Assembly (NCBI GenBank): GCA_937952305.1
Contig: CALFZO010000006.1
Coordinates: forward strand, 136,558 to 200,557
Length of the DNA: 64,000 nucleotides
Source of the DNA: an uncultured Anaerolineales bacterium
Lineage (GTDB): Bacteria > Chloroflexota > Anaerolineae > Anaerolineales > UBA6663
Reading direction: 5' to 3'
The notes under the pieces were generated by a model that had not been told where the DNA came from, searched no databases, and saw only the letters and a program-made list of their open reading frames with translations. Shown here one piece after another: positions 1 to 64,000 of the stretch. Within the stretch, counting starts at the first letter, position 1, and the number at the start of each line of letters is the position of its first letter. The position numbers and the translations under genes were made by a program.

Positions 1-1064
1 GCGGTGACGCGGCGGGTGAGGAAGCGCTTGAGCTCGCGCCGAATCAAGTCCACGGCGCGATCCACGTTGGCGGAGCCGACGCCGGCGTAAGCGTACCAGG
101 CGCCCGGCCCCAGGCCGCCGTTGAGGGCGCTGCCGGCGTAGTAGGCCAGGCCGTTCTTCTCGCGCACTTCGTGGCCGATGCGCCCGCCCATCCCGAAGAC
201 GCCCAGAATGTTGTTGGCCAGGCGGGCGGCCAGGAAACGCGGATGACGGCGGGCCGGGCCGGGCACGCCCAGCAGCACATCGCTCTGGGCTTTGCCGGCC
301 ATGGCGACGTGGCGCTTGACGATCGCGGTCGGGCGGCTGATCTCGGGCAGCGCCGGCAGGTCGCCCTGGGCCGGGTTGGTCCAGTCGCCAAAGTGCTTGG
401 CCACCAGGTCCACCGCGGCCTCGGCCGACACGGCGCCGACCACGGTGACCAGCATCCCGCGCGGGCCGTAGTGCGTGCCGTGGAAACGAATCAGGTCCTC
501 GCGCGTCAGGGCGCGGATGGTCTCGGGATAGCCGTCTTCTTCGATGCTGTAAGGATGGCCGGGGTAGGCCAGCTCATAGAAGGCCTCGCTGGCGCGCGAG
601 CGGGTGTCGTTGGCCTGGATGTTGAGGCGCGTCAGGATCTCGCCGCGCAAGCGCTCGACCTGCTCGGGCGGGAAGGTCGGCCGGCGCAGAGCGTCGGCGG
701 CCAGGCCCAGGATCAGGTCCAGGTCCTCGGCCAGGCTCTTGCCGTAGAAGCCGGAGGTGTGCGTGCCGCCGGACACCGACAGGCTGGCCCCGACCGACTC
801 GATCTGTTCGTAGATCTCGGCGAAGCTGTGGCGCGCGGTGCCGCGCATCAGGGACGCGGCGGTGAAGTCTGAGAGCCCGGCCTGCTCGCGGCCGTGCCAG
901 AGCGCGCCGACGCGCAGGTCGGCGTCCACCACCACCGAAGGGCTGGTGAAGTTCTCGCGGGCCAGCACCACCACGCCGTTGGGCAGTTCCCGCCGGGTGA
1001 TGTCGTCCGGGCCGGGGAGCGAGTTCGCCGCGGTGGTCAGTTTCTTCTCTTTTTTCTTGGGCAT
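1..1064 (-). CDS. M16-family peptidase-like protein, probable non-catalytic partner subunit (partial; C-terminus lies beyond window start)
   Basis: Own minus-strand translation from ATG at 1064-1062: MPKKKEKKLTTAANSLPGPDDITRRELPNGVVVLARENF... The sequence is M16-like, but the zinc-site position reads GLSDFTAASLMRG rather than HxxEH. It is absent from the ORF track because no stop falls inside the window. Confidence 0.75.
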   Translation of the reverse strand, partial: MPKKKEKKLTTAANSLPGPDDITRRELPNGVVVLARENFTSPSVVVDADLRVGALWHGREQAGLSDFTAASLMRGTARHSFAEIYEQIESVGASLSVSGGTHTSGFYGKSLAEDLDLILGLAADALRRPTFPPEQVERLRGEILTRLNIQANDTRSRASEAFYELAYPGHPYSIEEDGYPETIRALTREDLIRFHGTHYGPRGMLVTVVGAVSAEAAVDLVAKHFGDWTNPAQGDLPALPEISRPTAIVKRHVAMAGKAQSDVLLGVPGPARRHPRFLAARLANNILGVFGMGGRIGHEVREKNGLAYYAGSALNGGLGPGAWYAYAGVGSANVDRAVDLIRRELKRFLTRRVT

Positions 1065-1224
1065 CCTGACGGGCGAGGGCGGCCGCCGGCGGTCAAGCCC
1101 GGGGTCCGGCCGTCGCGCTCCTTCCTGAGCTAGGGCCTCGTCCCCCGGAAAGGCTGGACGAGCGCCGCTGGACGCAAAACGGTATTGGCCTGCCGGTCTC
1201 CATCGCGCTCCGATGGAGGCAAGG

Positions 1225-2511
1225 CTAGGCGGGCTGCGCCGGCCGCACATGGCCGACGGTCCGGCTGGTGCGGGCGAGATACTTCTGCGCCACGCGCTGG
1301 ATATCGGCCACGGTCACAGCTTCCAGGCGCGGCAGGTAGTTCTCGAACCAGGTGTAGTCCTGCAGCACTTCGGTGAAGCCCAGCCAGAAGCCCTGATTGG
1401 TGACGCTCTCGGCGCCGTAGGCGAACAGGGCTTTGGCCTGCTTGACGGCCTTGCGCAGCTCGTCGGCGCTGACCGGCTCGCGGCGCATCCGGTCGATCTC
1501 GGCGTCCAGCGCGGCCTCCACCGCCTCCAGCGTCTGGCCGGCGCGCACCGTGGCGAAGACCGAGTACAGGTACGGGTCCACGGTCGGGGTCAGCGTGCCG
1601 CTCACACCGGCGGCCAGCCCGGTCTGGACCAGGGCCTGGTACAGGCGCGACGACTTGTTGCTGGTGCCGCCGCCGCCGAACATATTGAACGACGAGGCGC
1701 CGGCCAGGATGCTGTCCAGCGCCACCATCGGGTAGAAATCCGGATCGGTGGCGGCCGGGGCGTGGTAGGCGAAGGTGACGTAGGCGGTCTCGCCCTCGTC
1801 CGAGATCGTCACGCGGCGCTCGCCCTTCTGGGCCGGCTCGGGCCGCGGCGCCAGCGCCGGCCGCTCCACGGCGGCGTGCTCGCCGAAGAGCGTCTTCAGG
1901 CGGGCCAGCAGCGCCCGCCGGTCGAAGTCGCCGACCGCGACGACGATGGCGTTGTTGGGGGCGTAGTAGTGGTGATAGTGCGCCACCAGGTCCGCGCGCG
2001 TCATCGAGTGCAGGTCGGCCAGGTCGCCGATGACTTCGTGGTGATACGGATGGACGCGGAAGGCCGCGTTCTGGACCTCTTCGCTGAGCCGGAAAGTCGG
2101 CTCGTTCTCGTACATCTGCCGCTCGGAGATGATGACGGTGCGCTCGGACTCCACCTCCTTGGGCGGGAAGAGCGCGGCGCGCATCCGGTCGGCCTCCAGC
2201 CGCAGGGCGTAGTCGATCGTGGCGGCCGGCATGGTCTCAAAGTAGGCCGTCCAGTCGATCCAGGTCATCGCGTTGCGGAAACCGCCGTCGCGCGCGATCT
2301 CGCGGTCGGCCGTGTTGCCCGGGAACTTCTTGGTCCCCTTGAACATCATGTGCTCGACCCAGTGGCTGATCCCGGTGGTGCCGGAGCGCTCGTGGCGCGA
2401 GCCGACGCGGTACCACACCCACCAGGAGATGACCGGGGCGACGTGGACTTCTTTGAGGACGACCGTCAGCCCGTTCTTGAACTTGGTCTTGTAGATCCCG
2501 TTCGTTTTCAT
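1225..2511 (-). CDS. M16-family zinc metallopeptidase (pitrilysin/insulinase type)
   Basis: 428-aa ORF with the inverted zinc motif HxxEH present as GISHWVEHMMFKGT. It lies on the same strand, directly upstream of a second M16-like gene. Confidence 0.9.
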   Translation of the reverse strand: MKTNGIYKTKFKNGLTVVLKEVHVAPVISWWVWYRVGSRHERSGTTGISHWVEHMMFKGTKKFPGNTADREIARDGGFRNAMTWIDWTAYFETMPAATIDYALRLEADRMRAALFPPKEVESERTVIISERQMYENEPTFRLSEEVQNAAFRVHPYHHEVIGDLADLHSMTRADLVAHYHHYYAPNNAIVVAVGDFDRRALLARLKTLFGEHAAVERPALAPRPEPAQKGERRVTISDEGETAYVTFAYHAPAATDPDFYPMVALDSILAGASSFNMFGGGGTSNKSSRLYQALVQTGLAAGVSGTLTPTVDPYLYSVFATVRAGQTLEAVEAALDAEIDRMRREPVSADELRKAVKQAKALFAYGAESVTNQGFWLGFTEVLQDYTWFENYLPRLEAVTVADIQRVAQKYLARTSRTVGHVRPAQPA

Positions 2512-2551
2512 CCGGTCTCCGCTTCCGCCAGCCGGCCGCCCCGGCCCGGCT

Positions 2552-3847
2552 TCAGGCGCGGCCCATGCCGCGGTATTCGAAGCCCAGCTCCTTCAGGCGC
2601 TTGGGGTCGTACAGGTTGCGGCCATCCACCATCACCGGCTTGCGCATGCTGGTCTTGAGACGAGCCAGATCCAGCTGCTTGAACTCGTTCCACTCGGTGC
2701 ACACCACCAGGGCGTCGACGTCCTGGGCGACCTCGTAGGCGTTGGCGCACATCTGCACGCCCGGCATCATGCGCTCGGCGATGTGCATGGCGACCGGGTC
2801 ATAGCCCTTGATCGTGGCGCCCTCGGCCTGCAGCGCGCGCGCGATCTCCACCGACGGCGCGTCACGCATGTCGTCGGTGTTGGGTTTGAAGGCCAGCCCG
2901 AGCAGGCCGATGGTCTTGCCCTTCATGCTGCCGAGCAGCTCGCGCGTCTTGAGGATGACCTGGCGGCGCTGGTACTTGTTGATGTCCATCACGGACTGCA
3001 GCAGCTGCGGGTGCTTGCCCTGCACGGTGGCCATGTAGGCCAGGGCGCGCACGTCCTTGGGGAAGCAGCTGCCGCCCCAGCCCAGGCCGGCGTTGAGGAA
3101 ATGCTTGCCGATGCGCGGGTCGTAGCCCATGCCGGCCGCCACCTCTTTGACGTCGGCGCCGAGCGCCTCGCAGATGTTGGCGATCTCGTTGATGAACGAA
3201 ATCTTGGTGGCCAGGAAGGCGTTGGACGCGTACTTGATCATCTCGGCGGTGCGCAGGTCGGTGACGACGATGGGCGCGCGCAGCGAGAGGTGCAGGTCGG
3301 CCACGCTGTTGGCGGCGGCACGGTCAGTGGAGCCCAGCACGATGCGGGCCGGGTTCATGAAGTCGGAGATGGCCGAGCCCTCGGCCAGAAACTCCGGGCA
3401 CGAGACCACGCTGAACGGGATCGGGTTGGGCTGCTTGCCGCGGACGATATCGGCCACCCAGTCGCCGGTGCCCACCGGCACCGTGGACTTGTTGACGATG
3501 ATCAGCGGCTTCTGCATGTGCTCGGCGATGGCCTCGGCCGCGCTGCGCACGTATTTCAGGTCGGCCTCGCCATCCACGCCTTCCGGCGTGCCCACGGCGA
3601 TGAAAGCGAAATCCGCATCGCGCAGCGCCTCGGTGTAGGAGGTGGTGAAGTCCAGGCGGTCAGCAGCGACGTTGCGCTTGACCATCTCCTCCAGGCCCGG
3701 CTCGTAGATCGGCAGGATGCCCTTCTTGAGGTTCTCGATGCGCTCCGCGCTGATGTCGAGCGCGATCACGCGGTTGCCCAAGTCGGCGAAGCAGGTGCCA
3801 GTCACCAGCCCCACGTACCCCACGCCGACGACGCATATCTTCTTCAC
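2552..3847 (-). CDS. ugd: UDP-glucose 6-dehydrogenase
   Basis: 431 aa with an N-terminal Rossmann motif [12 protein letters not shown] and the catalytic-Cys motif [10 protein letters not shown]. The GTG start is preceded by AAGGAGAG. Confidence 0.9.
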
Positions 3848-3952
3848 AATGGTCTCTCCTTAGGAAAAGAAAACGGGCTCCAGATAGCCGATGCCCAGAG
3901 TACCGAGGATGGTCACTGAGCAACAGTCGCCCGTTTATCCCATTCAACCAGG

Positions 3953-3961
3953 ATCATACCA
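3953..3961 (-). promoter_or_regulatory. Extended -10-like element (TGGTATGAT on minus strand) about 100 nt upstream of ugd
   Basis: The reverse complement of 3953-3961 reads TGGTATGAT. No good -35 was seen. Confidence 0.35.
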
Positions 3962-3993
3962 TATCGGTTATGTCTCATCGACACCCGGCCGCG

Positions 3994-4365
3994 CTAGGCC
4001 CAGCCGCGCGCGGTCAGCTCATCTTCATCATAGCCGAAGTAGTGGCCAAGCTCGTGGACCAGCGTGATGCGGATCTCGCGGCGCAATTCGGCTTCGGTCG
4101 GCGCGGCCTCGAGCAGGGGCCGATAGAACAGGGTGATACGATCCGGCTGGAAATAGACGTCGTCCGGGCGCCGCTCCACCAGCGGCACACCTTCATATAA
4201 GCCCAGCAGGCCCTCACCCTCGGGGTCCTGCTCCGCGGTCGGCGCGTCGGCGACCTCCAGCACGACGCTGGCCGCTTCGGCCCGCAGCTCGTCTGGCAGC
4301 TGCTCCAGCACCGCCTCGGCGATCTGGTAGACCAGGTCTTCAAAATGTCGGCGCGAGATTGGCAT
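3994..4365 (-). CDS. Small metallopeptidase-family protein (zinicin-like, HExxH)
   Basis: 123 aa with a C-terminal LVHELGHYFGYDEDEL motif. Confidence 0.7.
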   Translation of the reverse strand: MPISRRHFEDLVYQIAEAVLEQLPDELRAEAASVVLEVADAPTAEQDPEGEGLLGLYEGVPLVERRPDDVYFQPDRITLFYRPLLEAAPTEAELRREIRITLVHELGHYFGYDEDELTARGWA

Positions 4366-4385
4366 TCAGCGATTCTAGCCGTGAG

Positions 4386-4391
4386 TATAAT
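4386..4391 (+). promoter_or_regulatory. TATAAT -10-like hexamer preceding a ~270-nt structured untranslated region
   Basis: Perfect TATAAT sits in the gap between divergent genes. The next + strand start codon is at 4668. Confidence 0.3.
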
Positions 4392-4667
4392 CTTCCACAA
4401 CCGGCCGGGCAGTTTGCGGGCCTCCGCTGAGAGTCGTCTAATTCAGGCGTGGAGAGCAGCCTGAGCGGAGTGACGCGGAGTCTGGGACGCTGGCCACGCC
4501 GGTCTGATTTGGCAAGGCTGAACGTCTATCCAACCACCGTGGCGTCCCAGACGTGGCGGCCGCGATCACGTTCCCGGCCGCGGCCCGCGCCATCCACGGC
4601 GCCTTGATCCCGGTCCACGGTCCAGATTAACTGACCCGTCCCGCCGTGCGCCCTGGAGTCAATCACA

Positions 4668-5873
4668 GTGCTGGTCTTGGAATTGAGCGCCTTCGCGCTG
4701 ACGGCCTGGCTGGGCCTGTACCTGCTGGGGCGCAACCCGGCTAACCCACAGATGCGCCTGGCCGCGCTGGGAGCGCTGGCTTATGCGCTGGCGCTGGCGG
4801 GTGAGACGCTCGGCGCAGCGCTGGCGCGTGCCGGGACTCCGCTGGCGTCCTGGCTGGCGGCCTGGCTGGCGCCCTGGCGCTGGCCCGTCCTCGGCCTGCC
4901 GGCCATCTTCTGGGCCGGCGCCCTGGTCGCGCTGGGGCGGGCCGGGCCGGGGGCGCGCCCGCGCGGGCCGCTGGCGGCGGTGGCCGTGGCCACGCTTTTC
5001 TTCGGGCTCGGGCTGGGGCTGATCATCTTCCCGTTGAACTGGCTGCCGCGCGGCTGGGCGCTGCTCGCCATCAGCGTCGACCTGGCCGCGCTGGGTCTGG
5101 CTATCGCCGGGCTGGATGCCTTCGCCGAGGGCGAGGCCTTGCGCCCTGAGATGGCGCGCTCGTTTCTGGCCTCGGCCGCCGCCGTCCTGGTCTTTGCCGC
5201 CCCCGTCGCCCTGGTGATCACGACCAGCACCGGGCCAACGCCGCCCATGCTGGCGCTGCTCTTCGGCCTGGCCGCGGCCGCCATCGCCGGGCAAGTCTTC
5301 GCCGACCCGGTCCAGGCCGGCCTGGACCGCTTGGCCTTCTTCCAGGCGCCGCGCCTGCGCCGCGAACGCGCCGACCTGCGCGCCGTGGCCAGCGCCCTGC
5401 CGCGCGCCGACACCGGCCAGGACCCGGCTGCCCTGGACGAAGCCGAGTTCGGGCGGCAGACCCGCCGCGCCCTCAGCCACATGCAGGACCTGGCGCGCCT
5501 GTCCGCCAGCCCGCTGGCGCGGCTGCCGGTCATCACCGCCCGCCTGGCGGCGCGGGGCGCGCGCGACGACAGCCTGGAGCGCGCCCAGGAGCTGCGGGCT
5601 TTGCTGGCCGAGTCCATCCAGCGCCTCAAGCCGCGCGGCGCGGCCGCGTTCGGCACCTCGGACGAGTGGCGCCACTACAACGCCGTCTACTTCCCGTACG
5701 TCGTCGGCCTGCGCCCGTATGCGCGCCGCGCTGACGCCGAGCCGCTGGGCGCGGACGCGCAATCCGCGCTGGACTGGTTCCGCGCCAGCGTGCCGGAACG
5801 CACGCTGTACAACTGGCAGAACGCCGCCGCCCGCCTCATCGCCCAGGACCTGCGCGGTCGGCCCGAGACATAA
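4668..5873 (+). CDS. Hypothetical polytopic membrane protein with a soluble C-terminal domain
   Basis: 401 aa from a GTG start. The N-terminal ~230 aa are hydrophobic helices (LTAWLGLYLLG, LLFGLAAAAIAG). The C-terminal half is charged and helical. The competing minus-strand ORF 4659-5972 is Arg/Gly/Gln junk. Confidence 0.55.
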   Translation: MLVLELSAFALTAWLGLYLLGRNPANPQMRLAALGALAYALALAGETLGAALARAGTPLASWLAAWLAPWRWPVLGLPAIFWAGALVALGRAGPGARPRGPLAAVAVATLFFGLGLGLIIFPLNWLPRGWALLAISVDLAALGLAIAGLDAFAEGEALRPEMARSFLASAAAVLVFAAPVALVITTSTGPTPPMLALLFGLAAAAIAGQVFADPVQAGLDRLAFFQAPRLRRERADLRAVASALPRADTGQDPAALDEAEFGRQTRRALSHMQDLARLSASPLARLPVITARLAARGARDDSLERAQELRALLAESIQRLKPRGAAAFGTSDEWRHYNAVYFPYVVGLRPYARRADAEPLGADAQSALDWFRASVPERTLYNWQNAAARLIAQDLRGRPET

Positions 5874-5970
5874 CCCCCCAACTGGCAGTCGTTGGCACCG
5901 TCCGGCCTGGAACTGGCAGCGCCGGAACGCTAGTCTGTAAGCCAATCTTCTCAATGAAAGGCTTTCAGAC

Positions 5971-6396
5971 ATGACCGCTCAACCCCTGCCCGTGTCCGCC
6001 GACAACTTCCTGCGCCGCGCCCTGCTGGCCGACAGCGTTTTCTCGGCCCTGGCCGGCGCGGCCTGCCTGGCCGCCGGCCAGCCGCTGGCGGCGTTGATGG
6101 GCCTGGCCTCGCCGGTCGCCCTGTCCGGCGTCGCCGCTGTCTGTGCCGCCTACGCGACCGGCCTCGCGCTGATCCTGCGCCAGCGCCCGATCGCGCGGCC
6201 GGCCGCGCTCTTCGTCATCGGCGGCAACAGCGCCTGGGCCGCGGCCAGTTACCTCCTGCTGCTGAGCGGCTGGGTGGCCTTCACGCCGGCAGGTTGGTGG
6301 CTGGTGGCGATCCAGGCCGACCTGGTGGCCGCGCTGGCCATCGCCCAATACCTCGGGCTGCGCCAGAGGGAGGCCGCCGCGCAGGCCGCCTCCTGA
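5971..6396 (+). CDS. Hypothetical small integral membrane protein
   Basis: 141 aa with about four hydrophobic segments. ATG start with GAAAGG upstream. No family recognised. Confidence 0.5.
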   Translation: MTAQPLPVSADNFLRRALLADSVFSALAGAACLAAGQPLAALMGLASPVALSGVAAVCAAYATGLALILRQRPIARPAALFVIGGNSAWAAASYLLLLSGWVAFTPAGWWLVAIQADLVAALAIAQYLGLRQREAAAQAAS

Positions 6397-6420
6397 TCCG
6401 GAGGCCGGCTCCAAGGATCC

Positions 6421-6455
6421 GGCTCTGCGCCTCGCCTCCGTTGAGGCGCAGAGCC
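6421..6455 (+). terminator. GC-rich hairpin after the 5971-6396 gene (13-bp perfect stem, no U tract)
   Basis: GGCTCTGCGCCTC (6421-6433) pairs with GAGGCGCAGAGCC (6443-6455) across a 9-nt loop. Confidence 0.45.
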
Positions 6456-6466
6456 GGCGGGCGCTG

Positions 6467-6475
6467 TGCTACAAT
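6467..6475 (+). promoter_or_regulatory. Extended -10-like element TGCTACAAT upstream of recF
   Basis: TGnTACAAT ends 10 nt before the recF ATG at 6486. No SD sequence lies in between. Confidence 0.4.
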
Positions 6476-6485
6476 CCTCGCGCCC

Positions 6486-7688
6486 ATGCGCGTCCGACAT
6501 CTCTCGCTGACCAATTTCCGCCTGTACGCGCGGCTCGAGTCGCCGCTGCCGGCCGGCCCGCTCATCCTGGTGGGAGCCAATGCCCAGGGCAAGACCAGCC
6601 TGCTGGAAGCCCTGTACTATCTGGCGACGGCCCAATCCCACCATGCCGCCACTGACCGCCAGCTCATCCACTTCTTGGCCCTGGACGAAACCCAGCCGTT
6701 CGCGCGCATCGTGGCCGAGGTGGAGGCACGCCAGGAAGTGCTGCGCGTCGAGATCCGCCTGATCGTGGACCCCGGCAATGGCGACGGCCGGCTGCGCAAA
6801 GAGATCCTGCTCAACGGCGCCAAGAAGCGCGTCGGCGACCTGGCCGGGCGCGTCAACGTGGTGCTCTTCCTGCCGCAAGACATGGCCATCGTGGAGGGCG
6901 CGCCGTCCGACCGCCGCCGGTATCTTGACCTGGCGCTGGCCCAGGTGGACGGCGCTTATCACTTTGCTCTGGGCGAGTACGCCAAAGTGCTCACGCAGCG
7001 CAATGCCCTGCTCAAGCAGCTGCAGGAGCGCGGCGGCAGCCCAGACCAGTTGGACTTCTGGGACGACAAGCTCGGCGAGCTGGCCGGCACGCTGATGGCC
7101 GCGCGCGTCGCGGCCCTGGCCGAGCTGGAGGCGCTGGCCGCGCCCATCCACCGCGACCTGACCGCCGGCCAGAGCGGGCTGCGCCTGGCCTACCATCCGG
7201 CCTTTGACCCGGTGGCGGCGCCGGACGGGCAGCTCGGCCTGCCGCTGCAGGTGCCCGTTCACCGCGTGGGGCTTGCGGCCGCCGACATCGAGGCGCGGCT
7301 CAAAGCGAAACTGCGCGCCTGCCGCGGCGAGGAGATCGCGCGCGGCGCCACCCTGTACGGCCCGCACCGCGACGAACTGCGCTTCGTGGCCAACGGCGTC
7401 GACGTGGGCACCTACGGCTCGCGCGGCCAGGCGCGCACGGCCGTGCTGGCCCTCAAGCTGGCGGAGCTGGCCTGGATGCGCGCGCGCTCCGGCGAGTGGC
7501 CGGTGCTGCTGTTGGACGAAGTGCTGGCCGAGCTGGACGCCAACCGGCGGCGGGACCTGCTTAACCGCCTGGACGGCGCCGAGCAGTGTGTGCTGACGAC
7601 GACCGACCTCAACCTCTTCCCGGACGAGTTCCGCCAGCGCGCCACCGTCTGGCACATCCAGAACGGCCAGGTCGTGCGCGGCCACTGA
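6486..7688 (+). CDS. recF: DNA replication and repair protein RecF
   Basis: An internal ATG of ORF 6294-7688 gives MRVRHLSLTNFRLYARL... Walker A is GANAQGKTSLLEA and the C-terminal LLLDEVLAELD is Walker B/signature-like. The upstream 64 codons overlap the preceding gene and look non-coding. Confidence 0.9.
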   Translation: MRVRHLSLTNFRLYARLESPLPAGPLILVGANAQGKTSLLEALYYLATAQSHHAATDRQLIHFLALDETQPFARIVAEVEARQEVLRVEIRLIVDPGNGDGRLRKEILLNGAKKRVGDLAGRVNVVLFLPQDMAIVEGAPSDRRRYLDLALAQVDGAYHFALGEYAKVLTQRNALLKQLQERGGSPDQLDFWDDKLGELAGTLMAARVAALAELEALAAPIHRDLTAGQSGLRLAYHPAFDPVAAPDGQLGLPLQVPVHRVGLAAADIEARLKAKLRACRGEEIARGATLYGPHRDELRFVANGVDVGTYGSRGQARTAVLALKLAELAWMRARSGEWPVLLLDEVLAELDANRRRDLLNRLDGAEQCVLTTTDLNLFPDEFRQRATVWHIQNGQVVRGH

Positions 7689-7702
7689 CCGCGGCCATAA
7701 AA

Positions 7703-7738
7703 AGAGCGACGGGCCACCTAGCCCGTCGCTCTCGTTTA
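7703..7738. terminator. Bidirectional intrinsic terminator between convergent recF and the HtrA-like gene
   Basis: AGAGCGACGGGC (7703-7714) pairs with GCCCGTCGCTCT (7721-7732), a 12-bp perfect stem. It is flanked by AAAAAG on the left (a T-run for the minus transcript) and CGTTT on the right. Confidence 0.7.
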
Positions 7739-7760
7739 CACCAGCGCCCTCAGCCGGCGC

Positions 7761-8933
7761 CTACGGCCGCTCGCCCAGGATCACCTGCACGTCCTGGCGT
7801 TCACCCCCGCGGATCACCGTCAGCGTCACGGCGTCACCCGGCCGCTTGTTGTTGATCAGGTAGCTCATCAAATCGCCGAGCACGCGCACCTCGCGGCCGT
7901 CCACGGCCACGATCAGATCGCCGTCCCCATTGAACCCGCTGAAGCTGTCCGAGGCCGAGTCCGGCTGCAGGCCGGCCTGGTCGGCCGGGCCGCCGGCCGT
8001 GACCGTGGTTACGTAGGTGCCGCTGGCCTGCGGCAGGTCCAACTGCTCTTGCAGTGAGAGCGACAGCTCCGGCAGGCTGGAGATGCCCAGATACGGATAG
8101 ATGAACTGGCCCTCGGAAATCAGGTAGGGCACCACCTGACGAACGGTGTTGGCGGCCACGGCGTAGCCGACGCCGGCGCCGATGCCGGTCTCGGTGGCGA
8201 TGGCGCGGTTGATGCCGATCACCTCGCCGCTCAAGTTGAGCAGCGGGCCGCCGGAGTTGCCGGGGTTGATGGGCGCGTCCGTCTGCAGGACGTCCGGCGC
8301 CGTGAAGCGGCCGCCGCCGCCTGGGGCGGTGCGATTGCTGCTCAGCGTGCGCCCGGTGCCGGAGATGATGCCGAGCGTCATCGTGCCGGCCTCCCCGAAC
8401 GGGTTGCCGATGGCGATGGCGCGCTGGCCGACGCGCACCTGGTCTGAGTCGGCCAGGACCAGCGGAGTCACATCCGGCGGGATCTCGTCCACCTTAACGA
8501 CTGCCAGGTCGCTGTCTGGGTCGGTGCCCAGCACCCGGCCGCGCGTCTTCAGCCCGGACGGAAAATCCACCTCGATGCTGGTGGCGCCGTCGACGACGTG
8601 CTGGTTGGTAACGATGTGGCCGTCCAGGTCGTACAAGAAGCCGGAGCCCTGGCCGCCGCCGTCGGCGGTCTCCACCAGGAAGGACACCACCGCCGGGTTG
8701 ACGCGGGCGTACAGGTCGATCAGGGCGTCTTCCTCAGACGAGGTGATCGTGAGATTGGTCTGCGGCGCCGCACTGCCGTCCGTGCCCAGCTGCGGCGCGG
8801 GCACGAGCTGGGTGATGACGACGGGCACCGCGGTGGGCTGCGGCGCCGCCGTGGGCGCCAAGCCGCTGCAAGCCAAACCAGCCAGCGCCAAAGCGGTCAC
8901 GGCGAGGGCCGGGAAACGGACAGACGAACGCAT
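7761..8933 (-). CDS. S1C (HtrA/DegP-type) serine protease with C-terminal PDZ domain
   Basis: 390 aa with a signal/lipobox-like N-terminus (LALAGLACSG). Catalytic motifs are TNQHVV, DLAVVKV and GNSGGPLLN, followed by a PDZ-like C-terminus. Confidence 0.9.
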   Translation of the reverse strand: MRSSVRFPALAVTALALAGLACSGLAPTAAPQPTAVPVVITQLVPAPQLGTDGSAAPQTNLTITSSEEDALIDLYARVNPAVVSFLVETADGGGQGSGFLYDLDGHIVTNQHVVDGATSIEVDFPSGLKTRGRVLGTDPDSDLAVVKVDEIPPDVTPLVLADSDQVRVGQRAIAIGNPFGEAGTMTLGIISGTGRTLSSNRTAPGGGGRFTAPDVLQTDAPINPGNSGGPLLNLSGEVIGINRAIATETGIGAGVGYAVAANTVRQVVPYLISEGQFIYPYLGISSLPELSLSLQEQLDLPQASGTYVTTVTAGGPADQAGLQPDSASDSFSGFNGDGDLIVAVDGREVRVLGDLMSYLINNKRPGDAVTLTVIRGGERQDVQVILGERP

Positions 8934-9039
8934 AAGGCCTCCTCAAAGACGCGGCCAAGCCAACCGGGCGGCCGCGTTGTTGTTAATCTAGCGCGGCGAG
9001 ATAAAAGCGGGGTGAGAGTTGGCGTTGTGGGCGGAAAGA

Positions 9040-9969
9040 CTAACCGCCGTGGCGGCGCAGAGCGGCCAACTCCTTGTAGAGCTGGCGTTCCCGGTCGGTG
9101 AGCTGCGTCGGGATGCGCACCACGACGCGGGCGAAGAGGTCGCCGGCAGTGCCGGGCTCGCGCAGCCGCGGCATGCCGCGGCCGGCCAGGCGGAAGGTCT
9201 TGCCGGATTGGGTCTCGGGCGGGATCGAGAGGACGACGTCGCCGGCCAGGGTGGGCACCCGCGCGTCGCCGCCCAGCACGGCCGTGTAGACGTCGACGGG
9301 GACATCCACGCGCAGGTCATCGCCGTCGCGCTCAAAGCGGTCGTGCGCGCGCACGGCCACGTTCAAGAACAGGTCGCCGGCGGGCTGGCCGAGGCCGCCT
9401 TCACCCTTGATGCGCACCCGGGTGCCGGCGCGCGCGCCCTTGGGGATGCTCACCTCCAGGCGCCGTCCGCCCTTCTGCAGGGTGCGCGTCGCGCCGTGGA
9501 AGGCTTCCTCCAGGGTGATCTCCACCGGCTGCTCGATGTCCTCGCCGCGAAAGCCGGCGCGGCTGCGCGCGCTGCCCGCCTCGCCGAAGCCGCGGCCGCC
9601 GCCGAAGAGCGTGTTAAAGAAATCAGAGAAGCCGCCGGCGCCGCCGAACAGGTCGTTCAGGTCGCGCATATCCACGCGCGAGCCGCCGCCGGACGACCAT
9701 TGCGACCAATCAAAGCCGCCGCCCGGCCGGCCGGCCCGCTCCCACTGCTGGTAGCTGCTGCCGAGCCGGTCATACTTGGCGCGCTTATCGGCATCGCCCA
9801 GGACCTCGTAGGCCTCGTTGATGTCCTTGAAGCGGTCCTCGGCCGCCTTGTCGCCGGGGTTCTTGTCCGGGTGATATTTCTGCGCCAGCTTGCGGTAGGC
9901 GCTCTTGATCTCTTTCTCAGTGGCGTTCTTGCCGACGCCCAGCAGTTGGTAGTAGTCCTTATAGTCCAT
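9040..9969 (-). CDS. DnaJ-class co-chaperone without zinc-finger domain (CbpA-like)
   Basis: 309 aa. The J domain reads [33 protein letters not shown], followed by a G/F-rich region and then directly the DnaJ C-terminal domain. No CxxCxGxG repeats are present. Confidence 0.85.
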
Positions 9970-10068
9970 AGTTGGGCTGGCGCGCCTTGAGGCCGGCGAC
10001 GCCCCTCGGGCCCCGGTTACTGTAGCAGAGAATCGTTGGAGGCGTGTAAGAGGCGCCGGACGGCGGCG

Positions 10069-10596
10069 TCAGTTGGCGCGGCGGTCCACCAGGCGCTGCA
10101 TCAGTTCGATCTGCGACTTGTCGCGCAGTTCGACACCCAGCAGCACGGCGCGCCGGCGCGCGTCAGACAGGAAACCGGCCGGCGCGATCAGCACGGCCCG
10201 CTGCGCGCGCAGCGCATCCCGCGCGGCCGCTAGGGCGTCCACCACAGCGGGCGGCGGCGGCTCGCTGCCGGGCAGGCAGCGCACCAGCGTGCTTTGCGTG
10301 TCTTTCAGGACCACCAGTTGCTCCAGGTCCACGCCCGGTTCGCCGCCGGCCACCACCTCATAACCTTGGGCCTTGTAGTAATCGCGCACCAGCCGCACCA
10401 GATCATCCAGCGACTGGCCGATGTTGCTGCGGCTGGCCCGCTTGGGCGGAACGGGCGTCTCCGCCTGACCCCGCCGCTCCAGCCAGACCCGCACGCCGGC
10501 CACCAGCAACACAAACCCCAGCACCGGCAAGGCGATGGCCAGCAGTGTGCCCAGCGACGGCAGACCCAAAAACGAGTCGCGCAACCAATCCGGCAT
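10069..10596 (-). CDS. Membrane-anchored protein with a restriction-endonuclease-like (Mrr_cat-like) C-terminal domain
   Basis: 175 aa with one N-terminal TM helix (LLAIALPVLGFVLLVAGV). The soluble domain resembles the Mrr-type fold (YYKAQGYEV...GVDL...LVRC). The expected (E/Q)xK is not obvious. Confidence 0.45.
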   Translation of the reverse strand: MPDWLRDSFLGLPSLGTLLAIALPVLGFVLLVAGVRVWLERRGQAETPVPPKRASRSNIGQSLDDLVRLVRDYYKAQGYEVVAGGEPGVDLEQLVVLKDTQSTLVRCLPGSEPPPPAVVDALAAARDALRAQRAVLIAPAGFLSDARRRAVLLGVELRDKSQIELMQRLVDRRAN

Positions 10597-10835
10597 AGTT
10601 CTATTTTATCCAGCCCGCCCGGGAGCGCCCATGCTGCCGGCCCGCCCGCTCTCACCGCCTCCTAACCGCGCGGCTGCGTCCGCCGCCGGCGCCGGAAACG
10701 GTATCCGGCCCCCCGCGCTCCGAGGGATTGCGGAGCCAGGGTGGGACGAATGGGCGATGTTTCCCCAGCCAGAACCGCGCATACTCACGGTGACTGGGGT
10801 GATCGTTCAACAAGCCCGGAGGAGATGCTGTGTTG

Positions 10836-10961
10836 ATGATCGCGGCCCTAATCATTGGGGGGATCATTCTGCTGTTCGTGATGTTGAGCGTCGTCGGCGT
10901 CATCACGCCGAGGCCCGGCGACCAAGAGACCAACGCGAGCGGCCTGATCCACCGCCAGTGA
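10836..10961 (+). CDS. Possible 41-aa single-TM micro-protein
   Basis: Own translation: MIAALIIGGIILLFVMLSVVGVITPRPGDQETNASGLIHRQ. GGAGGAG lies 10-16 nt upstream, and an in-frame GTG at 10830 is an alternative start. It is not in the ORF track because it is too short. Confidence 0.25.
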   Translation: MIAALIIGGIILLFVMLSVVGVITPRPGDQETNASGLIHRQ

Positions 10962-11258
10962 GCTGAGACGCCACAGGCGGACGCCACACAACCTGCCGGG
11001 GCCAAGCCCCGACGGGTCCTTACTTTTTAAGGTAACGCCGGCTGCCTGGACCAGGCCAACGGTCCGGCGCCGCGAATATTGGCATAATATCGCTCCTATT
11101 TTGGGGGTGGCCGGCCTTTTGGGGGCGGGACGCGTCCACTATAATTGCCCCCGCTGACCAGTGCCCGGGTTCCGACGTTGGCAATGGGTCGCTGTGGCCG
11201 GAGGCCAGTCCGCGTGACGAGGCCGACCGGCCGTGTTGCCAGGGCACGAGGGTGAGGC

Positions 11259-12467
11259 ATGAAGAGCACAGGTATCAAGAGTTGGGTGATCGGGAGCGTC
11301 ATCGTATTGGCCGTTGGGGGCGCCAGCTTCTGGGTTGTGCCGAACTGGCCGGAGCGCGTGGGCTGGCGTTGGCAGCAGTTCTGGGCCGGCACACGCCGCG
11401 CCGTGCTGCAGCTGCCAGACACACTGCCCACGCCGGCCGTCGCCGCCGTAGCCACTTCAGCCGCCACGGCCACGCCCCCGCTGACAGCGCCCACCGCCAC
11501 GCCGGAGGCCGCCGCCGCGCTGCCGGCCTACCCGGACCAGATGGAGCTGACCGGCTTCACGCAGGTCTGGCAGAAGGTCAACAACTGCGGGCCGGCCACA
11601 CTGGCGATGGCGCTCAGTTACTGGGGCTGGAAAGGCACGCAGGCGAACACCGCCAATGCCCTTAAGCCGGACCCGAACGACCGCAACGTGGCCCCGGCGG
11701 AGATGGCCGCTTACGCCCAGCGCGTAGGCCTGGGCGCTCTGGTGCGCCAGGGCGGCACCGTGGAGACGGCCAAGCGCCTGGTGGCGGCCGGCTTCCCGGT
11801 GGTGGTGGAGACCAGCCTGGTGCTGCCCGAGCAAGGCTGGGAGGGTCATTACACCTTGGTGACCGGGTACTCCGACCCGCACCAGCAGTTCACAACGCAG
11901 GACGCCCTGCGCGGGCCGAATTTTGTGCAGACTTATGCCGACCTTGAGCGCGACTGGCGCGCCTTTAACTTCACTTACATCGTGCTCTATGCGCCGACCC
12001 GCGAGGCCGAAGTGTTGAACGTGCTGGCGGGTGCCGGCCCGGCCGGCGACGCGCAGCGCGCCGCCGAGCGCGCCCGCGCGGAGACCGCCACGCTGTCCGG
12101 CCAGGATCTGGCTTTCGCCTGGTTCAACCTCGGCTCCAGCCTGGCGGCCAGCGCCGACTGGCCGGCGGCCGCGCAGGCCTACGATCAGGCGCGCCAGATC
12201 GGCCTGCCCTGGCGCATGCTCTGGTATCAGCCCACCCCGCTCGAAACCTACTTCCAGGCCGGCCGGTATCAAGACGTGCTGGACCTGGCGGATGCCACCC
12301 TGGCCCAGGCCGATAACATCGAAGAAGTGCTGTACTGGCGCGGACGCGCGCGCCTGGCCCTGGGCGACCGCGACGGCGCCAGCGCCGATTGGCAGGCGGC
12401 GGCCGCGCTCAACCGCAACTTCACCGCCCCGGCTCAAGCCCTGGCTGAACTGGGGGCAACTCCGTGA
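11259..12467 (+). CDS. C39-like cysteine peptidase domain protein with C-terminal TPR repeats, N-terminal membrane anchor
   Basis: 402 aa with an N-terminal TM helix and a P/T/A linker. Peptidase_C39_2-like motifs are QKVNNCGPATLAMALSYWGW and WEGHYTLVTGYSD. The C-terminus is TPR-like. SD GAGGGTGAGG precedes the ATG. Confidence 0.75.
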   Translation: MKSTGIKSWVIGSVIVLAVGGASFWVVPNWPERVGWRWQQFWAGTRRAVLQLPDTLPTPAVAAVATSAATATPPLTAPTATPEAAAALPAYPDQMELTGFTQVWQKVNNCGPATLAMALSYWGWKGTQANTANALKPDPNDRNVAPAEMAAYAQRVGLGALVRQGGTVETAKRLVAAGFPVVVETSLVLPEQGWEGHYTLVTGYSDPHQQFTTQDALRGPNFVQTYADLERDWRAFNFTYIVLYAPTREAEVLNVLAGAGPAGDAQRAAERARAETATLSGQDLAFAWFNLGSSLAASADWPAAAQAYDQARQIGLPWRMLWYQPTPLETYFQAGRYQDVLDLADATLAQADNIEEVLYWRGRARLALGDRDGASADWQAAAALNRNFTAPAQALAELGATP

Positions 12468-13816
12468 CCGAGACCGCGCCCCGCGCCGCCAAGCTGGACC
12501 TGAACACGGCCACGCCCGCAGAACTGGCGGGCCTGCCCGGCCTGACCCCGGCGTTAGCCGAGCAGATCGTGGCGTACCGGCCGTTCACGGCCACTAAGGA
12601 ATTGCTGCGCGTCCCCGGCCTCGAGTTCGAGCTCTTTGAACAGCTCAAGCGGCGCGTTAAGGTCGGTCGGCCGCGCGCCGCCGCGCCCCGCGCCCCGCGC
12701 AAACGCCAGCCCCGCCGCGCGCCGGCTGAGGCCCCGCCGCCGGTCGCCGTCCACGTCCACGTCAACGCCGCCGCCCCCTACGAGACGACGACGTTCCGGA
12801 CCACCGCCGCGCCGCCGCCGCCCATCTCGGAAGTCATCGAGCCGCTGGTCATCGCCGAGCCGGCCCCGCGCACGCCGTTCGGGCGGCAGCTGGCGGCCAC
12901 GCCGACCCGCGCCCTGGTGCCGCTGGGCGCGCAGGTGACCACGGCCCTGTTCGAAAGCTACGCCGGCCCGCGCGTGGTCTTTGCCCTGTTCTCGTTCACG
13001 CTGGCCGCCATCGCGCTGGCGTTCGCCACCGGACGGCTCAGCCTGCGCTGGGACCCCGCCCCGCCCACCAGCGCCCCGGCCGTGATCGCCGCCGCCGCCA
13101 CGCCCACGCTGGAGCCGCTGGCGACGCAGGTCAGCCAGGCCGTGGCCGCCACCCTGGCCGCGCAGCCCAGCCCCACGGCGCCGCCGGAACCAACCGCCAC
13201 GGCCGACCTCCCCGCCGCCACGCCCACGACGGCTTTCATTTCCAACTCCGGGCTGGATGGCGTCGGCGCGCAGATCTTCAACGAGACCTTCATCCCGGCC
13301 GGTTATTGGTCCGTGGGCGAGACCGACTTCAGCAACATCTTTGTGGACACCGGCACCCTGGCCATCCTGGTGAAGACGCCGGGCTCGATCGCCTGGGCCT
13401 TCAACGGCTACTCGGCCGAGGACTTCTATTTTCAAGGCCTGCTGCGCCTGGGCGCGTGCCAGCTCGGCGATTACGGCGGCCTGATCTTCCGCGGCCAGGA
13501 CGATAACAACCTGTATCTCTTCGGCCTGTCCTGCGACGGCCGTTACCGGCTGGTGGAGCGCGCGGGCGGCGAGTTCCGCTTCCTGATCGACTTCACCTTC
13601 ACGCCGGAGGCCAGCACCGGCTCCGGTGCCACCAACTTGCTGGCCGTGCGCGCCGAGGGCCGCAAGCTCAGCCTGTACATCAACGATCAATTTGTGAACG
13701 CCGTCGAAGATGTCGCGCCGAGCCGCGGCTTCTTTGGCGCTTTCGCCAAGGCCGGGACCACCACCAACCTGCGGGTCGATCTAGACGACCTGTCCGCCTG
13801 GTCGCTGGGCCCCTAG
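12464..13816 (+). CDS. ComEA-type helix-hairpin-helix / single-TM / beta-sandwich (lectin-like) protein, paralog 1
   Basis: 450 aa. The N-terminal HhH_3-like region reads LDLNTATPAELAGLPGLTPALAEQIVAYRPF...LLRVPGLEFELFEQL. A TM helix (VVFALFSFTLAAIALAFA) and P/T/A linker follow. The C-terminal ~190 aa resemble a concanavalin-like fold. The GTG start overlaps the upstream stop (GTGA). Confidence 0.7.
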   Translation: MTETAPRAAKLDLNTATPAELAGLPGLTPALAEQIVAYRPFTATKELLRVPGLEFELFEQLKRRVKVGRPRAAAPRAPRKRQPRRAPAEAPPPVAVHVHVNAAAPYETTTFRTTAAPPPPISEVIEPLVIAEPAPRTPFGRQLAATPTRALVPLGAQVTTALFESYAGPRVVFALFSFTLAAIALAFATGRLSLRWDPAPPTSAPAVIAAAATPTLEPLATQVSQAVAATLAAQPSPTAPPEPTATADLPAATPTTAFISNSGLDGVGAQIFNETFIPAGYWSVGETDFSNIFVDTGTLAILVKTPGSIAWAFNGYSAEDFYFQGLLRLGACQLGDYGGLIFRGQDDNNLYLFGLSCDGRYRLVERAGGEFRFLIDFTFTPEASTGSGATNLLAVRAEGRKLSLYINDQFVNAVEDVAPSRGFFGAFAKAGTTTNLRVDLDDLSAWSLGP

Positions 13817-13830
13817 CGCGTGCGCTCGTC

Positions 13831-15660
13831 ATGTCCAAGACACCTTCACCCCGCATTGTGAATCTCAACTCGGCGCCGCCGGACGCGCTGACGCAGCTGC
13901 CCGGCGTCGGGCCAGCGCTGGCCACCCGCATCGTCGCGGCCCGGCCCTTCGCCAGCGTCCGTGACCTGATCCTCGTGCCCGGCGTCGGCCCGCGCCTGTA
14001 CGCGGCCCTGCTGCCCTATCTGACGCTCGACGACAGCGTCGTGACCGCCGCGCCGGAGCCGGCCGAGCCGACACCGCCCGCCGCTGAACTGGTACCGCCG
14101 GCGCCGCTCACTGAGCCCCCGGCCGGGCCGGAGCGGCCCGCCGACCCGGCGGCGTCCCCGGACATCGCCGAGCCGCCCGCCGATCACGCCAGCCCGCCCG
14201 AGTCGCTCGGGTCCGCGCCGCTCGGATCCGCGCCACCCACTGCGGCACCGGCTGAGGCAGCGCCCAGCCCCGACTCAGCCGAGCCAACGGTTGAACCGCG
14301 CCGCCGACCGCGCCACACGCCGCGCCGCCGGACGGTCCGCTCCGAAACCGAGCCGGCAACACCCTCCGTGCCGGACCCGGCGGCGACAACGCCGGCGGCG
14401 ACAACGCCGGCCCTTGAGCCGGAGACGCCCTTGCTTTCCGCCTCGGCGGAACCAGACGACCTCGACCCGTTCCGGCCAACGCCTGAGCCGCCCGCGCTCC
14501 GGGCGGCGCGCCCGGCCGCCTTCTACAGCGCCCAGGGTCCCTTGGCGCAGGCCGCGCCGGCCTCTGAGCCGGCCAGCCGCACCCGCAACCGACTGCTGGA
14601 AGTGCCGGTGCGCACCCGCTGGCGCGTGATGCTGCTGCTGTTCTACGGCATGATCGCGCTGGCGCTGGTGGGCTTGGCCGCGCTCTTCTACGCGGCCTTC
14701 AACCCCACGCTGGCGCTGTCCCCGGCCGCCACCTCCACAGCGGCGCCCACCGGGACGCTGCCCGAGCCGGCCATCACCGCCGTCGTCGCCGCGCCGCCGT
14801 CGGCCACCCTGGCGCCGAGTGCGACTTCACCCGCGCCCAGCGACACGCCCCTGGCCGTGGCCGCCGGGGAGACCGCCACCTCCGCCGTGACGGCCCCGCC
14901 CAGCGAGACGCGGGCGGCCTCGGCCACGCCCAGCCTCACGCCGACGCCCGCGCCCACCGACACCGTCACGCCGCGGCCCAGCTCCACACTCAGCCCCACC
15001 GCCAGCGCCTCGCCCACCAACACGCTCCCGCCGACGGCGACGGCGACGCCCACCGTCACGGCCACGCCGACCGTGGCGCCCACGGCTCCGGCCGGGGCCG
15101 GCGCGCTGCGCTTCCTGGAGACCTTCGATCCGCCGGAATACTACTGGGGCGTCGGCAACACCAACTTCGGCCGCAGCGTGCTCGGCGACGACGAGCTCCA
15201 GATCCAGGCCGGGCGCGCCGCGCTGCTGTACGTCTTCGGCAGCATGGAGCCGTCCGCCGATTTCTATTACCAGGTCACCACGCGCGCCGGCGCCTGCGGC
15301 GAGGGCGACAGCTACGGCCTGCAGGTGCGCGCCGCGGACGACTTCAACTACTACCTCTTCGGCGTGACCTGCGAAGGCCGCCTGCGCATCCAGGTGCTCA
15401 AGGACGGCCAGTACACAGTCCTCGTCAACAGCGATCAGCCCGACCGCAACGTCCGCACCGGCCCGGACGCCATCAACGTACTGGCGGTGCGCGCCCAGGG
15501 CCGGCAGTTCCAGTTCTACGCCAACGGCCGCCTGCTGACGACCCTGACCGACCAGTCACTGACGGCCGCCGGCAAGTTCGGCGTGTACGCGCGCTCGTTC
15601 CGGTCCGCCAGCTTCGAGGTCCACTTCGACGACGTCGCCGCCTGGGACACCGCCGAGTAA
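13831..15660 (+). CDS. ComEA-type helix-hairpin-helix / single-TM / beta-sandwich (lectin-like) protein, paralog 2
   Basis: 609 aa. The HhH_3-like region reads VNLNSAPPDALTQLPGVGPALATRIVAARPF...LILVPGVGPRLYAAL. A long P/A/E-rich region, an Arg-rich stretch and a TM helix (VMLLLFYGMIALALVGLAALFYAAF) follow, then a P/T/S linker. The C-terminal domain aligns to paralog 1 (GDSYGLQVRAADDFNYYLFGVTCEGRLRI versus GDYGGLIFRGQDDNNLYLFGLSCDGRYRL). Confidence 0.7.
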   Translation: MSKTPSPRIVNLNSAPPDALTQLPGVGPALATRIVAARPFASVRDLILVPGVGPRLYAALLPYLTLDDSVVTAAPEPAEPTPPAAELVPPAPLTEPPAGPERPADPAASPDIAEPPADHASPPESLGSAPLGSAPPTAAPAEAAPSPDSAEPTVEPRRRPRHTPRRRTVRSETEPATPSVPDPAATTPAATTPALEPETPLLSASAEPDDLDPFRPTPEPPALRAARPAAFYSAQGPLAQAAPASEPASRTRNRLLEVPVRTRWRVMLLLFYGMIALALVGLAALFYAAFNPTLALSPAATSTAAPTGTLPEPAITAVVAAPPSATLAPSATSPAPSDTPLAVAAGETATSAVTAPPSETRAASATPSLTPTPAPTDTVTPRPSSTLSPTASASPTNTLPPTATATPTVTATPTVAPTAPAGAGALRFLETFDPPEYYWGVGNTNFGRSVLGDDELQIQAGRAALLYVFGSMEPSADFYYQVTTRAGACGEGDSYGLQVRAADDFNYYLFGVTCEGRLRIQVLKDGQYTVLVNSDQPDRNVRTGPDAINVLAVRAQGRQFQFYANGRLLTTLTDQSLTAAGKFGVYARSFRSASFEVHFDDVAAWDTAE

Positions 15661-15684
15661 GCCGCCCGCCTCCGCCCGGACGCG

Positions 15685-15730
15685 AACGCCCTGTGGGAAC
15701 GGCGGAGGCCGCCCAGGGCGTTTGGCTTTA
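15685..15730 (+). terminator. Possible hairpin terminator after HhH paralog 2
   Basis: AACGCCCTG (15685-15693) pairs with CAGGGCGTT (15714-15722), followed by TGGCTTTAAAG. The 20-nt loop contains a second small stem. Confidence 0.3.
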
Positions 15731-15751
15731 AAGTGAAAGTCGGAGGGCAAC

Positions 15752-17053
15752 GTGTCCGACTGGTCCGGCCGCTCGCTCGCAAAGGTCGTGCTGCAACAGC
15801 GCCTGGGCCGTGGCGGCATGGCCGACGTCTACCGGGGCCAGCACACCGGCCTGAACCGGCCAGTGGCCGTGAAGGTGCTGCACAGCTTCCTGGCCGAGGA
15901 GGCGGCCCGGCTGGCGCGCTTCCACGCGGAGGCTCAGGTGGTGGCCGGCCTGCGCCACCCCAACATCGTCCAGGTCTTCGATTTCGACATCGCCGACGAC
16001 CGGCCCTACATCGTCATGGAATGGCTGGACGGCCCGCCGCTGGACCAATACCTGGACCACACGCACGCGGCGGGCCGGCGCCTCCCGCCCGAGACGACGG
16101 CGCGCCTGATTACGGCCCTGGCCAGCGCCCTGGACTACGCCCACGCCCGCAACCTGGTCCACCGCGACGTGAAACCCGCCAACGTCGTCCTGCGCCGCGA
16201 GGCCGGCCGGCTGGACCTGGACGCGTCGCTGCCGCTGGACGTGGAACCGGTGCTGACCGATTTCGGCGTGGCGCGGCTGCAACAGGCCGCCGCCCTGTCC
16301 AGCACGCTCTCGGGCACGCCCGCCTACCTCAGCCCGGAGCAGGCCCAGGGCAAACCCGTCGACGCGCGCGCGGACGTGTACTCGCTGGGCGTAGTGCTGT
16401 ACGAGCTGCTGGCCGGACATCCGCTTTTTGAAGCCGCCGGGGAGGCGCCGGACGGCAACGTCCTGGCGCTGCTCCTCAAGCACATCAGCGAACCGCCGCC
16501 GCGCATTGCCGAGGTGAGCGCGGCCGTCTGGGCCGTGACCGCACGCGCGCTGGCCAAAGCCCCGGAGCAGCGCTTTGCGCGCGCCGGCGACCTGGCCGAG
16601 GCGCTGCTGGACGCCATCTTTGGCCTCAGCGCGCGGCCGCGCTCGGCCGAAACGCCGCCCCTGGCCGGCCTGCTGGATACGCTCGAACTGCTGGTGGCCC
16701 AGGCGCAGGCCTATGAGCGCGCCCTGCCGGCCAGCAACGGGCCGGCGCGCGCCGCCGTCAACCGGCTCAGCGCGCTGGCACGCCAGGCCGCCAACGAGGC
16801 CCGCGATCTGGCCGCCGCAGCGCGCCCCGCGCCGCCGACCGCGCACCCCTTCTCCCCGCGCGAATTCGAAGTGCTCGGCCTGGCCGCTCAGGGCCTCACC
16901 AACAAAGAGATCGCCTATCGCCTGAGCCTCAGCGAGCGCACGGTGCAGTTTCATCTGAACAGCGTCTTCAACAAGACCGGCACCGGTTCGCGGACCGAAG
17001 CCGTGGCGCTGGCCCTGCAGAGCGGCTGGCTGGGGCGCCCGGCCGGCCGCTGA
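15752..17053 (+). CDS. Ser/Thr protein kinase fused to a C-terminal LuxR-type HTH domain
   Basis: 433 aa. Hanks kinase motifs are GRGGMADVY, VAVKVL, HRDVKPANVVL, DFGVARL and GTPAYLSPEQ. The C-terminal FSPREFEVLGLAAQGLTNKEIAYRLSLSERTVQFHLNSVFNKTG is a GerE/LuxR HTH. GTG start with GGAGGG upstream. Confidence 0.85.
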   Translation: MSDWSGRSLAKVVLQQRLGRGGMADVYRGQHTGLNRPVAVKVLHSFLAEEAARLARFHAEAQVVAGLRHPNIVQVFDFDIADDRPYIVMEWLDGPPLDQYLDHTHAAGRRLPPETTARLITALASALDYAHARNLVHRDVKPANVVLRREAGRLDLDASLPLDVEPVLTDFGVARLQQAAALSSTLSGTPAYLSPEQAQGKPVDARADVYSLGVVLYELLAGHPLFEAAGEAPDGNVLALLLKHISEPPPRIAEVSAAVWAVTARALAKAPEQRFARAGDLAEALLDAIFGLSARPRSAETPPLAGLLDTLELLVAQAQAYERALPASNGPARAAVNRLSALARQAANEARDLAAAARPAPPTAHPFSPREFEVLGLAAQGLTNKEIAYRLSLSERTVQFHLNSVFNKTGTGSRTEAVALALQSGWLGRPAGR

Positions 17054-17136
17054 GCGCCGGCGGCTGTGGTCATGGCGGAGGCGGCGCGGGCGCGCCGGCG
17101 CTAAGCTGAGGGTAGATGGCAGAAGGGAGAGACCCG

Positions 17137-18129
17137 ATGACGACCCAGACCAGTTCCGATCCGCTCGCCGCGCTCGAGCCGCTGCTGCAGGATCCCGCCG
17201 TCGTCGAGATCATGATCGACAGCCCCGAGCGCGTGCTGGTGGAACGGCACGGCCGCCTGGAAGAGGCCGGCGTGCGCTTGGCCTCAGCGGAGGCGCTGCG
17301 CGCCCTGGTGGACGCCGTGCTGGCGCTGGGCGGCGAGGCCTTCCGGCCCGGCCAGACCGTCTGCGACACGCGCCTGGAGGATGGCACGCGCGTCCTGGCC
17401 GTGCTGCCGCCGACCGCCGTGGGCGGCCCGTACTTGGTGCTGCGCAAGTTCTACACGCGCGGCATGACCTGGCCGCGCCTGCTGGAATATGGCTCGCTCA
17501 GCCCGGCCGTTTACGATCTGCTGCAGAGCGCCCTGGCCGCCCGGCGCAATCTCCTGGTGACCGGCGGCACGGGCAGCGGCAAGACCACGGTCCTCAACCT
17601 GCTCGCTGAGAGCGTGCCGCCGGACGAACGCGTCATCGTGGTGGGCGAGCGCGCCGACCTGCCGGTGGAGAATCATCCGCGCCGCCTGCACCTCGAGCCG
17701 CACCGCCGCACCGGCCTGAGCTATACGGACCTGCTGTTGACCGCGGCCAAGATGCGGCCGGACCGGCTGGTGTGCGCCGAGTTCAGCGGCCCGGAAGCCT
17801 TGCACGCCCTGCAGCTCGCCAGCACCGGCTACGACGGCAGCCTGATGAGCCTGCACGCCACCGGCCCGGAGGATGCGCTGGCCCGGCTGGAGGCGCTCTG
17901 TCTGATGGCGAATGTGGGGCTTGGTTTGAGCGAGATCCGCGGCGTGATCGCGGCGGCCGTGCACGTGATCACGTGCCAGCGACGCCTGGCGGACGGCGCG
18001 CGCAAGCTGACCGAGATCGTCGAGCTGCGCGGCCTGGAGAACGACCGCTACCTCCTCCAGCCGCTCATGCGCTACGACGAGGCCAGCCGCCAGTTTGAGT
18101 TATTCGGCCGGCCGAGCTGGGCGCGTTGA
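17137..18129 (+). CDS. CpaF/TadA-family (type II/IV secretion) ATPase-like protein
   Basis: Walker A is VTGGTGSGKTTVLNLL, with a T2SSE-like core. I prefer ATG 17137 (AAGGGAGAG upstream) over the in-frame ATG at 17116 listed in the ORF track. Confidence 0.8.
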   Translation: MTTQTSSDPLAALEPLLQDPAVVEIMIDSPERVLVERHGRLEEAGVRLASAEALRALVDAVLALGGEAFRPGQTVCDTRLEDGTRVLAVLPPTAVGGPYLVLRKFYTRGMTWPRLLEYGSLSPAVYDLLQSALAARRNLLVTGGTGSGKTTVLNLLAESVPPDERVIVVGERADLPVENHPRRLHLEPHRRTGLSYTDLLLTAAKMRPDRLVCAEFSGPEALHALQLASTGYDGSLMSLHATGPEDALARLEALCLMANVGLGLSEIRGVIAAAVHVITCQRRLADGARKLTEIVELRGLENDRYLLQPLMRYDEASRQFELFGRPSWAR

Positions 18130-18132
18130 AGC

Positions 18133-19389
18133 CTAGGCCTCGCTCCGGACCTCGGCCCGGACCCACAGCAGCAGCGCCGCGCCGGCCAGCATCAGGACCA
18201 GGCCCAACCCGAAGACCACCGCGAACGGCAGCGCCAAGGTCTGCGCCAGCCACACGCCGATGAAGGGCGCCGCCAGGCCGCGCAAGCCCAGCACCGTCGT
18301 CTGCAAGGCCGAATACTGGCCCAGGCGCTCCGGCGTGGTCAACTGCATCACCGTGTTGAGGGTTCCGATATCCAGGCCGGCGTTGACCACGCCCAGGGCC
18401 GCGAAGGCCGGCGCCAGCATCCAGCCCGAGGTCGCCGCCATGTAGCTGGCCGGGATGACGGCCGCGATCAGGAAGACCAGGCGCGTCACCCAGACGCCGC
18501 CGCGCCGGTCGATCAGGCGGCCCCACAGCGGGTAGCCGGCCAGGAAGAACACCGACTGCACCAGGCCGAGCCAGCCGATCTCGCTGTAGCTCAACCCCAG
18601 CTGATCCACCTGCACCAGCGGATACAGCGCCGACCCGGAGAGCAGGCCGACCCCGAACAGGATCAGGCCGGCCAGGTAGAGACCAAAGCGCCGGTCTTCG
18701 CGCAGGATGCGCCCGAATTCGCTCGGATTGGCCGGCGCGCTCTCCGGCACGTCGGCGTCCGCGAACCGCAGGCGGCTGAACACCAGGGCCGACAACACCG
18801 CCAGGCCCCCCACCACCGGGAACAGCACCTGGTAGCCGGCCGTGTCCAGCAGCCAGCCGGCCAGCGGCGTAACCAACAGGCTGGTGGTGGACATCCCCAC
18901 GCGGATCAGGGCCAGCACCCGGCCGCGCGACCGGGCCGGGTACACGATCTGCATCAGGCGCGTGTAGACGGGCACCGGGAAGCTCTCGGCGATCCAGAAG
19001 AACAGCGTCAGCCAGCCGAGCGCCTGCGCGCCGTTGATAAACGCGATCAGCACGAACAAGCCGCGCGAGATCACCCAGAAGGTTATGCCGAAACGCAGCA
19101 GCCCCTGGCGGCGCGGCATCACCAGCACGCTCACCGACGTCAGCAGGAAGCCAATGAAATTCTGGGCCAGGTAAAACGCGATCCACTCCGGCGAGGCCCC
19201 CAGCCGGCGCAGGACCACCGGCAGGAAGCCCAGCCCGGCCACGAACGGCCCGAACAGCATGGCCGCCACGATCTCGACGCGCATATTGCGCCGGACCAGC
19301 GGTGGCAGCAGCCCGGTGGCGCGCGCCTCCCAGGCCTCCAACGTGGCGCCCAGGGCGCCGAATGGCTCTTTCATCTGCAATGGCCTCAA
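18133..19389 (-). CDS. MFS transporter
   Basis: 418 aa with about 12 hydrophobic helices and MFS-like loops. The ORF-track start is TTG at 19389. ATG at 19374 with GAGG upstream is an alternative. The stop lies 3 nt from the convergent CpaF-like stop. Confidence 0.85.
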   Translation of the reverse strand: MRPLQMKEPFGALGATLEAWEARATGLLPPLVRRNMRVEIVAAMLFGPFVAGLGFLPVVLRRLGASPEWIAFYLAQNFIGFLLTSVSVLVMPRRQGLLRFGITFWVISRGLFVLIAFINGAQALGWLTLFFWIAESFPVPVYTRLMQIVYPARSRGRVLALIRVGMSTTSLLVTPLAGWLLDTAGYQVLFPVVGGLAVLSALVFSRLRFADADVPESAPANPSEFGRILREDRRFGLYLAGLILFGVGLLSGSALYPLVQVDQLGLSYSEIGWLGLVQSVFFLAGYPLWGRLIDRRGGVWVTRLVFLIAAVIPASYMAATSGWMLAPAFAALGVVNAGLDIGTLNTVMQLTTPERLGQYSALQTTVLGLRGLAAPFIGVWLAQTLALPFAVVFGLGLVLMLAGAALLLWVRAEVRSEA

Positions 19390-19480
19390 GGTCGAACTTG
19401 TCTCCCCGACTGTGGCCTCACTACCCCGATCCCGGGCTTGGCCGGGATGGACTCCAGCGGGGAATTGGAGGCTGCAACTT

Positions 19481-19697
19481 GTCTGGGAGGTCGTGCCGGA
19501 CGCACCGGCGCCGGTTGATCAGCGCGCAAAAAGTCGCCGCGAGGCGGCAGGTCCAATGATAGGCGCAATCCGCAAAATCGGCGGTCGGCATCGGTGAGCG
19601 CGGATCGGGCGCGCAGAGTGTCCAGGTGCCGGCCTGGGGCTCAACCGCTTAATCCGGGGCCAGACGGCGGGTTTCGCCGGAAGTCGACCTCCCAGAC
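19481..19697. repeat. 13-bp perfect long-range inverted repeat enclosing ~190 nt of intergenic sequence
   Basis: GTCTGGGAGGTCG (19481-19493) and CGACCTCCCAGAC (19685-19697). A short CCGG/CCGG extension lies inside. Confidence 0.6.
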
Positions 19698-19714
19698 GAC
19701 CGGCCGGCGCGGGT

Positions 19715-19720
19715 TATAAT
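19715..19720 (+). promoter_or_regulatory. TATAAT -10 hexamer 6 nt upstream of the azlC GTG start (leaderless-type arrangement)
   Basis: TATAAT at 19715-19720 and GTG at 19727, with no SD between them. Confidence 0.45.
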
Positions 19721-19726
19721 CCCGCT

Positions 19727-20461
19727 GTGCACGCGCGCTCTCAATTCTTAGCCGGCCTCCGCTCAGAACTTCCCATCGCTCTGGGCGTGATCCCGTTCGG
19801 CCTCATCTACGGCGTGCTGGCCGTCAATGCCGGCCTGCCCGTGAGCGCCGCCCAGGCCATGTCGGCCATCGTCTTCGCCGGCTCGTCCCAGTTCATCGGC
19901 CAGCAGATGATCGGCGCGGGCGCGCCGGCCGCGCTGATCCTGCTCACCACGGCCATCGTCAACCTGCGCCATGTGCTGTACAGCACTTCGGTGGAACCGT
20001 ACCTCAAGCCGCTGGCGCTGCGCTGGAAACTCCTGCTGGCCTACCTGCTCACCGACGAAGCCTACGCCACCACCATCGTCAACTACCAGGCGCCCGGCGC
20101 CGTGACCTTCAAGCACTGGTTCTTCCTGGGCGCCGGCCTCACCCTGTGGACGGTCTGGCAGACCAGCACCGCCATCGGCGTCTTCCTGGGCGCGCAGGTG
20201 CCGGCCAGCTGGGCCCTGGATTTCGCGCTGGCGTTGACGTTCATCGGCCTCGTCTTTCCGGTGCTCAAAGACCGCGCCATGCTGGCGGCGGCGCTCTCAG
20301 CCGGCCTGGTGGCCGTGCTCGCCTACACGTTGCCGCTCAAGCTGGGCCTGATGCTGGCCGCGCTCACCGGTATCCTGGTCGGCGTCGCCGTGGACGCCGC
20401 GGCCGGCCGCGCCCGCCTGGCCGCCATCGAGGACCAATCGTCCTCCTCATCCGGGTCGTAG
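19727..20461 (+). CDS. azlC: AzlC-family branched-chain amino acid permease component
   Basis: 244 aa, polytopic. The AzlC-like N-terminus reads GLRSELPIALGVIPFGLIYGVLAVNAGL...FAGSSQF. Confidence 0.85.
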   Translation: MHARSQFLAGLRSELPIALGVIPFGLIYGVLAVNAGLPVSAAQAMSAIVFAGSSQFIGQQMIGAGAPAALILLTTAIVNLRHVLYSTSVEPYLKPLALRWKLLLAYLLTDEAYATTIVNYQAPGAVTFKHWFFLGAGLTLWTVWQTSTAIGVFLGAQVPASWALDFALALTFIGLVFPVLKDRAMLAAALSAGLVAVLAYTLPLKLGLMLAALTGILVGVAVDAAAGRARLAAIEDQSSSSSGS

Positions 20462-20475
20462 TCAGGAGCAAGCAC

Positions 20476-21180
20476 TTGGACGTTCAGGACAAAGTCGTGC
20501 TCATCACCGGCGCCTCGAGCGGCATCGGCCTGGCGGCCGTGCAGCGCTTCGCTCAGGCCGGCGCGCGGGTGGCCCTGGCCGCCCGCTCCGCCGACAAACT
20601 GGCGGCGCTGGCGCAGACGTTGCCGGGCGCGTTCGCCCTGCCCGCCGACCTGCGCGACCCGGACGCGGTGCGGCGCATGGTGGCCGCCGCGCACGCGCAC
20701 TTCGGCCGGCTGGACGTGCTGATTAACAACGCCGGCCAGGGCCTGCACGTCCCGGTGGAGCACGCCCGGCCCGAGGACTACCGCTCCGTGCTGGAACTCA
20801 ACCTCGTGGCGGTGCTGATCGCCATGCAGGCCGCCATCCCGCTCATGCGCGCCCAGGGCGGCGGCGTCATCGTCAACGTCAGCTCCGGGCTGACCAAGCG
20901 CATCGTCCCCGGCGTCGGGCCGTACGCGTCCACCAAGTACGCGCTCAATGCGCTGACGCTCACGGCCCGCCAGGAACTGGCCGCCGACAACATCCGCGTG
21001 GGGCTCATGATCCCGGGCATCACCGACACCGATTTCGGGCGCAACTCCATCCGGCTGCCCGGCGCGCGCCCCGGCAACTACGCGGCCGGCGACAGCGCGG
21101 AGCATGTGGCCGAGATGCTCCTGGAGGCCGTGCAGACCGAGGCCGCCGAGACGTACGCCAACGCCAGCCGGCCGCGATAG
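20476..21180 (+). CDS. Short-chain dehydrogenase/reductase (SDR)
   Basis: TTG start at 20476 with AGGAG 7 nt upstream. Motifs are KVVLITGASSGIGLA (TGxxxGxG), NNAG and YASTKYAL (YxxxK). The listed ORF 20146-21180 has a junk N-terminal extension overlapping azlC. Confidence 0.85.
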   Translation: MDVQDKVVLITGASSGIGLAAVQRFAQAGARVALAARSADKLAALAQTLPGAFALPADLRDPDAVRRMVAAAHAHFGRLDVLINNAGQGLHVPVEHARPEDYRSVLELNLVAVLIAMQAAIPLMRAQGGGVIVNVSSGLTKRIVPGVGPYASTKYALNALTLTARQELAADNIRVGLMIPGITDTDFGRNSIRLPGARPGNYAAGDSAEHVAEMLLEAVQTEAAETYANASRPR

Positions 21181-21200
21181 CTTCAGACCGCCGCCGTTGA

Positions 21201-21524
21201 TTGATGGCTGGAATGACTCTCTGGTTGCTGCTCCTGGGCATGGGCCTGATCACCTATGCCATCCGGTTGATCCCGATCCTGGCGCTGGAGCGCCGGCCGC
21301 TGCCGCCGCGTCTGCGGCAGGCCCTGCGCTTCGTGCCGCCGGCCGTGCTCTCCGCCATCATCTTCCCGGAGCTGCTCTGGCCCAGCGGCCGGCTCGACGT
21401 CTCGCTCGGCAACGACCGCCTGATCGCGGGCCTGCTCGCCATCGCCGTCGCCGTGTTCTCAAAGAACGTGCTGCTGACTATCGCCGTGGGCATGCTGGCG
21501 CTCTGGGGGCTGCAGACGTTTTGA
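21201..21524 (+). CDS. azlD: AzlD-family branched-chain amino acid transport protein
   Basis: About 105 aa with three to four hydrophobic helices and an AzlD-like LITYAIRLIPILAL motif. The start is ambiguous (TTG 21201, ATG 21204, ATG 21213). Confidence 0.8.
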   Translation: MMAGMTLWLLLLGMGLITYAIRLIPILALERRPLPPRLRQALRFVPPAVLSAIIFPELLWPSGRLDVSLGNDRLIAGLLAIAVAVFSKNVLLTIAVGMLALWGLQTF

Positions 21525-21557
21525 GGCCGGCGGCGTCCGCAAGGAGATGACGACGCC

Positions 21558-22394
21558 ATGTTGACTGTGCCGTTCTCGGACGGGACCGGCGGGCTGAGGC
21601 GCTATCCGGATTTCGCCGCGCGCCACGTGGCTGCGCGCCACGTGGACGTGTGGTGCCCGCCTGCCTACGCGGCCGACCCGGCCGCGCGCTTCCCGGTGAT
21701 CTATATGCACGACGGCCAGAACCTGTTCGATCCGGGGCTGGCGTTCCAGGGGGTCGATTGGGGCGTGGACGAGGCCGTGCGGCGGCTGGAACGGAGCGAG
21801 GGCTGGCCGGGCGCCATCGTGGTCGGCGTCTGGAACACGCCCGCGCGGCGGTGCGAGTATTGTCCGCAGAAGCCGTTCGCGTCGCCGGCCGGCCAGGCCC
21901 TGCTGGCGCACCAGGCGGAGTGGTTGGGCGGCCGGCCGTTCTCGGATCAGTACCTGAAATTCCTGGTGGACGAGCTCAAGCCTCGGATCGACGCCGACTT
22001 TCGCACGCGGCCGGGGCCGGCCGACACGTTCGTGATGGGGTCCAGCATGGGCGGCCTGATCTCGCTGTACGCCCTGGCCGAGTACCCGCACGTCTTCGGC
22101 GGCGCGGGCTGCCTGTCCACCCACTGGCCGGTGGGCGAAACGCTGCTGGTGGATTACTTCAGCGCGGCCCTGCCCGCGCCCGGCCGGCATCGCCTGTATT
22201 TCGACTTCGGCACCACCACGCTGGACGCCGACTACGAGCCGTATCAACGCCGGCTGGACGCCGCCTTGGCCGCCGCCGGTTACCGCGCCGGCCAGGACTG
22301 GCTGACGCGCAAGTTCGACGGGGCCGAGCACTCCGAGCGCGCCTGGCGTGAGCGCGTGGAGGTGCCCCTCGCCTTTCTGTTGAGGCCGCGATGA
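21558..22394 (+). CDS. Putative esterase (alpha/beta hydrolase, esterase-D/enterochelin-esterase-like family)
   Basis: 278 aa with FPVIYMHDGQNLFD and the nucleophile elbow GSSMGG. Confidence 0.8.
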   Translation: MLTVPFSDGTGGLRRYPDFAARHVAARHVDVWCPPAYAADPAARFPVIYMHDGQNLFDPGLAFQGVDWGVDEAVRRLERSEGWPGAIVVGVWNTPARRCEYCPQKPFASPAGQALLAHQAEWLGGRPFSDQYLKFLVDELKPRIDADFRTRPGPADTFVMGSSMGGLISLYALAEYPHVFGGAGCLSTHWPVGETLLVDYFSAALPAPGRHRLYFDFGTTTLDADYEPYQRRLDAALAAAGYRAGQDWLTRKFDGAEHSERAWRERVEVPLAFLLRPR

Positions 22395-23107
22395 AACGCT
22401 ACGTCATCTTCGGAGCCAGCCGCGGCCTGGGCGCGGCGCTGAGCGCGGGCGTGCCGGAACCCGGCGACGTGGCCTGGCTGATTTCGCGCAAACCGCCGGA
22501 GCTGGAGCGCGGCGACGGCGTCCGCCGCCTGTGGATCCAGGCCGATCTGGCCACGCGCGCCGCCCCCACCACGATCGCCGAGGCCCTGTACGGCCAGCCC
22601 ATCGACGTCCTGATCTACAACGCCGGCATCTGGGAGAAGACGGCCTTCTCCGACGCCTACGCCTTCGAGCAGGTGCCGCCGGCCGAGACCGAGCGCGTGC
22701 TGACCGTCAACCTGACGGCGGCCATCCACTGCCTGCAGCGCCTGCTCGCCAACGTGCGCCAGGCTGGCGGCGGCAAGATCATCCTGATCGGCTCCACCTC
22801 CGGGCTGGAGAACGCGCGCGCGCCGGAGGTGGCTTACACCGCCTCCAAGTTCGGGCTGCGCGGCGTGGCCCACGGCCTGCGCGAGGCGGCGCGCCCCGAT
22901 GGCATCGCCGTGACCGTGATCAACCCTGGCACGCTGGCCACCGACGTCGCCTATGAGGCCGGCGCGGCGGCGGCGCTCAGCCGGCACGGCCGCGCGGCCA
23001 TTCCGCTCTCCGATCTGGTGCTGTTGGTGAAGTGCCTGGCGGCGCTGTCGCCGGCGGCCTGCGTCAAAGAGATCGATTTGCCCGCCTTGGACGACCTGGC
23101 GGCTTAA
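22391..23107 (+). CDS. SDR-family oxidoreductase
   Basis: 238 aa with FGASRGLGAA, NAGI and YTASKFGL (YxxxK). The ATGA overlaps the upstream stop. Confidence 0.8.
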   Translation: MKRYVIFGASRGLGAALSAGVPEPGDVAWLISRKPPELERGDGVRRLWIQADLATRAAPTTIAEALYGQPIDVLIYNAGIWEKTAFSDAYAFEQVPPAETERVLTVNLTAAIHCLQRLLANVRQAGGGKIILIGSTSGLENARAPEVAYTASKFGLRGVAHGLREAARPDGIAVTVINPGTLATDVAYEAGAAAALSRHGRAAIPLSDLVLLVKCLAALSPAACVKEIDLPALDDLAA

Positions 23108-23120
23108 TCAGGGAGGACCC

Positions 23121-24122
23121 ATGCATCTCGACGTCACCTTCATGACCAATACCCTCGGCGAGATCGCGGCCCTGGCGCGGGCCGCCGAGGCGCTGGGCTT
23201 CGACGCCGCCTGGACGAGCGAGACCCAGCACGACCCGTTCCTGCCGCTGGCGCTGGTGAGTGAGCACACCTCGCGCCTGCGCTGCGGCACGGCCGTGGCC
23301 ATCGGCTTCGCGCGCAGCCCGCTGACGCTGGCCCACACCAGTTGGGATCTGGCCGAGCTGTCCGGCGGGCGCTTCATGCTCGGGCTGGGCACGCAGGTGA
23401 AGCCGCACATCGAGAAGCGCTTCGGCATGCCCTGGCCGGACAGCCCCGTGAACAAGCTGCGCGAGATGGTGCTGGCGCTGCGCGCCATCTGGAACAGCTG
23501 GCAGACCGGCGAGCGCCTCAATTTCCGCGGCGAGTATTTCAAGCACACGCTGATGACGCCGTTCTTCAACCCCGGGCCGATCCCCCAACCGCACATCCCC
23601 GTCTACATCGCCGGCGTCAACACCGGCCTGGCCCGCTTGTGCGGCGAGGTCTGCGACGGCTTCCACGTCCACCCCTTCCACACCGCCGGCTACCTGCGCG
23701 ACGTGCTCAGGCCCGCCATCGGCGAGGGCGCCGCCAAGGCCGGGCGCGACGCCGGGCGGATCGCGTTGGCGGCCTCGGTGTTCGTGATGACCTCGCCCGC
23801 CGACGAGGCGCTGGCGCGCTCGCAGATCGCGTTCTACGCCTCCACGCCGTCCTACCGGCCGGTGCTGGAACACCACGGCTGGACCGAGGTCGGCGAGCGG
23901 CTGTCCGCGCTGGCCGCGCAGGGCCAGTGGGGCGAGATGCCCGGCCTGGTGAGCGACGCCATGCTCAACGAGTTCGCCCTGGCCGCGCCGCTGGCCGACC
24001 TAGCCGCGCCGCTCCGGGCCCGCTACGCCGGGCTGCTGGACCGCGTCACCCTGTATCGGCCGTTCACGCCGGGGGCCGAGGACGACGCCTGGCGTAAATT
24101 GGCGGCCGGCCTGCAAGAGTAG
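23121..24122 (+). CDS. Luciferase-like monooxygenase (LLM) class oxidoreductase, probably F420-dependent subgroup
   Basis: 333 aa with the LLM TIM-barrel pattern (GFDAAWTSETQHDPF, GRFMLGLGTQV). SD GGGAGG precedes the start. The F420 assignment is by resemblance only. Confidence 0.75.
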   Translation: MHLDVTFMTNTLGEIAALARAAEALGFDAAWTSETQHDPFLPLALVSEHTSRLRCGTAVAIGFARSPLTLAHTSWDLAELSGGRFMLGLGTQVKPHIEKRFGMPWPDSPVNKLREMVLALRAIWNSWQTGERLNFRGEYFKHTLMTPFFNPGPIPQPHIPVYIAGVNTGLARLCGEVCDGFHVHPFHTAGYLRDVLRPAIGEGAAKAGRDAGRIALAASVFVMTSPADEALARSQIAFYASTPSYRPVLEHHGWTEVGERLSALAAQGQWGEMPGLVSDAMLNEFALAAPLADLAAPLRARYAGLLDRVTLYRPFTPGAEDDAWRKLAAGLQE

Positions 24123-24173
24123 TCCGGTCCGCACCGACCCACCGCCCTCAGCATTCATTACTCGGAGATCTGG

Positions 24174-25562
24174 ATGGCCCACTCTCGCCAACCCGGCCGG
24201 CTCTCGTTCCTGACCAAGCTCGCTTACGGCGCCGGCGACACCGGCCCGGCCATCGTTGCCGCCATCAACGGCTTCTTCCTGCTGGATTTCCTCATCAACG
24301 TCGCCGGGCTGCGGCCGGGCACGGCCGGCAACATCTTCCTGCTGGCCAAGGTCTGGGACGCCGTCAACGATCCCCTCGTCGGCTGGCTCACCGACAGGAC
24401 CGTCAGCAAGATGGGCCGCCGGCGGCCGTGGCTGCTCTTCGGAGCGCTGCCCTTCGGCCTGGCCTTCCTGCTGCACTGGATCGTGCCGCCGCTCGGGGAA
24501 GCCGGCAAGTTCTGGTATTACCTCGTCGTCGCCATCCTGCTGGACACGGCCATCACGGCCGTCAACGTGCCGTACGTGGCCCTGACCCCGGAGCTCACAC
24601 CGGATTACGACGAGCGCACGCGGTTGAGCTCGTTCCGCTTCGGCTTCTCGATCCTGGGCGGCGTGCTGGCGGCCTTCTTCCATACCCAGATCGTGAACGC
24701 CTTCGGCGCGAACGTGTACACGGGCAACGCCGTCAGCATCGCGATCTGGGCCGGGGTGAGCGTGGCCGGCTTCCTGGCCACCTTCTTCGGCACGCGCGAG
24801 CCAGACTACGCCACCCACGCCGCCAGCGCCCCGGCCGGGCCGGGTTTCCTGGCCGGGCTGCGCATCGTCTTCAGCAACCGTCCCTTCGTGCTGGTCACCG
24901 TCATCTACCTGCTCTCCTGGCTCACCATCCAGTTCGTCCAGAACAACCTGTTCATCTACGCGCGCGACTGGGTCGGCCTGGACGCCTCCGTCTTCGGCTT
25001 CCTGCTGCTGGCCCTGCAGTTCTCGAGCTTCATCTTCATGCTCATCTGGGCGCGCATCAGCGAGCGCATCGGCAAGAAGGCCGTCTACTACCTGGGCACG
25101 GCCGTCTTCGTGCTGGTCCTGCTCGGCCTGTTCTTCGTCCAGCGCGGCCAGACCACGCTGCTCTTCATCCTGGCCGTCATCGCCGGCGTCGGCGTCGCCG
25201 TGTGCTATCTGATCCCGTGGAGCATGCTGCCGGACGTCATCGAACTGGACGAGCTGGAGACCGGCCAGCGGCGCGAGGGCATCTTCGCCGGCTTCTTCGT
25301 CCTCCTGCAGAAGCTCGGCTTGTCGCTGGGCCTGTTTGTCTCCGGCTGGGTGCTGGACCTGTCCGGCTACATCCGCGCCGAGCCTGGCCAGGCCGTGCCC
25401 GCCCAGCCGGAAAGCGTGCTGCTGGCGCTGCGGGTGCTGGTCGGCCCGGTGGGCGCCATCATCCTGGCCCTCAGCTTCGTGGCCGCCTACCTGTACCCGA
25501 TCACCCGGGAAAAGCACGCCGAGATTCGGGCCCAGCTGCGCGAGCGCGGGCTGCCGAACTGA
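24174..25562 (+). CDS. Glycoside-pentoside-hexuronide (GPH):cation symporter family transporter
   Basis: 462 aa, 12-TM-like. The MelB/GPH N-terminal signature reads KLAYGAGDTG...LLAKVWDAVNDPLVGWLTDRT...GRRRPW. Confidence 0.85.
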   Translation: MAHSRQPGRLSFLTKLAYGAGDTGPAIVAAINGFFLLDFLINVAGLRPGTAGNIFLLAKVWDAVNDPLVGWLTDRTVSKMGRRRPWLLFGALPFGLAFLLHWIVPPLGEAGKFWYYLVVAILLDTAITAVNVPYVALTPELTPDYDERTRLSSFRFGFSILGGVLAAFFHTQIVNAFGANVYTGNAVSIAIWAGVSVAGFLATFFGTREPDYATHAASAPAGPGFLAGLRIVFSNRPFVLVTVIYLLSWLTIQFVQNNLFIYARDWVGLDASVFGFLLLALQFSSFIFMLIWARISERIGKKAVYYLGTAVFVLVLLGLFFVQRGQTTLLFILAVIAGVGVAVCYLIPWSMLPDVIELDELETGQRREGIFAGFFVLLQKLGLSLGLFVSGWVLDLSGYIRAEPGQAVPAQPESVLLALRVLVGPVGAIILALSFVAAYLYPITREKHAEIRAQLRERGLPN

Positions 25563-25583
25563 TCTCTCATCGGTAAACTGCCG

Positions 25584-26690
25584 GTGACACAGCCCTTGTC
25601 TCACCTCATCGTCGACGCCCATCAAGATCTGGCCTGGAACGCGCAGACGTTCGGCCGGGATTACACGCGGCCGGCCCTGGTGACGCGCGAACGGGAACGG
25701 GCCGCCAACAGCCCGGCGCCGCTCCACAACGGCGAAACCCTGCTCGGCCTGGCCGACTTCCTGCTGGGGCGCGTGGCCGTGATCTTCGGCACGCTCTTCG
25801 CGTCGCCGCGCCGCCGGCAGACGGGCGAGTGGGAAACGCTGGTGTATGACGACCCGGCCGGCGCGCACCGCCTGTACGCCCGGCAACTGGATTACTACCA
25901 CCGCCTGGCCGACGAGCACGCCGCCTTCCGCCTGATCGGCAGCCGCGCCGATCTGGAGGCCGTGCTGACGACCTGGGACGGCGACGACCTGGCCCGCCGC
26001 CGCGTTGGGCTGGTGCCTCTGATGGAAGGCGCCGACGCCATCCGCGAGCCCAAGGAGGCCGAGTGGTGGCAGGAGCGCGGCCTGCGCATCGTGGGCCTGG
26101 CCTGGGCCGGCACGCAGTACGCCGGCGGCACCGGCGAGCCCGGCCCGCTCACGGAGCTCGGCCGCCGGCTGCTCGGCGGGCTGGCCGATCTGGGCCTGAT
26201 CCTGGACCTGGCGCACGCCTCGGACGAAAGCTTCCTGGAGGCGCTTGACCGCTTCCCGGGCGTCGCCATCGCTTCGCACGCCAACCCGCGCGCGCTGGTG
26301 CGCAACCCGCGCCGGCCGGAGCGCTTCTTGTCGGACACCATGATCCGGCGGCTGGCCGAGCACGGCGGCGTCGCAGGCGTGGTACCCTGTAATTACTTCC
26401 TGAACGCGCAGTGGACGGCGCGCGACGGCAAGCCCGCCGTCACCCTGGAGGCCGTCGTCGCCGCTATCGATCACGTCTGCCAGATCACCGGCAGCGCCGC
26501 TCACGTCGGCCTCGGCTCCGACTTCGACGGCGGCTTTGGCGTCGCGACCACGCCGGCCGAGATCGACACCATCGCCGACCTGCGCCAACTTGCGCCGCGC
26601 CTGGCCGAACGCGGCTACTCGACCGCCGACGTGGCCGCCATCCTGGGCGGCAACTGGTTGACGGTCTTGCGCCGAGGGCTGCCTGCCTGA
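25584..26690 (+). CDS. Membrane dipeptidase (peptidase family M19)
   Basis: 368 aa from a GTG start. The N-terminal VDAHQDLAW (HxD) and later LDLAHASDESF and ASHANPRAL are M19-like. Confidence 0.85.
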   Translation: MTQPLSHLIVDAHQDLAWNAQTFGRDYTRPALVTRERERAANSPAPLHNGETLLGLADFLLGRVAVIFGTLFASPRRRQTGEWETLVYDDPAGAHRLYARQLDYYHRLADEHAAFRLIGSRADLEAVLTTWDGDDLARRRVGLVPLMEGADAIREPKEAEWWQERGLRIVGLAWAGTQYAGGTGEPGPLTELGRRLLGGLADLGLILDLAHASDESFLEALDRFPGVAIASHANPRALVRNPRRPERFLSDTMIRRLAEHGGVAGVVPCNYFLNAQWTARDGKPAVTLEAVVAAIDHVCQITGSAAHVGLGSDFDGGFGVATTPAEIDTIADLRQLAPRLAERGYSTADVAAILGGNWLTVLRRGLPA

Positions 26691-27154
26691 TGTCTACACC
26701 CCCTCCCGCCCGCGCCTCCGAACCCGGGCCGCCGCGCCACGACCTGCGCCAGAGCGTGCTGGCCCGGCTCGGCGTCGCCAGTGTCGGCGCCGGCTTCGTG
26801 CTCTTTCTGGTCGGCCTGTTCCCGGAGTCGCTCAGCCTGGATTTCACACTCGGGCTGGGGCTGCTGCAGATCACGCTCTTCCTGGTGGGCATCAGCGCCA
26901 TGACGCTGGGCGCCTACATCTACATGTACGCCACCCGCCACCGCGCCATGCCGCGCCGGCTGCGCGAGGACGTCGGCGTGCGGCTGATGGCCACCGGCAT
27001 CGTCGTCGCCTACACCACCGGGCTGGCCGACGTGATCGGCATCGGCACCCATTTCGGCCAGCAGCAGCCGTTTTTCGGCCCGGTCCAGGCCTGGGGCGTG
27101 GCCCTGGGCTTGTTCCTGATCATCGTCGGCATCGGCCTGTATTCGCAACGCTGA
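26690..27154 (+). CDS. Hypothetical small membrane protein
   Basis: The ATG at 26690 overlaps the dipeptidase TGA (TGATG). 154 aa with four hydrophobic helices. The listed ORF 26411-27154 carries a junk N-terminal extension. Confidence 0.5.
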   Translation: MSTPPPARASEPGPPRHDLRQSVLARLGVASVGAGFVLFLVGLFPESLSLDFTLGLGLLQITLFLVGISAMTLGAYIYMYATRHRAMPRRLREDVGVRLMATGIVVAYTTGLADVIGIGTHFGQQQPFFGPVQAWGVALGLFLIIVGIGLYSQR

Positions 27155-27155
27155 C

Positions 27156-27186
27156 CGGCCGGCGCTACGCGGCGGCGCGCCGGCCG
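27156..27186 (+). terminator. GC-rich hairpin after the 26690-27154 gene (no U tract)
   Basis: CGGCCGGCGC (27156-27165) pairs with GCGCCGGCCG (27177-27186). Confidence 0.35.
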
Positions 27187-27196
27187 AGTCTGCCGC

Positions 27197-27202
27197 TATA
27201 AT
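27197..27202 (+). promoter_or_regulatory. TATAAT -10 hexamer upstream of the CBS-domain gene
   Basis: TATAAT at 27197-27202, SD GGAAGGAGAGG at about 27213-27223 and ATG at 27228. Confidence 0.4.
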
Positions 27203-27227
27203 CAAACCGCCTGGAAGGAGAGGCCCC

Positions 27228-27661
27228 ATGAAAGTCCAGAATATCCTGGCTACCAAAGGCTCCAAAGTCCACACCGTCCTGCCCGATCTGCCCATCCGCG
27301 AGGCCACCGCGCTGATGGTCCAGCACAATATCGGCGCGCTGGTCATCGTCGACGCCGCCGGCGCGCTGGTGGGGATCCTGTCGGAGCGCGATATCGTGCG
27401 CGCCGTCGCCCGCAACCAGGACGTCGGCGAGCCGGTCAGCCGTCTCATGACGCGCACCGTGATCGCCGGCTCGCTGCAAGACGATCTCAGCGCCGTGATG
27501 CGGACGATGACCGAGAAGCGCTTCCGCCATCTGCCGGTGGTCGACCACGGCCAACTGGTGGGCATGGTCTCCATCGGCGACCTGGTCAAGGCCCAGCTCG
27601 CGCAGTATCAGGGCGAAATCGAGACCCTGGTGACGCAGATCACCCAGGGGGGATCGCAGCC

Positions 27662-27665
<4 letters not shown>
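27228..27665 (+). CDS. CBS-domain pair protein
   Basis: 145 aa with two CBS repeats (HNIGALVIVDAAGALVGILSERDIV and RFRHLPVVDHGQLVGMVSIGDLV). Confidence 0.85.
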
Positions 27666-29083
<1,418 letters not shown>

Positions 29084-29116
29084 CGGCCTCGGCCGACCGG
29101 CCTCACAACGCTCAAC

Positions 29117-29156
29117 CACCGGCGCGGGAAGCTCTCCCGCGCCGGTGTCATTTCCC
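29117..29156 (+). terminator. Intrinsic terminator-like hairpin after the FprA-type gene
   Basis: CACCGGCGCGGGA (29117-29129) pairs with TCCCGCGCCGGTG (29135-29147), followed by TCATTTCCC. Confidence 0.55.
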
Positions 29157-29271
29157 ATCTCGGACGATTTCGCCCCGAACCACCAACGCGGTCCAACGCA
29201 CGCCATCGCCGGTACCGGAGCCTGCGCCGTAGAGTCAGGCGGCACGCCACAACCTGAAGGGGGTTGCCGCC

Positions 29272-32200
29272 ATGCGCACTCGGCTTTTCTTTGCCTGCCT
29301 GCAAATCGTCGTCGTCGCCGCCGTCCTGATCCTGGGCTGGCCGTCCGTCCCGTCCGCGCGCGCCGACGAGCCCGCCCCGCTGGACGCCTCGCCCACGCTG
29401 GAGGGCACGCTCACCGCGCCGCCGTCCACGGAGACGCCGACGCCCGACCCCGTGACCGCGACTCTTACCGCGGAGCCGGCGGCGACCGGGACCGCTCTGC
29501 CGGAGGGGACTCTGCCGGCGACTGAGGCCGGCAGCCCGACCCCGGCCGCGACCATTGACCCTGGCGCCACCCTAACGGGCGCGCCCGACCCGGCCACGCC
29601 CACGACCACAGTGGCGGCCGCAACCACGGAGCCGGCCGCCACGGCGACAGACCCAGCCACCCCAGCCACCGCGACGGATTCACCGCCGCAGAGCGCCATG
29701 CCGTCCGCGACGCCCATGCCGAGCATAGTCGCGCCCGAGAGCGCCACACCTTCGGCCACGCCCACACTAACCGGGACCGCGACCTTCACGCCCACACCGA
29801 GCGCCACAGCGTCGCCGACGTTCACGCCGACGCCGACGCCATTACCGGCCTCATCCGCCACACCCGCTGTCCTCTCGCCGGAACCGCCGCAGGCTGAGGC
29901 GCCCGCCTCGCGCGCGGGGACGCCGTCCACGACGCTGGTGATCAGCCAGGTCTACGGCGGCGGCGGCAACGCGGGCGCGCCGTACCGCAACGACTTCATC
30001 GAGTTGCGCAACCTCGGGCCGAGCGCCGTGGACCTGGGCGGCTGGTCCGTGCAGTACGCGCCGGCCACCAGCGGCAGCTGGCAGAGCGTGGCGCTGGCCG
30101 GCCTGGTCCAGCCCGGCAGCACCTACTTGCTGCAGTTGGGCTCCGGCGGCGGCGAAGGCGCGGCCCTGCCGGCGCCGGAGGCCGCGCACAGCCTGAACAT
30201 AGCCGCGTCCGCGGGCAAGGTCGCCCTGGTGTCCGAGGCCGCGCCCCTGGCCGGCAGCTGTCCGGACAGCGCCCTCGTCGTCGATTTCCTGGGCTACGGC
30301 GTCACGGCCAGTTGTTACGAGACTGCCCCGACCGGCAATCTGAGCGCCGGCGCCGCCGCCCACCGGATGGGCCCCGCCGACACGGACCACAACGCCGTCG
30401 ACTTCGGCGTGGCCGCGCCCAGCCCGCACGGAAACGTCGTCAGCCCGCCGACCTCAACGACGACCCCGACCCCGACGCCAACGCCAACGGTCACCCCCAC
30501 CCTCCCGGTGACCGTCACCGCCACCGCGACGCCGACCGCGTCTTCCACCATTTCGCCGGCCGCGCCCGGCAGTGTCCTGATCAACGAGGTCGTCACCGAT
30601 CCGCAACAGGATTGGAGCGGCGGCGGCTTCGGCCCGGTGCCGGGCGCCGGCCCGGTCAGCGACACCGACGAATGGATCGAGCTGCTGATCCTGGCCGACG
30701 GCCTGGACCTGACGGCGTGGACGCTGGAGCTGCGCGATGGCTCGGACGTGAGCGGCGATCTGACGGAGGCCGGGGCGTTTCAAGTGGTGCGTTACCTCGG
30801 CGCCGGGTCGGCGGCGGCGACGCGCGCCGGCGACCGGTTGGTCCTCGGCAACGTGCGCGGCAGCGGCACGCTCAACAACGCCGTCACCGTTCAACTTCTC
30901 GACAGCCACGGCGGCCTGATCGACGCCGTGACACTCGGCGGCGGGGCCCCCAGCGGCGACGCCGACAGCGCCGCGGAGGAGGCCGTCGCGCGGCGGCCGG
31001 ACGGCGCCGGCCTGTGGGTGCGCCAGGCAGCCACGCCCGGTCAGGCGAATGATCTCGCGCCGCAGCCGACCCCGACGGCCACGGCCACGGCGACCGTCAC
31101 GCCCACCGCGGCGGCCACGCCCAGCGCTTACCCGGCGGGCGCGGTCCTGATCAACGAGGTCGCCTGGGCGGGCACAGCCGCCTCGGCCAACGACGAGTGG
31201 CTGGAGCTCTTCAACCCCGGCCCGATCCCCATCGCCCTCGCCGGCTGGCGTCTGAGCGACGGCGGCGATATCGACCTCAGCTTCCCGCCTGGCCTGGCTA
31301 TCCCGGCCGGCGGCTTCCTGCTCTTGGAACGCACCGACGACTCGACCATCGCCGATGTGCCGGCCGACCTGCTCTACTCCGGCGGTCTGAGCAACGGCGG
31401 CGAGACTCTGGTTCTGCGGGACGCGACCGGCAGCGTCATCGACATCGCCGCCGGGGCGGGCGGCTGGCCGGCCGGGGACGCCGCGCTGTTCGCGACGATG
31501 GAACGCGCCGGCGGCGGCTGGCGCACCCAGGCCGGGGCCGCCACGGGGCACGCCGCCGATGGCAGCCCGCTGCGCGGGACGCCGCGCGGGCTCAACTCGG
31601 CCTACCGGCCGGCGCCTACGCCGGTGAGCTATCCCGCCACGGTGCTGCTCAACGAAGTCCTGCCAGCGCCCGGCGACGGGTCCGACGAATTCGTGGAAGT
31701 TTTCAACACCGGCGCGGAAGCCGTGGACGTCTCCGGCTGGCAATTGGATGACTCCGCCGGCGGCAGCGCGCCCTTCCATCTCCCCGCCGGCACTGTGGTG
31801 GGGCCGCGCGCGCTGCTGGCCTTCTCCAAGTCCGAGACCGGCCTGGCCTTCAACAATTCTGGCGACACGGCGCGGCTGCTCCATCCCGACGGCGGTGTGG
31901 CGGATGAGTTGGTCTACACCCGCAGCCCCGGCGTGGACGTCAGTTGGGCGCGGGTGCCGGACGGTGGCGCCTGGGCGGCCACCACGCAGGTGACGCCGGG
32001 CCTGCCCAACACCGCCGCGCCGCCGGCGGAGGGCGGGCCGCCGGCCGACTCGGGCGCGCCGGAACAGGAAGCCGCCAGCGTGCCGATCGGTGTCTTCCGC
32101 ACCTGGCCGGCCGGCGCCTGGGCCACCCTGACCGGCCGCGTGACTGTGCCTGCACCGCTGTTTGGGCCGCGCCAGATCTACCTCCAGGATGAGACCGGCG

Positions 32201-32730
32201 GCATCGCGGTCTACCTGGGGCGCGGCGACTGGCCGGCGCTGCCGGTGGGGCAGTCTGTGACCGTGCTCGGTTATTCGCGCGTGCGGAGCGGGCGCTTCGA
32301 ACTCTACGTACGCACGCTGTTCCAGGTGGACGCGCCGCCCATGGAAGGCGGCGCCGGGATTGCGCCAGCACCGGGGCCGGTGGGGCCAGGGACAGCGGGA
32401 TCACTGCTGACCCTGACCGGGCGCGTGGTCAAGCTTGAGTCGACGGCCTTCTGGTTGGACGCCGGCGCCGGTCCGGTGCGCGTGTTCTTCGCCGCCTCTA
32501 CAGGCGTGCGCCGGCCGAAGGTGGCGCGCGGCGACATCTGGACGGTCACCGGAGTGGTGGTGGAGATGACGGCCACCAAAACGCGCGCGGCCGGCTACCA
32601 GTTGCAGCCGCGCTTCGCCGCAGATGTGCAGCCGGTGCGCGCGCGCTACGTGGCCGCGCCCGAGGCGGAGACGCCGACGCCGCCGGAAGAAACACCCCCG
32701 GACGAGGCGGCCCCGTCGCCAACGCCTTAG
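29272..32730 (+). CDS. Secreted multi-domain protein: four lamin-tail-domain (LTD) repeats plus two C-terminal OB-fold-like domains, P/T-rich linkers
   Basis: 1152 aa with a signal peptide (MRTRLFFACLQIVVVAAVLILGWPSVPSARA). LTD signatures are ISQVYGGGGNAGAPYRNDFIELRNLG, VLINEVVTDPQ, VLINEVAWAGTAASANDEWLELFNPG and VLLNEVLPAPGDGSDEFVEVFNTG. The C-terminal ATLTGRVTVPAPLFGPRQIYLQDETGGIAVYL and LTLTGRVVKLESTAFWLDAGAGPVRVFF are OB-like. Confidence 0.8.
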   Translation: MRTRLFFACLQIVVVAAVLILGWPSVPSARADEPAPLDASPTLEGTLTAPPSTETPTPDPVTATLTAEPAATGTALPEGTLPATEAGSPTPAATIDPGATLTGAPDPATPTTTVAAATTEPAATATDPATPATATDSPPQSAMPSATPMPSIVAPESATPSATPTLTGTATFTPTPSATASPTFTPTPTPLPASSATPAVLSPEPPQAEAPASRAGTPSTTLVISQVYGGGGNAGAPYRNDFIELRNLGPSAVDLGGWSVQYAPATSGSWQSVALAGLVQPGSTYLLQLGSGGGEGAALPAPEAAHSLNIAASAGKVALVSEAAPLAGSCPDSALVVDFLGYGVTASCYETAPTGNLSAGAAAHRMGPADTDHNAVDFGVAAPSPHGNVVSPPTSTTTPTPTPTPTVTPTLPVTVTATATPTASSTISPAAPGSVLINEVVTDPQQDWSGGGFGPVPGAGPVSDTDEWIELLILADGLDLTAWTLELRDGSDVSGDLTEAGAFQVVRYLGAGSAAATRAGDRLVLGNVRGSGTLNNAVTVQLLDSHGGLIDAVTLGGGAPSGDADSAAEEAVARRPDGAGLWVRQAATPGQANDLAPQPTPTATATATVTPTAAATPSAYPAGAVLINEVAWAGTAASANDEWLELFNPGPIPIALAGWRLSDGGDIDLSFPPGLAIPAGGFLLLERTDDSTIADVPADLLYSGGLSNGGETLVLRDATGSVIDIAAGAGGWPAGDAALFATMERAGGGWRTQAGAATGHAADGSPLRGTPRGLNSAYRPAPTPVSYPATVLLNEVLPAPGDGSDEFVEVFNTGAEAVDVSGWQLDDSAGGSAPFHLPAGTVVGPRALLAFSKSETGLAFNNSGDTARLLHPDGGVADELVYTRSPGVDVSWARVPDGGAWAATTQVTPGLPNTAAPPAEGGPPADSGAPEQEAASVPIGVFRTWPAGAWATLTGRVTVPAPLFGPRQIYLQDETGGIAVYLGRGDWPALPVGQSVTVLGYSRVRSGRFELYVRTLFQVDAPPMEGGAGIAPAPGPVGPGTAGSLLTLTGRVVKLESTAFWLDAGAGPVRVFFAASTGVRRPKVARGDIWTVTGVVVEMTATKTRAAGYQLQPRFAADVQPVRARYVAAPEAETPTPPEETPPDEAAPSPTP

Positions 32731-33066
32731 GACCGACATATCCCTTGGGGCCGCGCCGCTACGCCGGCGGGTGGGTGGCGCGTTTGGGCAGCCGGCTGGA
32801 AATTGCGCAGACTTCCGTTTGGGGCCGGTCGAGCGCCGCCCAGGCAGGGTGTTTGTGCTAAGATGAATCCAGTTTGACCCCCGCCCTCGCCTTACAACTG
32901 GTGCCCGCTGATCAGGCTCCGTCCGACGGAGCCGGCGTTGTCGTCAAGGCGGCGCGTCCGCGCGCCCTCAAGCGCCGGCTGCGTTGATCAGGAAAGGAGG
33001 GAACCACCGCCAAGCCCGCCGGACAGTCGTATCCAGCGTCCCATCTTCGGCAAAGGAGATCACCCT

Positions 33067-34269
33067 ATGACCATGTCACGCGTCATTCTCCTAGCCGGTC
33101 AGGCCGGCCTCCGGTCTGCCGTCATCCGGATCCTGTTCGCGGGTCTGTTGGCCCTCGGCCTCGCCTCCCCCGCGCTGGCCGAAGCCGCGCCCGCCGCGCC
33201 CATCCCCGGACCATGTGTGGACAGCGTCCTGCCCGGCGGCGCCCTGGCCAAGCTTTGCGTGCCCGCCGCCGGCTGGAACGGCGATCTGGTCCTTTACGCG
33301 CACGGCTACGTCCCGGCCGGCGCGCCGCTGAACGCGTACGAATCCCAGCTGAGTCTGCCGGACGGCACCTATCTGCCGGCCCTGCTGCAGAGCCTCGGGT
33401 ACGCCTTCGCCGCCACCAGCTATCGCGTCAACGGTCTGGCCATCTTGCCCGCCCTGGACGATCTGGAGGAATTAACCGCCGCCTTCAGCGCCCAGTACGG
33501 CCAACCCGGCCACACCTACCTCACCGGCGTCTCCGAAGGCGGCCTGATCACGGCGCTGGCCGTGGAACAGGCGCCCGGCTTGTACGATGGCGGCCTGGCC
33601 ACCTGCGGCCCCCTCGGCGACTTCCGCCAGCAGATCAATTACTTCGGCGACTTCCGCGTGCTGTTCGACTACTTCTTCCCCGGCACGCTGCCGCCCACCG
33701 CCATCAGCATCCCGGCCAGCGTCCCGCTCAACTGGGAGAACGTGTATGTCCCGGTCATCAGCGCCCGGCTCGCCCAAGACCCCCTGGCGGCGGCGGCGTT
33801 GATGCGCACGTCCAACGCGGCCTTTGACACCGCCGACCTGACGACGATCGGCCAGACTACGCTGGGCGTGCTGTGGTACAACGTCTTCGCCACGAACGAC
33901 GCCGCCGCCAAGCTCGGCGGCAACCCGTTCGACAACACCCAGCGCTGGTACAGCGGCTCGCGCAACGACCTGCGCCTCAACCGGCTGGTGGCGCGTTTCC
34001 CGGCCAGCCCGACGGCGCTCGGCAATCTGGGCGCGTATCAGACCTCCGGCCAGCTGACCGTCCCGCTGGTGGCCCTGCACACCACCGCCGACGAGATCGT
34101 GCCCTACGGGCAGGCCCGAACCTATGCGGCCAAGGTCCAAACGTCCGGCGCCGGCCGCTTCACGCTGCTGCCGATCCAGCGCTACGGCCACTGCAACTTC
34201 ACGTCGCAAGAAGTCCTGACGGCCTTTGCCGTGCTGGTGCTGCAGGTCACTGGCCAGGCGCTGCCGTAA
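33067..34269 (+). CDS. Secreted alpha/beta-hydrolase-fold protein
   Basis: ATG at 33067 with AAAGGAGAT upstream and a signal-like N-terminus. Catalytic elements are the nucleophile elbow GVSEGG, an acid TTADEIVP and a His in YGHCNF. The listed ORF starts at 32938 with an implausible extension. Confidence 0.65.
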   Translation: MTMSRVILLAGQAGLRSAVIRILFAGLLALGLASPALAEAAPAAPIPGPCVDSVLPGGALAKLCVPAAGWNGDLVLYAHGYVPAGAPLNAYESQLSLPDGTYLPALLQSLGYAFAATSYRVNGLAILPALDDLEELTAAFSAQYGQPGHTYLTGVSEGGLITALAVEQAPGLYDGGLATCGPLGDFRQQINYFGDFRVLFDYFFPGTLPPTAISIPASVPLNWENVYVPVISARLAQDPLAAAALMRTSNAAFDTADLTTIGQTTLGVLWYNVFATNDAAAKLGGNPFDNTQRWYSGSRNDLRLNRLVARFPASPTALGNLGAYQTSGQLTVPLVALHTTADEIVPYGQARTYAAKVQTSGAGRFTLLPIQRYGHCNFTSQEVLTAFAVLVLQVTGQALP

Positions 34270-34294
34270 GCGACCCTCCCCCGTCAGAGACACA

Positions 34295-34335
34295 ACGCGC
34301 GGCGAGGCCAACACCTCGCCGCGCGTCATTTAATC
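34295..34335. terminator. Hairpin terminator between convergent genes (13-bp perfect stem)
   Basis: ACGCGCGGCGAGG (34295-34307) pairs with CCTCGCCGCGCGT (34314-34326), followed by CATTTAATCG. Confidence 0.6.
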
Positions 34336-34350
34336 GCCGTCGTCCCCGGT

Positions 34351-34722
34351 TCAGCGCTTGCGCGTGGGATCGCCCTTGGTGGTGTTGAGGCGCACCGCCT
34401 GGCGCACCAGCGCCTTGAACGCCGTGGGCCGGATATCCCGCCGGCTGGTCAGCTTGATGTGGCGCATCCGGTCACCGTCCCCTTGCAGCAGACCGCCGGG
34501 GTCGGCCATCTCCGCGCCGCGCCAGAAGCCGAAGTTGATGTGCGCTTTGTGCGCCTTGATGAAGATCAGCGGCCCGCCCTGCTCGTAGACGGGCTGGGCC
34601 CACTTGACGGTCTCGACCGCCTTGGGCGCCGCGCTCCGCACCAGGCGGCGCAGGGCGCTGACGATCTCGGCCTGCTCGGCCGGCAGGGCGCGCACATACT
34701 CGTCGACCGTTCGTGTCGGCAT
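34351..34722 (-). CDS. DUF1801 (YdhG-like) domain protein
   Basis: ATG at 34722 with GGAGG upstream. The sequence reads MPTRTVDEYVRALPAEQAEIVSALRRLVRSAAPKAVETVKWAQPVY... Confidence 0.65.
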   Translation of the reverse strand: MPTRTVDEYVRALPAEQAEIVSALRRLVRSAAPKAVETVKWAQPVYEQGGPLIFIKAHKAHINFGFWRGAEMADPGGLLQGDGDRMRHIKLTSRRDIRPTAFKALVRQAVRLNTTKGDPTRKR

Positions 34723-34736
34723 ACGGCCTCCGCCTC

Positions 34737-35147
34737 TCAGTGGTGCTGCGTCAGGCTGAACCAATTCCCAAAGCCGTCTTTGAAGATCGCCTCCACGCCG
34801 TAGGGCCGGGCCTGCGGCGGAGCGATGAACTCCACGCCCTGGCGCTGCAGTTGTTCATAGGTCGCCTGGCAATCGTCGGTCTCGAACACGCCGGTGCCCA
34901 TCAGCCCGCGCTCCAGGACGGCACGCAGGAGTTTGGCCGATTCTTCGTCCATCATCCCGCCCGGCTGCACAGCGTACAGGATCAACTCCAGGTCCGGCTG
35001 GCCTTTGGGGCCGACGGTCAACCAGCGGAAGCCGCCGTCCAGGCGGAAGTCGGTGCGGACCTCAAAGCCGAGTTTGTGCGTGTAGAAGGCCAGGGCCGCG
35101 TCCTGGTCGGTGACGTAGATGGTGGCGTGCGACAGCTTGGTGATCAT
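34737..35147 (-). CDS. VOC-family (glyoxalase/bleomycin-resistance/dioxygenase) protein
   Basis: 136 aa. The sequence MITKLSHATIYVTDQDAALAFYTHKLGFEV is typical of the VOC fold. Confidence 0.85.
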   Translation of the reverse strand: MITKLSHATIYVTDQDAALAFYTHKLGFEVRTDFRLDGGFRWLTVGPKGQPDLELILYAVQPGGMMDEESAKLLRAVLERGLMGTGVFETDDCQATYEQLQRQGVEFIAPPQARPYGVEAIFKDGFGNWFSLTQHH

Positions 35148-35174
35148 GCTAGCTCTCCTGCGCGTGGATTGCCG

Positions 35175-35489
35175 TTACACACTCAGCCCCTTGGCCCACA
35201 CCGGCCGCGCCAGCCCGACTTCCGGCTGGCCGGCCAGCAATGGGCCGGCCGCTTGCATGTAGCTCCAGAACCAGGGGCGCTGCCCAGCCTGCTCAAACGC
35301 CTCCCGGCTGGAGTAAATCTCGAACAGGTAAAACGTGTCGGCGTCGTTTTCGTCCAGGCAGACGGCCGCCGTCTCCTGCCCGTAGTTCTCGGCCGCATGG
35401 GGCGCCAGGTGTTGCTCATACAGGCGATAGACCGCGTCGCGTTGGCCGGGCAGGGTCTTTGTCTTGATGACGACAGCGAGCTTAGGCAT
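35175..35489 (-). CDS. ABM (antibiotic biosynthesis monooxygenase-like) ferredoxin-fold protein
   Basis: ATG at 35489 with GGAGG upstream. About 104 aa, reading MPKLAVVIKTKTLPGQRDAVYRLYEQHL...FYLFEIYSSREAFEQ. Confidence 0.6.
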   Translation of the reverse strand: MPKLAVVIKTKTLPGQRDAVYRLYEQHLAPHAAENYGQETAAVCLDENDADTFYLFEIYSSREAFEQAGQRPWFWSYMQAAGPLLAGQPEVGLARPVWAKGLSV

Positions 35490-35576
35490 AGTCGGTTGGC
35501 CTCCAGTCAACAAAGGGCGTTGTTGAAGACAGGATAACCGAGGGCCAGAACAGATGTCTTCTCGAAAATTGCGCTG

Positions 35577-36017
35577 TTAGCGGGCTGGCGTATCGGTCGG
35601 CACGCCGGCCATCTGCAGGAAGCAGGCCGGGATGAAGCGCCGGCGCGCCACCATCACCGCCCGGTAGCGCTGCGGCGGCTGACCGACGGCGCGCGTGAAC
35701 AGACTACTGAACGAGCCCAGGCTCTGAAAGCCCACCGCCAGGCAGACCTCGGTCACGGTGAGCCGGCCGGCCGCGAGCAACTCCTTGGCCTTGGCGATGC
35801 GGCGTCTGATCAGGTACTGATGGGGCGTCTGGCCGTAGGCCTGGCGGAAGAGGCGGATGAAGTGGAAGCGCGAGAAGTGGGCTTGCCGCGCGACCCGATC
35901 CAGGTTGAGCGGTCCCGCAAAGTGGGCGTCCATAAGAGCGCGCGCCTGGCGCAGGCGGTGCCGCATCTCAAGGCGGCGGCGTGGCTGACCAGAGAGGCCG
36001 GCGAAAGGAGACCACAT
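35577..36017 (-). CDS. AraC-family transcriptional regulator (HTH domain only)
   Basis: The AraC dual-HTH region reads LNLDRVARQAHFSRFHFIRLFRQAYGQTPHQYLIRRRIAKAKELL...VTEVCLAVGFQSLGSFSSLF. The start is uncertain, with an internal ATG about 17 codons in. Confidence 0.8.
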   Translation of the reverse strand: MWSPFAGLSGQPRRRLEMRHRLRQARALMDAHFAGPLNLDRVARQAHFSRFHFIRLFRQAYGQTPHQYLIRRRIAKAKELLAAGRLTVTEVCLAVGFQSLGSFSSLFTRAVGQPPQRYRAVMVARRRFIPACFLQMAGVPTDTPAR

Positions 36018-36289
36018 AAAGAAGGCGTCTTGACGTCTGAGAGCTGATCGTTATGACGGCGACAACGCATTTATAGCGTGAGGCCGGCCGGGCGTTGGGA
36101 GAAAGTTAGTGCCTGGCGCCGTGCCCGCTGCCGCTTCGCGGATCGATCACGCTATTTTCACTCTAAACCCGCTTGAAGCTGGTTGGCGGGAACCCTATCA
36201 TGACGCCGTCCAATTTCGTGAAGTTGACCAGCGCCATCTTGAACGACCGTCCGGCTTGACTGGGATGCGGCTGGACAAAAGGGGCCACC

Positions 36290-39200
36290 ATGCTCATGCG
36301 TACAGACTACCATCGGATTAGCCAAACGGTTCGGGCCGGCCTGCTGATCAGCGCGGTCTGCCTCTGGCTGGGCGTCCTGCCACAGCCAGCCGCGGCTCTC
36401 AGCGGCGTCCACCAGGTCCCGGCCAACCTGTTGACCAACGGCGGCTTCGAGGCCGGCTCCCTCACTGGCTGGGAGGTCACCGGCAGCCTGTCCGTCACCG
36501 CCGCCGCCGCCGCCACGGGCGCTTACGGCGCGTACATGCCCACCACCGGCCGCCTGGACCAGGTCTTCGCCACCACGCCCGGCCAGGTCTACACCGTCAC
36601 CGCCCGGCTGCGCATCGACCAGCAGATCGTCACGCCCACGTGGGGCGGTCTGCGCTTTCAGGTAGTCAACTCCAGTTGGTCGCAGCGCGCGGCCAGCCCC
36701 TACTACACCACGGCCAACTCGCCGGCCAGCGTGTGGACATTCGTCCAGTTCAGCTTCACGGCCAACACCGCCACCTCGCGCCTGGTCTATGAGAACTTCA
36801 GCGGCGGCGGCCAGTTCCGGGCCTCGGCCGACGACCTCCAGGTCAGCGCCGCGGCGTCCGCGGCGACGGCCACCGCCCTCCCGGCGACGGCCACGCCGTC
36901 CCACACACCCACCGCGCCGGCGCCAACGGCGGCCCCGTCTTCCACCTCCAGCGCGCCGACCGCGACGCCGGCCAGCCCGCTGCCCCCCACGGCCACGCCC
37001 AGCCCCGCCGGGGCGCCGGTCTTCCTGCCGATCGGCGTCGGCTACTCGGACGTGATCCCGCACCAGCTGGTGCGCGCCGGCGACGATCGCGTGTACGCCT
37101 TCGCGGCGCAGCCGTACACCTCGGCCCTGCGCGCTTACTGGACCGCGAATCCCGGTCTGCCGGCCGCCGGCGCCGTCTTCAACACGCTCCTGGTGAACGA
37201 CTCCAGCAACCTCTTGTCCGTCGACGCCGCCTATGACGGCGCCGCGTACATCCACGTGCTGGTCAACACCAACGCCGGCGTCCTCAAAGACTACGTCTTC
37301 GACCTCGCCACGCACACGTTCCGGACGCCGGTGACCCTGGCCAGCGGCAACCCCACCGTCGGCGGCGATTACATCGGCACCAGTGGTGTCTCGGGCCTGT
37401 TCGACCAGAAAGGCGAGCTGCACCTGGCGTACTGGTCCGCCAACCAGCACATCACCCACCAGGCCTTCACCTACGACGCGGCCGCCCATACGCTGACCGC
37501 GGTCGGCGCCGCGGTCCAGGTGGACGCGCTCGGCAGCGCCAATCATCCGGTCCTGGCGATCTCGCCGCTCGATCAATCAGTCACGGTGGCCTGGGTGTCC
37601 CAAGCCACGGCGCCGGCCCGCATCCTGGCCCGGTCCCGCACCGCCCTCGGCAGCTGGGGCGCCGTCGAGACCGTCAGCCTGGCGCCGGTCTGGACCAGCA
37701 CCAACGCGGGCATCAACATTGATCAGGGGCCGAGCTTGCTGATCGACACGGCCGGCACCCGGCACCTGCTTTACATCGAGGACTGGGACACTTCTGGCGA
37801 CTACGGCCGCGTGCATTACGCCGCCAGCACCGGCGGCGGCTGGGCCGACCAGGCTCTGCCGGCCTACTCGCACGACCCGGCCCTGGCCGTGGATGGCGCC
37901 AACCGTCTGTACCTGATAGGTCACGGCCACCCCAACAACGCCCAGCTACAGCCCGGCAACCCGGCCTGCCGCAGCATGGACGAGATGTGCCTGATGCCAC
38001 GCAACAGCGACGGCACCTGGGGGCCCACGCAGCTCTTCGCGCCGCGGCCCGGCCTCGAGTCGTTTGACGCCAGCCCGTCGGTCAAGTGGTCCGTCGTCGG
38101 CTTCAACCGCCCGGAGGCGCTGGAGTTCCTGTTCTTCTCGACACCCTACAACGCCCCGCTGCTCTACTACGGCCGTTTTGAAACCGCCTCGAGCGCGACG
38201 CCCACGCCGCTGCCGACGAACACCGCCACGGCGGCGCCTTCGCAGACGCCGTTACCGACGAACACGCCAACACCGCTACCCACGGCTGCGGCTTCAGCGA
38301 CGCCTTCGCAAACGCCGCCGCCGACAAACACGCCAACACCGCTGCCCACGAATACGGTGTCAGCGACGCCTTCGCAAACGCCGCTGCCGACGAACACGCC
38401 GCCGGCCACGGCTCTCCCAGACCTGATCTTCGCTGATGATTTCGAGGCCGGGTCGCTGCTGGCCTGGACCAGCGCCGTCACCGACAGCGGCGACCTGCGC
38501 GCGGCGTCGGCCGCCGCCCTGGTCGGAGCCAACGGCTTGCAGGCCGTCATCGACGACAACACCGCCGTCTACGTGACCGACGACAACCCTAACGCCGAGC
38601 GCCGTTACCGGGTCCGCTTCTACTTCGACCCCAACTCGGTCACCATGGCCAACAACGACCTGCACGTCCTCCTGTACGGGTACTCGGGCGCCTCCACGGC
38701 CGTCCTGCGGGTGGAGTTCCGGCGCTCGAGCAGCGCCTACCAGTTGCGCGCCGGCCTGCTCAACGACGGCACGAGCTGGACCTCCACCAGCTACGTCACC
38801 GTCAGCGACGCCCCGCACGTCGTCGAGCTCGACTGGCGCGCCTCGGCCGCGGCCGGCGCCAACTCCGGCGGCCTGACCTTCTGGATCGACGGCACCCAGC
38901 GCGCCAACCTGACCGGCACCGACAACGACACCCGCCGCCTGGACCGCGTCCGCCTCGGCGCCGTGACCGGGATCGACGCCGGCACGCGCGGCACCGTCTT
39001 CTTCGACGCCTTCGAGGCGCGCCGCGAGAGCTACATCGGTCCGGCCGCCGGCCCCACGCCCACCGCGACACCCACCACCGTTCCACCGACCGCGACGAGC
39101 CCGGCGCCGACGCTCACGCCCACCGCCAGCGGCGTTCCGCCCACGGCCACTCCGCCCGCGCCCACACCGACCGCCCCGCCGGCCGCCGCCAATCTGCTGA

Positions 39201-39619
39201 ACAACGGCAGCTTTGAGACCGGCTCGCTCGCCGGCTGGGAGGACTACGGCGGCATGTCGGTGCCGGTTTCGGCCGCCTACACCGGCGCCTTTGGCGCCTA
39301 CATGCCCAGCGACGGCCGCATCGACCAGGTCTTCGCCACCACCCCCGGCCAGGTCTACACCGTCACCGCCCGCCTGCGCATCGACCAACAGACCGTCGCG
39401 CCCACCTGGGGCGGCCTGCGCGTCCGCGTGGTCAATGCCACTTGGATGCAGCTCGCCACCAGCCCGCACTTCACACTCGCCAACTCGCCGGCCGGCACGT
39501 GGACGCTCGTCCAGTTCACGTTCACGGCCAACACCGCCACCACCCGCCTCAATTACGAAAACTTCAGCAACGGCGAATATCAGGCCTCGGCCGACGCGTT
39601 CAGCGTGACGGGGCCGTGA
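36290..39619 (+). CDS. Large secreted protein: CBM_4_9-like domain, beta-propeller-like core, P/T repeat linker, LamG/concanavalin-like domain, second CBM_4_9-like domain
   Basis: 1109 aa with a signal peptide. [20 protein letters not shown] and [20 protein letters not shown] open the two CBM-like domains. The centre is rich in WxxxxxV/Y propeller-like repeats. Confidence 0.75.
36557..36655 (+). repeat. Intragenic duplicated segment, copy 1 (N-terminal CBM-like domain)
   Basis: This 99-nt stretch differs from 39323-39421 at only 7 positions (aligned by eye). Confidence 0.8.
38198..38405 (+). repeat. About 3 copies of a 66-nt tandem repeat encoding a P/T-rich linker
   Basis: CCTTCGCA recurs at 38237, 38303 and 38369 (period 66). 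The protein repeat is PSQTP(L/P)[10 protein letters not shown]..(A/V)SAT. Confidence 0.8.
39323..39421 (+). repeat. Intragenic duplicated segment, copy 2 (C-terminal CBM-like domain)
   Basis: See copy 1. The protein reads [23 protein letters not shown] in both copies. Confidence 0.8.
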
Positions 39620-39627
39620 GGCCGCCG

Positions 39628-39668
39628 CCGACGGCCGAGGCGGTGTGCGCCCGCGCCTCGGCCGTCGG
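39628..39668 (+). terminator. Strong GC hairpin after the 36290-39619 gene (15-bp perfect stem, no U tract)
   Basis: CCGACGGCCGAGGCG (39628-39642) pairs with CGCCTCGGCCGTCGG (39654-39668). Confidence 0.5.
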
Positions 39669-39679
39669 CCGGACCCGGA

Positions 39680-39688
39680 TGCTATAAT
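39680..39688 (+). promoter_or_regulatory. Consensus extended -10 (TGCTATAAT) 6 nt upstream of the gatC ATG (leaderless-type arrangement)
   Basis: TGnTATAAT at 39680-39688 and ATG at 39695. No SD is present. Confidence 0.55.
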
Positions 39689-39694
39689 GGGCGC

Positions 39695-39982
39695 ATGACC
39701 CTGTCGCTGGCGGAAATCGAGCACATCGCGGCCCTGGCTCGTCTGCGTCTGACCGACGCCGAGAAGGCCCGTTACCGCGAGCAGCTTTCGGCCGTCCTGG
39801 ATTACATGGCGCGCCTGCGCCAGGTGGACACCACCCACATCGCGCCGACCGCGGCCATGCTGCCCCTGCAAACGGTGCTGCGCCGCGACGAGGTCCAGCC
39901 CTCCCTCTCCCCAGCCGAACTGCTGGCCAATGCGCCGGCCGCCGACGGCGACACCTTCCGCGTGCCGCCGGTGCTGGAGTAG
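39695..39982 (+). CDS. gatC: Asp-tRNA(Asn)/Glu-tRNA(Gln) amidotransferase subunit C
   Basis: 95 aa, reading IEHIAALARLRLTDAEKARYREQLSAVLDYMARLRQVDT. Confidence 0.9.
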   Translation: MTLSLAEIEHIAALARLRLTDAEKARYREQLSAVLDYMARLRQVDTTHIAPTAAMLPLQTVLRRDEVQPSLSPAELLANAPAADGDTFRVPPVLE

Positions 39983-40015
39983 CCCGCCGCCCGCGGGGGA
40001 TATCGGCCGGCCGCC

Positions 40016-41482
40016 ATGCTCACCACCCTGACCCTCAGCGAAGCTGCCGCGCGCTTGCGCGCCGGTGACCTCTCCAGCCAGGAGCTCACCGACGCCTGTC
40101 TGACGCGGCTGGCGGCTCTGGAACCCACGCTGCACGCCTTCATTACGCCGACCCCGGAGCTGGCCCGCGCGGCCGCCCGGGCCGCCGATGCCCGGCTGAC
40201 GGCCTGGCGGCGTGATCCGGCCCAGCCGTTGCCGCCGCTGACCGGGCTGCCGCTGGCCATCAAAGACGTGCTCTGCCTGGCCGGCACGCGCACCACGGCC
40301 GGCTCGCGCATCCTCGAGAACTTCATCGCCCCGTACACGGCCACGGCCGTTCAGCGCGTGCTGGACGCCGGCGGCGTGATCGTGGGCAAGACCAACTGCG
40401 ACGAATTCGCCATGGGGTCGTCCACCGAGAACTCGGCCTATGGCGTCACGCGCAACCCCTGGAATCCGGCCCGCGTGCCGGGCGGCTCGTCGGGAGGCAG
40501 CGCGGCCGCCGTGGCCGCCGGCCTGTGCCTGGGCGCCTTGGGCACAGATACGGGCGGCAGCGTCCGCCAGCCGGCCGCCCTGTGCGGCGTGGCCGGCCTG
40601 AAGACCAGCTACGGCCGCGTCAGCCGCTACGGCCTGATCGCCTACGGCTCATCGCTGGACTCGATCGGACCGCTGGCGCGCAGCGTGGCCGATGTGGCGC
40701 TGCTCTTCGCTGTGATCGCCGGCCACGACCCGCGTGACGCGACCACCTGGCCGGACCCGGTGCCCGCCCTCGCCCCCTGGCCCGCGGACCTGGCCGGCGT
40801 GCGCGTCGGCGTCCCGCGCGAGTACTTCCTGCCCGGCATGCAGCCGGAGGTGGAGCAGGCCGTGCGCGCCGCCATCGCGACGCTGGCCGACCTGGGCGCG
40901 CAGGTAGTGCCGATCACGCTGCCCCACACTGAGTATGCGCTGCCCGTGTATTACCTGATCGCGCCGGCCGAGGCCTCAGCCAACCTGGCCCGCTTCGACG
41001 GCGTGCGTTACGGTCCGCGCGCCGAGGCCGACGCGCTCTGGGACGTGTACGAGGCCACGCGCGGCGCGCGCTTCGGGGCCGAGGTCAAACGCCGCATCAT
41101 GCTCGGCACCTACGCCCTCTCGGCCGGCTATCACGACGCCTATTACGGGCAGGCGCAGAAGGTGCGCACCCTGATCAAGGCCGACTTCGACAACGCCTTC
41201 CAGCAGGTGGACCTGATCGCCTGCCCGGTGGCGCCGACGACGGCCTTCCCGATCGGCGCGAAAACCGACGACCCGCTGGCCATGTATCTGGAAGACGTCT
41301 TCACGCTGCCGCCCAGCCTGGCCGGGATCTGCGGCCTGGCGGTGCCCTGCGGCTTCGACGCCGCCGGCCTGCCGATCGGCCTGCAGTTGCTCGGGCCGGC
41401 GCTGGGCGAGGCCCAGATCTTGCGCGCCGGCCAGGCCTACGAGCAGGCCACCGCTTGGCATCGACAACGACCCCATCTCTAG
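40016..41482 (+). CDS. gatA: Asp-tRNA(Asn)/Glu-tRNA(Gln) amidotransferase subunit A
   Basis: 488 aa with the amidase signature GGSSGGSAAAVAAG and LAIKDVLCLAGTRTTAGSRIL. Confidence 0.95.
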   Translation: MLTTLTLSEAAARLRAGDLSSQELTDACLTRLAALEPTLHAFITPTPELARAAARAADARLTAWRRDPAQPLPPLTGLPLAIKDVLCLAGTRTTAGSRILENFIAPYTATAVQRVLDAGGVIVGKTNCDEFAMGSSTENSAYGVTRNPWNPARVPGGSSGGSAAAVAAGLCLGALGTDTGGSVRQPAALCGVAGLKTSYGRVSRYGLIAYGSSLDSIGPLARSVADVALLFAVIAGHDPRDATTWPDPVPALAPWPADLAGVRVGVPREYFLPGMQPEVEQAVRAAIATLADLGAQVVPITLPHTEYALPVYYLIAPAEASANLARFDGVRYGPRAEADALWDVYEATRGARFGAEVKRRIMLGTYALSAGYHDAYYGQAQKVRTLIKADFDNAFQQVDLIACPVAPTTAFPIGAKTDDPLAMYLEDVFTLPPSLAGICGLAVPCGFDAAGLPIGLQLLGPALGEAQILRAGQAYEQATAWHRQRPHL

Positions 41483-41544
41483 TCTCGCCTCTTGCGGCCT
41501 AGAAATCAGAGACTGGAGACCAGAGTCTGACAAGGACGCCCTAC

Positions 41545-42540
41545 ATGAAAATCATCATCCCGCTCGCCGGCTACGGGAAACGTCTCCGCCCGCACACTTT
41601 CACCAAACCCAAACCGCTGGTCAACGTCGCCGGCAAGCCCGTCCTCGGGCACGTGCTGGATATGTTTCAGACGCTGGACAACGTCGAGGAGATCATCTTC
41701 ATCGTCGGCCACCTGGGCGAGCAGATCGAAGACTACGTCGCCGCCAATTACCCGCACATCCGCGCCAGCTACTACGAGCAGAAAGAGCTTAACGGCCAGT
41801 CCACGGCCATCTACCTGGCGCGCGAGCGGCTGACCGGCGGGCCGATGCTGATGGTCTTCGTCGACACCATCGTCGAGACCGACCTGGCCCGCCTGAAGCA
41901 CGAGACCGCCGACGCGATCGCCTGGGTGAAAGAGGTCGAGGACCCGCGCCGCTTCGGCGTGGCCGAGGTGGGCGCGGACGGCTGGGTGACGCGCCTGATC
42001 GAGAAACCCAAGGATCTGAGCAACAACCTGGTCGTCGTCGGGTTCTACTACTTCAAAGACAGCGCCCTGCTGATCGACTGCATCCGCGAGCAGATCGAGC
42101 AGGACGTGCGCACGCAGAACGAGTACTTCCTGGCGGACGCCGTCAACCTGATGCTCAAGCGCGGCGTGCAGATGCGCGTCCAGAAGGTGGACGTCTGGCA
42201 GGACTGCGGCAAGGTCGAGACGGTCTTGGAGACCAACCGCTACCTGCTCGCGCACGGGCACGACACCGCCGCCACGACCCAGCTGGACGGCTGCGTGATC
42301 GTGCCGCCGGTCAACATCCACCCGACCGCCAAGGTCAAGAACTCGGTCATCGGGCCGTTCGCCACCATCGCGGCCGGCTGCGTGGTGGAGGAAGCCCTGA
42401 TCCAGGACTCGATCCTGGACGAGGGCGCCACGGTGCGTTCGGCCCTGCTCAAGCAGTCGCTGATCGGCCGCGATGCGCGCCTGACCGGGCGCTTCCGCAC
42501 CTTCAACATCGGCGAGGCGTCCGAAGTGGGCTTCGAGTAG
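41545..42540 (+). CDS. Sugar-phosphate nucleotidyltransferase with C-terminal left-handed beta-helix region
   Basis: 331 aa. The N-terminus reads MKIIIPLAGYGKRLRPHTFTKPKPLVNVAGKPVLGHVL. The C-terminus is hexapeptide-repeat-like. Confidence 0.85.
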   Translation: MKIIIPLAGYGKRLRPHTFTKPKPLVNVAGKPVLGHVLDMFQTLDNVEEIIFIVGHLGEQIEDYVAANYPHIRASYYEQKELNGQSTAIYLARERLTGGPMLMVFVDTIVETDLARLKHETADAIAWVKEVEDPRRFGVAEVGADGWVTRLIEKPKDLSNNLVVVGFYYFKDSALLIDCIREQIEQDVRTQNEYFLADAVNLMLKRGVQMRVQKVDVWQDCGKVETVLETNRYLLAHGHDTAATTQLDGCVIVPPVNIHPTAKVKNSVIGPFATIAAGCVVEEALIQDSILDEGATVRSALLKQSLIGRDARLTGRFRTFNIGEASEVGFE

Positions 42541-42560
42541 AGGCCCAAGGCCCGCCGAGC

Positions 42561-42806
42561 ATGCCTCGCGCCGTCGAGTGCCGTTCGGAGTACACCTACG
42601 CCCAGCGGCCGAGCGCCCTCCTCTGGGCGGGCCGGCGCCGGGAGGTGGCGGCGGTGCTGGCCGAGTGGCGCGCGCCGGGCGGCAAGGGCTTCCGCGTGCG
42701 CGCCGTCGACGGCGCAGTTTTTGTGGTGACCTACGTCGAGCAGTTCGACGAGTGGCAGATCCAACTCATAGGAGACGCAAGCCAAACGACACAGGACGCA
42801 GGCTGA
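42561..42806 (+). CDS. Hypothetical small protein
   Basis: 81 aa with non-repetitive composition. It fits exactly between the neighbouring genes. No family recognised. Confidence 0.4.
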   Translation: MPRAVECRSEYTYAQRPSALLWAGRRREVAAVLAEWRAPGGKGFRVRAVDGAVFVVTYVEQFDEWQIQLIGDASQTTQDAG

Positions 42807-42850
42807 GCGCCGGCCGGCGTCCGCCGTCCACTGTCTTTCGTCAGGCCAAT

Positions 42851-44011
42851 ATGCGTAATCTCATCTCGCAACGCGTTCAGTCCGTGCCGCCCTCGGGGAT
42901 TCGCAAGTACTTCGATATCGCCGCCACGATGAAGGACGTCATCTCGCTCGGCATCGGCGAACCGGACTTCGTCACGCCGCCGCCGATCCTGCAGGCCGGC
43001 ATCGAGGCGCTGCAGCGCGGCGAGACCCACTACACCTCCAACTCCGGGATCGCCGAGCTGCGCCGGGCGGTGGCCGCCAACCTGGAGCGCCTGTACGGCG
43101 TGAGCTATGACCCGGAAGCCGAACTGCTGATGACGGTCGGCGTCTCCGAGGCGCTCTACCTGGCCCTGACCGCCCTGCTCGACCCTGGCGACGAGGTCAT
43201 CGTCCCGCAGCCGTGCTTCGTGGCCTACACCGCCGAGGTGGCCTTCGCCGGCGGCGTGCCGGTCACCATCCCGACGCACGTTGAAGACAACTTCCAGGTG
43301 ACGGCCGACGCCATCGCGCGCAAGCTCACACCGCGCACCAAGGCGCTGCTGATCGGCTACCCCAACAACCCCACCGGCGCGGTGATGAGCCGCGAGAACC
43401 TGAGCCAGATCGCGGCGCTGGCCGAGCAGCACGACCTGATCGTGATCTCGGACGAGATCTACGACCGGCTGGTGTACGGCGGAGAGCACGTCTGCTTCGC
43501 GGCGCTGCCGGGCATGCGGGCGCGCACCATCACGCTGGGCGGCTTCTCCAAGAGCCACGCCATGACCGGCTGGCGCCTGGGCTACGCCGCCGGCCCGGCC
43601 GAGATCCTGGGCGCCATGCGCAAGGTCCACCAGTACACGATCATGTCCGCGCCGACCTCGGCACAGTTCGCGGCGCTGGAGGCCTTCAGCAGCGGCGAGC
43701 CCTTCGTCCAGCAGATGGTGGCCGAGTACGACCGCCGCCGCCAACTGCTCGTGAAGGGCCTCAACGCGCTCGGCCTGGACTGTTTCGAGCCCAAGGGCGC
43801 GTTCTACGCGTTCCCGTCGGTGGCCAAGAGCGGCCTGGACGATACCGCTTTCGCCGACACGCTGTTGGACGAGGAGCACGTGGCCGTGGTGCCCGGCTCG
43901 GCCTTCGGCGAGGGCGGCGCCGGCTTCGTGCGGCTGTCTTACGCCACGGCCTACGAGAAGATCGAGGAGGCGCTCAATCGCTTCGAACGCTTCATGCGCC
44001 GGCATGGCTGA
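42851..44011 (+). CDS. Class I/II pyridoxal-phosphate-dependent aminotransferase (aspartate/aromatic type)
   Basis: ATG at 42851 gives MRNLISQRVQSVPPSGIRKYFD... PLP-Lys motif GGFSKSHAMTGWRLGY and NNPTG are present. The listed ORF 42578-44011 has a junk N-terminal extension. Confidence 0.9.
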   Translation: MRNLISQRVQSVPPSGIRKYFDIAATMKDVISLGIGEPDFVTPPPILQAGIEALQRGETHYTSNSGIAELRRAVAANLERLYGVSYDPEAELLMTVGVSEALYLALTALLDPGDEVIVPQPCFVAYTAEVAFAGGVPVTIPTHVEDNFQVTADAIARKLTPRTKALLIGYPNNPTGAVMSRENLSQIAALAEQHDLIVISDEIYDRLVYGGEHVCFAALPGMRARTITLGGFSKSHAMTGWRLGYAAGPAEILGAMRKVHQYTIMSAPTSAQFAALEAFSSGEPFVQQMVAEYDRRRQLLVKGLNALGLDCFEPKGAFYAFPSVAKSGLDDTAFADTLLDEEHVAVVPGSAFGEGGAGFVRLSYATAYEKIEEALNRFERFMRRHG

Positions 44012-44034
44012 GCGGCGCCGCGCCAGACTGGCCC

Positions 44035-44493
44035 ATGCCGGATCGGGATTACACGCACCGCGCCGTCGTCGATAAGCTCGGCCTCCAGCCGGGGATGGCC
44101 GTGCGCGTGGTCGGCGTCCGCGCCAGCACCGCCGGGGCGCGGGAACTGCTGGCGGACGTCGCGGCCCGCACTGGCCGGCGGCCGGTGACGGCGCGCACGC
44201 CCGCCGACGTGGTCCTGTACTGGCCCCGGACGGCGGCCGAGATCGGGCCGACGCTGGCGGCGCTGCGCGGCCAGATCCACCCGGCCGGCGGCATCTGGGT
44301 GATTACGGCCAAACGCGGCTGGGCCAGCGCCAGCGGCCTGGCGTATTTCAATCAGGATCAACTCATCCCGCTGGGCGCGGCCGCGCGCCTGGTGGACAAC
44401 AAGGTGTGCTCGCTCTCCGAGCGGGAGAGCGCCATGCGGTTTGTGATCCGGAGGGACGAACGACCCAAGACGAAGGCCGAAGGCCGGCCCTGA
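44035..44493 (+). CDS. DUF3052-like protein
   Basis: 152 aa with [18 protein letters not shown] at the N-terminus and [23 protein letters not shown] at the C-terminus, resembling DUF3052. Confidence 0.6.
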
Positions 44494-44537
44494 CAGGCCG
44501 CCCTTCGTCTTTCGTCCGCCGTCATCCGTCAGTCGCC

Positions 44538-46040
44538 ATGCCCTACGAACCCGTCATCGGCCTGGAAGTCCATGCCGAGCTGCTGACCCTGTCTAAGATG
44601 TTCTGCGGCTGCGCCGTGGTCACATCCACCGCAGCGCCGCCCAACTCCGTGGTCTGCCCGGTGTGCGCGGGCCTGCCCGGCACGCTGCCGGTGATCAACG
44701 CCCGCGCCGTGGAGTTCGCGCTGCGCGTGGCCGCCGCCTTGAACTGCCGGGTGCCGCCGCTCAACGTCTTCGCGCGCAAGAATTACTTCTACCCGGACCT
44801 GCCCAAGGGCTACCAGATCTCGCAGTACGAGCTGCCCCTGGCCGTGGACGGCTGGCTGGACATCGACACGGCCGCGGGGACCCAGCGGGTGCGCATCCGG
44901 CGCGTCCATCTGGAGGAGGACACCGGCAAGCTCTTCCACGTGGACGCGCGCGACCCGGCCGGCACGCCTGGCTCCCGGGACGGCGAGCACTCGCGCGTGG
45001 ACCTCAACCGGGCCGGCGTCCCGCTGCTCGAGATCGTGTCCGAGCCGGACCTGCACTCGGCCGAGGCCGTCAAAGCCTACTGCGTGGCGCTCCGCAACCT
45101 GCTGCGCTATCTGGACGTCAACTCCGGCGACATGGAGAAGGGCGTCATCCGCTTCGAGCCGAACATCTCCGTGCGCCTGGCCGGCAGCGCCGAGCTGCGC
45201 ACCCGCACCGAACTCAAGAACCTGAACTCGTTCCGCGCCATCGAGCGCGCCACGCTTTTCGAGATCGAGCGCCAGAGCCAGGTCTGGGACAGCGGCGGCC
45301 GCGTGCTCCAGGAGACGCGCGGCTGGGACGAGGCCGCCGGCGTCACCGTGGCCCAGCGCGGCAAGGAGCACGCCCACGACTACCGCTACTTCCCCGAGCC
45401 AGACCTGCCGCCGCTGGCGATCTCGCCGGCCTGGGTCGAGGCCGTCCGCGCCGGCCTGCCGGAACTGCCCGCCGCCAAGCGCGCCCGCTTCGAGAGCGCC
45501 TACGGCCTGAGCCGCTATGACGCCGAGCTGCTGAGCGAAGACCGCGCCGTGGCCGACTACTTCGAACAGGCCGTGGCCGCCCAGCCGCCCGAGCGCCGCC
45601 ATCCGAAAGCCATCGCCAACTGGCTGACGGGCGAGCTGTTCCGGCTGATGAACGCCTCCAGCCAGATGATCGCGCAGGTAAAGGTGACGCCGGCCGACCT
45701 GGCGGCGCTGGTCGAGCTGGTGACGGCCGGCACGCTCAACGTGAACACGGCTAAGACCGTGCTCGGCGCCATGTTCACCAGCGGGCGCGCCCCGGCCGAC
45801 CTGGTGGCCGAGCAGGGCCTGGCCCAGGTGAGCGACACCGCCGCGCTGGAGACGCTGGTGGACGGCGTGCTGGCCGGCCACCCCGAACAGGTGGCCACCT
45901 ATCTGGGCGGCAAGGCGACGGTGGCGCAGTGGTTTTTCGGCCAGGTGATGAAACAGTCGCAGGGGCGCGGCAACCCCCAGGTGATCCGGCGCCTGCTGGA
46001 AGATAAGCTTGAAGCTCTGAAACGTGCGCGCGCCGCCTGA
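44538..46040 (+). CDS. gatB: Asp-tRNA(Asn)/Glu-tRNA(Gln) amidotransferase subunit B
   Basis: ATG at 44538 gives [25 protein letters not shown]..., with a GatB/YqeY C-terminus. The listed ORF starts 44 codons too early. Confidence 0.95.
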
Positions 46041-46120
46041 GGCGCGCTCTTGTTCCGCCGACGCCCGGCCCGGCGCCGCCCACAGCGCCCGGCCGGGATT
46101 GACCATCCCAAGGAGTCTGT

Positions 46121-47410
46121 ATGCCGAAACCAGAGTTCAACCCCTTTGAGGTCGCCCAACGCCAGTTCGACGCCGTCGCCGACAAGCTCAAGCTGGACGA
46201 GCACGTGCGCGCCATCCTGCGCTGGCCGATGCGCGAGTACCGCTTCCAGATCCCGGTGCGCATGGACGACGGCTCGATCAACGTCTACTTCGGCTACCGT
46301 GTCCAGCACAACGACGCGCGCGGCCCGGCCAAGGGCGGCATCCGCTTCCACCCGAATGAGACCGTGGACACGGTCCGGGCGCTGGCGATGTGGATGACGT
46401 GGAAATGCGCGGCCGCCGATATCCCGCTCGGCGGCGGCAAGGGCGGCGTGGTGGTGGACCCGGCCGGCCTGTCGGTGGGCGAGAAGGAGCGCCTGTGCCG
46501 CGGCTTCATCGACGGCATCTGGAAGAACCTCGGCCCGCGCATCGACGTGCCCGCCCCGGATGTGGGCACCACCCCGCAGATGATGGGCTGGATGATGGAC
46601 GAGTACTCCAAACTCACCGGCCAGTATGTGCCGGGCGTGATCACGGGCAAGCCGGTGGGCAGCGGCGGCTCGCTCGGCCGTACGGAGGCCACCGGCTTCG
46701 GCGTCATCCACACCATCCGTGAGGCGCTGCGCCTGCTGCAGTTGGACGGCCGCACCTGCACGGCGTCGGTGCAGGGCTTCGGCAACGTCGGCCAGTATGC
46801 GGCCATCGGCTTCAGCGAGCTCCTGGGCGGCAAGGTGGTGGCCGTCTCGTGCTATGACCGGCACGACAAGACCGCGCACACCTTCTTCAAGCCGGACGGC
46901 CTGGACGCGCGCTTCCTGCAGTCCATCACCGACCAGTACGGCACGATCGACAAGGCCAAGGCCCAGGCGGCCGGCTGCGTGATCGAACCCGGCGACGCCT
47001 GGCTGTCTAAGGACGTGGACGTGCTCATCCCGGCCGCGCTGGAGGGCCAGCTCACCGCCGAGACGGCCGACCAGGTCAGCCGCCAGGTCAAGATCGTGGC
47101 GGAGGGCGCCAACGGCCCGACCACGCCCGAGGCCGACGCCATCTTCCAGAAGCGCGGGCTCTTCCTGATCCCGGACTTCCTGTGCAACGCCGGCGGCGTG
47201 ACGGTCTCGTACTTTGAAAGCGTGCAGAGCGACGCCAACTACTACTGGGAGCACGAGGCCGTGCTGCGCCGGCTGGATCAGAAGATGACGGCCGCCTTCC
47301 AGGGCGTCTCCCAGATGGCGCGCGAGCGCGACGTCTACATGCGCGACGCCGCCTACATGGTCGCGATCGACCGCGTGGTCAAGGCGATGGAATTGCGCGG
47401 CTGGGTGTAG
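46121..47410 (+). CDS. gdhA: Glutamate dehydrogenase (Glu/Leu/Phe/Val dehydrogenase family)
   Basis: 429 aa with GPAKGGIRFHP, the catalytic-Lys region PLGGGKGGV and an NAD(P) fold VQGFGNVG. SD AAGGAG precedes the start. Confidence 0.95.
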   Translation: MPKPEFNPFEVAQRQFDAVADKLKLDEHVRAILRWPMREYRFQIPVRMDDGSINVYFGYRVQHNDARGPAKGGIRFHPNETVDTVRALAMWMTWKCAAADIPLGGGKGGVVVDPAGLSVGEKERLCRGFIDGIWKNLGPRIDVPAPDVGTTPQMMGWMMDEYSKLTGQYVPGVITGKPVGSGGSLGRTEATGFGVIHTIREALRLLQLDGRTCTASVQGFGNVGQYAAIGFSELLGGKVVAVSCYDRHDKTAHTFFKPDGLDARFLQSITDQYGTIDKAKAQAAGCVIEPGDAWLSKDVDVLIPAALEGQLTAETADQVSRQVKIVAEGANGPTTPEADAIFQKRGLFLIPDFLCNAGGVTVSYFESVQSDANYYWEHEAVLRRLDQKMTAAFQGVSQMARERDVYMRDAAYMVAIDRVVKAMELRGWV

Positions 47411-47440
47411 CCGCCGAACCGGCCTCGCCGGATAACGCGC

Positions 47441-47476
47441 CGTGCCCGGCCAATGGCCGGGCACGGCTTTTTCTTT
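47441..47476 (+). terminator. Canonical rho-independent terminator after gdhA
   Basis: CGTGCCCGGCC (47441-47451) pairs with GGCCGGGCACG (47455-47465), an 11-bp perfect stem with a 3-nt loop, followed by GCTTTTTCTTT. Confidence 0.85.
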
Positions 47477-47494
47477 CCCTGTCCTCCCGCGGGG

Positions 47495-50029
47495 TCAGCC
47501 CGCGTCCGGGGCCAGCAGCGCCACCGCCTGGCTGCGCACATCGTCCAGGATCAGCTCAAGGTGGTGCCCCGGCCGAAAATCGGCGACGTCGATCAGGCGC
47601 AGGCAGGCGGCCACCGCCGGGCTGGCCGCCACCCGGTCCAGCAGGCGGTTGGGCGTGCCGGAGAAAAAATCCTGGTTGAAGACTGACTGCGGATCGTCCA
47701 GGCAGACGGCCACCGGGTAGATCTGCGCCTCCATCAGGTCCTGAAAGAAGTGCGTGCCCAGGGACGGCTCCGGCGCCGGCCCATGGCCGCGCCCGGCCAG
47801 CTCCACCAGGGCGCCGGCGTTGTAGATGTCGGCGTAGCTCACGTACACGCCCAGCTCCGGGTTGGTGGTGCCCCAGCGGCCCGGCCCCACCAGGATGTAC
47901 GCCTTCTCGCCCAAAGTAAGGTTGAGCTGCGCGATGGCCTTGGTCAGCTCGGCGCGCCCGGCCGCCGTGGGCAGGACCGAGTAGGCCTCGGGCGCCACGT
48001 AGACCACGTGGCGGATGTGCGGCAGGTAGCCTTGCGGCACCACAAAGCGCGTAGACAGGATGACGCGCTCCGGCGCCAGGTCGCGTGGCAGGGCGGCCAC
48101 GGCCGGCAGCGGCAGCGTGCTTTGCGGCCGGCATTGCAGCAGCGTCAGCGCCACCTGCGGCCGCCCGCCGTCGGCGTCCACCACGCGCACCGTGAACTCC
48201 AGGTCCACGGCCACGTGGTAATGCTCCTCCAACACCCGCAGCATCTGGGCCAGCAGGGCCGCGAAGGAGGTCCGGCGCACCAGGCCATCGAAGGTCAGCA
48301 CCAGGCCGGGGATGTCGCCGGCCAGCAGCGTGCCGCGCGGCGTCGTGAAGAAGCCGTCCGCCTCCAGTTGCGCCAGGTAGCGCAGCGCCGGGTAGTCCGG
48401 CGTCAGGACCTCGGCCACCGGCCGGGTGACCAGCGTGTTGGCCTCCAGGTCGATCAGGTCCACCCAGTGCTGTGAGTAGAAGCGCAGAGCCTCCGGCGAG
48501 TCGTCGGGCTGGAGGGTGGGGTGGCTGAGCGCGATCAGGTGCGGGTAGTCGTTGCCGACGCGGTCGACGGCGCGCGTCCCCAGCCCCCACACCAGCCGCA
48601 CAAAGCCGGCCTCGGGCCGGATGCGCGGCGACCAGCGATACAGGTTGCGGCTGAAGGCCACGCCCGCCCCGAACGGCAGGCAATAACGCCCAAAGCGCTC
48701 GCCCTGCACCACCTGGATCAGGATGGCCATGCGCTCGTCGTAGTCTTGCAGCTTCTTGCTGCGCCGGTAGAGCAGGGCCTCCGGCTTGAGCGTGCTGGCG
48801 TACGTTTGGGCAATGGCCTGCGTCAGCGCCCGCAGGTTCTCGTCCGGCGTCCCCTGGTTGGGACAGAAGAAGCTGTCGTACTTGCCGGCGAAAGAGGTGC
48901 CGAAGTTGTCCTCTAACTGGCTGGACGAGCGCACGATCAGCGGCTGCGCGCCCACGCGCGCCAGCATCGCCTCCAGCTCGCGCACGATCTCGGGCGGGAA
49001 CCCGCCGGCCTGGAACTCGGCCTGGATCTGCGGATACTCCGCCCGGATCTGGTCCTCCGGCTTGTATTTCTGATTGTTCCAGTGCATCAGCCCGTTCATG
49101 GCCATGAACAGGTAGATCAGGTCCGAGCCCAGATAGTAGGACTCGGGCACGCGCACACTGGCGCGCACCGCCGGGTCGGCCGCCGTCTGCAGGATGCGCG
49201 CCGCCAGCCGGAGGCCGGCCGCCTTGCCGCCGATGCGGCCTTGGCCGATCCGGTGCGCGTAGATCTCGGCCAGGTCCGCCAGGGTCAGCCACTCCTTGGC
49301 CACGTTGATGTAGGCGAGTTGATCGCTGATCAGGCGCCGGATCAGGGCGACCTTGATATCGCGCCGGCAGTGCGCCAGGAACTCCTGCTCGCGCGCCGGC
49401 AGCTTCTCGATCGCTTGGGCTTGCGCGAACAGCACGCTCTCCGGGATCAGCTCCGGGTCGGAAAAAGCCAGCAGGTCCTGGACCGCCTGGTCCAGGTCAC
49501 GCGGCGTGGCGCGCTCGCCGCCGGCCCGCTGCCAGATCGGCGCCGAGTGGATCACGCGGCGATGGATCACCAGGCCGTGGCCGCGGCATTGCTGGATGTC
49601 GTCGTCATCCACCATCTGCAGATCAAGCGTAAAGCAGGCCGGGCGTGCGTTGCGGCAGCCATAGCGGCGCCGGCGCTCCGCCAGCCCCGCTTCCAGCGTC
49701 TCCCCCAGGCCGTGCAGGGCCGCGCTCTTGCGTTCCACCCACGCGATCAGGTTGATGCCGCCGCGCCGGCTGCCATCGCCCAGGCCGGCCGCGCCGTCCT
49801 CGCCGGTGCTGCGGTAGATGGCCTTGACGGTCGGGTCCAGCCGGCCGACGAGCTCGCCGACCTGCCGGACCAGGCTGTCACACAGCGCGCCGCAGACGTC
49901 GCAGCGCCCCTCGCGCAGGGCTTGCTGCGCCTGCGGGGCGTTGCCGCCGAACTTGGCCGCCGCGCAATCGGCGACGGCCTGGTCCAGCAGTTGGTCGGCC
50001 AACGCGGGGTCTAGTTCCACGGCGGACAT
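47495..50029 (-). CDS. PPDK_N (PEP/pyruvate-binding, ATP-grasp) domain protein without phosphohistidine swivel or TIM domains, paralog A
   Basis: Motifs are IGGKAAGLRLAARIL and PLIVRSSSQLEDNFGTSFAGKYDSFF, and LLQCRPQS ends the ATP-grasp. The conserved C-terminal GPGRWGTTNPELGV...EPSLGTHFFQDL region is of unknown function. ATG 50029 (AAGGGTGGG upstream) is preferred over GTG 50038. Confidence 0.8.
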   Translation of the reverse strand: MSAVELDPALADQLLDQAVADCAAAKFGGNAPQAQQALREGRCDVCGALCDSLVRQVGELVGRLDPTVKAIYRSTGEDGAAGLGDGSRRGGINLIAWVERKSAALHGLGETLEAGLAERRRRYGCRNARPACFTLDLQMVDDDDIQQCRGHGLVIHRRVIHSAPIWQRAGGERATPRDLDQAVQDLLAFSDPELIPESVLFAQAQAIEKLPAREQEFLAHCRRDIKVALIRRLISDQLAYINVAKEWLTLADLAEIYAHRIGQGRIGGKAAGLRLAARILQTAADPAVRASVRVPESYYLGSDLIYLFMAMNGLMHWNNQKYKPEDQIRAEYPQIQAEFQAGGFPPEIVRELEAMLARVGAQPLIVRSSSQLEDNFGTSFAGKYDSFFCPNQGTPDENLRALTQAIAQTYASTLKPEALLYRRSKKLQDYDERMAILIQVVQGERFGRYCLPFGAGVAFSRNLYRWSPRIRPEAGFVRLVWGLGTRAVDRVGNDYPHLIALSHPTLQPDDSPEALRFYSQHWVDLIDLEANTLVTRPVAEVLTPDYPALRYLAQLEADGFFTTPRGTLLAGDIPGLVLTFDGLVRRTSFAALLAQMLRVLEEHYHVAVDLEFTVRVVDADGGRPQVALTLLQCRPQSTLPLPAVAALPRDLAPERVILSTRFVVPQGYLPHIRHVVYVAPEAYSVLPTAAGRAELTKAIAQLNLTLGEKAYILVGPGRWGTTNPELGVYVSYADIYNAGALVELAGRGHGPAPEPSLGTHFFQDLMEAQIYPVAVCLDDPQSVFNQDFFSGTPNRLLDRVAASPAVAACLRLIDVADFRPGHHLELILDDVRSQAVALLAPDAG

Positions 50030-50068
50030 GCCACCCACCCTTACGATGTCTGCGGCGCGGCCAGAGCG

Positions 50069-50096
50069 CGCTCAACTGAGCGCGCTCAGTTGAGCG
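50069..50096. repeat. 28-bp perfect palindrome spanning the stop codon of the GltS-FMN-like gene
   Basis: CGCTCAACTGAGCG (50069-50082) is immediately followed by CGCTCAGTTGAGCG (50083-50096). Confidence 0.9.
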
Positions 50097-51732
50097 ACGG
50101 CAGCGGCGGCTTGCGGCGCGTCTTGGGCCGCGCGCCGCGCGATCCGGACCGGCGCTCAGACGCGGTGTGCCCGTTGCCCTGGCGCCCCACCGGGGCCAGC
50201 GCCTCCCAGATGGGCAGCGGCCGCTCGTAGCCCGCCAGCTTGAGGCCGGTCAGCGCGGCCGTGTTCATGTCCAGCGCGCGCAGATCCTCGGTGGACAGGT
50301 CGGCGATGGCGCGATGGCCGGAGAGCATGGTCAGGATCTTGACCTCCTCCGCGCAGGCATGGATGAAGTTGGCCAGCTTCTGCCCGGCCGCCAGCGGGTC
50401 CAGGCGGGCGCGCAGTTCGGGCTTCTGGCTGGTGATGCCGTACGGGCAGTTGCCCTTGTGGCAGGCGTAGCAGGCGCGGCAGCCCATGGCGATCTCGGCC
50501 GCGCTGCCGAAACCAACCGCGTCGGCGCCCATGGCCAGGGCCTTGAAGGCGTCCAGGCCGTTGCGCAGGCCGCCCAGCGCGATCAGCTTGACCTGGCGGT
50601 GCACGCCATAGTCCTTCAGCGCCTGGACCGCCGGCGGGAGACAGGCGATGGTGGGGATGCCCACGCCCTGGGTGACGATGTCCGGCGAGCAGCCGGTGCC
50701 GCCCACCAGGCCGTCGATGCTGATGGCGTCGGCGCCGGCTTCGATGCAGGCGGCCACGTCCGCGTACGGGCGCGACGGCCCGAGCTTGAACAGGATCGGC
50801 ACGCGATAATCGGTGACGTCGCGCAGGAACGCCACCATGCGGCGCATGTCCTCCGGCGTCTGCACGTCATAGTAACGGCACGGGCTGAGCGCGTCCGAGC
50901 CCACCGGCACGCCGCGCACGCGTGAGACGGCCTCCGTGACCTTGGAGCCGAGCAGGTGGCCGCCCATGCCGGGTTTAGCGCCCTGGCCGATCTTGACCTC
51001 GACCGCGTCGCCGGCGTTGACGTAGTCCGCCGAGACGCCCCACCGGCCGGTGGACCACTGGATGACGAGGTAGCCGCCCGGGTCCCACTGCTTGTGGGCG
51101 CGGGCCTCATCGGCGTAACCGCGCGCCAGCCACGCCTCGGCCGGCACCAGGCCGCCCTCGCCGGTGTTGGTGGCGATGCCGGTCAGGGCCGCGCCGATGG
51201 CCAGGGCCTGCTTGGCCTCCTGGCTCAGCGCGCCGAACGACATGGCCGCCCACACAAACGGCAGCTTGAGCCGCAGCGGCTGGGAGCAAGTGTCCGCGCC
51301 GATGATCACTTCCAGGTCGCACTCCTCGCGGTACTTGTCGCGCGGCGCCGCGCTGGCGATCTGGCTGGGCACAACCGTGATCGTATCGAAGTTGGGCGTC
51401 GGGCCTTGCGTGCCAAAGCCGCGCAGCAGGTACTCGCCGGTCTGGGCTTTGGCGTGGACTTCTTCCACGGCGGCCAGCGTCCACGGGTAGCGGCTGAGAT
51501 ACTCCGACTCGGCCGGGTTGATGCGGATGGCGTCGGCCGGGCAGAACTCGGCGCAGATCCGGCAGCCCACGCAGGCGTTGTAGTTCTGGATGTGCATCGC
51601 GCCGCTGGCGAGGTCAAGCGCGTACACGCCGTGCGGGCAGACTTCGGCGCAGGTGGCGCACTTGCCCGGCATCTGCGCGTTGAGGCAGGCTTCTTGGTTA
51701 ACACTGATACAAAAGGCGCCTATGACAGCCAT
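50086..51732 (-). CDS. Glutamate-synthase FMN-domain (GltB domain 2-like) protein with N-terminal 2x[4Fe-4S] ferredoxin domain
   Basis: 548 aa with N-terminal CATCAEVCP and CVGCRICAEFCP. GltS motifs are TNTGEGG, KIGQGAKPGMGGHLLG, SIDGLVGGTGCSP, ALGGLRNGLDAFKALAMGADAVGFG and CRACYACHKGNCPYGITSQ. SD GAGGAGG precedes the start. Confidence 0.85.
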   Translation of the reverse strand: MAVIGAFCISVNQEACLNAQMPGKCATCAEVCPHGVYALDLASGAMHIQNYNACVGCRICAEFCPADAIRINPAESEYLSRYPWTLAAVEEVHAKAQTGEYLLRGFGTQGPTPNFDTITVVPSQIASAAPRDKYREECDLEVIIGADTCSQPLRLKLPFVWAAMSFGALSQEAKQALAIGAALTGIATNTGEGGLVPAEAWLARGYADEARAHKQWDPGGYLVIQWSTGRWGVSADYVNAGDAVEVKIGQGAKPGMGGHLLGSKVTEAVSRVRGVPVGSDALSPCRYYDVQTPEDMRRMVAFLRDVTDYRVPILFKLGPSRPYADVAACIEAGADAISIDGLVGGTGCSPDIVTQGVGIPTIACLPPAVQALKDYGVHRQVKLIALGGLRNGLDAFKALAMGADAVGFGSAAEIAMGCRACYACHKGNCPYGITSQKPELRARLDPLAAGQKLANFIHACAEEVKILTMLSGHRAIADLSTEDLRALDMNTAALTGLKLAGYERPLPIWEALAPVGRQGNGHTASERRSGSRGARPKTRRKPPLPSLN

Positions 51733-51742
51733 GGCGTCCTCC

Positions 51743-52393
51743 TCAGTTGTAGAACGGCTTGGGCGACGCGGCCACGACCTTCTGGAAGCGGGCCGGGTCG
51801 GCCGTCAGGCCGTATTGCTCGAAGTAGCCGCGCAGCTTGGCCAGGTCGGCCTCGGTCAGCGGCTCCACGCGCGTGTTGTGGCCGAGGCTCCGCCACGCGC
51901 CGCCGATGTAGACGGTGCCGCGGATCAGGTAGTTGGCGAAGTTGGCGCCGGCGTCCCCGACGATCACCAGATCACCCTTGAGCATGTAGGTGCCGGCCTC
52001 GTCGCCGACGTCGCCAGCCACCAGGATGACGGCGCCCTTGTTCATGGTCGCGGTGAAGTCGCCGGCGTCGCCGCGCACGACGACGGTGCCGCCATAGCAG
52101 TACTGGCCGGCGCCGTAGCCGGCGTCGCCGTCCACGATGACGGTGCCGGCCGTCATGTTGTCGGCCAGATACTGGCCGGCGTTGCGCTGCACGTGCAGGG
52201 TCGCCCCGGCGTTCAGCACGCCCAGGTAGTCGCCGGCGTCGCCCGCGATCTCCACCTGGCCCTGCTTCAACCCGGCCGCCAGGCCGTGCACGTGGGCGGC
52301 GTGCCTCACCGTCACCGGTTCTCCGTTCAGGGAAGCGCGCAGCGCCTGGTTGACGGCGCGCAGGTCTTTGTGTTTGGCGTCAATGGTCTTCAT
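51743..52393 (-). CDS. GXGXG-motif protein (GltB domain 3 / FwdC-like)
   Basis: 216 aa with repeated GDAG/GxGxG turns (IAGDAGDYLG, VDGDAGYGAG, VRGDAGDFTA, VAGDVGDEAG, IVGDAGANFA). SD GGGAGGTGG precedes the start. Confidence 0.85.
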   Translation of the reverse strand: MKTIDAKHKDLRAVNQALRASLNGEPVTVRHAAHVHGLAAGLKQGQVEIAGDAGDYLGVLNAGATLHVQRNAGQYLADNMTAGTVIVDGDAGYGAGQYCYGGTVVVRGDAGDFTATMNKGAVILVAGDVGDEAGTYMLKGDLVIVGDAGANFANYLIRGTVYIGGAWRSLGHNTRVEPLTEADLAKLRGYFEQYGLTADPARFQKVVAASPKPFYN

Positions 52394-52408
52394 CGTCCAC
52401 CTCCCGCC

Positions 52409-53575
52409 TCAACAGCCCGTGCAGCCGTTGCGCGCCCGGGTTGGCGCGCCGGCTCGGCTGGGGGTGCGGTACAGGCGCGTGAACTGCTGGATGGCTTCAC
52501 CACGCTTAAGCGGGTCGGCCAGCGCATCCAGGGCCAGCACGCGCCAATCCTGGAAGGCCTCCGCCCGCGCGCGCCGGTCCTTGTCCCCGGCCGCCGCCGC
52601 CAGCGCGGCTTCGTCCACGTCCCGGCCGGTCTCCAGCAGCCCCATCTGCACCGCGTTGCGCACGAAGACGTCGCCGGCGCGGGTGCGGATAAGCAGGCTG
52701 GCCGCGTCCGCGTTGGCGTCCAGCGTCCCCAGCGCCAGGTCGGCGGATTCGCCCAGGTAGTCATCGCAGCTCGCGCAGCCGGCGCGCGTGTAGGCTTCGG
52801 CCTCCTCGCGCGGGAGGGTGCGGACGCTGCCGTCCCACAGGTGCGCGTTGAGCCAGCGCCGGTCCGGCGAGACCTCCAGCCGCTTCACCTGCTGGCGCGG
52901 CACGCCCAGGCGCTGCACCAACACGTCCTCGATCAACTCCGGGCGGTAGACGCCGGTGCAGAACAGCGCCACCGTCAGGCGCACGGCGTCCTGATACGGC
53001 TTCAGGCGCGGATTGGTGGAAGCCTTGAGCTTGCGGATGGCCTGCGCCGCGCAGGGCGGGCCGACGATGGCGATGTCCTTCAGGCCGCGCTCGAAGACGG
53101 CTTCATTCAGCGCATCCAGCACCGGCGCCCACAGATAGTGCAGGCCCACGCCCTCGGCGATCGCCTCCACCGTGGAGACGACCTCAGTTACGGGCCGCAG
53201 GTCCCACGGGTCCAGGTCCAGCCGGACGACGCCGTCCAGCAGGCCGGCGCTCAGCCCGGCCACCAGGAGGCTGCGCGCGACGTCGTTGGGCGTCCCGCCG
53301 CGCACCGGTCCGCGCGCGCGCGCCGAGACGGTCACCTGGGCCTCCAGCGGCGCCCAGCGCTCCAGGCGCGGGCAGACCGCTTCGCAGAAGTGCTGGCAGA
53401 ACGAGCAGCTGTCCAGCGGGCCTTTGGTGTAGCCGACGGTCTTCAGACGCGCCGCCAGCACGGGATGCTCGCCGCCGTTCCATTGCAGCACCTGCTTGGA
53501 GCAGGCCGCCACGCACAGGCCGCAGCCCGCGCAGCGCTCCAGCGCCCAGACCTCCTTCTCTAATCGTGTCGCCAT
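52409..53575 (-). CDS. FrhB/FdhB-family (coenzyme F420 hydrogenase/dehydrogenase beta-subunit-like) FeS flavoprotein
   Basis: ATG at 53575 with CAGGAGGTGAAAGC upstream. 388 aa with N-terminal Cys motifs CAGCGLCVAAC...CSFCQHFCEAVCP, then IAIVGPPCAAQAIRKL, LFCTGVY and CASCDDYLGESADLALG. The listed ORF 52409-53992 has a 139-codon Arg/Pro junk extension overlapping the upstream gene. Confidence 0.8.
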   Translation of the reverse strand: MATRLEKEVWALERCAGCGLCVAACSKQVLQWNGGEHPVLAARLKTVGYTKGPLDSCSFCQHFCEAVCPRLERWAPLEAQVTVSARARGPVRGGTPNDVARSLLVAGLSAGLLDGVVRLDLDPWDLRPVTEVVSTVEAIAEGVGLHYLWAPVLDALNEAVFERGLKDIAIVGPPCAAQAIRKLKASTNPRLKPYQDAVRLTVALFCTGVYRPELIEDVLVQRLGVPRQQVKRLEVSPDRRWLNAHLWDGSVRTLPREEAEAYTRAGCASCDDYLGESADLALGTLDANADAASLLIRTRAGDVFVRNAVQMGLLETGRDVDEAALAAAAGDKDRRARAEAFQDWRVLALDALADPLKRGEAIQQFTRLYRTPSRAGAPTRARNGCTGC

Positions 53576-53631
53576 GCTTTCACCTCCTGAAGGTGGCGGT
53601 TGATCGGATTGTTGCGAATCGGCCTCAATGT

Positions 53632-55701
53632 TCACGGCCGCCGGTTGGGCGCACCCACCTCGGCCGCCAATTGGCTGGCGGCTGTGGCGAAGCCGCGCCC
53701 GTCGTCGCCGGACAGCGCCAGCCAGCGCAGCCGGCGCGGGTCGACGCCGCGTTCGGCCAGCTGGGCCTGCAACGCCTGGACGCGCTCGTGGGCGAAGCGG
53801 TTGCCCTGGCCGTGATGACATTCGCCGGCCGGGCAGGCCGCCACCAGCACGCCGGCGGCGCCGTTGAGGAACGCCCAGAGCACGTGGTCGCCGCTGAGGC
53901 GGGCCGAACAGCCCAGGCGGATCAGGCGGGTGCTGGCCGGGTACGGCCAGCCGCGCGCCCCGGCAATACCGGCGGCGGCGTCGCCGCTCCACTCGCAGCC
54001 GAAGACCACGACGCGCGGCGCTCCCTCGGCCGTCGCCAGGGCGGCCTCAATCTGCGCGAAGAGCGCGGCGTCCTCGGCGCCGGGCAGCGTCAGCGCGCGC
54101 ACCGGGCAGGCGGCCACGCAGCTGCCGCAGCCCGTGCAGCGGCGCCCGTCCACGCGCACGAGTGAGAGCGGCCCCGGCTGGGCGCTCAGGCTGAGCGCGG
54201 CCTGCGGGCAGGCCTGAACGCATTGCGCGCAGCCCGTGCATAGCGCCTCGTCCAAGGCGGGGATGGGCGCGTCCAATTGCAGGCGGCCCTGGCCGAGGTA
54301 GCGCAGGACGCGCGCGCCGGTGAGATAAGCCTGGAACTCGACTTCGGACACGCTGGCCGGCTGATGCAGGCCGCCCAGCACGAACAGGCCGTCGTCGGCG
54401 TAGCGGCCGGGGCGCAGGCGGAAGCGCCGCTCGATGAGAAAGCCGTCGGCGTCCCGCGGCAGGCCCAGCACGGCGGCCAGCCGGTCCGCGCCCGCCGCCG
54501 GCACCCACGGCAGCGCCAGCACCAATCGGTCGAAGGGCAGCTCGATCAGGTCGCGCGTGGCCGGCAGCGGCACGCTCACCGTCCGCGCGTCGATCACGGG
54601 CGGATGCGCCGGGTCGTAACGCACGAAGGCGACTCCGGCCGCCTGGGCGGCGGCCAGGTCTTGCCAGCCGGCCTCGGCGTCCTCGCCAAGCACCAGGTCC
54701 CGGAACAGCAGCGTCACCTCCGTCGCCGGGTTGAGCTCTTTCACGCGCGCGGCCTGGCGCAGACCGGCGCGGCAGCACACGCGTGAGCAGCGGCCGCCTG
54801 GCCCACGCTCGGCGCACAACTGGATGACGACGTGCTGAAACGGGCAGCCGCCCGCCTCGGCCAGGGCCGCCAGCTCCATCTCAAATTCGGCCTGGGTCCG
54901 GACGCGGGCGCGGGGATACCAGCGGGTGGCGCCCAGCGGCTGCGGCGCGGCGCCCAGCGCGGCCACGATCGCGCCGGCCGGCGTCACCGCCTGGACACCG
55001 GCCTGCTCCCAGGTCACCTGGTATTCGCCGGGCGCGCCGGCGACGGCGATGACCTGGGCGTTGAGCCGGGTCGTGATGAGCGGATGGGCGCGAACGGCCG
55101 CGATGCGGGCCGCGATCTGGTCCTGATCGGCGGCCTCGAAGCTGGGCGAGAGCCCTCCCAGGGCGCCGTCCGGGTCGATCACGGTGACGGGCGTCCCGCC
55201 CTCGGCCAGCGTCAGCGCCACGGTGAGGGCGCCCAGCCCGCCGCCGATGACGACGGCCGCCTTCGTCAGCGGATACGTGCGCGGCGCCGCCGGCGTCAGG
55301 GCCGCCAGACGCGCCGCGCCCATGGCGATCAGGTCGACGGCCTTGGCCTGCGCGGCCTCCGGCTCAGCGGCATGCACGCACGCGCATTGTTCGCGCACGT
55401 CCGCGATGGCGACGGCGTCGGCCGGCAAACCAGCCGCCTGGACCGTGGCGCGGAAGAGCGGCTCCACCAGGCGCGGCGCACAGGCGGCCACCAGCACGCG
55501 GTCCAGGTGCTCGGCCTGGATGGCGGCCTGCAGACGCGCGCGGCCATCCGGCCCGCAGGCGCAGGTCTCGCACGTCACGTGGGCGACGCCAGGCAGATCA
55601 GCGGCGGCGCGCGCCAGCCTCTCCGGCTCCAGCGGCCTCGGCCGGCCGAGCGTGCCGCCGCAATCACAGACGACGATCCCCAGGCGCGGTGAGTCGCTCA
55701 T
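53632..55701 (-). CDS. HdrA-like FAD/FeS protein with C-terminally fused MvhD (methyl-viologen-reducing hydrogenase delta) domain
   Basis: The ATG at 55701 overlaps the upstream stop (ATGA). 689 aa. The HdrA N-domain pattern reads GIVVCDCGG...VLVAACAPRLVEPLF...IADVREQCACVH. FAD fold AAVVIGGGLGALTVALTLAEGG, CSRVCC and the ferredoxin pair CTGCAQCVQACP / CTGCGSCVAACP follow. The MvhD pattern is VVVFGCEWSGD...RLGCSARL...VLVAACPAGECHHGQGN. Confidence 0.8.
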   Translation of the reverse strand: MSDSPRLGIVVCDCGGTLGRPRPLEPERLARAAADLPGVAHVTCETCACGPDGRARLQAAIQAEHLDRVLVAACAPRLVEPLFRATVQAAGLPADAVAIADVREQCACVHAAEPEAAQAKAVDLIAMGAARLAALTPAAPRTYPLTKAAVVIGGGLGALTVALTLAEGGTPVTVIDPDGALGGLSPSFEAADQDQIAARIAAVRAHPLITTRLNAQVIAVAGAPGEYQVTWEQAGVQAVTPAGAIVAALGAAPQPLGATRWYPRARVRTQAEFEMELAALAEAGGCPFQHVVIQLCAERGPGGRCSRVCCRAGLRQAARVKELNPATEVTLLFRDLVLGEDAEAGWQDLAAAQAAGVAFVRYDPAHPPVIDARTVSVPLPATRDLIELPFDRLVLALPWVPAAGADRLAAVLGLPRDADGFLIERRFRLRPGRYADDGLFVLGGLHQPASVSEVEFQAYLTGARVLRYLGQGRLQLDAPIPALDEALCTGCAQCVQACPQAALSLSAQPGPLSLVRVDGRRCTGCGSCVAACPVRALTLPGAEDAALFAQIEAALATAEGAPRVVVFGCEWSGDAAAGIAGARGWPYPASTRLIRLGCSARLSGDHVLWAFLNGAAGVLVAACPAGECHHGQGNRFAHERVQALQAQLAERGVDPRRLRWLALSGDDGRGFATAASQLAAEVGAPNRRP

Positions 55702-56435
55702 CGGGCCTTCTCTTTCTGCGCGGCCGAGGCCGCCGCCGGAGCCAACACCGCCGGCACATCCGCCATGCCGCGCGGCGTCAGGTCCTGGTCGCCGCAGGCC
55801 TGGCAATACTGGCGCGCCTCGTCGGCGCCGGTGTGGAGGCTGCGGAAGCCGGCGACATCGGCCAGGGTCAGGTGGCCGGTAGGGCAGATCAGCACGCACG
55901 TGCCGCAGCCGATACAGGCCGAGGCCGCCGGCTCATCGAAGGGCGGGCTGACCCGTTTGGCCAGGCCGCGCCGGGTGAGGCTGATGGCGCCGACGCCCAC
56001 GATCTCGCGGCAGGCGCGCACGCACAGGCCGCACACCACGCAGGTGTCGGCCTCCGGGCGCCGGTAGCGCGGCGCCTCCACGCCCAAGCTGCGCGCCAGC
56101 GCCTGGATCTCGGGCGAGGTGTATGCACCGGCGAGCAGGAGTTCGGCCGTGATCCGGCGGCTGCGCTGCACCAGGTCTGAGTGCGTGCACACCACCAACC
56201 CCGGCTCACACGGATACGCGCAGGCGGCGGCCAGGCGCGCCGGGCGCGGGCGCCGATCGCCCGGCGGCGGCGGCGCGCTCACCTCCACCACGCACAGCCG
56301 GCAGGCGCCGTAGGGCTTCAACGCCGGATGGTGGCACAGGGTCGGCACGGCGATGCCATGCTCACGGCACGCTTCCAGGAGCGTGCGCCCCTCGGCCACC
56401 TCCACGCTGCGGTCGTCGATCGTCAACTGGATCAT
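55698..56435 (-). CDS. NuoG/HydA N-terminal-like ferredoxin: [2Fe-2S] plus 2x[4Fe-4S], no catalytic domain
   Basis: 245 aa. Fer2_4-like MIQLTIDDRSVEVAEGRTLLEACREHGIAVPTLCHHP...GACRLCVVEV is followed by CVVCGLCVRAC and CIGCGTCVLICP. Confidence 0.8.
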   Translation of the reverse strand: MIQLTIDDRSVEVAEGRTLLEACREHGIAVPTLCHHPALKPYGACRLCVVEVSAPPPPGDRRPRPARLAAACAYPCEPGLVVCTHSDLVQRSRRITAELLLAGAYTSPEIQALARSLGVEAPRYRRPEADTCVVCGLCVRACREIVGVGAISLTRRGLAKRVSPPFDEPAASACIGCGTCVLICPTGHLTLADVAGFRSLHTGADEARQYCQACGDQDLTPRGMADVPAVLAPAAASAAQKEKAR

Positions 56436-56444
56436 GGCGGGGCC

Positions 56445-58346
56445 TCAATTGACCGTGACCGCGTCGAACTTGCACACGCTCTGGCACAGGCCGCAGCGCG
56501 TGCAGACCGCCGGGTCGATGGTGTGGATCTGCTGCTTAGCGCCGTGGATGGCGCCGGCCGGGCAGTTGCGCAGGCAGACCTGACAACCCGAGCACCGCTC
56601 CGGCTGGATGGCGTACGTGATCAGGCCTTTGCAGACCTTGGCCGGGCAGCGCTTGTGCAAGATGTGCGCGTCATACTCGGCGCGGAAGTAACGCAGGGTC
56701 GAGAGGACCGGATTAGGCGCGGTCTGGCCCAGGCCGCACAGCGACGAGCGCTTGATCATCTCGCCCAGCTCCAGCAGGTAATCCACGTCGCCGGGCTGCC
56801 CGTGGCCGGCGCAGATGCGCTCCAGCGTCGCCAGCATGGCCTGTGTGCCCACGCGGCAGGGCACGCACTTGCCGCACGACTCCTCCTGCGTGAACTGCAT
56901 GAAGTAGCGGGCGAAGTCCACCATGCAGGTGTCCTCGTCCGCCACCACCAGGCCGCCCGAGCCGACGATGGCGCCGAGCGCGGTCAGCGATTCATAGTCG
57001 ATGGACGTGTCCAGGTGCTCGGCCGGGATACAGCCGCCGGACGGCCCGCCGATCTGGGCGGCCTTGAAGGCCTTGCCGCCGGGGATGCCGCCGCCGATGT
57101 CGAAGATCAGGCGGCGCAGCGAGATGCCCAGCGGCACCTCCACCAGGCCGGTGTTGTTGATCTTGCCGACCACCGAGAAGATCAGCGTGCCCTTGCTGGT
57201 GGGCGTGCCCAACTGCGCGTACCAGTCCGCGCCGTTGGCCAGGATGAGCGGCACCGCCGCCCAACTCTTGACATTGTTGATGTTGGTCGGTTTGCCCCAC
57301 AGGCCGGCCTCGGCCGGATAAGGCGGGCGCGGGCGCGGCTCGCCCACGCGGCCTTCGATGGACGCCATCAGCGCGGTCTCCTCGCCGCAGACAAAAGCGC
57401 CGCTGCCCAGCCGCACGCTGACCCGAAAATCGAAGCCGGAGCCCAGGATGTTCTCGCCCAACAGGCCGCGCGCCTCGGCCTGGGCGATGGCGGCGCGCAG
57501 GTGCTTGACGGCCAGCGGGTATTCGTTGCGGATGTAGACGAAGCCGCGCCGCGCCCCGATGGCGTACGCGCCGATCAGCATCCCCTCCAGCACGCGGTGG
57601 GGGTTGCCCTCCATGATCGAGCGGTCCATGTAGGCGCCCGGGTCGCCCTCGTCCGCGTTGCAGATCACGTACTTCACGTCGCCGGGCTGACGCCGGCACA
57701 GGTCCCACTTCTGCCCGGTGGGGAAGCCGGCGCCGCCGCGCCCGCGCAGCCCGGAGGCCTTGACTTCGGCGATGACGGCCGCGGGCGTCAGGGCCAGCGC
57801 CTTGGCCAGCGCGGCGTAGCCGCCGGCGGCCACGTAGTCGGCCAGGCTGAGCGGATCGAGCGTGCCGTTCAGGTCCAGCACCAGGCGGTGCTGATGTTTA
57901 TAGAACGGGACCTCGGTCTCATACGGCAGCCGGGCGCCGGACTGCGGCTCGGTGTACAGCAGGCGGTCGAGCACGCGGCCGCCGTCCACAGTGGCCGCCG
58001 CGATCTCGGCGGCATCCTCCGGCTTGACGCGCGTGTACATCAAGCGCTGCGGATGGAGCACCACCAGCGGCCCGCGCTCACAGAACCCGTGGCAGCCGGT
58101 GACGCGCACCGGGCGCCCGTCGCCGCGCGCCGCCAGCTCACGCTGCAGCGCCTGGCAGACGCGCTCGCTGCCGTAGACGCGGCAGCCGGTGCCGCCGCAG
58201 ACCGTGATGGCCGGCTGGTTGGGCTGATCCGCGGCGGTCAGGGCCGCACGCCAATCCGCCAGATCGGCAAGCTGGTGCAGCTGTGGATCGCGGCCATTGG
58301 CCGGCGCTGGCGCGGCTTCCAGCGGGGAGGGCGGGGTCTTAAGCAT
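56445..58346 (-). CDS. NuoF/HydB-like NADH-binding FMN FeS flavoprotein with extra N-terminal thioredoxin-like [2Fe-2S] and C-terminal 2x[4Fe-4S] domains
   Basis: 633 aa with GLRGRGGAGFPTGQKW, NADEGDPGAYMDR and ESCGKCVPCRVG. The N-terminus carries VCGGTGC...CHGFCERGP. The C-terminus carries CSGCQVCLRNCP and CTRCGLCQSVC. Confidence 0.9.
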   Translation of the reverse strand: MLKTPPSPLEAAPAPANGRDPQLHQLADLADWRAALTAADQPNQPAITVCGGTGCRVYGSERVCQALQRELAARGDGRPVRVTGCHGFCERGPLVVLHPQRLMYTRVKPEDAAEIAAATVDGGRVLDRLLYTEPQSGARLPYETEVPFYKHQHRLVLDLNGTLDPLSLADYVAAGGYAALAKALALTPAAVIAEVKASGLRGRGGAGFPTGQKWDLCRRQPGDVKYVICNADEGDPGAYMDRSIMEGNPHRVLEGMLIGAYAIGARRGFVYIRNEYPLAVKHLRAAIAQAEARGLLGENILGSGFDFRVSVRLGSGAFVCGEETALMASIEGRVGEPRPRPPYPAEAGLWGKPTNINNVKSWAAVPLILANGADWYAQLGTPTSKGTLIFSVVGKINNTGLVEVPLGISLRRLIFDIGGGIPGGKAFKAAQIGGPSGGCIPAEHLDTSIDYESLTALGAIVGSGGLVVADEDTCMVDFARYFMQFTQEESCGKCVPCRVGTQAMLATLERICAGHGQPGDVDYLLELGEMIKRSSLCGLGQTAPNPVLSTLRYFRAEYDAHILHKRCPAKVCKGLITYAIQPERCSGCQVCLRNCPAGAIHGAKQQIHTIDPAVCTRCGLCQSVCKFDAVTVN

Positions 58347-58884
58347 GCTGCGCCTCCGCCGCCTGGCGCGTCAGGCGCTTCCAGAGCATTTCGGCCTTGG
58401 GCGCCGTCATCTGCCCGGAGTACTCGCCGTCGGCGACGACGATGGGGCCGAGCGCACAGGCGCCCAGGCAGTTGACGGTCTCGAGCGTGAACTCGCGGTC
58501 GCGCGTGGTGGCGCCGGGGCTGACCCCCAGCCGCGTCGCCAGCCGCTCCAGCACCCGCGGGCTGCCGCGCACGTGGCAGGCCGTGCCCATGCACACCTGC
58601 AGGCAGTGCCGGCCTTTTGGCTTGAGGCTGAAGGCGTTATAGAACGTGGCGACGGCGTAGACGTCGGCGAGCGGGAGGTGGAAGCGCTCGCCGGCCAGGA
58701 TCAGGGCCGCGCGCGGCAGGTAGCGGCAGCGCGCCTGAACCGCCTCCAGCGCGGCGATGACCGAGCCTTCGCCGCGCGCTTCCTGGTCGATGAGCTGGTA
58801 GAGGTCGCCGACCGGCAATAGCATAGCGGGCTGCTCCAGGGGCGACAGCGCCGCGCCGTCGACGCGTCCGGCCAGCCGGTTCAA
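58339..58884 (-). CDS. NuoE/HydC-like thioredoxin-fold [2Fe-2S] protein
   Basis: VATFYNAFSLKPKGRHCLQVCMGTACHVRG...VNCLGACALGP. The start is ambiguous (TTG 58884 or ATG 58824). The stop overlaps the NuoF-like start by 8 nt. Confidence 0.85.
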   Translation of the reverse strand: MNRLAGRVDGAALSPLEQPAMLLPVGDLYQLIDQEARGEGSVIAALEAVQARCRYLPRAALILAGERFHLPLADVYAVATFYNAFSLKPKGRHCLQVCMGTACHVRGSPRVLERLATRLGVSPGATTRDREFTLETVNCLGACALGPIVVADGEYSGQMTAPKAEMLWKRLTRQAAEAQHA

Positions 58885-59077
58885 ACGCCCGGCACGGCCG
58901 CTGCGGCCCGATGAGGATGGCGGATGGGTGTTGCGGCTCGAACGGTGAGGGCGCCCGGCCCGCCGGGGCCTCCGGCCTCAGAGTAATCGGAAGCGCGTGA
59001 GCGCTGCGCGAAGATGGGGCGGCGTTACGTGAGGACTGCGTGAAGAAGCGGGGGGTTGCCGGTCAGCGCGCTCCGGC

Positions 59078-59785
<708 letters not shown>

Positions 59786-59804
59786 ACGCCCTCCCGCCTG
59801 TGCC

Positions 59805-61175
59805 TCACGCCGCCGGGCGCGGCAGAGAAAAGTACAGCGTAGTGCCCTGCCCGGTCTTGCTCTCAACCCAGATCCGGCCGCCGTGCGCCTCGACGATGGC
59901 GCGCGCGATCGGCAGCCCCAGGCCCGCGCCCGGCACGTACGGGCTGCCCGACGACGCGGCGCGGAAGTATTTCTCAAACAGCGGGATCAGGTCCTCCGGC
60001 GCAATGCCGACACCCTGATCGGCCAGGCTGACCACCACGTCGCGCGGCCGCACCTCGCCGCGCACCAGGATCAGGCCGCCGTTGGGCGAGTACTTCACGG
60101 CGTTGTCGAGCAGGTTGCGCAGCACCTGGGTGATCCCGCGCGCGTCGCATTCCAGCACCGGGAAGCCGGGCGGAAAATCGGTCAGCAGGCGATGGCGCTG
60201 CGTCAGGCGCTGGGTCTCGTCCACCAACTGCCGCACCAGGGCGGGCAGGTCCAGCGGCCGGCGCTCGACACGGATCTGGTGGACCTCCAGCAGCACCGAG
60301 TCTAGGATCTCGCGGATCAGGCCCTGCATGTTGTCGCACTCGGCCTCGATCAGGCGCAGGAACTCGGCATGCTTGGCGGCGCTCCAGTCGACCTCTTTGA
60401 GCATGAGCGCGGTGGCGTACCCCTTGATCGCCGTCAGCGGCATGCGCAGCTCGTGGGAGAGGGTGGCCACCAGCTCCCGACGCAGACGCTCGGCTTCGCG
60501 CGCCACGCGCACGGCGTCGGCCTTGGCCGCCAGGCGGGCTTGGCCGATGGCCAGCGCGAGCAGGTCGGCCAGCGTCTGCACAAAGGGCACATCGGCGGGG
60601 CGGAAAGCCGTCGGCCGGGTCCAGGTCTCCAGCACCAACACGCCGAGCTTCTCGCCGTTCATGACGAGCGGCGCGGCCACAGCGCAGCGCGGCGGCGCGT
60701 CCGCGTCCGGGCCGAGGGCCAGGGCCCGCGCCATCGCCACGCGGTTGGCGCAGCGCATGTTGGCCACCGCGGCGGCGGCCTCGGCGGGCGTCGCCAGCAG
60801 GCGGGCCTGGCCGCTGTCGAAGACCTGGCCCGTGATCGATTCGCCCGCGCGCAGGCCCACCGTCTTGAGCAGCGTCAGGTCATAGCCGAAGGCCGCTGCC
60901 GCCCGGAACAGGCCGGCCTCGTGGTCCCACAGCATCACGGCGCCCGTCTCGGCCGGCTCCAGGACATCGACCACGGCGGCCATGACCGCCTGGAGCAGCT
61001 CCGGCAGTTCCAGCCGCGAGGTCAGGATCTTGGCGACCGCGGTCAGCGCCTGCAGTTCGCGCGTCAGGCGCGCCACCGGGAGGTCGTCGCTCAGCGCGCT
61101 CCCAGGCGTTACCGTCTGCATCGCCGGCGGAAATCTCATAATGTTGGCGAATTTCGGACGATATAGACGAAACAA
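59805..61175 (-). CDS. Cytoplasmic GAF-domain sensor histidine kinase
   Basis: No TM segment is present. The GAF-like region (LLQAVMAAVVDVL...GESITGQVF...GVLVLE) is followed by H-box LSHELRMPLTAIKGY and the HATPase N/G boxes (LRNLLDNAVKYSP, DQGVGI, GAGLGLPIA). The start is uncertain (TTG 61175, ATG 61139 or ATG 61121). Confidence 0.85.
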   Translation of the reverse strand: MFRLYRPKFANIMRFPPAMQTVTPGSALSDDLPVARLTRELQALTAVAKILTSRLELPELLQAVMAAVVDVLEPAETGAVMLWDHEAGLFRAAAAFGYDLTLLKTVGLRAGESITGQVFDSGQARLLATPAEAAAAVANMRCANRVAMARALALGPDADAPPRCAVAAPLVMNGEKLGVLVLETWTRPTAFRPADVPFVQTLADLLALAIGQARLAAKADAVRVAREAERLRRELVATLSHELRMPLTAIKGYATALMLKEVDWSAAKHAEFLRLIEAECDNMQGLIREILDSVLLEVHQIRVERRPLDLPALVRQLVDETQRLTQRHRLLTDFPPGFPVLECDARGITQVLRNLLDNAVKYSPNGGLILVRGEVRPRDVVVSLADQGVGIAPEDLIPLFEKYFRAASSGSPYVPGAGLGLPIARAIVEAHGGRIWVESKTGQGTTLYFSLPRPAA

Positions 61176-61324
61176 CCCTCGGCCGGAAGTCCGAGGGCTG
61201 CCAAGGCTGGATCAGAGCAATCGCCACTCCGACATAATCTTCTAGCGCCTTCTCAATCTAGCATAGTCGCCGGCCGCTGTCATGTGAGTTTTGTCCGGCC
61301 GTGTCGAGCGCCGGCTCCGTCGTG

Positions 61325-61330
61325 TAGAAT
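61325..61330 (+). promoter_or_regulatory. TAGAAT -10-like hexamer 6 nt upstream of the ATG of PPDK_N paralog B (leaderless-type arrangement)
   Basis: TAGAAT at 61325-61330 preceded by TG. ATG at 61337 with no SD. Confidence 0.45.
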
Positions 61331-61336
61331 CCGGCC

Positions 61337-63676
61337 ATGACTGAGGCCTACAACGAGCTCCCGAAAATCCTGTCGCTGTATCTGCAGATCACGCAGTATC
61401 CGATCTTGGCGCACCAGATCCGGCGGCGGATGCGCGAGGAGCTGTACCGGCGCGGCGTGATCACGCCAGCCCGGCTGGAGCAGGAGGCGCGGGACAAGGC
61501 CGTGGTCTCGCAGCTGCGCGAGGGCCTGACCGATCCGTTCGGCGAAGAGGACTCGGCCGCCTGGGAGCAGCGCCTGCAGCAGATCCGCGACCACCTGACC
61601 GACTTCTACTTCGCGTACAACCTGCCGCTCGAGCTGTTCCATCGCATCGTGGAGGAGCTGCTGGCCGGCCGGCGCGGCCCAGAGCCGGAGAAAGCGCCGT
61701 CCTGGGACGAGATCACGCTGACTTTCAACCCAGAGCTGGCGCCCGTGGACCTGCTCATCCGCAAGATCGAGCAGTACACCAACCTGCCGGCCGAGGAGCA
61801 GCAGCACGTCCGGCACCACATCGAGGAGATGAGCGTCGTCCTGATCAAGGCCCTGATCAGCGACCAGCTCAGCTTTGTGGGGGTGGCCAAGAAGTGGCTG
61901 GAGGCCAGCGACTTTCACTTCATCCTCAGCCGGCGCATCGGCAGCGGCAAAATCGGCGGCAAGGCGGCCGGCATGCTGCTGGCCTGGAAGATCCTGCAGA
62001 AGGCGACGCCGGAGCTGGCGCCGCAGATCCAGGTGCCGCGCTCGTTCTTCATCGGCGCCGACGTCTTCTACGACTACCTGGCCCTCAACAAGGTCGAGTA
62101 CATCAACCAGAAGTACAAGCCGGCCGACCAGATCCGGGATGAGTACCCGCAGATCCGGGCCGAGTACGAGCAGGGCCGCTTCCCGGAAGAAATCGCCGAC
62201 GCCCTGCGCGACATCCTGCGCCAGGTGGGCGACCGGCCGCTGATCGTGCGCTCGTCCAGCCTGCTGGAGGACAACTTCGGCACCTCCTTCGCCGGCAAGT
62301 ACGACAGCTTCTTCTGCCCCAACCAGGGCACGCTCAAGGAGAACCTGCGCGACCTGACGCTGGCCATCCGCCGCATCTACGCCAGCGTCTACAGCCCGGA
62401 CGCCCTGATCTACCGCCGCCGCATGGGCCTGTTGGACTACGACGAGCGCATGGCCATCCTGCTCCAGGAAGTGCAGGGCGACCGCTACCAGGACTACTTC
62501 TTCCCGACGCTGGCGGGCGTGGCCCTCAGCCGCAGTCCGATCGTGTGGAGCCCGCGCCTGCGCCGCGAAGAGGGCTTCGTGCGGCTGGTGCTCGGGCTGG
62601 GAACGCGGGCCGTGGAGCGCGTCGGCGAGGACTACCCGCGCCTGCTCTTCCTCAGCCACCCGCAGCTGCGCCCGGAGAACACGCCGACCGCCGTCGCGCA
62701 TTACTCGCAGCGCTTCCTGGACGTGATCGACCTGGAGGCCAACCGGCTGGTGACGCTGCCGGTGCAAGAGGTGCTGGACGTGGACTTCCGGCCGCTGCGC
62801 TGGGTGGCCTCGCTCCAGGAGGACGACGCGCTGCTGCCGCTGCGCAGCCTGGGGCCGCGCGTCACCCCGGACCGGCTGGTGCTCACCTTCGATACGCTGC
62901 TCCAGCGCACCGACTTCGTGCCGCTGGTGAAGAGCGCCCTGAGCACCCTGGCCAGACACTACGGTTTTCCGGTGGACGTGGAGTTCGCGGCCGAGATCGA
63001 GCCCACCCTCACCGGGGGCCGGCCCAATGTCGCCTTCTACCTGTTGCAGTGCCGGCCGCAGAGCACCGGGTCGCGCGGCGAAAACATCCGCCCGGTGCCG
63101 ACCAACATCCCGGCCGGCGACCGGTTGTTTGCGACCTCGCGCATGGTGCCCCAGGGCCAGGTGCTGGGGGTGACCCACCTGGTTTACGTCCAGCCGGAAG
63201 CCTATGACCGCGCCGACGCGCGCGGACGCCAGGCGATCGCGCGCCTGATTGGCCACCTCAACAAGGCCCTGGAGGGCCGGACCTTCCTGCTCATCGGGCC
63301 GGGGCGCTGGGGCTCCTCCAACCCGCAGCTGGGCGTGCCGGTGACGTACGCCGACATCTACAACACTCGCGCCCTGGTGGAGATCGCCTTCGGGCGCGGC
63401 GACGCGGCGCCCGAACCGTCTTACGGCACGCACTTCTTCCAGGACCTGGTGGAGACCAACATCTTCCCGCTGGCCCTCTACCCGGACGAACCCGAGGACC
63501 TGCTCAACCGCGCCTTCCTGGACCAGGCCACCAACCGGCTGGCGGAGGTGCTGTCCGGCCAGGCCGCCTTCACCGACGAGGTCCGCGTGATCCATCTCCC
63601 GGCCGAGCTGAACGGCCGCCAGCTCAACCTGCTGATGGACGGTGAACGAGCGCTGGCCTACTTCGTGGACCACTGA
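61337..63676 (+). CDS. PPDK_N (PEP/pyruvate-binding, ATP-grasp) domain protein without phosphohistidine swivel or TIM domains, paralog B
   Basis: 779 aa with IGGKAAGMLLAWKIL, PLIVRSSSLLEDNFGTSFAGKYDSFF, LLQCRPQS and GPGRWGSSNPQLGV...EPSYGTHFFQDL. It is collinear with paralog A from about residue 150 onward. Confidence 0.8.
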   Translation: MTEAYNELPKILSLYLQITQYPILAHQIRRRMREELYRRGVITPARLEQEARDKAVVSQLREGLTDPFGEEDSAAWEQRLQQIRDHLTDFYFAYNLPLELFHRIVEELLAGRRGPEPEKAPSWDEITLTFNPELAPVDLLIRKIEQYTNLPAEEQQHVRHHIEEMSVVLIKALISDQLSFVGVAKKWLEASDFHFILSRRIGSGKIGGKAAGMLLAWKILQKATPELAPQIQVPRSFFIGADVFYDYLALNKVEYINQKYKPADQIRDEYPQIRAEYEQGRFPEEIADALRDILRQVGDRPLIVRSSSLLEDNFGTSFAGKYDSFFCPNQGTLKENLRDLTLAIRRIYASVYSPDALIYRRRMGLLDYDERMAILLQEVQGDRYQDYFFPTLAGVALSRSPIVWSPRLRREEGFVRLVLGLGTRAVERVGEDYPRLLFLSHPQLRPENTPTAVAHYSQRFLDVIDLEANRLVTLPVQEVLDVDFRPLRWVASLQEDDALLPLRSLGPRVTPDRLVLTFDTLLQRTDFVPLVKSALSTLARHYGFPVDVEFAAEIEPTLTGGRPNVAFYLLQCRPQSTGSRGENIRPVPTNIPAGDRLFATSRMVPQGQVLGVTHLVYVQPEAYDRADARGRQAIARLIGHLNKALEGRTFLLIGPGRWGSSNPQLGVPVTYADIYNTRALVEIAFGRGDAAPEPSYGTHFFQDLVETNIFPLALYPDEPEDLLNRAFLDQATNRLAEVLSGQAAFTDEVRVIHLPAELNGRQLNLLMDGERALAYFVDH

Positions 63677-63863
63677 CCGCCCCGGTTGCAGGCGCCGGCG
63701 CGTATTCGACAGTCAAGGAGCGGCGGACCGCCTCGACTCCGGGCCCCAACCGGTTGGCGGCGCCGGCGGGCGGCCGCTGACTCGCCCGCGGCTATGACTC
63801 GTTGTATACTCGGCCCAATCCGAGCGCCGGCCCAACCTATCTCACGCCTCCCAGACTCCGACC

Positions 63864-64000
63864 ATGAAGTTCTCGTGCCTGCAAGAAAACTTAGCTAAAG
63901 GTCTCAGCCTCGTCTCGCGCGCGGTAGCGGCTCGCAGCACCTTGCCCGTGCTCGGCAATATCCTGCTGGCCGCGGACAACGGCCGTCTGCGCCTGTCCGC
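63864..64000 (+). CDS. dnaN: DNA polymerase III beta sliding clamp (partial, N-terminus only)
   Basis: Own translation from ATG 63864: MKFSCLQENLAKGLSLVSRAVAARSTLPVLGNILLAADNGRLRLS, a typical DnaN N-terminus. It runs off the window. Confidence 0.8.
   Translation, partial: MKFSCLQENLAKGLSLVSRAVAARSTLPVLGNILLAADNGRLRLS

Follow-up and report, generated by a model that had tools for sequence, protein, structure and literature searches.

Tandem proteins with a predicted cytoplasmic HhH domain and extracellular beta-sandwich, encoded beside a C39 peptidase in an Anaerolineales bacterium

P1 and P2 are the products of neighbouring genes in an uncultured Anaerolineales bacterium (Chloroflexota). The predictions support their assignment as type-II (N-in/C-out) single-pass membrane proteins, which would carry a ComEA-type HhH domain in the cytoplasm and a ConA-like beta-sandwich outside the cell. 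Together with a co-encoded C39 peptidase, the two proteins may form a trans-envelope unit coupling the nucleoid or membrane-near DNA to a site that a glycan marks outside the cell, a reading that we favour tentatively. Domain identities, domain order, predicted topology, operon structure and conservation were obtained here; we infer DNA binding, glycan binding and their coupling. The window referred to below is the whole 64,000-nucleotide stretch of DNA that was analysed.

Gene pair and HhH domain

Both tandem ORFs reported in an earlier note on this DNA were confirmed on the + strand (Table 1), and the layout claimed for them was recovered. From the N-terminus on, each protein comprises HHH_3, a disordered linker, a single transmembrane (TM) helix, a Pro/Thr/Ala spacer and, at the C-terminus, a beta-sandwich of ~185 aa. 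In the full-length AF2 model of P1, the four-helix HhH domain (residues 11-70, pLDDT 91-97) is followed by a disordered segment (81-168), a helix (169-188), a second disordered segment (195-263) and the beta-sandwich (270-447, pLDDT about 90). The proposed paralogy is well founded, with 36% identity over the C-terminal ~185 aa (E 3e-31), far beyond chance, and 44% identity between the HhH domains (E 4e-10). The C-terminal motifs quoted earlier are present in both proteins, except that P1 contains GDYGGL rather than GDYYGL. Profile searches agree with the claim of novelty, as the whole architecture is not covered by any Pfam, NCBIfam or PADLOC model, and a narrow full-text literature search did not find the HhH-TM-sandwich architecture described. 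Annotation pipelines label the relatives "HhH domain-containing" or, wrongly, "ComEA".

Table 1 Features of the P1/P2 locus (positions in the window)
Feature	Position	Strand	Description
Small membrane peptide gene	10830..10961	+	43 aa (MLMIAALIIGGIILLFVMLSVVGVITPRPGDQETNASGLIHRQ); RBS GGAGGAG at 10818
C39_2 peptidase-TPR	11259..12467	+	Papain-like cysteine peptidase, C-terminal TPR; N-terminal TM anchor, Pro/Thr/Ala linker
P1	12464..13816	+	450 aa, GTG start; bitopic: HhH, linker, TM, spacer, beta-sandwich
P1 HHH_3 domain	12488..12658	+	aa 9-65; Pfam E 8.5e-16
P1 transmembrane helix	12968..13033	+	aa 169-190; Kyte-Doolittle peak 2.32; AF2 helix 169-188
P1 ConA-like beta-sandwich, predicted extracellular	13265..13804	+	aa 268-447; invariant Cys332 and Cys357
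P2	13831..15660	+	609 aa; bitopic membrane protein, P1 paralogue
P2 HHH_3 domain	13855..14025	+	aa 9-65; two canonical G-V-G hairpins; Pfam E 5.6e-13
P2 basic juxtamembrane motif TRNRLLEVPVRTRWR	14581..14625	+	aa 251-265; conserved in family alignment
P2 transmembrane helix	14626..14700	+	aa 266-290; Kyte-Doolittle peak 2.52
P2 Pro/Thr/Ala/Ser-rich spacer, predicted extracellular	14701..15093	+	aa 291-421; ends in conserved P-A-G-A-G-A-L
P2 ConA-like beta-sandwich, predicted extracellular	15094..15648	+	aa 422-606; invariant Cys489 and Cys514

The matches of P1 and P2 to Pfam PF12836 (HHH_3) both exceed the gathering score. The ComEA-type assignment made earlier is upheld by the family profile, which matches the Thermus ComEA-related structure 2DUY (E 2.7e-17) and the ComEA structures 8DSS (E 1.3e-15) and 8DFK. 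Residues 10-58 of P2 share 67% identity with a canonical, exported C-terminal ComEA HhH from a Deinococcales genome. In a whole-library HMMER search with the HhH profile, the top matches were exclusively multi-repeat HhH proteins.

HhH domains contact the DNA backbone without sequence specificity, and certain HHH_3 relatives, PsbU and GspK among them, are not DNA binders. Relatives of the PsbU/GspK type appear among the HHH_3-related profile matches. In the alignment, both hairpins of P1 are degenerate (PGLT, PGLE); P1 and the single-copy subfamily have another residue in place of the second Gly in each hairpin (GLT/GLE, GVD/GLT), so that not every member can be taken to bind DNA. Some HhH domains of the P1-type and single-copy forms are net acidic. 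The tethers of both proteins harbor Arg-rich patches C-terminal to the HhH domain, the one in P1 (aa 66-90) lying immediately after it. In three lineages, the second paralogue possesses three tandem N-terminal HhH_3 copies. The tandem copies and the Arg-rich patches favour a cytoplasmic role of the HhH domain. P2 would be the competent DNA binder, and P1 may be its weakened partner.

Predicted topology and extracellular module

Only one strongly hydrophobic segment is found in each protein (~169-190 in P1 and ~266-290 in P2). The N-termini cannot be extended upstream, each ORF opening at the first start codon downstream of an in-frame stop, and the homologues all share the start position. A hidden signal peptide is thus excluded, in line with the earlier claim that none is present. 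The N-terminal side of the helix is richer in K/R in 46 of 50 family members, with a mean of 4.1 K+R in the 15 flanking residues versus 0.96 on the C-terminal side. In P2-type and single-copy members, the juxtamembrane motif (family consensus R-R-L-x-x-[IV]-P-x-[RK]-T-R-[WY]-R) accounts for 5-7 K/R within the 15-residue stretch ahead of the helix. Five Arg had been counted ahead of the P2 helix, but the string RTRNRLLEVPVRTRWR contains six; the following side is indeed Arg-free, with zero K/R within 25 residues. The local charge bias of P1 is ambiguous (one K/R before the helix, two after).

The C-terminal domain also occurs in other exported contexts. Its stand-alone homologues possess a signal-like N-terminus in 105 of 115 cases and a lipobox-like Cys in 70 of the 115. 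The same domain forms the ectodomain of the TM Ser/Thr kinases P0014, P0016 and P0020, and is repeated three times in the secreted protein P0015. Moreover, a Cys pair is invariant in 16/16 family members and missing from the outgroups; it probably braces the sandwich as a disulfide. The lack of a signal peptide, the K/R bias, the exported homologues and the invariant Cys pair together support the N-in/C-out arrangement, so the orientation proposed earlier, reversed relative to ComEA, is predicted from several independent lines.

The P2 spacer is dominated by Ala (0.23), Thr (0.23), Pro (0.20) and Ser (0.12). Immediately ahead of the first beta-strand, the family alignment shows a G-x-G motif that is invariant or nearly so. 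The AF2 model of the P1 domain is all-beta (pLDDT 94.4), which agrees with its previous description as a lectin-like beta-sandwich. The best Foldseek match of the P1 sandwich is CBM66 4AZZ (E 4e-9, TM 0.74/0.82), with E 3-4e-9 and TM scores of 0.71-0.82 across 4AZZ and 4B1M, and DUF1080 structures come next (4JQT, E 5e-7). The sandwich family profile likewise matches CBM66 in the PDB (E 1e-7 to 3e-8). A Pfam run on 14 C-terminal domain sequences gave no match at gathering score (best E 0.0013 for PF06439 and 0.00035 for PF13385); P1 of the window had no match, and the P2 sandwich matched Laminin_G_3 weakly (E 0.0056). Since profile homology is significant while Pfam stays below the gathering score, the domain is a superfamily relative and not a member of PF06439 or PF13385. 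It shares the fold of CBM66 (Bacillus subtilis levanase SacC) and DUF1080/PF06439 with detectable homology, but at only 16-19% identity. It further differs from them in its family-specific Cys pair and in being joined to a membrane anchor instead of an enzyme.

Conserved cassette and related proteins

The gene preceding P1 encodes a protein with the motifs NNCGPATL and GHYTLV, and with Pfam matches to Peptidase_C39_2 (E 1.7e-15) and TPR_2 (E 8e-8). Its catalytic domain is predicted to be extracellular, owing to the N-terminal TM anchor and the Pro/Thr/Ala linker. The C39 stop codon overlaps the P1 start by 4 nt (GTGA), and a 14-nt gap separates the P1 stop from the P2 start. The cassette occurs in at least seven species-level Anaerolineales lineages, down to 30-47% identity, and the order C39, P1-type, P2-type is kept in L003/4/7, L005/10, L008, L018/23, L019, L020 and L022. 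Other lineages carry a single-copy HhH-TM-sandwich form at the syntenic site; at one such locus (L002), AzlC/AzlD directly follow the gene.

A further gene, for a 43-aa membrane peptide, is the best-conserved block of the 660-bp intergenic region (compared with L003). Homologous ORFs of 39-43 aa lie on the same strand upstream of the HhH-TM-sandwich gene in about 10 lineages, at a distance of 150-250 bp in the single-copy lineages L006, L011, L012, L013, L015 and L017. The peptide has no Pfam match, and is a candidate accessory subunit. This peptide, the C39_2 peptidase-TPR partner and the HhH-TM-coiled-coil family described below were all absent from the earlier note.

Other neighbours were considered and set aside. 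A downstream Ser/Thr kinase-LuxR fusion and a TadA-like ATPase are missing at L002 and in most cassette lineages, the ATPase being a lineage-specific insertion absent from the syntenic L002 locus. A link to PBP2/Maf, near the gene in L002 and L005, is not conserved, and the window lacks both. A defence system is not indicated, PADLOC giving no match for the C39 protein, P1 or P2. Genes for chromosome segregation, division or competence are absent from the neighbourhood. Neither Rfam nor a tRNA search had a match in the window, and a promoter/terminator scan returned no promoters and two terminator-like sites, within expectation.

A broader Chloroflexota family combines a cytoplasmic HhH domain and TM helix, as in P1/P2, with an extracellular coiled coil. 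Its uncharacterised members, for example in Bellilinea caldifistulae (L055 7980..8894), share with P1/P2 the N-terminal cytoplasmic HHH_3, the disordered linker, the basic juxtamembrane residues and the single TM helix. They differ in carrying an extracellular coiled coil of ~110 aa ending in FLDGLRxLL, in place of the spacer and beta-sandwich, and in having TM-coiled-coil proteins as operon partners. Sources annotate the family as ComEA, Lpp or prefoldin; the ComEA label, which comes from JGI, would falsely point to Chloroflexota MAGs as naturally competent.

Possible roles of the P1/P2 unit

In the favoured reading, the ComEA-type (HhH)2 domain at the extreme N-terminus would hold dsDNA at the membrane non-specifically, and a disordered tether of 100-200 aa with Arg-rich patches would link it to the TM helix. 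Outside, the Pro/Thr-rich spacer, whose length would suffice to span the wall, would present the ConA-like module of the CBM66/DUF1080 kind, which may bind a wall, sheath or environmental glycan. The co-translated extracellular C39_2 peptidase-TPR presumably shares this extracellular substrate or targets the P1/P2 spacers.

The HhH domain could instead be a protein-interaction module that binds no DNA, with P1/P2 positioning or regulating C39_2 as a peptidoglycan peptidase while their ConA-like domains bind wall glycan; we consider this scaffold somewhat unlikely. The analogue would be RodZ, whose XRE-type HTH binds MreB and which also has a DUF4115 domain. P1/P2 resemble RodZ in having a small helical domain inside, a basic juxtamembrane stretch, one TM helix, a Pro/Thr-rich spacer and a beta-rich domain outside, but Pfam detects neither the XRE-type HTH nor DUF4115 in them. 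In relatives such as PsbU and GspK, HHH_3-like domains mediate protein contacts, and the hairpins of P1 and the single-copy forms are degenerate, whereas P2-type proteins retain both canonical G-h-G hairpins and the close identity to a true ComEA HhH, and triplication of the HhH domain is typical of DNA binders. A wall-directed role is consistent with the occurrence of Peptidase_C39_2 among the catalytic domains of phage lysins from Gram-positive hosts (bioRxiv 10.1101/2021.02.23.432618), and with the extracellular coiled coil and subsequent TM-coiled-coil genes of the sister family. The PBP2-type gene near the locus in L002 and L005 also points this way, but that neighbour is not conserved, and no cytoplasmic partner was identified.

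A one-component-like sensor, comparable to ToxR, CadC or RsgI, is less probable. Here, an outside glycan would trigger cleavage of the spacer by C39, perhaps at G-x-G, and the HhH domain would be released or altered, changing DNA transactions. Such a sensor would suit the co-encoded extracellular peptidase and the identical ectodomain type on Ser/Thr kinases, a fusion by which the ectodomain behaves as an exchangeable input module. C39 peptidases cut after Gly-Gly-type motifs, and the invariant G-x-G lies just before the first beta-strand; it is, however, equally conserved in single-copy lineages with no adjacent C39 gene, and its role as a cleavage site is therefore speculation. Nor is a site-2 protease linked to the locus. 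The ToxR/CadC-like character proposed in the earlier note is retained only in part: the predicted bitopic N-in/C-out topology, in which the inner domain is for nucleic-acid binding and the outer one for ligand binding, recalls ToxR/CadC/TcpP, but these have an OmpR-type winged helix for specific promoters, while P1/P2 have a non-specific HhH of no sequence relationship, and neither Pfam nor NCBIfam matched a Trans_reg_C winged helix in them at E <= 0.1. Because the winged helix is missing and HhH domains bind DNA non-specifically, a sequence-specific ToxR-type promoter regulator appears unlikely from sequence, and it is difficult to see how a defined regulon could arise. The RsgI anti-sigma factors of Clostridium thermocellum, composed of a cytoplasmic effector, one TM helix, a Pro/Thr linker and an extracellular carbohydrate-binding module, have a similar layout, but the output domain of P1/P2 is an HhH; Pfam and NCBIfam detect no anti-sigma domain in them, and no sigma factor gene flanks the cassette.

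It is highly improbable that P1/P2 are genuine DNA receptors of the ComEA kind, in which the HhH domain would lie outside and the beta-sandwich inside. Their HhH sequence can hardly be told apart from exported ComEA domains of the same (HhH)2 type (up to 67% identity), and JGI applies the ComEA name to the sister family. The ComEA HhH, however, sits at the C-terminus and is exported, an N-terminal anchor preceding it, whereas that of P1/P2 is N-terminal and has no signal peptide; 170-265 residues that include Arg clusters lie ahead of the sole TM helix, which is followed by a CBM-like domain whose homologues are overwhelmingly exported. The K/R bias opposes this orientation as well, the NCBIfam ComEA scores stay under their cut-offs (TIGR01259 28.0-31.4 bits against 152.35; TIGR00426 14.6-28.5 bits against 53.1), and neither the annotated portions of the window nor related loci contain a ComEC-type gene.

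Returning to the coupling of DNA to an extracellular glycan, a wider and quite improbable version would unite P1/P2, the single-copy form and the coiled-coil family in a Chloroflexota-specific trans-envelope class linking chromosomal DNA to extracellular structures, which the C39 peptidase and the 43-aa peptide would tune or sever. The structures so linked would be wall or sheath glycan, or a coiled-coil lattice. In architecture, such a class would correspond, among bacteria, to the LEM/HeH chromatin tethers of the inner nuclear membrane.

If P1/P2 bind DNA inside and glycan outside, they would represent a previously undescribed nucleoid-envelope coupling in bacteria, and a transmembrane protein with non-specific DNA binding as its cytoplasmic "output". 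The host phylum comprises filamentous organisms that have been little studied and whose envelope and cell biology remain under debate, and the conserved three- or four-gene cassette provides a concrete unit for testing.

Domain architecture of P1 and P2

The neighbouring paralogues P1 and P2 are encoded on a chromosomal segment (the window) of an uncultured Anaerolineales bacterium (Chloroflexota), with a GC content of ~70%; Anaerolineales bacterium H61_599 is the closest genome match, and a metagenome contig carries an identical P2 protein. Both proteins contain an N-terminal HHH_3 domain at residues 9-65 (Pfam; E 8.5e-16 in P1, 5.6e-13 in P2) and one strongly hydrophobic segment each, and they share 44% identity in the HhH domain and 36% in the last ~185 aa (E 3e-31). 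In the full-length AlphaFold2 model of P1, the HhH domain (residues 11-70, pLDDT 91-97) and the C-terminal β-sandwich (270-447, pLDDT ~90) flank a helix (169-188) located between two disordered regions (81-168 and 195-263). The ORFs, HHH_3 matches, single TM helix, paralogy and P1 model agree, so the earlier note's description of tandem HhH-TM-sandwich proteins is correct apart from details; the P2 string it quoted contains six arginines, not five.

The HhH domain is of the ComEA type, as proposed earlier. The family HhH profile matches human EEPD1 (E 1.8e-22), the Thermus ComEA-related structure 2DUY (E 2.7e-17), the ComEA structures 8DSS and 8DFK and, more weakly, PsbU. Residues 10-58 of P2 are 67% identical to the canonical C-terminal HhH of a ComEA from a Deinococcales genome. 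Both hairpins of P2 keep G-V-G; each of the two reads G-h-[T/D/E/N] in the P1-type and single-copy members.

The C-terminal domain is predicted to be an all-β sandwich (pLDDT 94.4), with CBM66 of the B. subtilis levanase as the best structural match (E 3-4e-9, TM 0.71-0.82), followed by the DUF1080 structure BT3469, ERGIC-53 and GH16 enzymes, in line with its earlier description as lectin-like. A sequence profile of the domain also finds CBM66 (E 1e-7 to 3e-8), and Pfam yields sub-threshold matches alone (PF06439, PF13385 and DUF7257). The domain is a ConA-superfamily module outside any curated family. Two cysteines, invariant in 16/16 family members and missing from the outgroups, would suit a disulfide in an oxidising compartment.

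Predicted membrane topology

Several independent lines of evidence point to an N-in/C-out orientation, with the HhH domain inside and the sandwich outside, as the earlier note had it. Neither ORF has a possible start codon farther upstream, and every homologue begins at the equivalent point, so no upstream signal peptide can be hidden. The region N-terminal to the sole TM helix comprises 170-265 residues, Arg clusters included. The positive-inside argument holds at the family level: the 15 residues before the helix contain on average 4.1 K/R, versus 0.96 after it (50 family members), and 46 of the 50 carry more on the N side. The local charge bias of the window P1 is itself ambiguous, an ambiguity removed by the VRREIRRR carried by its orthologues in other lineages. 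Moreover, stand-alone homologues of the C-terminal domain (~215 aa) have a signal-like N-terminus (105/115) and often a lipobox-like Cys (70/115), the TM Ser/Thr kinases P0014, P0016 and P0020 use the domain as their ectodomain, and the signal-peptide protein P0015 contains three copies. A reversed, ComEA-like orientation is very unlikely.

Cassette and single-copy forms

Among 185,579 species scanned, the full architecture was found in Chloroflexota alone, in ~18 species-level genomes of Anaerolineales/Anaerolineae; 13 protein clusters have it as well. In the cassette form, a C39_2 peptidase-TPR gene, whose product is predicted to be extracellular and membrane-anchored, precedes a P1-type gene, with a P2-type gene in third place. 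This order is found in the window, L003/4/7, L005/10, L008, L018/23, L019, L020 and L022, with identities down to 30-47%. The window genes are translationally coupled; the C39 stop and P1 start overlap (GTGA), and 14 nt separate the P1 stop from the P2 start. In the P2-type proteins of L019, L020 and L022, the TM helix is preceded by an N-terminal tandem array of three HHH_3 domains. The L018 protein of this type (9578..11503) has instead a cytoplasmic linker built from repeated KPDSKP..SHVEDKEE units.

The single-copy form (L002, L006, L009, L011-L017) is nearest to P2 and has no adjoining C39 gene. L002 is syntenic with the window, having an Mrr-like gene upstream and AzlC, AzlD, luciferase-like, MFS_2 and M19 genes downstream. 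Its gene order identifies three neighbours on the downstream side of P2, namely those encoding the kinase-LuxR fusion, the TadA-like ATPase and the MFS transporter, as lineage-specific insertions, and they were rejected as partners. The kinase fusion, with its HTH at the C-terminus, directly follows P2; no other pilus or secretion genes adjoin the ATPase, after which the MFS gene lies on the opposite strand. The Mrr_cat gene upstream of the locus is conserved in L003 and L002.

In ~10 Anaerolineales lineages, the HhH-TM-sandwich gene has a conserved gene for a 39-43-aa single-TM peptide upstream of it in the same orientation; in L006, L011, L012, L013, L015 and L017, all of the single-copy form, the peptide gene directly precedes it (150-250 bp). 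The 43-aa window peptide matched no known family. Short AT-rich elements occur in the C39 gene's 5' region (window ~11075..11150), among them CCACTATAATTGC with a perfect TATAAT, which may be the -10 box of the cassette promoter; the same 13-mer occurs, with different spacing, in the homologous L003 intergenic region.

Coordinates of the gene pair, its neighbours and related loci
Feature	Locus	Coordinates	Strand	Remarks
P1	window	12464..13816	+	450 aa ORF
P2	window	13831..15660	+	609 aa ORF
Small protein, N-terminal TM helix and Mrr_cat restriction-endonuclease-like domain	window	10069..10596	-	
43-aa single-TM peptide	window	10830..10961	+	conserved, strong RBS
Soluble Ser/Thr kinase-LuxR/GerE HTH fusion	window	15752..17053	+	Pkinase E 1e-43, GerE E 1e-18
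Orphan TadA/VirB11-type secretion ATPase	window	17116..18129	+	T2SSE E 2.5e-30; TIGR03819 196 bits, sub-cut-off
1152-aa probable surface protein	window	29272..32730	+	three Lamin Tail Domains (E 2e-50)
1109-aa probable surface protein	window	36290..39619	+	C-terminal CBM_4_9 domain
P2-type, triple HHH_3	L019	5623..7677		
P2-type, triple HHH_3	L020	8627..10759		
P2-type, triple HHH_3	L022	8524..10614		
HhH-TM-coiled-coil locus	L055	7980..10552		
HhH-TM-coiled-coil loci	L026-L062			
HhH-TM-coiled-coil loci	L081, L085, L086			

Functional readings and the wider family

The architecture and conservation of P1/P2 are solid; their function is entirely what we infer. The near-identity to true ComEA domains and the HhH triplication in some lineages suggest that the cytoplasmic HhH, together with adjacent Arg-rich patches, would bind dsDNA without sequence preference. 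The ectodomain, carried on a wall-spanning Pro/Thr spacer, would bind glycan, and the C39_2 enzyme may share this extracellular substrate or else target the spacers. On these grounds we tentatively favour a trans-envelope unit coupling DNA to glycan. A wall-remodelling scaffold, with the HhH as a protein-contact module, would fit the degenerate hairpins of P1 and the single-copy forms and the presence of C39_2 among phage lysin catalytic domains (bioRxiv 10.1101/2021.02.23.432618), and appears doubtful. A ToxR/RsgI-like sensor subject to regulated proteolysis is improbable: the ectodomain shared with kinases and an invariant G-x-G ahead of the sandwich are consistent with it, but the G-x-G is equally kept where no C39 gene adjoins. 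A true outward-facing ComEA is scarcely credible, as HhH location, curated model scores and gene context all speak against membership.

P1/P2 can be classed with bitopic proteins that pair an internal nucleic-acid-binding-type domain with an external ligand-binding domain. Their topology resembles that of ToxR, CadC, RsgI and RodZ, whose defining domains are absent from P1/P2 (Pfam, NCBIfam). The parts, HHH_3 and a ConA-like CBM, are already known; consistent with the novelty suggested earlier, no profile library searched (Pfam, NCBIfam, PADLOC) covers the whole architecture.

A larger Chloroflexota family, spread over Anaerolineae, Thermoflexus and Chloroflexia and with a cultured representative in Bellilinea caldifistulae (L055 7980..8894), emerged from the same genome scan. 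Like P1/P2, the proteins of this family combine the N-terminal HHH_3 with a disordered linker, basic residues next to the membrane and a single TM helix; their extracellular part is a predicted ~110-aa coiled coil. About 45 clusters, annotated at source as ComEA, Lpp, prefoldin or hypothetical, match the query at near full length. Immediately downstream, 15/22 loci retain a gene for a TM-coiled-coil protein that has a RARLYLSQSNFGLAR-type domain; a further TM-coiled-coil gene comes after it at some loci. The RARLYLSQSNFGLAR-type protein carries the HhH itself, by direct fusion, in L081, L085 and L086. This sister family indicates that a cytoplasmic, membrane-tethered ComEA-type HhH is a recurrent Chloroflexota design, apparently undescribed; a full-text literature search found no description of it. 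P1/P2 are the glycan-module variant of this design, and the ComEA label on their relatives is misleading.

Follow-up and report, generated by a model that had tools for sequence, protein, structure and literature searches.

Paralogous PPDK_N-family proteins with a family-specific C-terminal domain beside glutamate-metabolism genes in an uncultured Anaerolineales bacterium

Glutamate dehydrogenase (GDH) and glutamate synthase stand where carbon and nitrogen metabolism meet, and the known bacterial nitrogen controls act mostly at glutamine synthetase and PII. Phospho- and nucleotidyl-transfer are used in this setting by the PTS-Ntr enzyme I (GAF-EI) and by GlnE/GlnD, which tune nitrogen assimilation to 2-oxoglutarate and glutamine. 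Phosphotransfer from ATP is also the business of enzymes built on the PPDK_N-type ATP-grasp domain (PF01326; motifs GGK, RSS..ED, FAG, D.EF/W and LQ.RP). In PEP synthase and PPDK this N-terminal domain is combined with a swivel domain and a TIM barrel; in rifampin phosphotransferase (RPH; 5hv3, 5fbs) and PigC/RedH-type proteins it is followed by a His-bearing domain, which in RPH is C-terminal; and in the split dikinases (phenylphosphate synthase, HpeHI, AcvAB) it lies on a chain without a swivel, these systems relying on an adjacent subunit that bears the swivel histidine. To our knowledge, the characterised PPDK_N enzymes (PEP synthase, PPDK, rifampin phosphotransferase, PigC, glucan water dikinase) all phosphorylate small molecules.

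Here we analyze two PPDK_N proteins, A and B, encoded in a window of 64,000 nucleotides from an uncultured Anaerolineales bacterium. Both share the ATP-grasp domain and its motifs with PEP synthase and PPDK, but they carry a ~195-aa alpha/beta domain in place of the swivel and TIM barrel, and an extra N-terminal module. The order of an ATP-grasp domain followed by a His-bearing C-terminal domain is that of rifampin phosphotransferase and PigC; however, none of the tests run identified the C-terminal domain as a swivel fold, a rifampin-binding-type domain is absent, and the genomic context is glutamate metabolism and a two-component system rather than resistance or pigment clusters. As in the split dikinases there is no swivel on the chain, but the family has its own conserved C-terminal domain and no recurrent swivel partner beside it. 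The likeness to PTS-Ntr enzyme I and GlnE/GlnD is functional only, lying in the association of the family with a GAF kinase and in its receiver and NTP_transf_2 fusions; there is no sequence homology beyond the generic nucleotidyltransferase fold of some fused forms, and the proposed targets are GDH or GltS instead of glutamine synthetase or PII. A literature search returned no published characterisation of the PPDK_N + GPGRWG/GTH family or of the HdrA/MvhD/GltS/NuoF complex that accompanies it here.

Layout of the locus and its relatives

Pfam annotation orders the minus-strand run as histidine kinase (HK), response regulator (RR), NuoE-like, NuoF-like, Fer2/Fer4, HdrA-MvhD, FrhB-like, GXGXG, GltS-FMN and A (Table 1), so that A is the last gene of a co-directional run, as the first-pass annotation had described it. 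Convergent GDH and GatB genes bound the run on the A side, and Pfam detected no glutamine amidotransferase gene in the redox cluster. On the other side, 161 nt separate B from the divergently oriented HK gene, and the two family genes are indeed mutually inverted, with ~11 kb between them. The further proposal that the pair brackets the redox locus stands only as a description of inverted flanking: A is part of the operon and B of the flanking arrangement, so the two do not enclose a unit. In the conserved GatB-GDH-B-DnaN arrangement B is the resident copy; A comes last in an HK/OmpR-headed two-component operon that lies between GDH and B.

Table 1. Features of the locus, with positions counted from the first nucleotide of the window
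Feature	Position	Strand	Basis or remarks
Glutamate dehydrogenase (GDH)	46121..47410	+	Pfam; convergent with A
13-bp G+C-rich hairpin + T-run	47439..47477	.	Between convergent GDH and A genes
Paralog A (A-type PPDK_N-family protein)	47495..50029	-	844 aa; ORF, translation, PPDK_N match
C-terminal domain of A (GPGRWG, S-L-G-T-H-FFQDL)	47498..48097	-	His760 codon 47750-47752
N-terminal module of A (aa 1-186)	49472..50029	-	Invariant CxxC (C43, C46), Cx6C (C125, C132)
Redox genes between regulator and A	50086..58884	-	Pfam
GltS-FMN with Fer4	50086-51732	-	Pfam
GXGXG	51743-52393	-	Pfam
FrhB-like	52409-53992	-	Pfam
HdrA-MvhD fusion	53632-55899	-	Pfam
Fer2/Fer4	55698-56435	-	Pfam
NuoF-like	56445-58346	-	Pfam
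NuoE-like	58339-58884	-	Pfam
OmpR-type response regulator	59078..59785	-	Likely start MDKPRILIVDDD
GAF-HisKA-HATPase histidine kinase, first operon gene	59805..61175	-	Pfam; divergent from B
Paralog B (standard ~780 aa family form)	61337..63676	+	779 aa, ATG start
N-terminal helical module of B (aa 1-126)	61337..61714	+	No cysteines; AF2 helical; hhalign boundary
PPDK_N ATP-grasp domain of B (aa 205-582)	61949..63082	+	Pfam, Foldseek, motif conservation
C-terminal alpha/beta domain of B (aa 582-779)	63080..63673	+	His699 codon 63431-63433
dnaN start, running off window end	63864..64000	+	Translation matches DnaN of L170

The slot between GDH and B is, in relatives, empty, occupied by the kinase/regulator operon alone, or filled by the full operon. 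GDH lies directly ahead of the B orthologue in loci L001-L003, L008 and L170, the last of which shows the GatB-GDH-B-DnaN order with the slot empty; L171 has the same four genes plus a small protein, RR and HK divergent from B; and the window, L004 and L082 hold the full operon. The first-pass annotation had suggested surveying whether the family accompanies the redox genes in other genomes, and the distribution does not look random, with A-type orthologues ending the same HK-RR-NuoEF-HdrA/MvhD-FrhB-GXGXG-GltS operon in five loci (L004, L005, L007, L082, L084). The redox gene order is identical in L004, L007, L082, L084 and L174. More generally, A-type genes are always last in HK-RR operons, behind either a GltS-like complex or a second type of GDH with Nfn-like genes, and homologues of the HK (56-59% identical) adjoin family genes in L006, L087, L103 and L171.

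Paralogy and domain architecture

A and B are anciently diverged paralogs within one large, uncharacterised protein family. Their paralogy, which the first-pass annotation had put at 55-65% core identity by eye, is borne out by a common PPDK_N and C-terminal domain and by BLASTP (50% identity, 66% positives, 648 aa, E = 0), the measured identity being slightly lower than the visual estimate. The genes are 69% identical over 1715 nt, with a longest exact common run of 29 nt. The motifs quoted from the two proteins were all recovered in both translations, and the antisense shadow ORFs at 48786-49073 and 62074-62376 do both read PWLGQKKLSYLPAKEVPKLSS, because the conserved LEDNFGTSFAGKYDSFFCPNQG stretch is mirrored in a genome of ~70% G+C with GC3 >0.9. 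The block does not differ in GC3 from its surroundings; a recent horizontal insertion of the block was considered and rejected, composition giving it no support. For A we place the start at the ATG at 50029, behind a purine-rich stretch, an alternative being the GTG at 50038 (ORF 47495-50038, minus strand). The two copies represent separate subfamilies, each with its own orthologues: those of A are 59-75% identical and hold the same operon position, and those of B are 65-80% identical and lie directly behind GDH, ahead of or near dnaN.

In both A and B the core begins with a short helical linker, continues with a PPDK_N-type ATP-grasp domain in which every nucleotide-binding motif is present, and closes with a C-terminal domain specific to the family. 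PPDK_N is the only Pfam domain in either protein (A residues 268-642, E 6.9e-52; B residues 205-582, E 1.1e-49), and the motifs GGKAAG, VRSSSLLEDNFGTSFAGKYDS, VDVEFA and LLQCRPQS of B are invariant in 54 sequences. The best Foldseek match of the ATP-grasp domain is rifampin phosphotransferase (5hv3, E 1e-13), followed among others by HpeI (9goj, E 1.5e-11) and PPDK (1dik); the match to rifampin phosphotransferase covers the ATP-grasp part alone (~400 columns, TM 0.3). Pfam at E <= 0.1 detected neither PEP-utilizers nor PEP-utilizers_C domains in A or B, nor was there a Pfam match to the PEP/pyruvate-binding TIM barrel (PF02896), both proteins ending after the ~195-aa C-terminal domain. NCBIfam equivalogs for A and B all lie far under their cut-offs, whether PEP synthase/PPDK models (14-58 bits, cut-offs 456-1063), RIF_Ptrans_rph (38-44, cut-off 999) or PigC (40-47, cut-off 1300). 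The architecture originally described, with an intact PPDK_N, no canonical swivel, no TIM barrel and a C-terminal domain common to both proteins, thus holds.

The C-terminal domain lies downstream of the ATP-grasp domain, in the place where PEP synthase, PPDK and rifampin phosphotransferase carry their remaining domains, including the swivel. Over its ~195 aa the GPGRWG motif is invariant and G-T-H, which opens a predicted helix, nearly so; the histidine is conserved in 141 of the 142 cluster representatives, Asp replacing it in the other. An AF2 model of the domain of B (pLDDT 91, pTM 0.90) is alpha/beta, with GPGRWG behind a strand and S-Y-G-T-H699 at a helix start according to its secondary structure. 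The domain matches 1613 cluster representatives at 50% identity. The Pfam run on this region that the first-pass annotation had recommended yielded no normal swivel His domain: neither whole A and B at E <= 0.1 (PF00391, GGxTSHAA) nor 36 C-terminal domains at E <= 10 gave a swivel match, the latter returning scattered single matches only. A profile of the domain found only chance ribosomal-protein matches among PDB sequences, hhalign against a thin three-sequence swivel alignment gave a probability of 0.05%, and the best Foldseek hit was not significant (E 9e-3), no swivel-containing structure being among the 50 matches listed. Lacking a relative by Pfam, PDB sequence, hhalign or Foldseek, the domain is therefore not a canonical swivel domain. 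We also rejected GTH-helix-IxP as a cryptic swivel motif, which has no profile or fold support.

By hhalign, A and B align only from A187/B127 on, and their N-terminal modules are unrelated. That of A is an autonomous four-cysteine module. Its four cysteines are invariant across 22 A-type sequences, and stand-alone homologues of 170-200 aa sit in GDH-module-NfnB-NfnA operons; the module is also a separate gene in GltS-like operons, and L174 has the A-type gene split in two, the N-module gene preceding the PPDK_N core gene. A distant homologue of this module is also encoded in L103 and L171, as the small protein that closes the HK-RR operon. The module of B is the usual one for the ~780-aa form, tblastn placing it N-terminally in the family gene at 150 loci.

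Family distribution and genomic neighbors

A and B both carry the core of a family, PPDK_N plus a C-terminal domain with GPGRWG and G[TS]HFF, that is named PEP/pyruvate-binding domain-containing protein at NCBI. It comprises at least 7,700-7,990 relatives at 90% clustering and at least 1,600 clusters at 50% identity. Cultured carriers include Bellilinea caldifistulae (L011) and Thermanaerothrix daxensis (L057). A metagenome scan with a short ~590-aa query returned mostly ~780-aa forms closer to A and B than to the query, and short forms thus contribute few loci to the sample. PADLOC defence models gave no match for A, B or the short form. The fused nucleotidyltransferase of P0281 has a weak PADLOC match to PDC-S09.

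GDH lies <=300 bp from the family gene in 26 of 159 loci and inside the locus in 49, as counted by tblastn over loci that include redundant contigs from the same populations; about two thirds of the loci have neither GDH nor a GltS gene nearby. GDH or glutamate-synthase genes are found beside family members in six of seven deep clades, the cores of which are >55% divergent, GDH itself being present in six of the seven. An Ignavibacteria locus has GDH 25 bp ahead of the family gene; in L141 the family gene, its start overlapping by 10 nt, follows GltS-FMN and precedes a GXGXG-GltD fusion; and in L160 GDH is followed by the family gene and then by a Glu_synthase-domain protein. More distant members likewise adjoin GDH or GltS genes. 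Within Anaerolineae, dnaN is the commonest neighbor (58 of about 170 loci) compared with GDH (41 loci), and much of the B-type linkage to GDH may therefore be inherited regional synteny. A deoxynucleoside kinase gene lies directly behind the family gene in 19-21 loci. Family members also include a receiver-domain fusion (L148) and nucleotidyltransferase (NTP_transf_2) fusions, and a Metallophos phosphoesterase gene adjoins the family gene in some loci.

Candidate functions

The repeated siting of family genes beside genes for making or breaking glutamate hints at a control step in nitrogen metabolism, and the receiver and nucleotidyltransferase fusions, the adjacent Metallophos phosphoesterase and the two-component operons point to a signalling flavour of the family. 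From this we infer, tentatively and with slightly less than even confidence, that A and B may be ATP-driven phosphotransfer regulators of glutamate-forming oxidoreductases. ATP held on the ATP-grasp domain would serve to phosphorylate the C-terminal domain at its conserved histidine, making that domain swivel-like in function though structurally unrelated to the swivel domain. The phosphoryl group would then pass to a partner oxidoreductase that forms or oxidises glutamate, or the phosphorylation state would control that partner. Partner choice would rest with the N-terminal module, the standard form acting with GDH and the four-cysteine form with GltS-like or GDH-Nfn-like redox complexes, and the proteins would act as energy-dependent regulators of the 2-oxoglutarate/glutamate node under two-component control.

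A broader form of this proposal, which we regard as rather doubtful, would make the family a new ATP-driven phosphotransfer class spread over Chloroflexota, Ignavibacteria and other phyla, with a novel phosphohistidine carrier, swappable adaptors and a GAF kinase/OmpR layer. The adaptors would be the N-terminal modules, docking the core onto GDH or onto flavin/iron-sulfur glutamate-synthase-like complexes, and the control layer would act on the 2-oxoglutarate/glutamate node.

Alternatively, A and B could be small-molecule dikinases or kinases that phosphorylate, or activate in a ligase-like manner, a metabolite of the 2-oxoglutarate/glutamate/ammonia node, thereby powering reductive amination; the substrate site would then be the N-terminal or C-terminal domain. 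The precedent of the characterised PPDK_N enzymes is of this kind, as are the nearest structures, rifampin phosphotransferase and HpeI, and the L141 gene, lodged between GltS subunits with overlapping start/stop, looks no less like an enzyme subunit than like a regulator. The GltS-like cluster has no glutamine amidotransferase gene, so an ATP-coupled step is not absurd. We nonetheless consider this function unlikely: a recognisable substrate domain is lacking, the fusions, the two-component operons and the adjoining phosphoesterase speak for signalling, the N-terminal module of A occurs without the PPDK_N core in GDH-Nfn operons, and the same core is paired with both GDH and GltS, which run in opposite physiological directions.

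The family might instead have no functional tie to glutamate at all, its neighborhoods reflecting dnaN-region synteny and chance and its role being an unrelated one such as nucleotide or energy homeostasis. The primacy of dnaN as a neighbor, the deoxynucleoside kinase gene and the absence of GDH from most loci are all consistent with such a role. Against it, adjacency to GDH or GltS recurs across deep clades, with gene order and orientation varying, and extends to at least one further phylum; 16% of loci show direct adjacency, compared with a roughly estimated <1% for a single-copy gene in a few-Mb genome; and A-type genes are found only in two-component, GltS or GDH operons. We accordingly deem coincidental synteny distinctly improbable.

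It is highly improbable that A and B are the ATP-binding subunits of split dikinases served by a separate swivel-His subunit, as in phenylphosphate synthase or HpeHI, for a swivel-motif scan of 172 loci and the window returned three genes only (PPDK, PtsI and a PtsI-like fusion), the recurrent neighbor clusters identified include no swivel-type partner, and the proteins have their own conserved C-terminal domain with a nearly invariant histidine; the missing canonical swivel and the Foldseek match to the ATP-binding subunit HpeI are what speak for it. Least credible, and in effect dismissed, is the earlier suggestion that the inverted paralogs delimit a module prone to recombination or inversion, which could draw on their mutual inversion around ~11 kb and on the variable content between GDH and B, but which conflicts with the age of the copies (69% nucleotide identity, no exact run beyond 29 nt), their unrelated N-termini and separate orthologue sets, a GC3 like that of the neighbours, and the same orientation, with no inversion of the 50-61 kb segment, in the GDH-junction loci L004, L005 and L082; the interval varies because the two-component operon, of which A is a part and not a border, is present, absent or extended.

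The layout of the window can be described as a slot, between GDH and a resident family gene, whose two-component operon content varies. Even if the glutamate linkage were synteny alone, the analysis would still have defined a new domain and a pair of paralogs with swapped domains, and the current PEP/pyruvate-binding annotation mislabels the family. The recurrent ties to GDH, GltS-like and Nfn-like enzymes, together with two-component systems, suggest that the family provides either an ATP-dependent regulatory step or a new enzyme at the glutamate node.

Paralogous genes and their setting in the window

The window has a G+C content of ~70% with GC3 >0.9, and therefore carries many long antisense open reading frames, despite which A and B, the two PPDK_N paralogs, are real genes. 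BLASTP aligns A194-838 with B131-774 at 50% identity (E = 0), bearing out the paralogy proposed in the first-pass annotation, and the identical antisense peptide described there is present in both genes, where it mirrors the most conserved ATP-grasp motif. At the DNA level the genes share 69% identity across 1715 nt, with a longest common exact run of 29 nt.

Features of the window locus, in window positions
Feature	Position	Strand	Remarks
RecF-like (SMC_N) gene	6294-7688		~56 kb from dnaN
Ser/Thr kinase fusion gene	15752-17053		Ser/Thr protein kinase domain with C-terminal LuxR/GerE DNA-binding domain
GatB	44406-46040	+	with GDH, on the convergent side of A
Glutamate dehydrogenase (GDH)	46121-47410	+	convergent with A
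Hairpin	47439-47477		strong, 13-bp, G+C-rich, then TTTTTCTTTC T-run; between GDH and A
A	47495-50038	-	best start ATG at 50029, giving 844 aa
Palindrome	50071-50094		perfect, 24 nt, CTCAACTGAGCGCGCTCAGTTGAG; overlaps stop codon (50086-50088) of the glutamate-synthase FMN-domain (GltS-FMN) gene; 42 nt 5' of A ATG
Redox genes	50086-58884		
A-ending operon, first part	61.2 kb down to 47.5 kb	-	GAF-HisKA-HATPase kinase first, OmpR-type regulator second
A-ending operon, after regulator		-	NuoE-like, NuoF-like, Fer2/Fer4, HdrA-MvhD fusion, FrhB-like, in order
A-ending operon, last part		-	GXGXG, GltS FMN-domain protein with ferredoxin domain, A, in order
TAGAAT hexamer	61320-61339		8 nt 5' of B ATG
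B	61337-63676	+	779 aa
dnaN	63864-64000		after B, to window end

The kinase gene and B are divergent and lie 161 nt apart. The hairpin is likely the terminator of GDH and perhaps serves both the GDH and A transcripts. No T-run follows the palindrome, which could form an mRNA hairpin setting A expression relative to the upstream genes or constitute a protein-binding site. There is no obvious ribosome-binding site between the TAGAAT hexamer and the B start codon, and the mRNA from which B is translated might be leaderless or have a very short leader. The A-ending operon, redox genes included, contains no glutamine amidotransferase gene; the same redox set occurs in relatives (L004, L007, L082, L084 and L174, among the loci L001-L176 fetched for comparison). 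The set appears to encode an undescribed complex of glutamate-synthase-like type, linked to NADH/ferredoxin and possibly electron-bifurcating; a literature search for this complex found no description.

Domain architecture of the family

Pfam assigns PPDK_N alone to both proteins (A 268-642, B 205-582), leaving ~195 C-terminal and ~200-260 N-terminal residues without assignment, and NCBIfam models for PEP synthase, PPDK, rifampin phosphotransferase and PigC match the ATP-grasp region only, far under their cut-offs. The ATP-grasp motifs GGKAAG, VRSSS.LEDNFGTSFAGKY, GLGTRAV, D.EF and LLQCRPQS are invariant in a 54-sequence alignment. The AlphaFold model of B is confident (pLDDT 84.9), and its ATP-grasp part matches rifampin phosphotransferase 5hv3 (E 1e-13), HpeI 9goj and PPDK 1dik. 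Searches with A and with B each yielded at least 8000 candidates; the two are members of a very large family, and their best matches are Anaerolineales/Chloroflexi proteins named solely 'PEP/pyruvate-binding domain-containing protein'. A literature search on this family, defined by PPDK_N and a C-terminal domain with GPGRWG and GTH motifs (C-domain), found no paper.

Modelled alone, the C-domain adopts an alpha/beta structure (pLDDT 91, pTM 0.90) with GPGRWG following a strand and S-x-G-T-H at a helix start. No relative of it was detected by Pfam at E <= 10 on 36 family members, by profile search of PDB sequences or by Foldseek against PDB and BFVD (best E 9e-3, TM 0.28), and hhalign against the swivel domains of PPDK, PtsI and a PtsI-like fusion from the fetched loci gave a probability of 0.05%. 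The earlier description of these proteins as PPDK_N enzymes sharing a C-terminal domain and devoid of a swivel domain thus holds, 'swivel-less' being correct in the sense of homology. By itself, the C-domain matches 1613 cluster representatives (50% identity), in host proteins of about 590, 780, 850, 1050 and 1500 aa. The G[TS]H histidine is present in 141 of the 142 representatives covering the site, the remaining one having Asp, and the domain offers this conserved histidine in a predicted phosphate-friendly setting.

A and B belong to different subfamilies with different N-terminal modules, profile-profile comparison aligning the two types only from A187/B127 onwards. Residues 1-126 of B are the ordinary N-terminus of the ~780-aa family, found at that position of the family gene in 150 fetched loci. 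Residues 1-186 of A, with four invariant cysteines (CxxC and Cx6C), are an autonomous module: stand-alone proteins of 170-200 aa share 43-45% identity with it and keep the cysteines. A search with this segment retrieved at least 11 proteins, all short stand-alone forms, a lower bound because full-length A-type orthologues sharing the module (46-68% identity) are absent from the matches, apparently lost at the word-based candidate step. In L173, L175 and L176 the stand-alone module is flanked by a GDH of a second type on one side and by NfnB-like and NfnA/GltD-like genes on the other. L174 carries the two parts of A as separate genes, the module being encoded between GltS-FMN and a PPDK_N core gene of 661 aa that lies 3 nt from it. 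The kinase-regulator operon of L103, L171 and L172 closes with a distant homologue (182-190 aa) that lacks the cysteines.

Construction of the locus and neighbourhoods in relatives

A B orthologue of 80% identity (L170) lies in a GatB-GDH-B-DnaN array with nothing inserted, and L001-L003 and L008 are similar. In L171 and L172 (B 73%), two GDH genes are followed by a set of small-protein, response-regulator and histidine-kinase genes that is divergent from B-DnaN, and the long A-ending operon, convergent on GDH, occurs in the window, L004/L005 (A 75%) and L082. The resident gene is B; the two-component operon that carries A as its terminal cargo fills the variable GDH-to-B slot. From this series it follows that the pair does not bracket the locus, as had been proposed. 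The related suggestion that the paralogs are recombination borders is highly improbable: at 69% nucleotide identity and with unrelated 5' thirds they would, in our assessment, recombine homologously only poorly, the related loci that show the GDH junction (L004, L005 and L082) include no inverted variant, and composition gives no sign of recent import.

A-type orthologues (59-75% identity) are always last in operons that begin with this pair of GAF kinase and OmpR regulator genes, following NuoEF/HdrA-MvhD/FrhB/GXGXG/GltS genes in L004, L005, L007, L082 and L084, and the second GDH type in L006 and L087, with Nfn-like genes next in L006. This second GDH is ~31% identical to that of the window (compared in L006 and L087). 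Its operons with NfnB-like and NfnA/GltD-like genes (L173 6549-10982, L175 5361-9790, L006 8693-14887) contain, between GDH and the Nfn-like genes, the four-cysteine module, either on its own or within a full A-type protein, a layout suggestive of a GDH-Nfn unit for electron bifurcation that includes a small accessory protein.

Clustering of neighbours without prior labels over ~170 loci gave dnaN (58), GDH (41), histidine kinases (38), deoxynucleoside kinase (21) and GatB (20) as the commonest. These counts place the family gene within a conserved dnaN-region arrangement in Anaerolineae, by itself weak evidence of function; in many such loci the gene is directly beside dnaN, often with deoxynucleoside kinase downstream. 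Distant members provide stronger evidence than this arrangement. GDH lies within 3.5 kb in six of the seven clades with cores >55% different. In an Ignavibacteria locus it is 25 bp upstream of a 597-aa form. A short form and a long nucleotidyltransferase-fused form stand together with GDH and a Metallophos phosphoesterase in L088 and L148, and in L148 a receiver-domain fusion also follows GDH. In L160 the family gene stands between GDH and a Glu_synthase-domain protein; in L141 it comes after GltS-FMN, with a 10-nt overlap at its start, and before a GXGXG-GltD fusion; in L146 it is accompanied by HdrA-like and MvhD genes and by a convergent GDH. Among the 159 loci with usable flanks, some of them redundant, GDH lies within 300 bp in 26 and anywhere in the locus in 49.

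Distant members include short forms paired with long forms that are fused to an NTP_transf_2 nucleotidyltransferase (L148 1916-13467, L088 6274-13410, L168 1342-8226), with a 995-aa receiver-domain fusion and a 1650-aa two-unit fusion, all adjoining GDH. Family genes of ~780 aa form tandem pairs in five loci (L050 and L086, from Promineifilaceae/Promineifilum genomes, L056, and L114 and L115, from unclassified metagenome contigs; at about 10001-14700 or 5400-10100), adjoined by a HIT-domain gene and a DHH-CBS-PolyA-polymerase-type (CCA-adding-like) gene, with no GDH nearby.

Proposed function

In this family the ATP-grasp domain is intact, the C-domain is conserved and has a histidine that is nearly invariant, and the N-modules are exchangeable; its genes occur in two-component, GDH, GltS-like and Nfn-like contexts and in receiver and nucleotidyltransferase fusions. 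By analogy with PEP synthase, PPDK and rifampin phosphotransferase, the C-domain histidine would be phosphorylated in an ATP-dependent manner, the phosphoryl group would be transferred to, or used to control, a glutamate-forming oxidoreductase, and the N-module would pick that partner. We hold this reading tentatively. The first-pass proposal that A and B regulate the complex is plausible, and should be broadened to GDH and GltS generally.

The proteins could instead be small-molecule kinases or ligases at the glutamate node, which we consider unlikely. Synteny only, with no functional tie to the glutamate enzymes, would fit the dnaN-region arrangement better than the distant members, and is somewhat less probable again. 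A split dikinase with a missing swivel partner is very doubtful, since no swivel-type partner is among the recurrent neighbour clusters that were identified. A and B resemble split dikinases such as HpeI only in being without a swivel domain.

A and B possess one of the three domains defining PEP-utilising dikinases and fail the other two. They are not to be classed as either PEP synthase or PPDK. Their likeness to rifampin phosphotransferase is confined to the ATP-grasp domain and to the presence of a C-terminal domain that bears a histidine. The nearest functional analogies, which are not homologies, are PTS-Ntr enzyme I and GlnE/GlnD. Proteins of the A/B type are PPDK_N enzymes whose C-terminal domain is new and whose N-terminal adaptors can be swapped, and they may act through histidine phosphorylation on a glutamate-forming oxidoreductase that the N-module would select.

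Follow-up and report, generated by a model that had tools for sequence, protein, structure and literature searches.

The window analyzed here is a 64,000-nt stretch of DNA from an uncultured Anaerolineales bacterium. Its minus strand carries seven consecutive open reading frames (A to G; 58884, or 58824 with the start favored below, to 50086), all of them with coding-type GC3 (0.83–0.94; Table 1). Pfam and NCBIfam searches bore out the domain calls that a preliminary description had made for the seven proteins, and the ORF coordinates reproduced the junctions that it had listed, that is, −8 (A-B), +9 (B-C), −4 (C-D), +56 (D-E), +15 (E-F), and +10 nt (F-G). A terminator scan returned no terminator-like site in these six intergenic junctions and a single weak match within gene G (51274–51261, minus strand). 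Both ends of the unit, in turn, had to be revised. The ATG at 58824 is a likelier start of gene A than the TTG at 58884 proposed earlier, since GGAG lies 10 nt upstream of it and the resulting 161-aa protein agrees with gene calls. Nor is 50086 where the unit stops: an eighth gene (H) comes after 56 nt. This gene, a two-component regulator, and the glutamate dehydrogenase and GatB surroundings had been overlooked.

Table 1. Features of the locus, in order of transcription of the A-H block where applicable.
Feature	Position	Strand	Evidence and remarks
Sensor histidine kinase, soluble (GAF-HisKA-HATPase), opening the co-oriented block	59805..61175	−	Pfam
OmpR-type response regulator (receiver + Trans_reg_C)	59078..59785	−	Pfam; likely start ATG 59785 (MDKPRILIV...)
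Direct repeat TTCACG-N5-TCACGTAA, 11-bp period, ~200 nt upstream of A	59025..59044	−	Sequence
A, BfuC/NuoE/HoxE-like thioredoxin-like [2Fe-2S] subunit	58339..58884	−	PF01257, 142 bits; probable start ATG 58824, 161 aa
B, BfuB/HydB-type NADH-FMN subunit	56445..58346	−	PF01257 (N-terminal) + PF01512 + PF10589 + 2x Fer4
C, minimal BfuA/HoxU-like subunit, [2Fe-2S] + 2x[4Fe-4S]	55698..56435	−	PF13510 + 2x Fer4
D, HdrA-derived protein with fused MvhD	53632..55701	−	HdrA2 NCBIfam + PF02662
E, FrhB-family protein, Fsr-N/FpoF architecture	52409..53575	−	Fer4 + PF04432 (95.6 bits) + PF04422 (26 bits)
F, GXGXG beta-helix protein, equivalent of GltS C-terminal domain or FwdC	51743..52393	−	PF01493, 60 bits
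G, ferredoxin-fused GltB FMN (synthase) domain	50086..51732	−	Fer4 + PF01645, 352 bits
H, X domain + PPDK_N ATP-grasp + C-terminal part	47495..50029	−	Pfam; PPDK_N residues 268–642, numbered from GTG 50038
Strong 13-bp GC hairpin between convergent H and gdh	47439..47467		T-tract on plus strand
Glutamate dehydrogenase gene, convergent with H	46121..47410	+	PF00208/PF02812; NCBIfam GdhA

The seven-gene order recurs in other genomes. Among 85 related loci, 54 contain A to G complete, in identical order and strand, another 30 keep this order up to a contig end, and one (L009) is frameshifted; no counter-example was found. Their hosts are nearly all Chloroflexota of the class Anaerolineae, including the cultured Longilinea arvoryzae, and synteny persists down to 47% identity of the FrhB-like protein E. 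This recurrence upholds the operon-like, strictly syntenic cluster originally proposed. It is from synteny, with genes tightly spaced or overlapping and no terminator-like site between them, that we infer a single complex, whereas the 56-nt gaps D-E and G-H could hold internal promoters, which weakens the reading as a single operon. We regard it as most improbable that two independent enzymes share the locus, namely, an orphan Bfu/Hdr-like NADH:ferredoxin module (A-D) and a ferredoxin- or F420-dependent glutamate synthase (E-G). The MvhD part of D adjoins the FrhB-family protein E, in line with the contact between such subunits known from Fdh-MvhD-Hdr complexes (7bkb and 8rvu, both PDB matches here). 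The widest A-G gap does fall exactly at D-E, and E-F-G alone resemble the proposed archaeal enzyme (PMC3448663), but this gap is devoid of a terminator, A-D include no catalytic third-substrate subunit, and, contig ends aside, neither half was found alone among the 85 loci.

In protein H, the ATP-grasp domain is flanked by an N-terminal domain of ~180 aa with four conserved Cys and no known family (X) and by ~200 C-terminal residues that match no family. X, stand-alone or fused, lies directly after G in 42 of the 63 loci with room downstream, and PPDK_N follows it or is fused to it in 20 of those 42; no terminator was seen between G and H. Glutamate dehydrogenase directly adjoins the operon in many relatives and in 17 loci its distance from the cluster is at most 1.5 kb; GatB genes are frequent neighbors as well. 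The nearby glutamate dehydrogenase (GDH), GatCAB, and class-I aminotransferase genes point to a link with glutamate; peptidase genes are also found nearby. On the other side, 52 loci extend far enough upstream for the partner response regulator to be looked for; in 36 of them its gene precedes A on the same strand, and the kinase gene adjoins it in the synteny map of relatives. One relative's locus carries an ANTAR-type regulator. A promoter-like site maps at 61283–61255. Upstream of A, the k-mers TTTTCACG and TCACGTAA recur in 13 and 10 of 46 regions, respectively (shuffled maximum, 5), and the tandem repeat shows up in the window and 12 loci; in 11 of these 12, the kinase/regulator pair lies upstream. 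The 11-bp direct repeat is a candidate binding site of the adjacent OmpR-type regulator, which, together with the GAF kinase, probably controls expression.

One end of the cluster was described as a NuoEF(Bfu)-type NADH module, an assignment upheld by Pfam, structural matches, and Bfu signatures. Cys98, 103, 139, and 143 of A are 100% conserved in orthologs. B matches structurally characterized bifurcating HydB/NfnB/StnC subunits end to end, its best PDB match over the full length being the A. mobile NiFe-HydB (7t2r_B, 829 bits), and the ligand Cys of its N-terminal [2Fe-2S], N3-type [4Fe-4S], and C-terminal 2x[4Fe-4S] clusters are conserved. Its ‘PGAYMD’ stretch and the Cys at the C476 position agree with Bfu signatures, and it retains the A202/M204 signature, the C476-equivalent Cys, and the extra clusters at both termini, all of which are missing from non-bifurcating NuoF homologs (PMC9304861). 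Because B joins this full-length match to the kept signatures, A and B are, judged from sequence, a genuine BfuC/BfuB electron-bifurcation core. Subunit C matches HoxU and the N-terminal part of FeFe-hydrogenase A6 (NuoG-N-terminal like), with conserved Cys at 34/45/48/72, 132/135/138/142, and 174/177/180/184, while both a catalytic domain and the motif of a His-ligated cluster are missing from it. In seven loci of one subclade, a GltD-like domain fused to the C-terminus of the NuoF-like/BfuB subunit replaces the ferredoxin-type clusters, so that the earlier notion of GltD being replaced by another electron input holds for most of the family but not for these loci.

Subunit D had been taken for the bifurcating HdrA-MvhD core, which our comparison does not sustain. 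It comprises an N-terminal 4-Cys cluster, a thioredoxin-reductase-like flavin domain, C-terminal 2x[4Fe-4S], and the MvhD [2Fe-2S], and is most similar to HdrA2 (E = 4e-115; 386 bits, under the curated NCBIfam cut-off of 1100) and HdrA. The alignment to HdrA 8rvu_a covers residues 3–232 and 304–556 only, and D has neither the inserted ferredoxin domain nor the LDCSMC cysteines of HdrA. In the Mvh-Hdr structure, this inserted domain is reportedly the ferredoxin-reducing branch. Of 62 orthologs, 30 have the flavin-adjacent cluster intact and 25 have lost it, and 14 carry D, E, or S instead of the dinucleotide-binding (Rossmann) glycine, while the remaining D ligands (N-terminal, C-terminal, MvhD) are at least 98% conserved. 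Mean pairwise identity is lowest for D among the subunits (0.46) and highest for G (0.77). With its flavin site eroded in many orthologs and both the inserted ferredoxin domain and an HdrBC partner missing, D looks like an iron-sulfur adaptor rather than a conserved bifurcating center. It is accordingly distinctly unlikely, in our estimate, that the FAD of D splits NADH electron pairs, passing one electron stream to GltS (high-potential acceptor, in lieu of HdrBC) and the other to ferredoxin (low-potential acceptor): a catalytic center lost in a third of the family cannot be its conserved mechanism. Such a scheme would nonetheless profit from the 2-oxoglutarate/glutamate couple, whose potential lies near that of the heterodisulfide couple. 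The D protein of this window keeps GGGLGA (GxGxxA), the CX8CX3CC motif, and all four cluster Cys, which fits the same scheme and weakens the adaptor reading, since the flavins of D and E may be functional in this organism; a tandem of Bfu and HdrA has also been proposed for Bam-Bfu (PMC9304861).

Protein E combines N-terminal 2x[4Fe-4S] with the FrhB [4Fe-4S] and a C-terminal extension of ~65 aa terminating in GCTGC, with 14 Cys conserved across orthologs. Its homologs form 597 90%-identity clusters (E ≤ 1e-10), the best 120 of which are 382–391 aa long and 64–100% identical to E. Its initial assignment to the FrhB family is supported by PF04432 and, marginally (cut-off 22 bits), by PF04422, but the role of F420 entry module attached to it is doubtful. 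Where FrhB has the loop 163-IGKGK, to which binding of the F420 phosphate is ascribed, the E family has (V/I)SPDR without exception, the K75 position is Q or H, and the FAD-helix start, QDGG-type in FrhB, is PND (PMC3591093). These substitutions and the marginal PF04422 match make it unlikely that E-F-G are a bacterial version of the putative archaeal-type F420H2-dependent glutamate synthase, to which A-D would be docked as an NADH/ferredoxin:F420 oxidoreductase, F420-Bfu-like, with F420 exchanging freely as its third or fourth substrate. The closest solved relatives of E (FrhB and 8rja_E among the PDB matches) are, however, all F420-reactive FrhB-type subunits, E shares the Fsr-N/FGltS(I)-alpha architecture of N-terminal 2x[4Fe-4S] plus FrhB (PMC3448663), and F420-Bfu enzymes have been proposed (PMC9304861). 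Since the window encodes a TIGR03617 F420-dependent LLM oxidoreductase (437 bits; cut-off 278), the organism probably makes and uses F420, and E could be an F420 site, which weakens a reading without this cofactor.

At the other end, PF01645, PF01493, and invariant active-site residues uphold the GltS-type FMN/GXGXG core of the multi-flavin FeS assembly that had been proposed. F matches FwdC and the GltB C-terminus in NCBIfam. G carries N-terminal 2x[4Fe-4S], FMN, and a 4-Cys cluster at the position of the GltS [3Fe-4S], and aligns to residues 869–1197 of Fd-GltS (1llw). It retains the GltS residues E903, Q969, K972, and R992, and its E192, Q250, K253, R273, and C418/421/424/429 do not vary among 59 orthologs, which argues for a glutamate-synthase end. 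A tblastn search with a GltB query sequence entered by hand matched G and F through its FMN and GXGXG parts, whereas its amidotransferase and central domains had no match in the window or within ~10 kb around 82 relatives. This points to ammonia dependence, although the gene of a glutaminase subunit could lie in another part of the genomes, which weakens the reading favored below. As to whether a GATase or GltD ever joins the cluster, only GltD does, in the seven fused loci; no GATase was found near the orthologs. The absences reported earlier for the 64 kb largely stand: Pfam detected no HdrB/C, hydrogenase, formate dehydrogenase, full GltD, or class-II amidotransferase in the other ORFs of the window, and a CCG motif scan of it was empty; the exception is a partial GltD-like FAD domain in an ORF 22 kb off (27662–29083).

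The explanation that we favor, at roughly an even chance, is that the seven proteins A-G, or the eight A-H, would assemble into a single soluble complex, which would act as an ammonia-dependent glutamate synthase linked to NADH/ferredoxin in the Bfu manner. In the A/B core, NAD(H) would react at the FMN of B and ferredoxin at the B accessory clusters, and C, as a minimal BfuA, would take electrons out. D and E, the latter with three [4Fe-4S], would serve mainly as an iron-sulfur relay, as suggested by the 98–100% conservation of ligands in C, D, and E while the D flavin site decays. G, with its FMN synthase domain and three [4Fe-4S] of its own, and the beta-helix of F would be the catalytic end, where 2-oxoglutarate and free ammonia would give 2-iminoglutarate and then L-glutamate with no glutaminase subunit. 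The likeliest electron source would be NADH plus reduced ferredoxin, confurcated at the Bfu core (~−400 mV); alternatively, the same machine could convert 2 NADH into glutamate and reduced ferredoxin. If true, confurcation would push the assimilation of ammonia at low ammonium without spending ATP. Under standard conditions, forming glutamate from 2-oxoglutarate is a high-potential reaction, so that the need for a boost from ferredoxin is not obvious, and, to our knowledge, the Bfu scheme has been demonstrated so far for mid-potential third substrates only. Bam-Bfu (PMC9304861) and the archaeal F420-dependent GltS (PMC3087415, PMC3448663) provide precedents that back this glutamate synthase. 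A catabolic direction, in which glutamate would yield 2-oxoglutarate and ammonia and reduced ferredoxin would lift the high-potential electrons to NAD+ in amino-acid fermentation, seems very unlikely: valuable reduced ferredoxin would be spent on NADH, the adjacent GDH already oxidizes glutamate, and the loci examined showed no 2-oxoglutarate:ferredoxin oxidoreductase in linkage with the cluster. Anaerolineae are fermenters, which would suit that direction, as would the GDH, aminotransferase, and peptidase neighbors. Bfu-type enzymes were also found to act reversibly (PMC9304861).

A full-text literature search found no description of a characterized enzyme with the A-G subunit set, and the assembly is one of known modules in an uncharacterized combination. 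The novelty initially suggested therefore applies to the whole but not to its parts, as BfuABC with HdrA/MvhD occur in Bam-Bfu (PMC9304861) and an FrhB-like protein with split GltS in archaea (PMC3448663, PMC3087415, PMC9012536). In Bam-Bfu (class II benzoyl-CoA reductase, BamBCDEFGHI, of Geobacter/Desulfosarcina), BfuC/B/A correspond to BamG/H/I and share one complex with HdrA-type and MvhD-like subunits, and a minimal BfuA likewise hands electrons to further subunits (PMC9304861). Bam-Bfu ends, however, in the tungsten-pterin benzoyl-CoA reductase BamBC and includes an HdrD-like subunit, whereas this operon ends in FrhB-like, GXGXG, and GltB-FMN proteins, with no CCG protein and an eroding HdrA-like flavin site.

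The putative archaeal F420-dependent GltS, in which the FrhB-like subunit is annotated ‘subunit 4’ (PMC3087415, PMC3448663), shares with the operon the split domain proteins, the N-terminal ferredoxin domain of the FMN protein, and an FrhB-family protein with extra [4Fe-4S] in place of GltD (PMC3448663, PMC3087415, PMC9012536, PMC8097209). The archaeal enzyme is written as glutamine- and F420H2-dependent, itself unproven, whereas the operon has no linked amidotransferase gene in the 85 loci, a non-conserved F420 loop, and four Bfu/Hdr-type subunits ahead. As in the GltB-GltD NADPH-glutamate synthase and Fd-GltS, the operon encodes the 2-oxoglutarate-site residues of the FMN domain, a C-terminal GXGXG beta-helix, and an FeS cluster beside the FMN, but this is a 4-Cys cluster instead of [3Fe-4S], the class-II amidotransferase and central domains are missing, and most of the family has no GltD, which in seven loci resides on the NuoF-like subunit. 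D resembles HdrA2 of Methanosarcina HdrA2B2C2 in its fusion of HdrA to MvhD, N-terminal cluster, and C-terminal 2x[4Fe-4S], and its gene adjoins that of an FrhB-family subunit as in Fdh/Mvh-MvhD-HdrABC complexes; unlike HdrA2, it scores far under the family cut-off, has no inserted ferredoxin domain or HdrB/HdrC partner, and lacks a conserved flavin site. Finally, A and B are close BfuC/BfuB homologs of HydABC, NiFe-HydABCSL, NfnABC, and Stn, with all accessory-cluster ligands, and the GltD-fused clade recalls Nfn-Bfu and Stn, both with a GltD-like NADPH module. Relative to this family, the third-substrate module is new, and the GltD-like domain, when present, sits on BfuB and not on BfuA.

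Profile searches (Pfam, NCBIfam) bore out the domain calls for all seven proteins encoded by the co-oriented minus-strand ORFs between 58884 and 50086 (A to G in transcription order; see the table), whose third-position GC is of the coding type in a window with ~70% G+C. The coordinates likewise yielded the junctions of −8, +9, −4, +56, +15, and +10 nt proposed in the preliminary description. None of the six intergenic junctions between A and G contains a terminator-like site, the single weak match lying inside gene G. The limits first set for the unit had to be moved at both ends: judging from the sequence, the most likely start of A is the ATG at 58824, preceded by GGAG 10 nt upstream and giving a 161-aa product in agreement with the gene calls of its homologs, and an eighth gene (H) continues the unit beyond G. 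A sigma-70 promoter scan, uninformative at the 70% GC of this Chloroflexota genome, returned no candidate before A, and an Rfam search of the window identified no RNA elements.

Homologs of the FrhB-family protein E form 597 clusters (90% identity) at E ≤ 1e-10, the best 120 of which are 382–391 aa long and 64–100% identical to E. A genome scan restricted to one genome per species yielded 109 relatives, from which 80 loci were kept. In a set of 85 loci that includes a more divergent groundwater clade, the seven-gene order does recur rather than being scattered: 54 loci are complete with identical order and strand, 30 keep the order until the contig breaks off, and one carries a frameshift. Nearly all belong to the Chloroflexota class Anaerolineae, including the cultured Longilinea arvoryzae KOME-1. 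By mean pairwise identity, the proteins rank as G (0.77), B (0.67), A (0.62), F (0.60), C and E (0.58 each), and last D (only 0.46). Half-set loci are missing among the 85, which argues against two independent enzymes sharing a locus, the least probable of the alternatives that we weighed. Collectively, the cluster is no chance juxtaposition; it is real and strongly conserved. Two loci bear labels outside Chloroflexota, L014 (JAIWHF010000020, 'Methanosarcinales archaeon') and L044 (DASRZI010000260, 'Zixiibacteriota'), both with an Anaerolineae operon. Mis-binning of L014 is suggested because its gene coordinates and identities equal those of the Anaerolineales loci L013 and L015, and both contigs are probably binning errors in public MAGs. 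Two unrelated small ORFs lie between B and C in L078, and two extra small ORFs occupy this place in the divergent relative L085.

Features of the window and of related loci (locus names precede coordinates outside the window)
Feature	Coordinates	Strand	Description
A	58339-58884	-	thioredoxin-like [2Fe-2S] protein, PF01257
B	56445-58346	-	NuoF-type FMN subunit with extra N-terminal PF01257 and C-terminal 2x[4Fe-4S]
C	55698-56435	-	Fer2_4 and two ferredoxin-type clusters, no further domain
D	53632-55701	-	HdrA-like with MvhD (PF02662)
E	52409-53575	-	ferredoxin domain, FrhB_FdhB_N, FrhB_FdhB_C
C-terminus of E	52409-52600	-	family-specific ~65-aa helical extension ending GCTGC-stop
F	51743-52393	-	GXGXG protein, PF01493
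G	50086-51732	-	ferredoxin domain and Glu_synthase (PF01645, 352 bits)
Palindrome	50071-50092	-	TCAACTGAGCGCGCTCAGTTGA, perfect, over the stop codon of G, no T-tract
H	47495-50029	-	unmatched ~180-aa N-terminal region (X), PPDK_N ATP-grasp, C-terminus with no family match
Direct repeat	59044-59025	-	TTCACG-N5-TCACGTAA, 11-bp period, upstream of A
PPDK_N paralog	61337-63676	+	779 aa
Glutamate dehydrogenase	46121-47410		
GatC, GatA, GatB	39695-46040	+	split by NTP-transferase (41545-42540) and class-I aminotransferase (42578-44011)
152-aa ORF	44035-44493		no family match
Probable very large surface protein	36290-39619	+	1109 aa, CBM_4_9 / DUF642
Probable very large surface protein	29272-32730	+	1152 aa, three lamin-tail domains
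CBS-pair protein, then oxidoreductase	27228-29083	+	473-aa pyridine-nucleotide-disulfide oxidoreductase
Luciferase-like oxidoreductase	23121-24122	+	TIGR03617 (F420-dependent LLM family), 437 bits vs cut-off 278
BfuB-GltD fusion subclade	L051, L053, L054, L056, L057 (3907-7119), L061, L079		GltD/NfnB-like module in place of 2x[4Fe-4S]
Repeat-bearing loci	L001, L002, L006-L009, L027, L029, L030, L035, L037, L080		
X outside the window	L083 9263-9820; L084 13503-14060; L085 13485-14021; L044 4168-4713		
Before the operon in L085	1-743, 698-3008		second GXGXG protein, GAF-GAF kinase with ANTAR response regulator
After the operon in L085	14084-18906		HoxEFUYH-type NiFe hydrogenase cluster

B presents the FMN/NADH, SLBB, and N3-type [4Fe-4S] (B1) features of BfuB, a subunit of the electron-bifurcating flavoenzyme (Bfu) family (PF01512, a weak PF10531, and PF10589), with 100% conservation of Cys491/494/497/537. 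Accessory clusters B2–B5 are also predicted from its sequence, with Cys50/55/85/89 in the N-terminal PF01257 domain, eight C-terminal Cys, and C512, which aligns to the position of A. mobile C476. Among subunits of bifurcating enzymes with solved structures, the best, end-to-end match of B was A. mobile NiFe-HydB (7t2r_B, 829 bits), ahead of HydB, NfnB, and StnC; the PGAYMD stretch of B aligns to PGAFMD, with A202 and M204 of A. mobile BfuB. F182, the third residue named in the Bfu survey, could not be placed in the alignment. That survey describes the accessory-cluster ligands, the Cys at the C476 position, and the PGA(F/Y)MD residues as specific to bifurcating members and absent from non-bifurcating NuoF (PMC9304861). 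In A, the ligands of the BfuC [2Fe-2S] cluster (C1), Cys98/103/139/143, are invariant (PF01257, 142 bits). Because these cluster ligands and signature residues are kept, A and B pass as a true Bfu core at the sequence level. C, with one [2Fe-2S] and two [4Fe-4S] sites and no His-ligated cluster motif, is by its predicted domains a minimal BfuA.

D had been taken for the bifurcating core on account of HdrA, a view that its comparison with HdrA weakened. The two proteins align only over residues 3–232 and 304–556; the inserted HdrA ferredoxin domain with two [4Fe-4S] (8rvu_a ~245–405) has no counterpart in D, and the HdrA LDCSMC cysteines are lost, the aligned residues being AADQDQ. Scores against the NCBIfam equivalogs HdrA2 (NF040770, 386 vs. 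1100 bits) and HdrA (NF041778, 221 vs. 1400 bits) were below cut-off, and no HdrB/HdrC accompanies D. Both flavin motifs, GGGLGA and CX8CX3CC, are intact in the window. Among 62 orthologs, 14 have D, E, or S in place of the second glycine of GxGxxG, and the CX8CX3CC beside the flavin is intact in 30, with 0–1 Cys left in 25; four N-terminal Cys, the eight of the C-terminal ferredoxin, and the four of MvhD are all ≥98% conserved. Since it is missing from a sizeable share of the family, the flavin site would not be the conserved catalytic centre, and because it has eroded while the other clusters were kept, D is read mainly as an HdrA-derived iron-sulfur adaptor, which may bind FAD in the window organism. 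This erosion also renders quite unlikely an HdrA-type bifurcation in which glutamate synthase (GltS) takes the place of HdrBC.

E scored above the Pfam cut-offs for PF04432 (95.6 bits) and PF04422 (26 bits), and its invariant Cys175/206/267/270 align to Cys104/134/192/195 of the FrhB [4Fe-4S], besides which E has two extra N-terminal clusters. On the other hand, FrhB K75 is Q or H in the E family, and the FAD helix begins with a divergent sequence. The F420-site motifs described for FrhB comprise the loop 163-IGKGK and the small residues S209/V210 (PMC3591093). The loop is not found in E, where VSPDR aligns to it (family-wide (V/I)SPDR with invariant S-P-D), and the small residues are T/L in the alignment. 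This replacement weakens the earlier suggestion of F420 as an electron partner via E, which may bind F420 in a different mode. It is also what speaks against an F420-centred enzyme, a reading that draws on the F420 reactivity of relatives of E and on the TIGR03617 oxidoreductase of the window, and that we deem rather unlikely. Because the TIGR03617 match is above cut-off, the window organism probably does use coenzyme F420. The CxxC in the tail of E is conserved in 96–97% of orthologs, and a C-terminal CxxC of C is partly conserved, in 70%; the two could constitute a metal site between subunits or a tail with redox activity.

G aligns to residues 869–1197 of Fd-GltS (1llw). Its E192, Q250, K253, and R273, invariant in 59 orthologs, correspond to E903, Q969, K972, and R992, which we take from GltS structures to line the 2-oxoglutarate/FMN site; Q978 of GltS is an invariant His in G, and SPPPHHD reads SPCRYYD. 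The GltS [3Fe-4S] motif CX5CX4C appears in G as CxxCxxCxxxxCP, that is, with the three positions kept and a fourth Cys added, so that a [4Fe-4S] likely replaces the [3Fe-4S] cluster. The GXGXG beta-helix domain is provided by F (PF01493, 60 bits). Tblastn with E. coli GltB retrieved no match to its amidotransferase and central regions in the window and 82 loci (~±10 kb each), whereas the FMN and GXGXG regions of the same query, as positive control, gave 75 and 54 matches, respectively; a GATase joins the cluster in none of these loci. The absences reported for the window also held, with no Pfam match for HdrB/C, hydrogenase, formate dehydrogenase, or amidotransferase in the rest of it. The CCG-domain motif occurs neither in the window nor in the ORFs of the 82 loci, and the recurrent flanking families (ORF clusters in ≥5 of the 82 loci) include no glutaminase, HdrBC, hydrogenase, or GS.

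The window cluster lacks GltD, as stated in the preliminary description. In seven relatives, GltD does join the cluster, fused to the C-terminus of B. B reaches 1070 aa in these loci, with its C-terminal ferredoxin-type domain replaced by a complete Fer4_20 plus Pyr_redox_2; to our knowledge, such a BfuB-GltD fusion has not been described. A glutaminase gene in the ~1.5-kb gap between B and C of seven loci was considered and rejected, the gap being the GltD fusion. The sole GltD-related sequence of the window is the 473-aa oxidoreductase, 22 kb from the cluster, of which only the FAD/NAD(P) part resembles GltD and which lacks an FeS N-terminus.

G and H are separated by 56 nt with no terminator. 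In other clades, X, the N-terminal region of H, directly follows G as a stand-alone ~180-aa protein; it lies 3′ of G in 42 of the 63 loci with room downstream, with PPDK_N attached or next in 20 of those 42. Four Cys (GRCDxC ... C ... C) are conserved in X, whose GINLIAWVxRKSAAL block is invariant; it has no match in Pfam or NCBIfam, and the only 22 homologs found are all named hypothetical. Its AlphaFold2 model has a mean pLDDT of 77.5, and the best Foldseek PDB matches to the model, nucleotidyltransferase-fold proteins (E = 0.02–0.7, TM 0.2–0.5), were too weak for a fold assignment. By analogy, X could be a regulator, like GlnE/GlnD-type enzymes, or an extra subunit. The palindrome TCAACTGAGCGCGCTCAGTTGA might serve in RNA stability or attenuation between G and H. 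The second PPDK_N paralog is transcribed divergently with respect to the histidine kinase gene, an arrangement otherwise found only in L003, the closest relative.

Upstream of A, on the same strand, are a GAF histidine kinase and an OmpR-type regulator, the latter in 36 of the 52 loci with enough upstream sequence. The direct repeat in front of A recurs in 12 loci as T(T/C)TCACG-N4/5-T(T/C)TCACGTAA, about 130–175 nt upstream of A, and is a candidate regulator-binding site by its sequence; the kinase/regulator pair is kept in 11 of these loci, L037 having neither gene in the synteny map. Glutamate-related genes of the window code for glutamate dehydrogenase (GDH), GatB, GatA, GatC, and a class-I aminotransferase, with GDH ≤1.5 kb from the cluster in 17 loci. 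The extent first given to the unit was correct for the seven genes, and had missed H, the regulator pair, and this neighbourhood.

The conserved sites include at least two flavin and about 19–20 FeS sites, and the gene order runs from the Bfu core through the BfuA-like, HdrA/MvhD-like, and FrhB-like proteins to the GltS core. The A–G proteins would form one complex, in which NAD(H) would react at B and ferredoxin at its accessory clusters in a coupled bifurcation/confurcation. Electrons would leave B via C, D, and E and reach the FMN in G, where 2-oxoglutarate and free ammonia would be converted through 2-iminoglutarate into glutamate. To this overall reading, a Bfu-linked, ammonia-dependent GltS, we give an even chance, and less to any direction of electron flow. 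The former idea that a bifurcation-type input chain replaces GltD is partly borne out: it retains its Bfu core at A/B, and its HdrA-as-core and F420 elements come out weakened.

The 2-oxoglutarate + NH4+/glutamate couple has an estimated standard potential of ~−0.13 V from textbook values, falling to an estimated −0.29 V or thereabouts when ammonium is millimolar or below and glutamate is high, so NADH alone offers little driving force. Confurcated NADH and reduced ferredoxin lie at ~−0.4 V, as in other Bfu enzymes (PMC9304861). Their confurcation would restore the driving force without ATP and is the direction that we prefer. The opposite coupling, from 2 NADH to glutamate and reduced ferredoxin, would be feasible at high ammonium, and NADPH may replace ferredoxin in the GltD-fused clade. 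Catabolic operation, with glutamate being oxidised, we consider highly improbable. A wider proposal built on the Bfu-linked GltS, which we put forward as doubtful, is an unrecognised ammonia-assimilation route. The glutaminase-free GltS would be driven by confurcation of NADH and ferredoxin at ~−400 mV, and X, alone or together with its ATP-grasp partner, would be a dedicated regulator or an additional subunit. Low-potential electrons would then stand in for the ATP that glutamine synthetase consumes in the GS-GOGAT cycle, and fermentative Anaerolineae would gain a high-affinity, ATP-independent nitrogen assimilation.

Anaerolineae are among the most abundant bacteria of anaerobic digesters, sediments, and the subsurface, and their redox and nitrogen metabolism is mostly deduced from annotation. 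More than 100 species-level genomes carry this operon, joining a bifurcation-type NADH/ferredoxin module to a glutaminase-free GltS core. Automated annotation labels its products 'F420 hydrogenase beta', 'heterodisulfide reductase', and 'NADH-quinone oxidoreductase', names that mislead metabolic reconstructions, e.g., to hydrogenotrophy or methanogen-like Hdr. If the products are one enzyme, the Bfu family would gain a high-potential, biosynthetic third substrate, and glutamate synthase a fourth electron input in addition to NADPH, NADH, and free ferredoxin. It would also exemplify the natural decay of an HdrA-like flavoprotein into an iron-sulfur adaptor, and provide a testable hypothesis for ammonia assimilation by energy-limited fermenters. 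We infer the function of the operon from its sequence, and the question is experimentally tractable because a cultured carrier, L. arvoryzae KOME-1, exists.

As for novelty, the combination matches no characterised subunit set, and no description of the A–G set was found, in the open-access literature. The Bfu survey distinguishes hydrogenase, Fdh, Nfn, F420, Por, Codh, Wor, Bam, Rub, Nuo, and Mbh classes, and neither it nor its supplement contains a glutamate-linked class (PMC9304861). We rate the operon as no new category, the Bfu family and glutamate synthase being kinds already known. A–D resemble BamGHI plus BamE/F, the electron-input part of the Bam-Bfu of class II benzoyl-CoA reductase (PMC9304861), and E–G resemble the putative archaeal F420-dependent split GltS, minus its glutaminase (PMC3448663, PMC3087415, PMC9012536).
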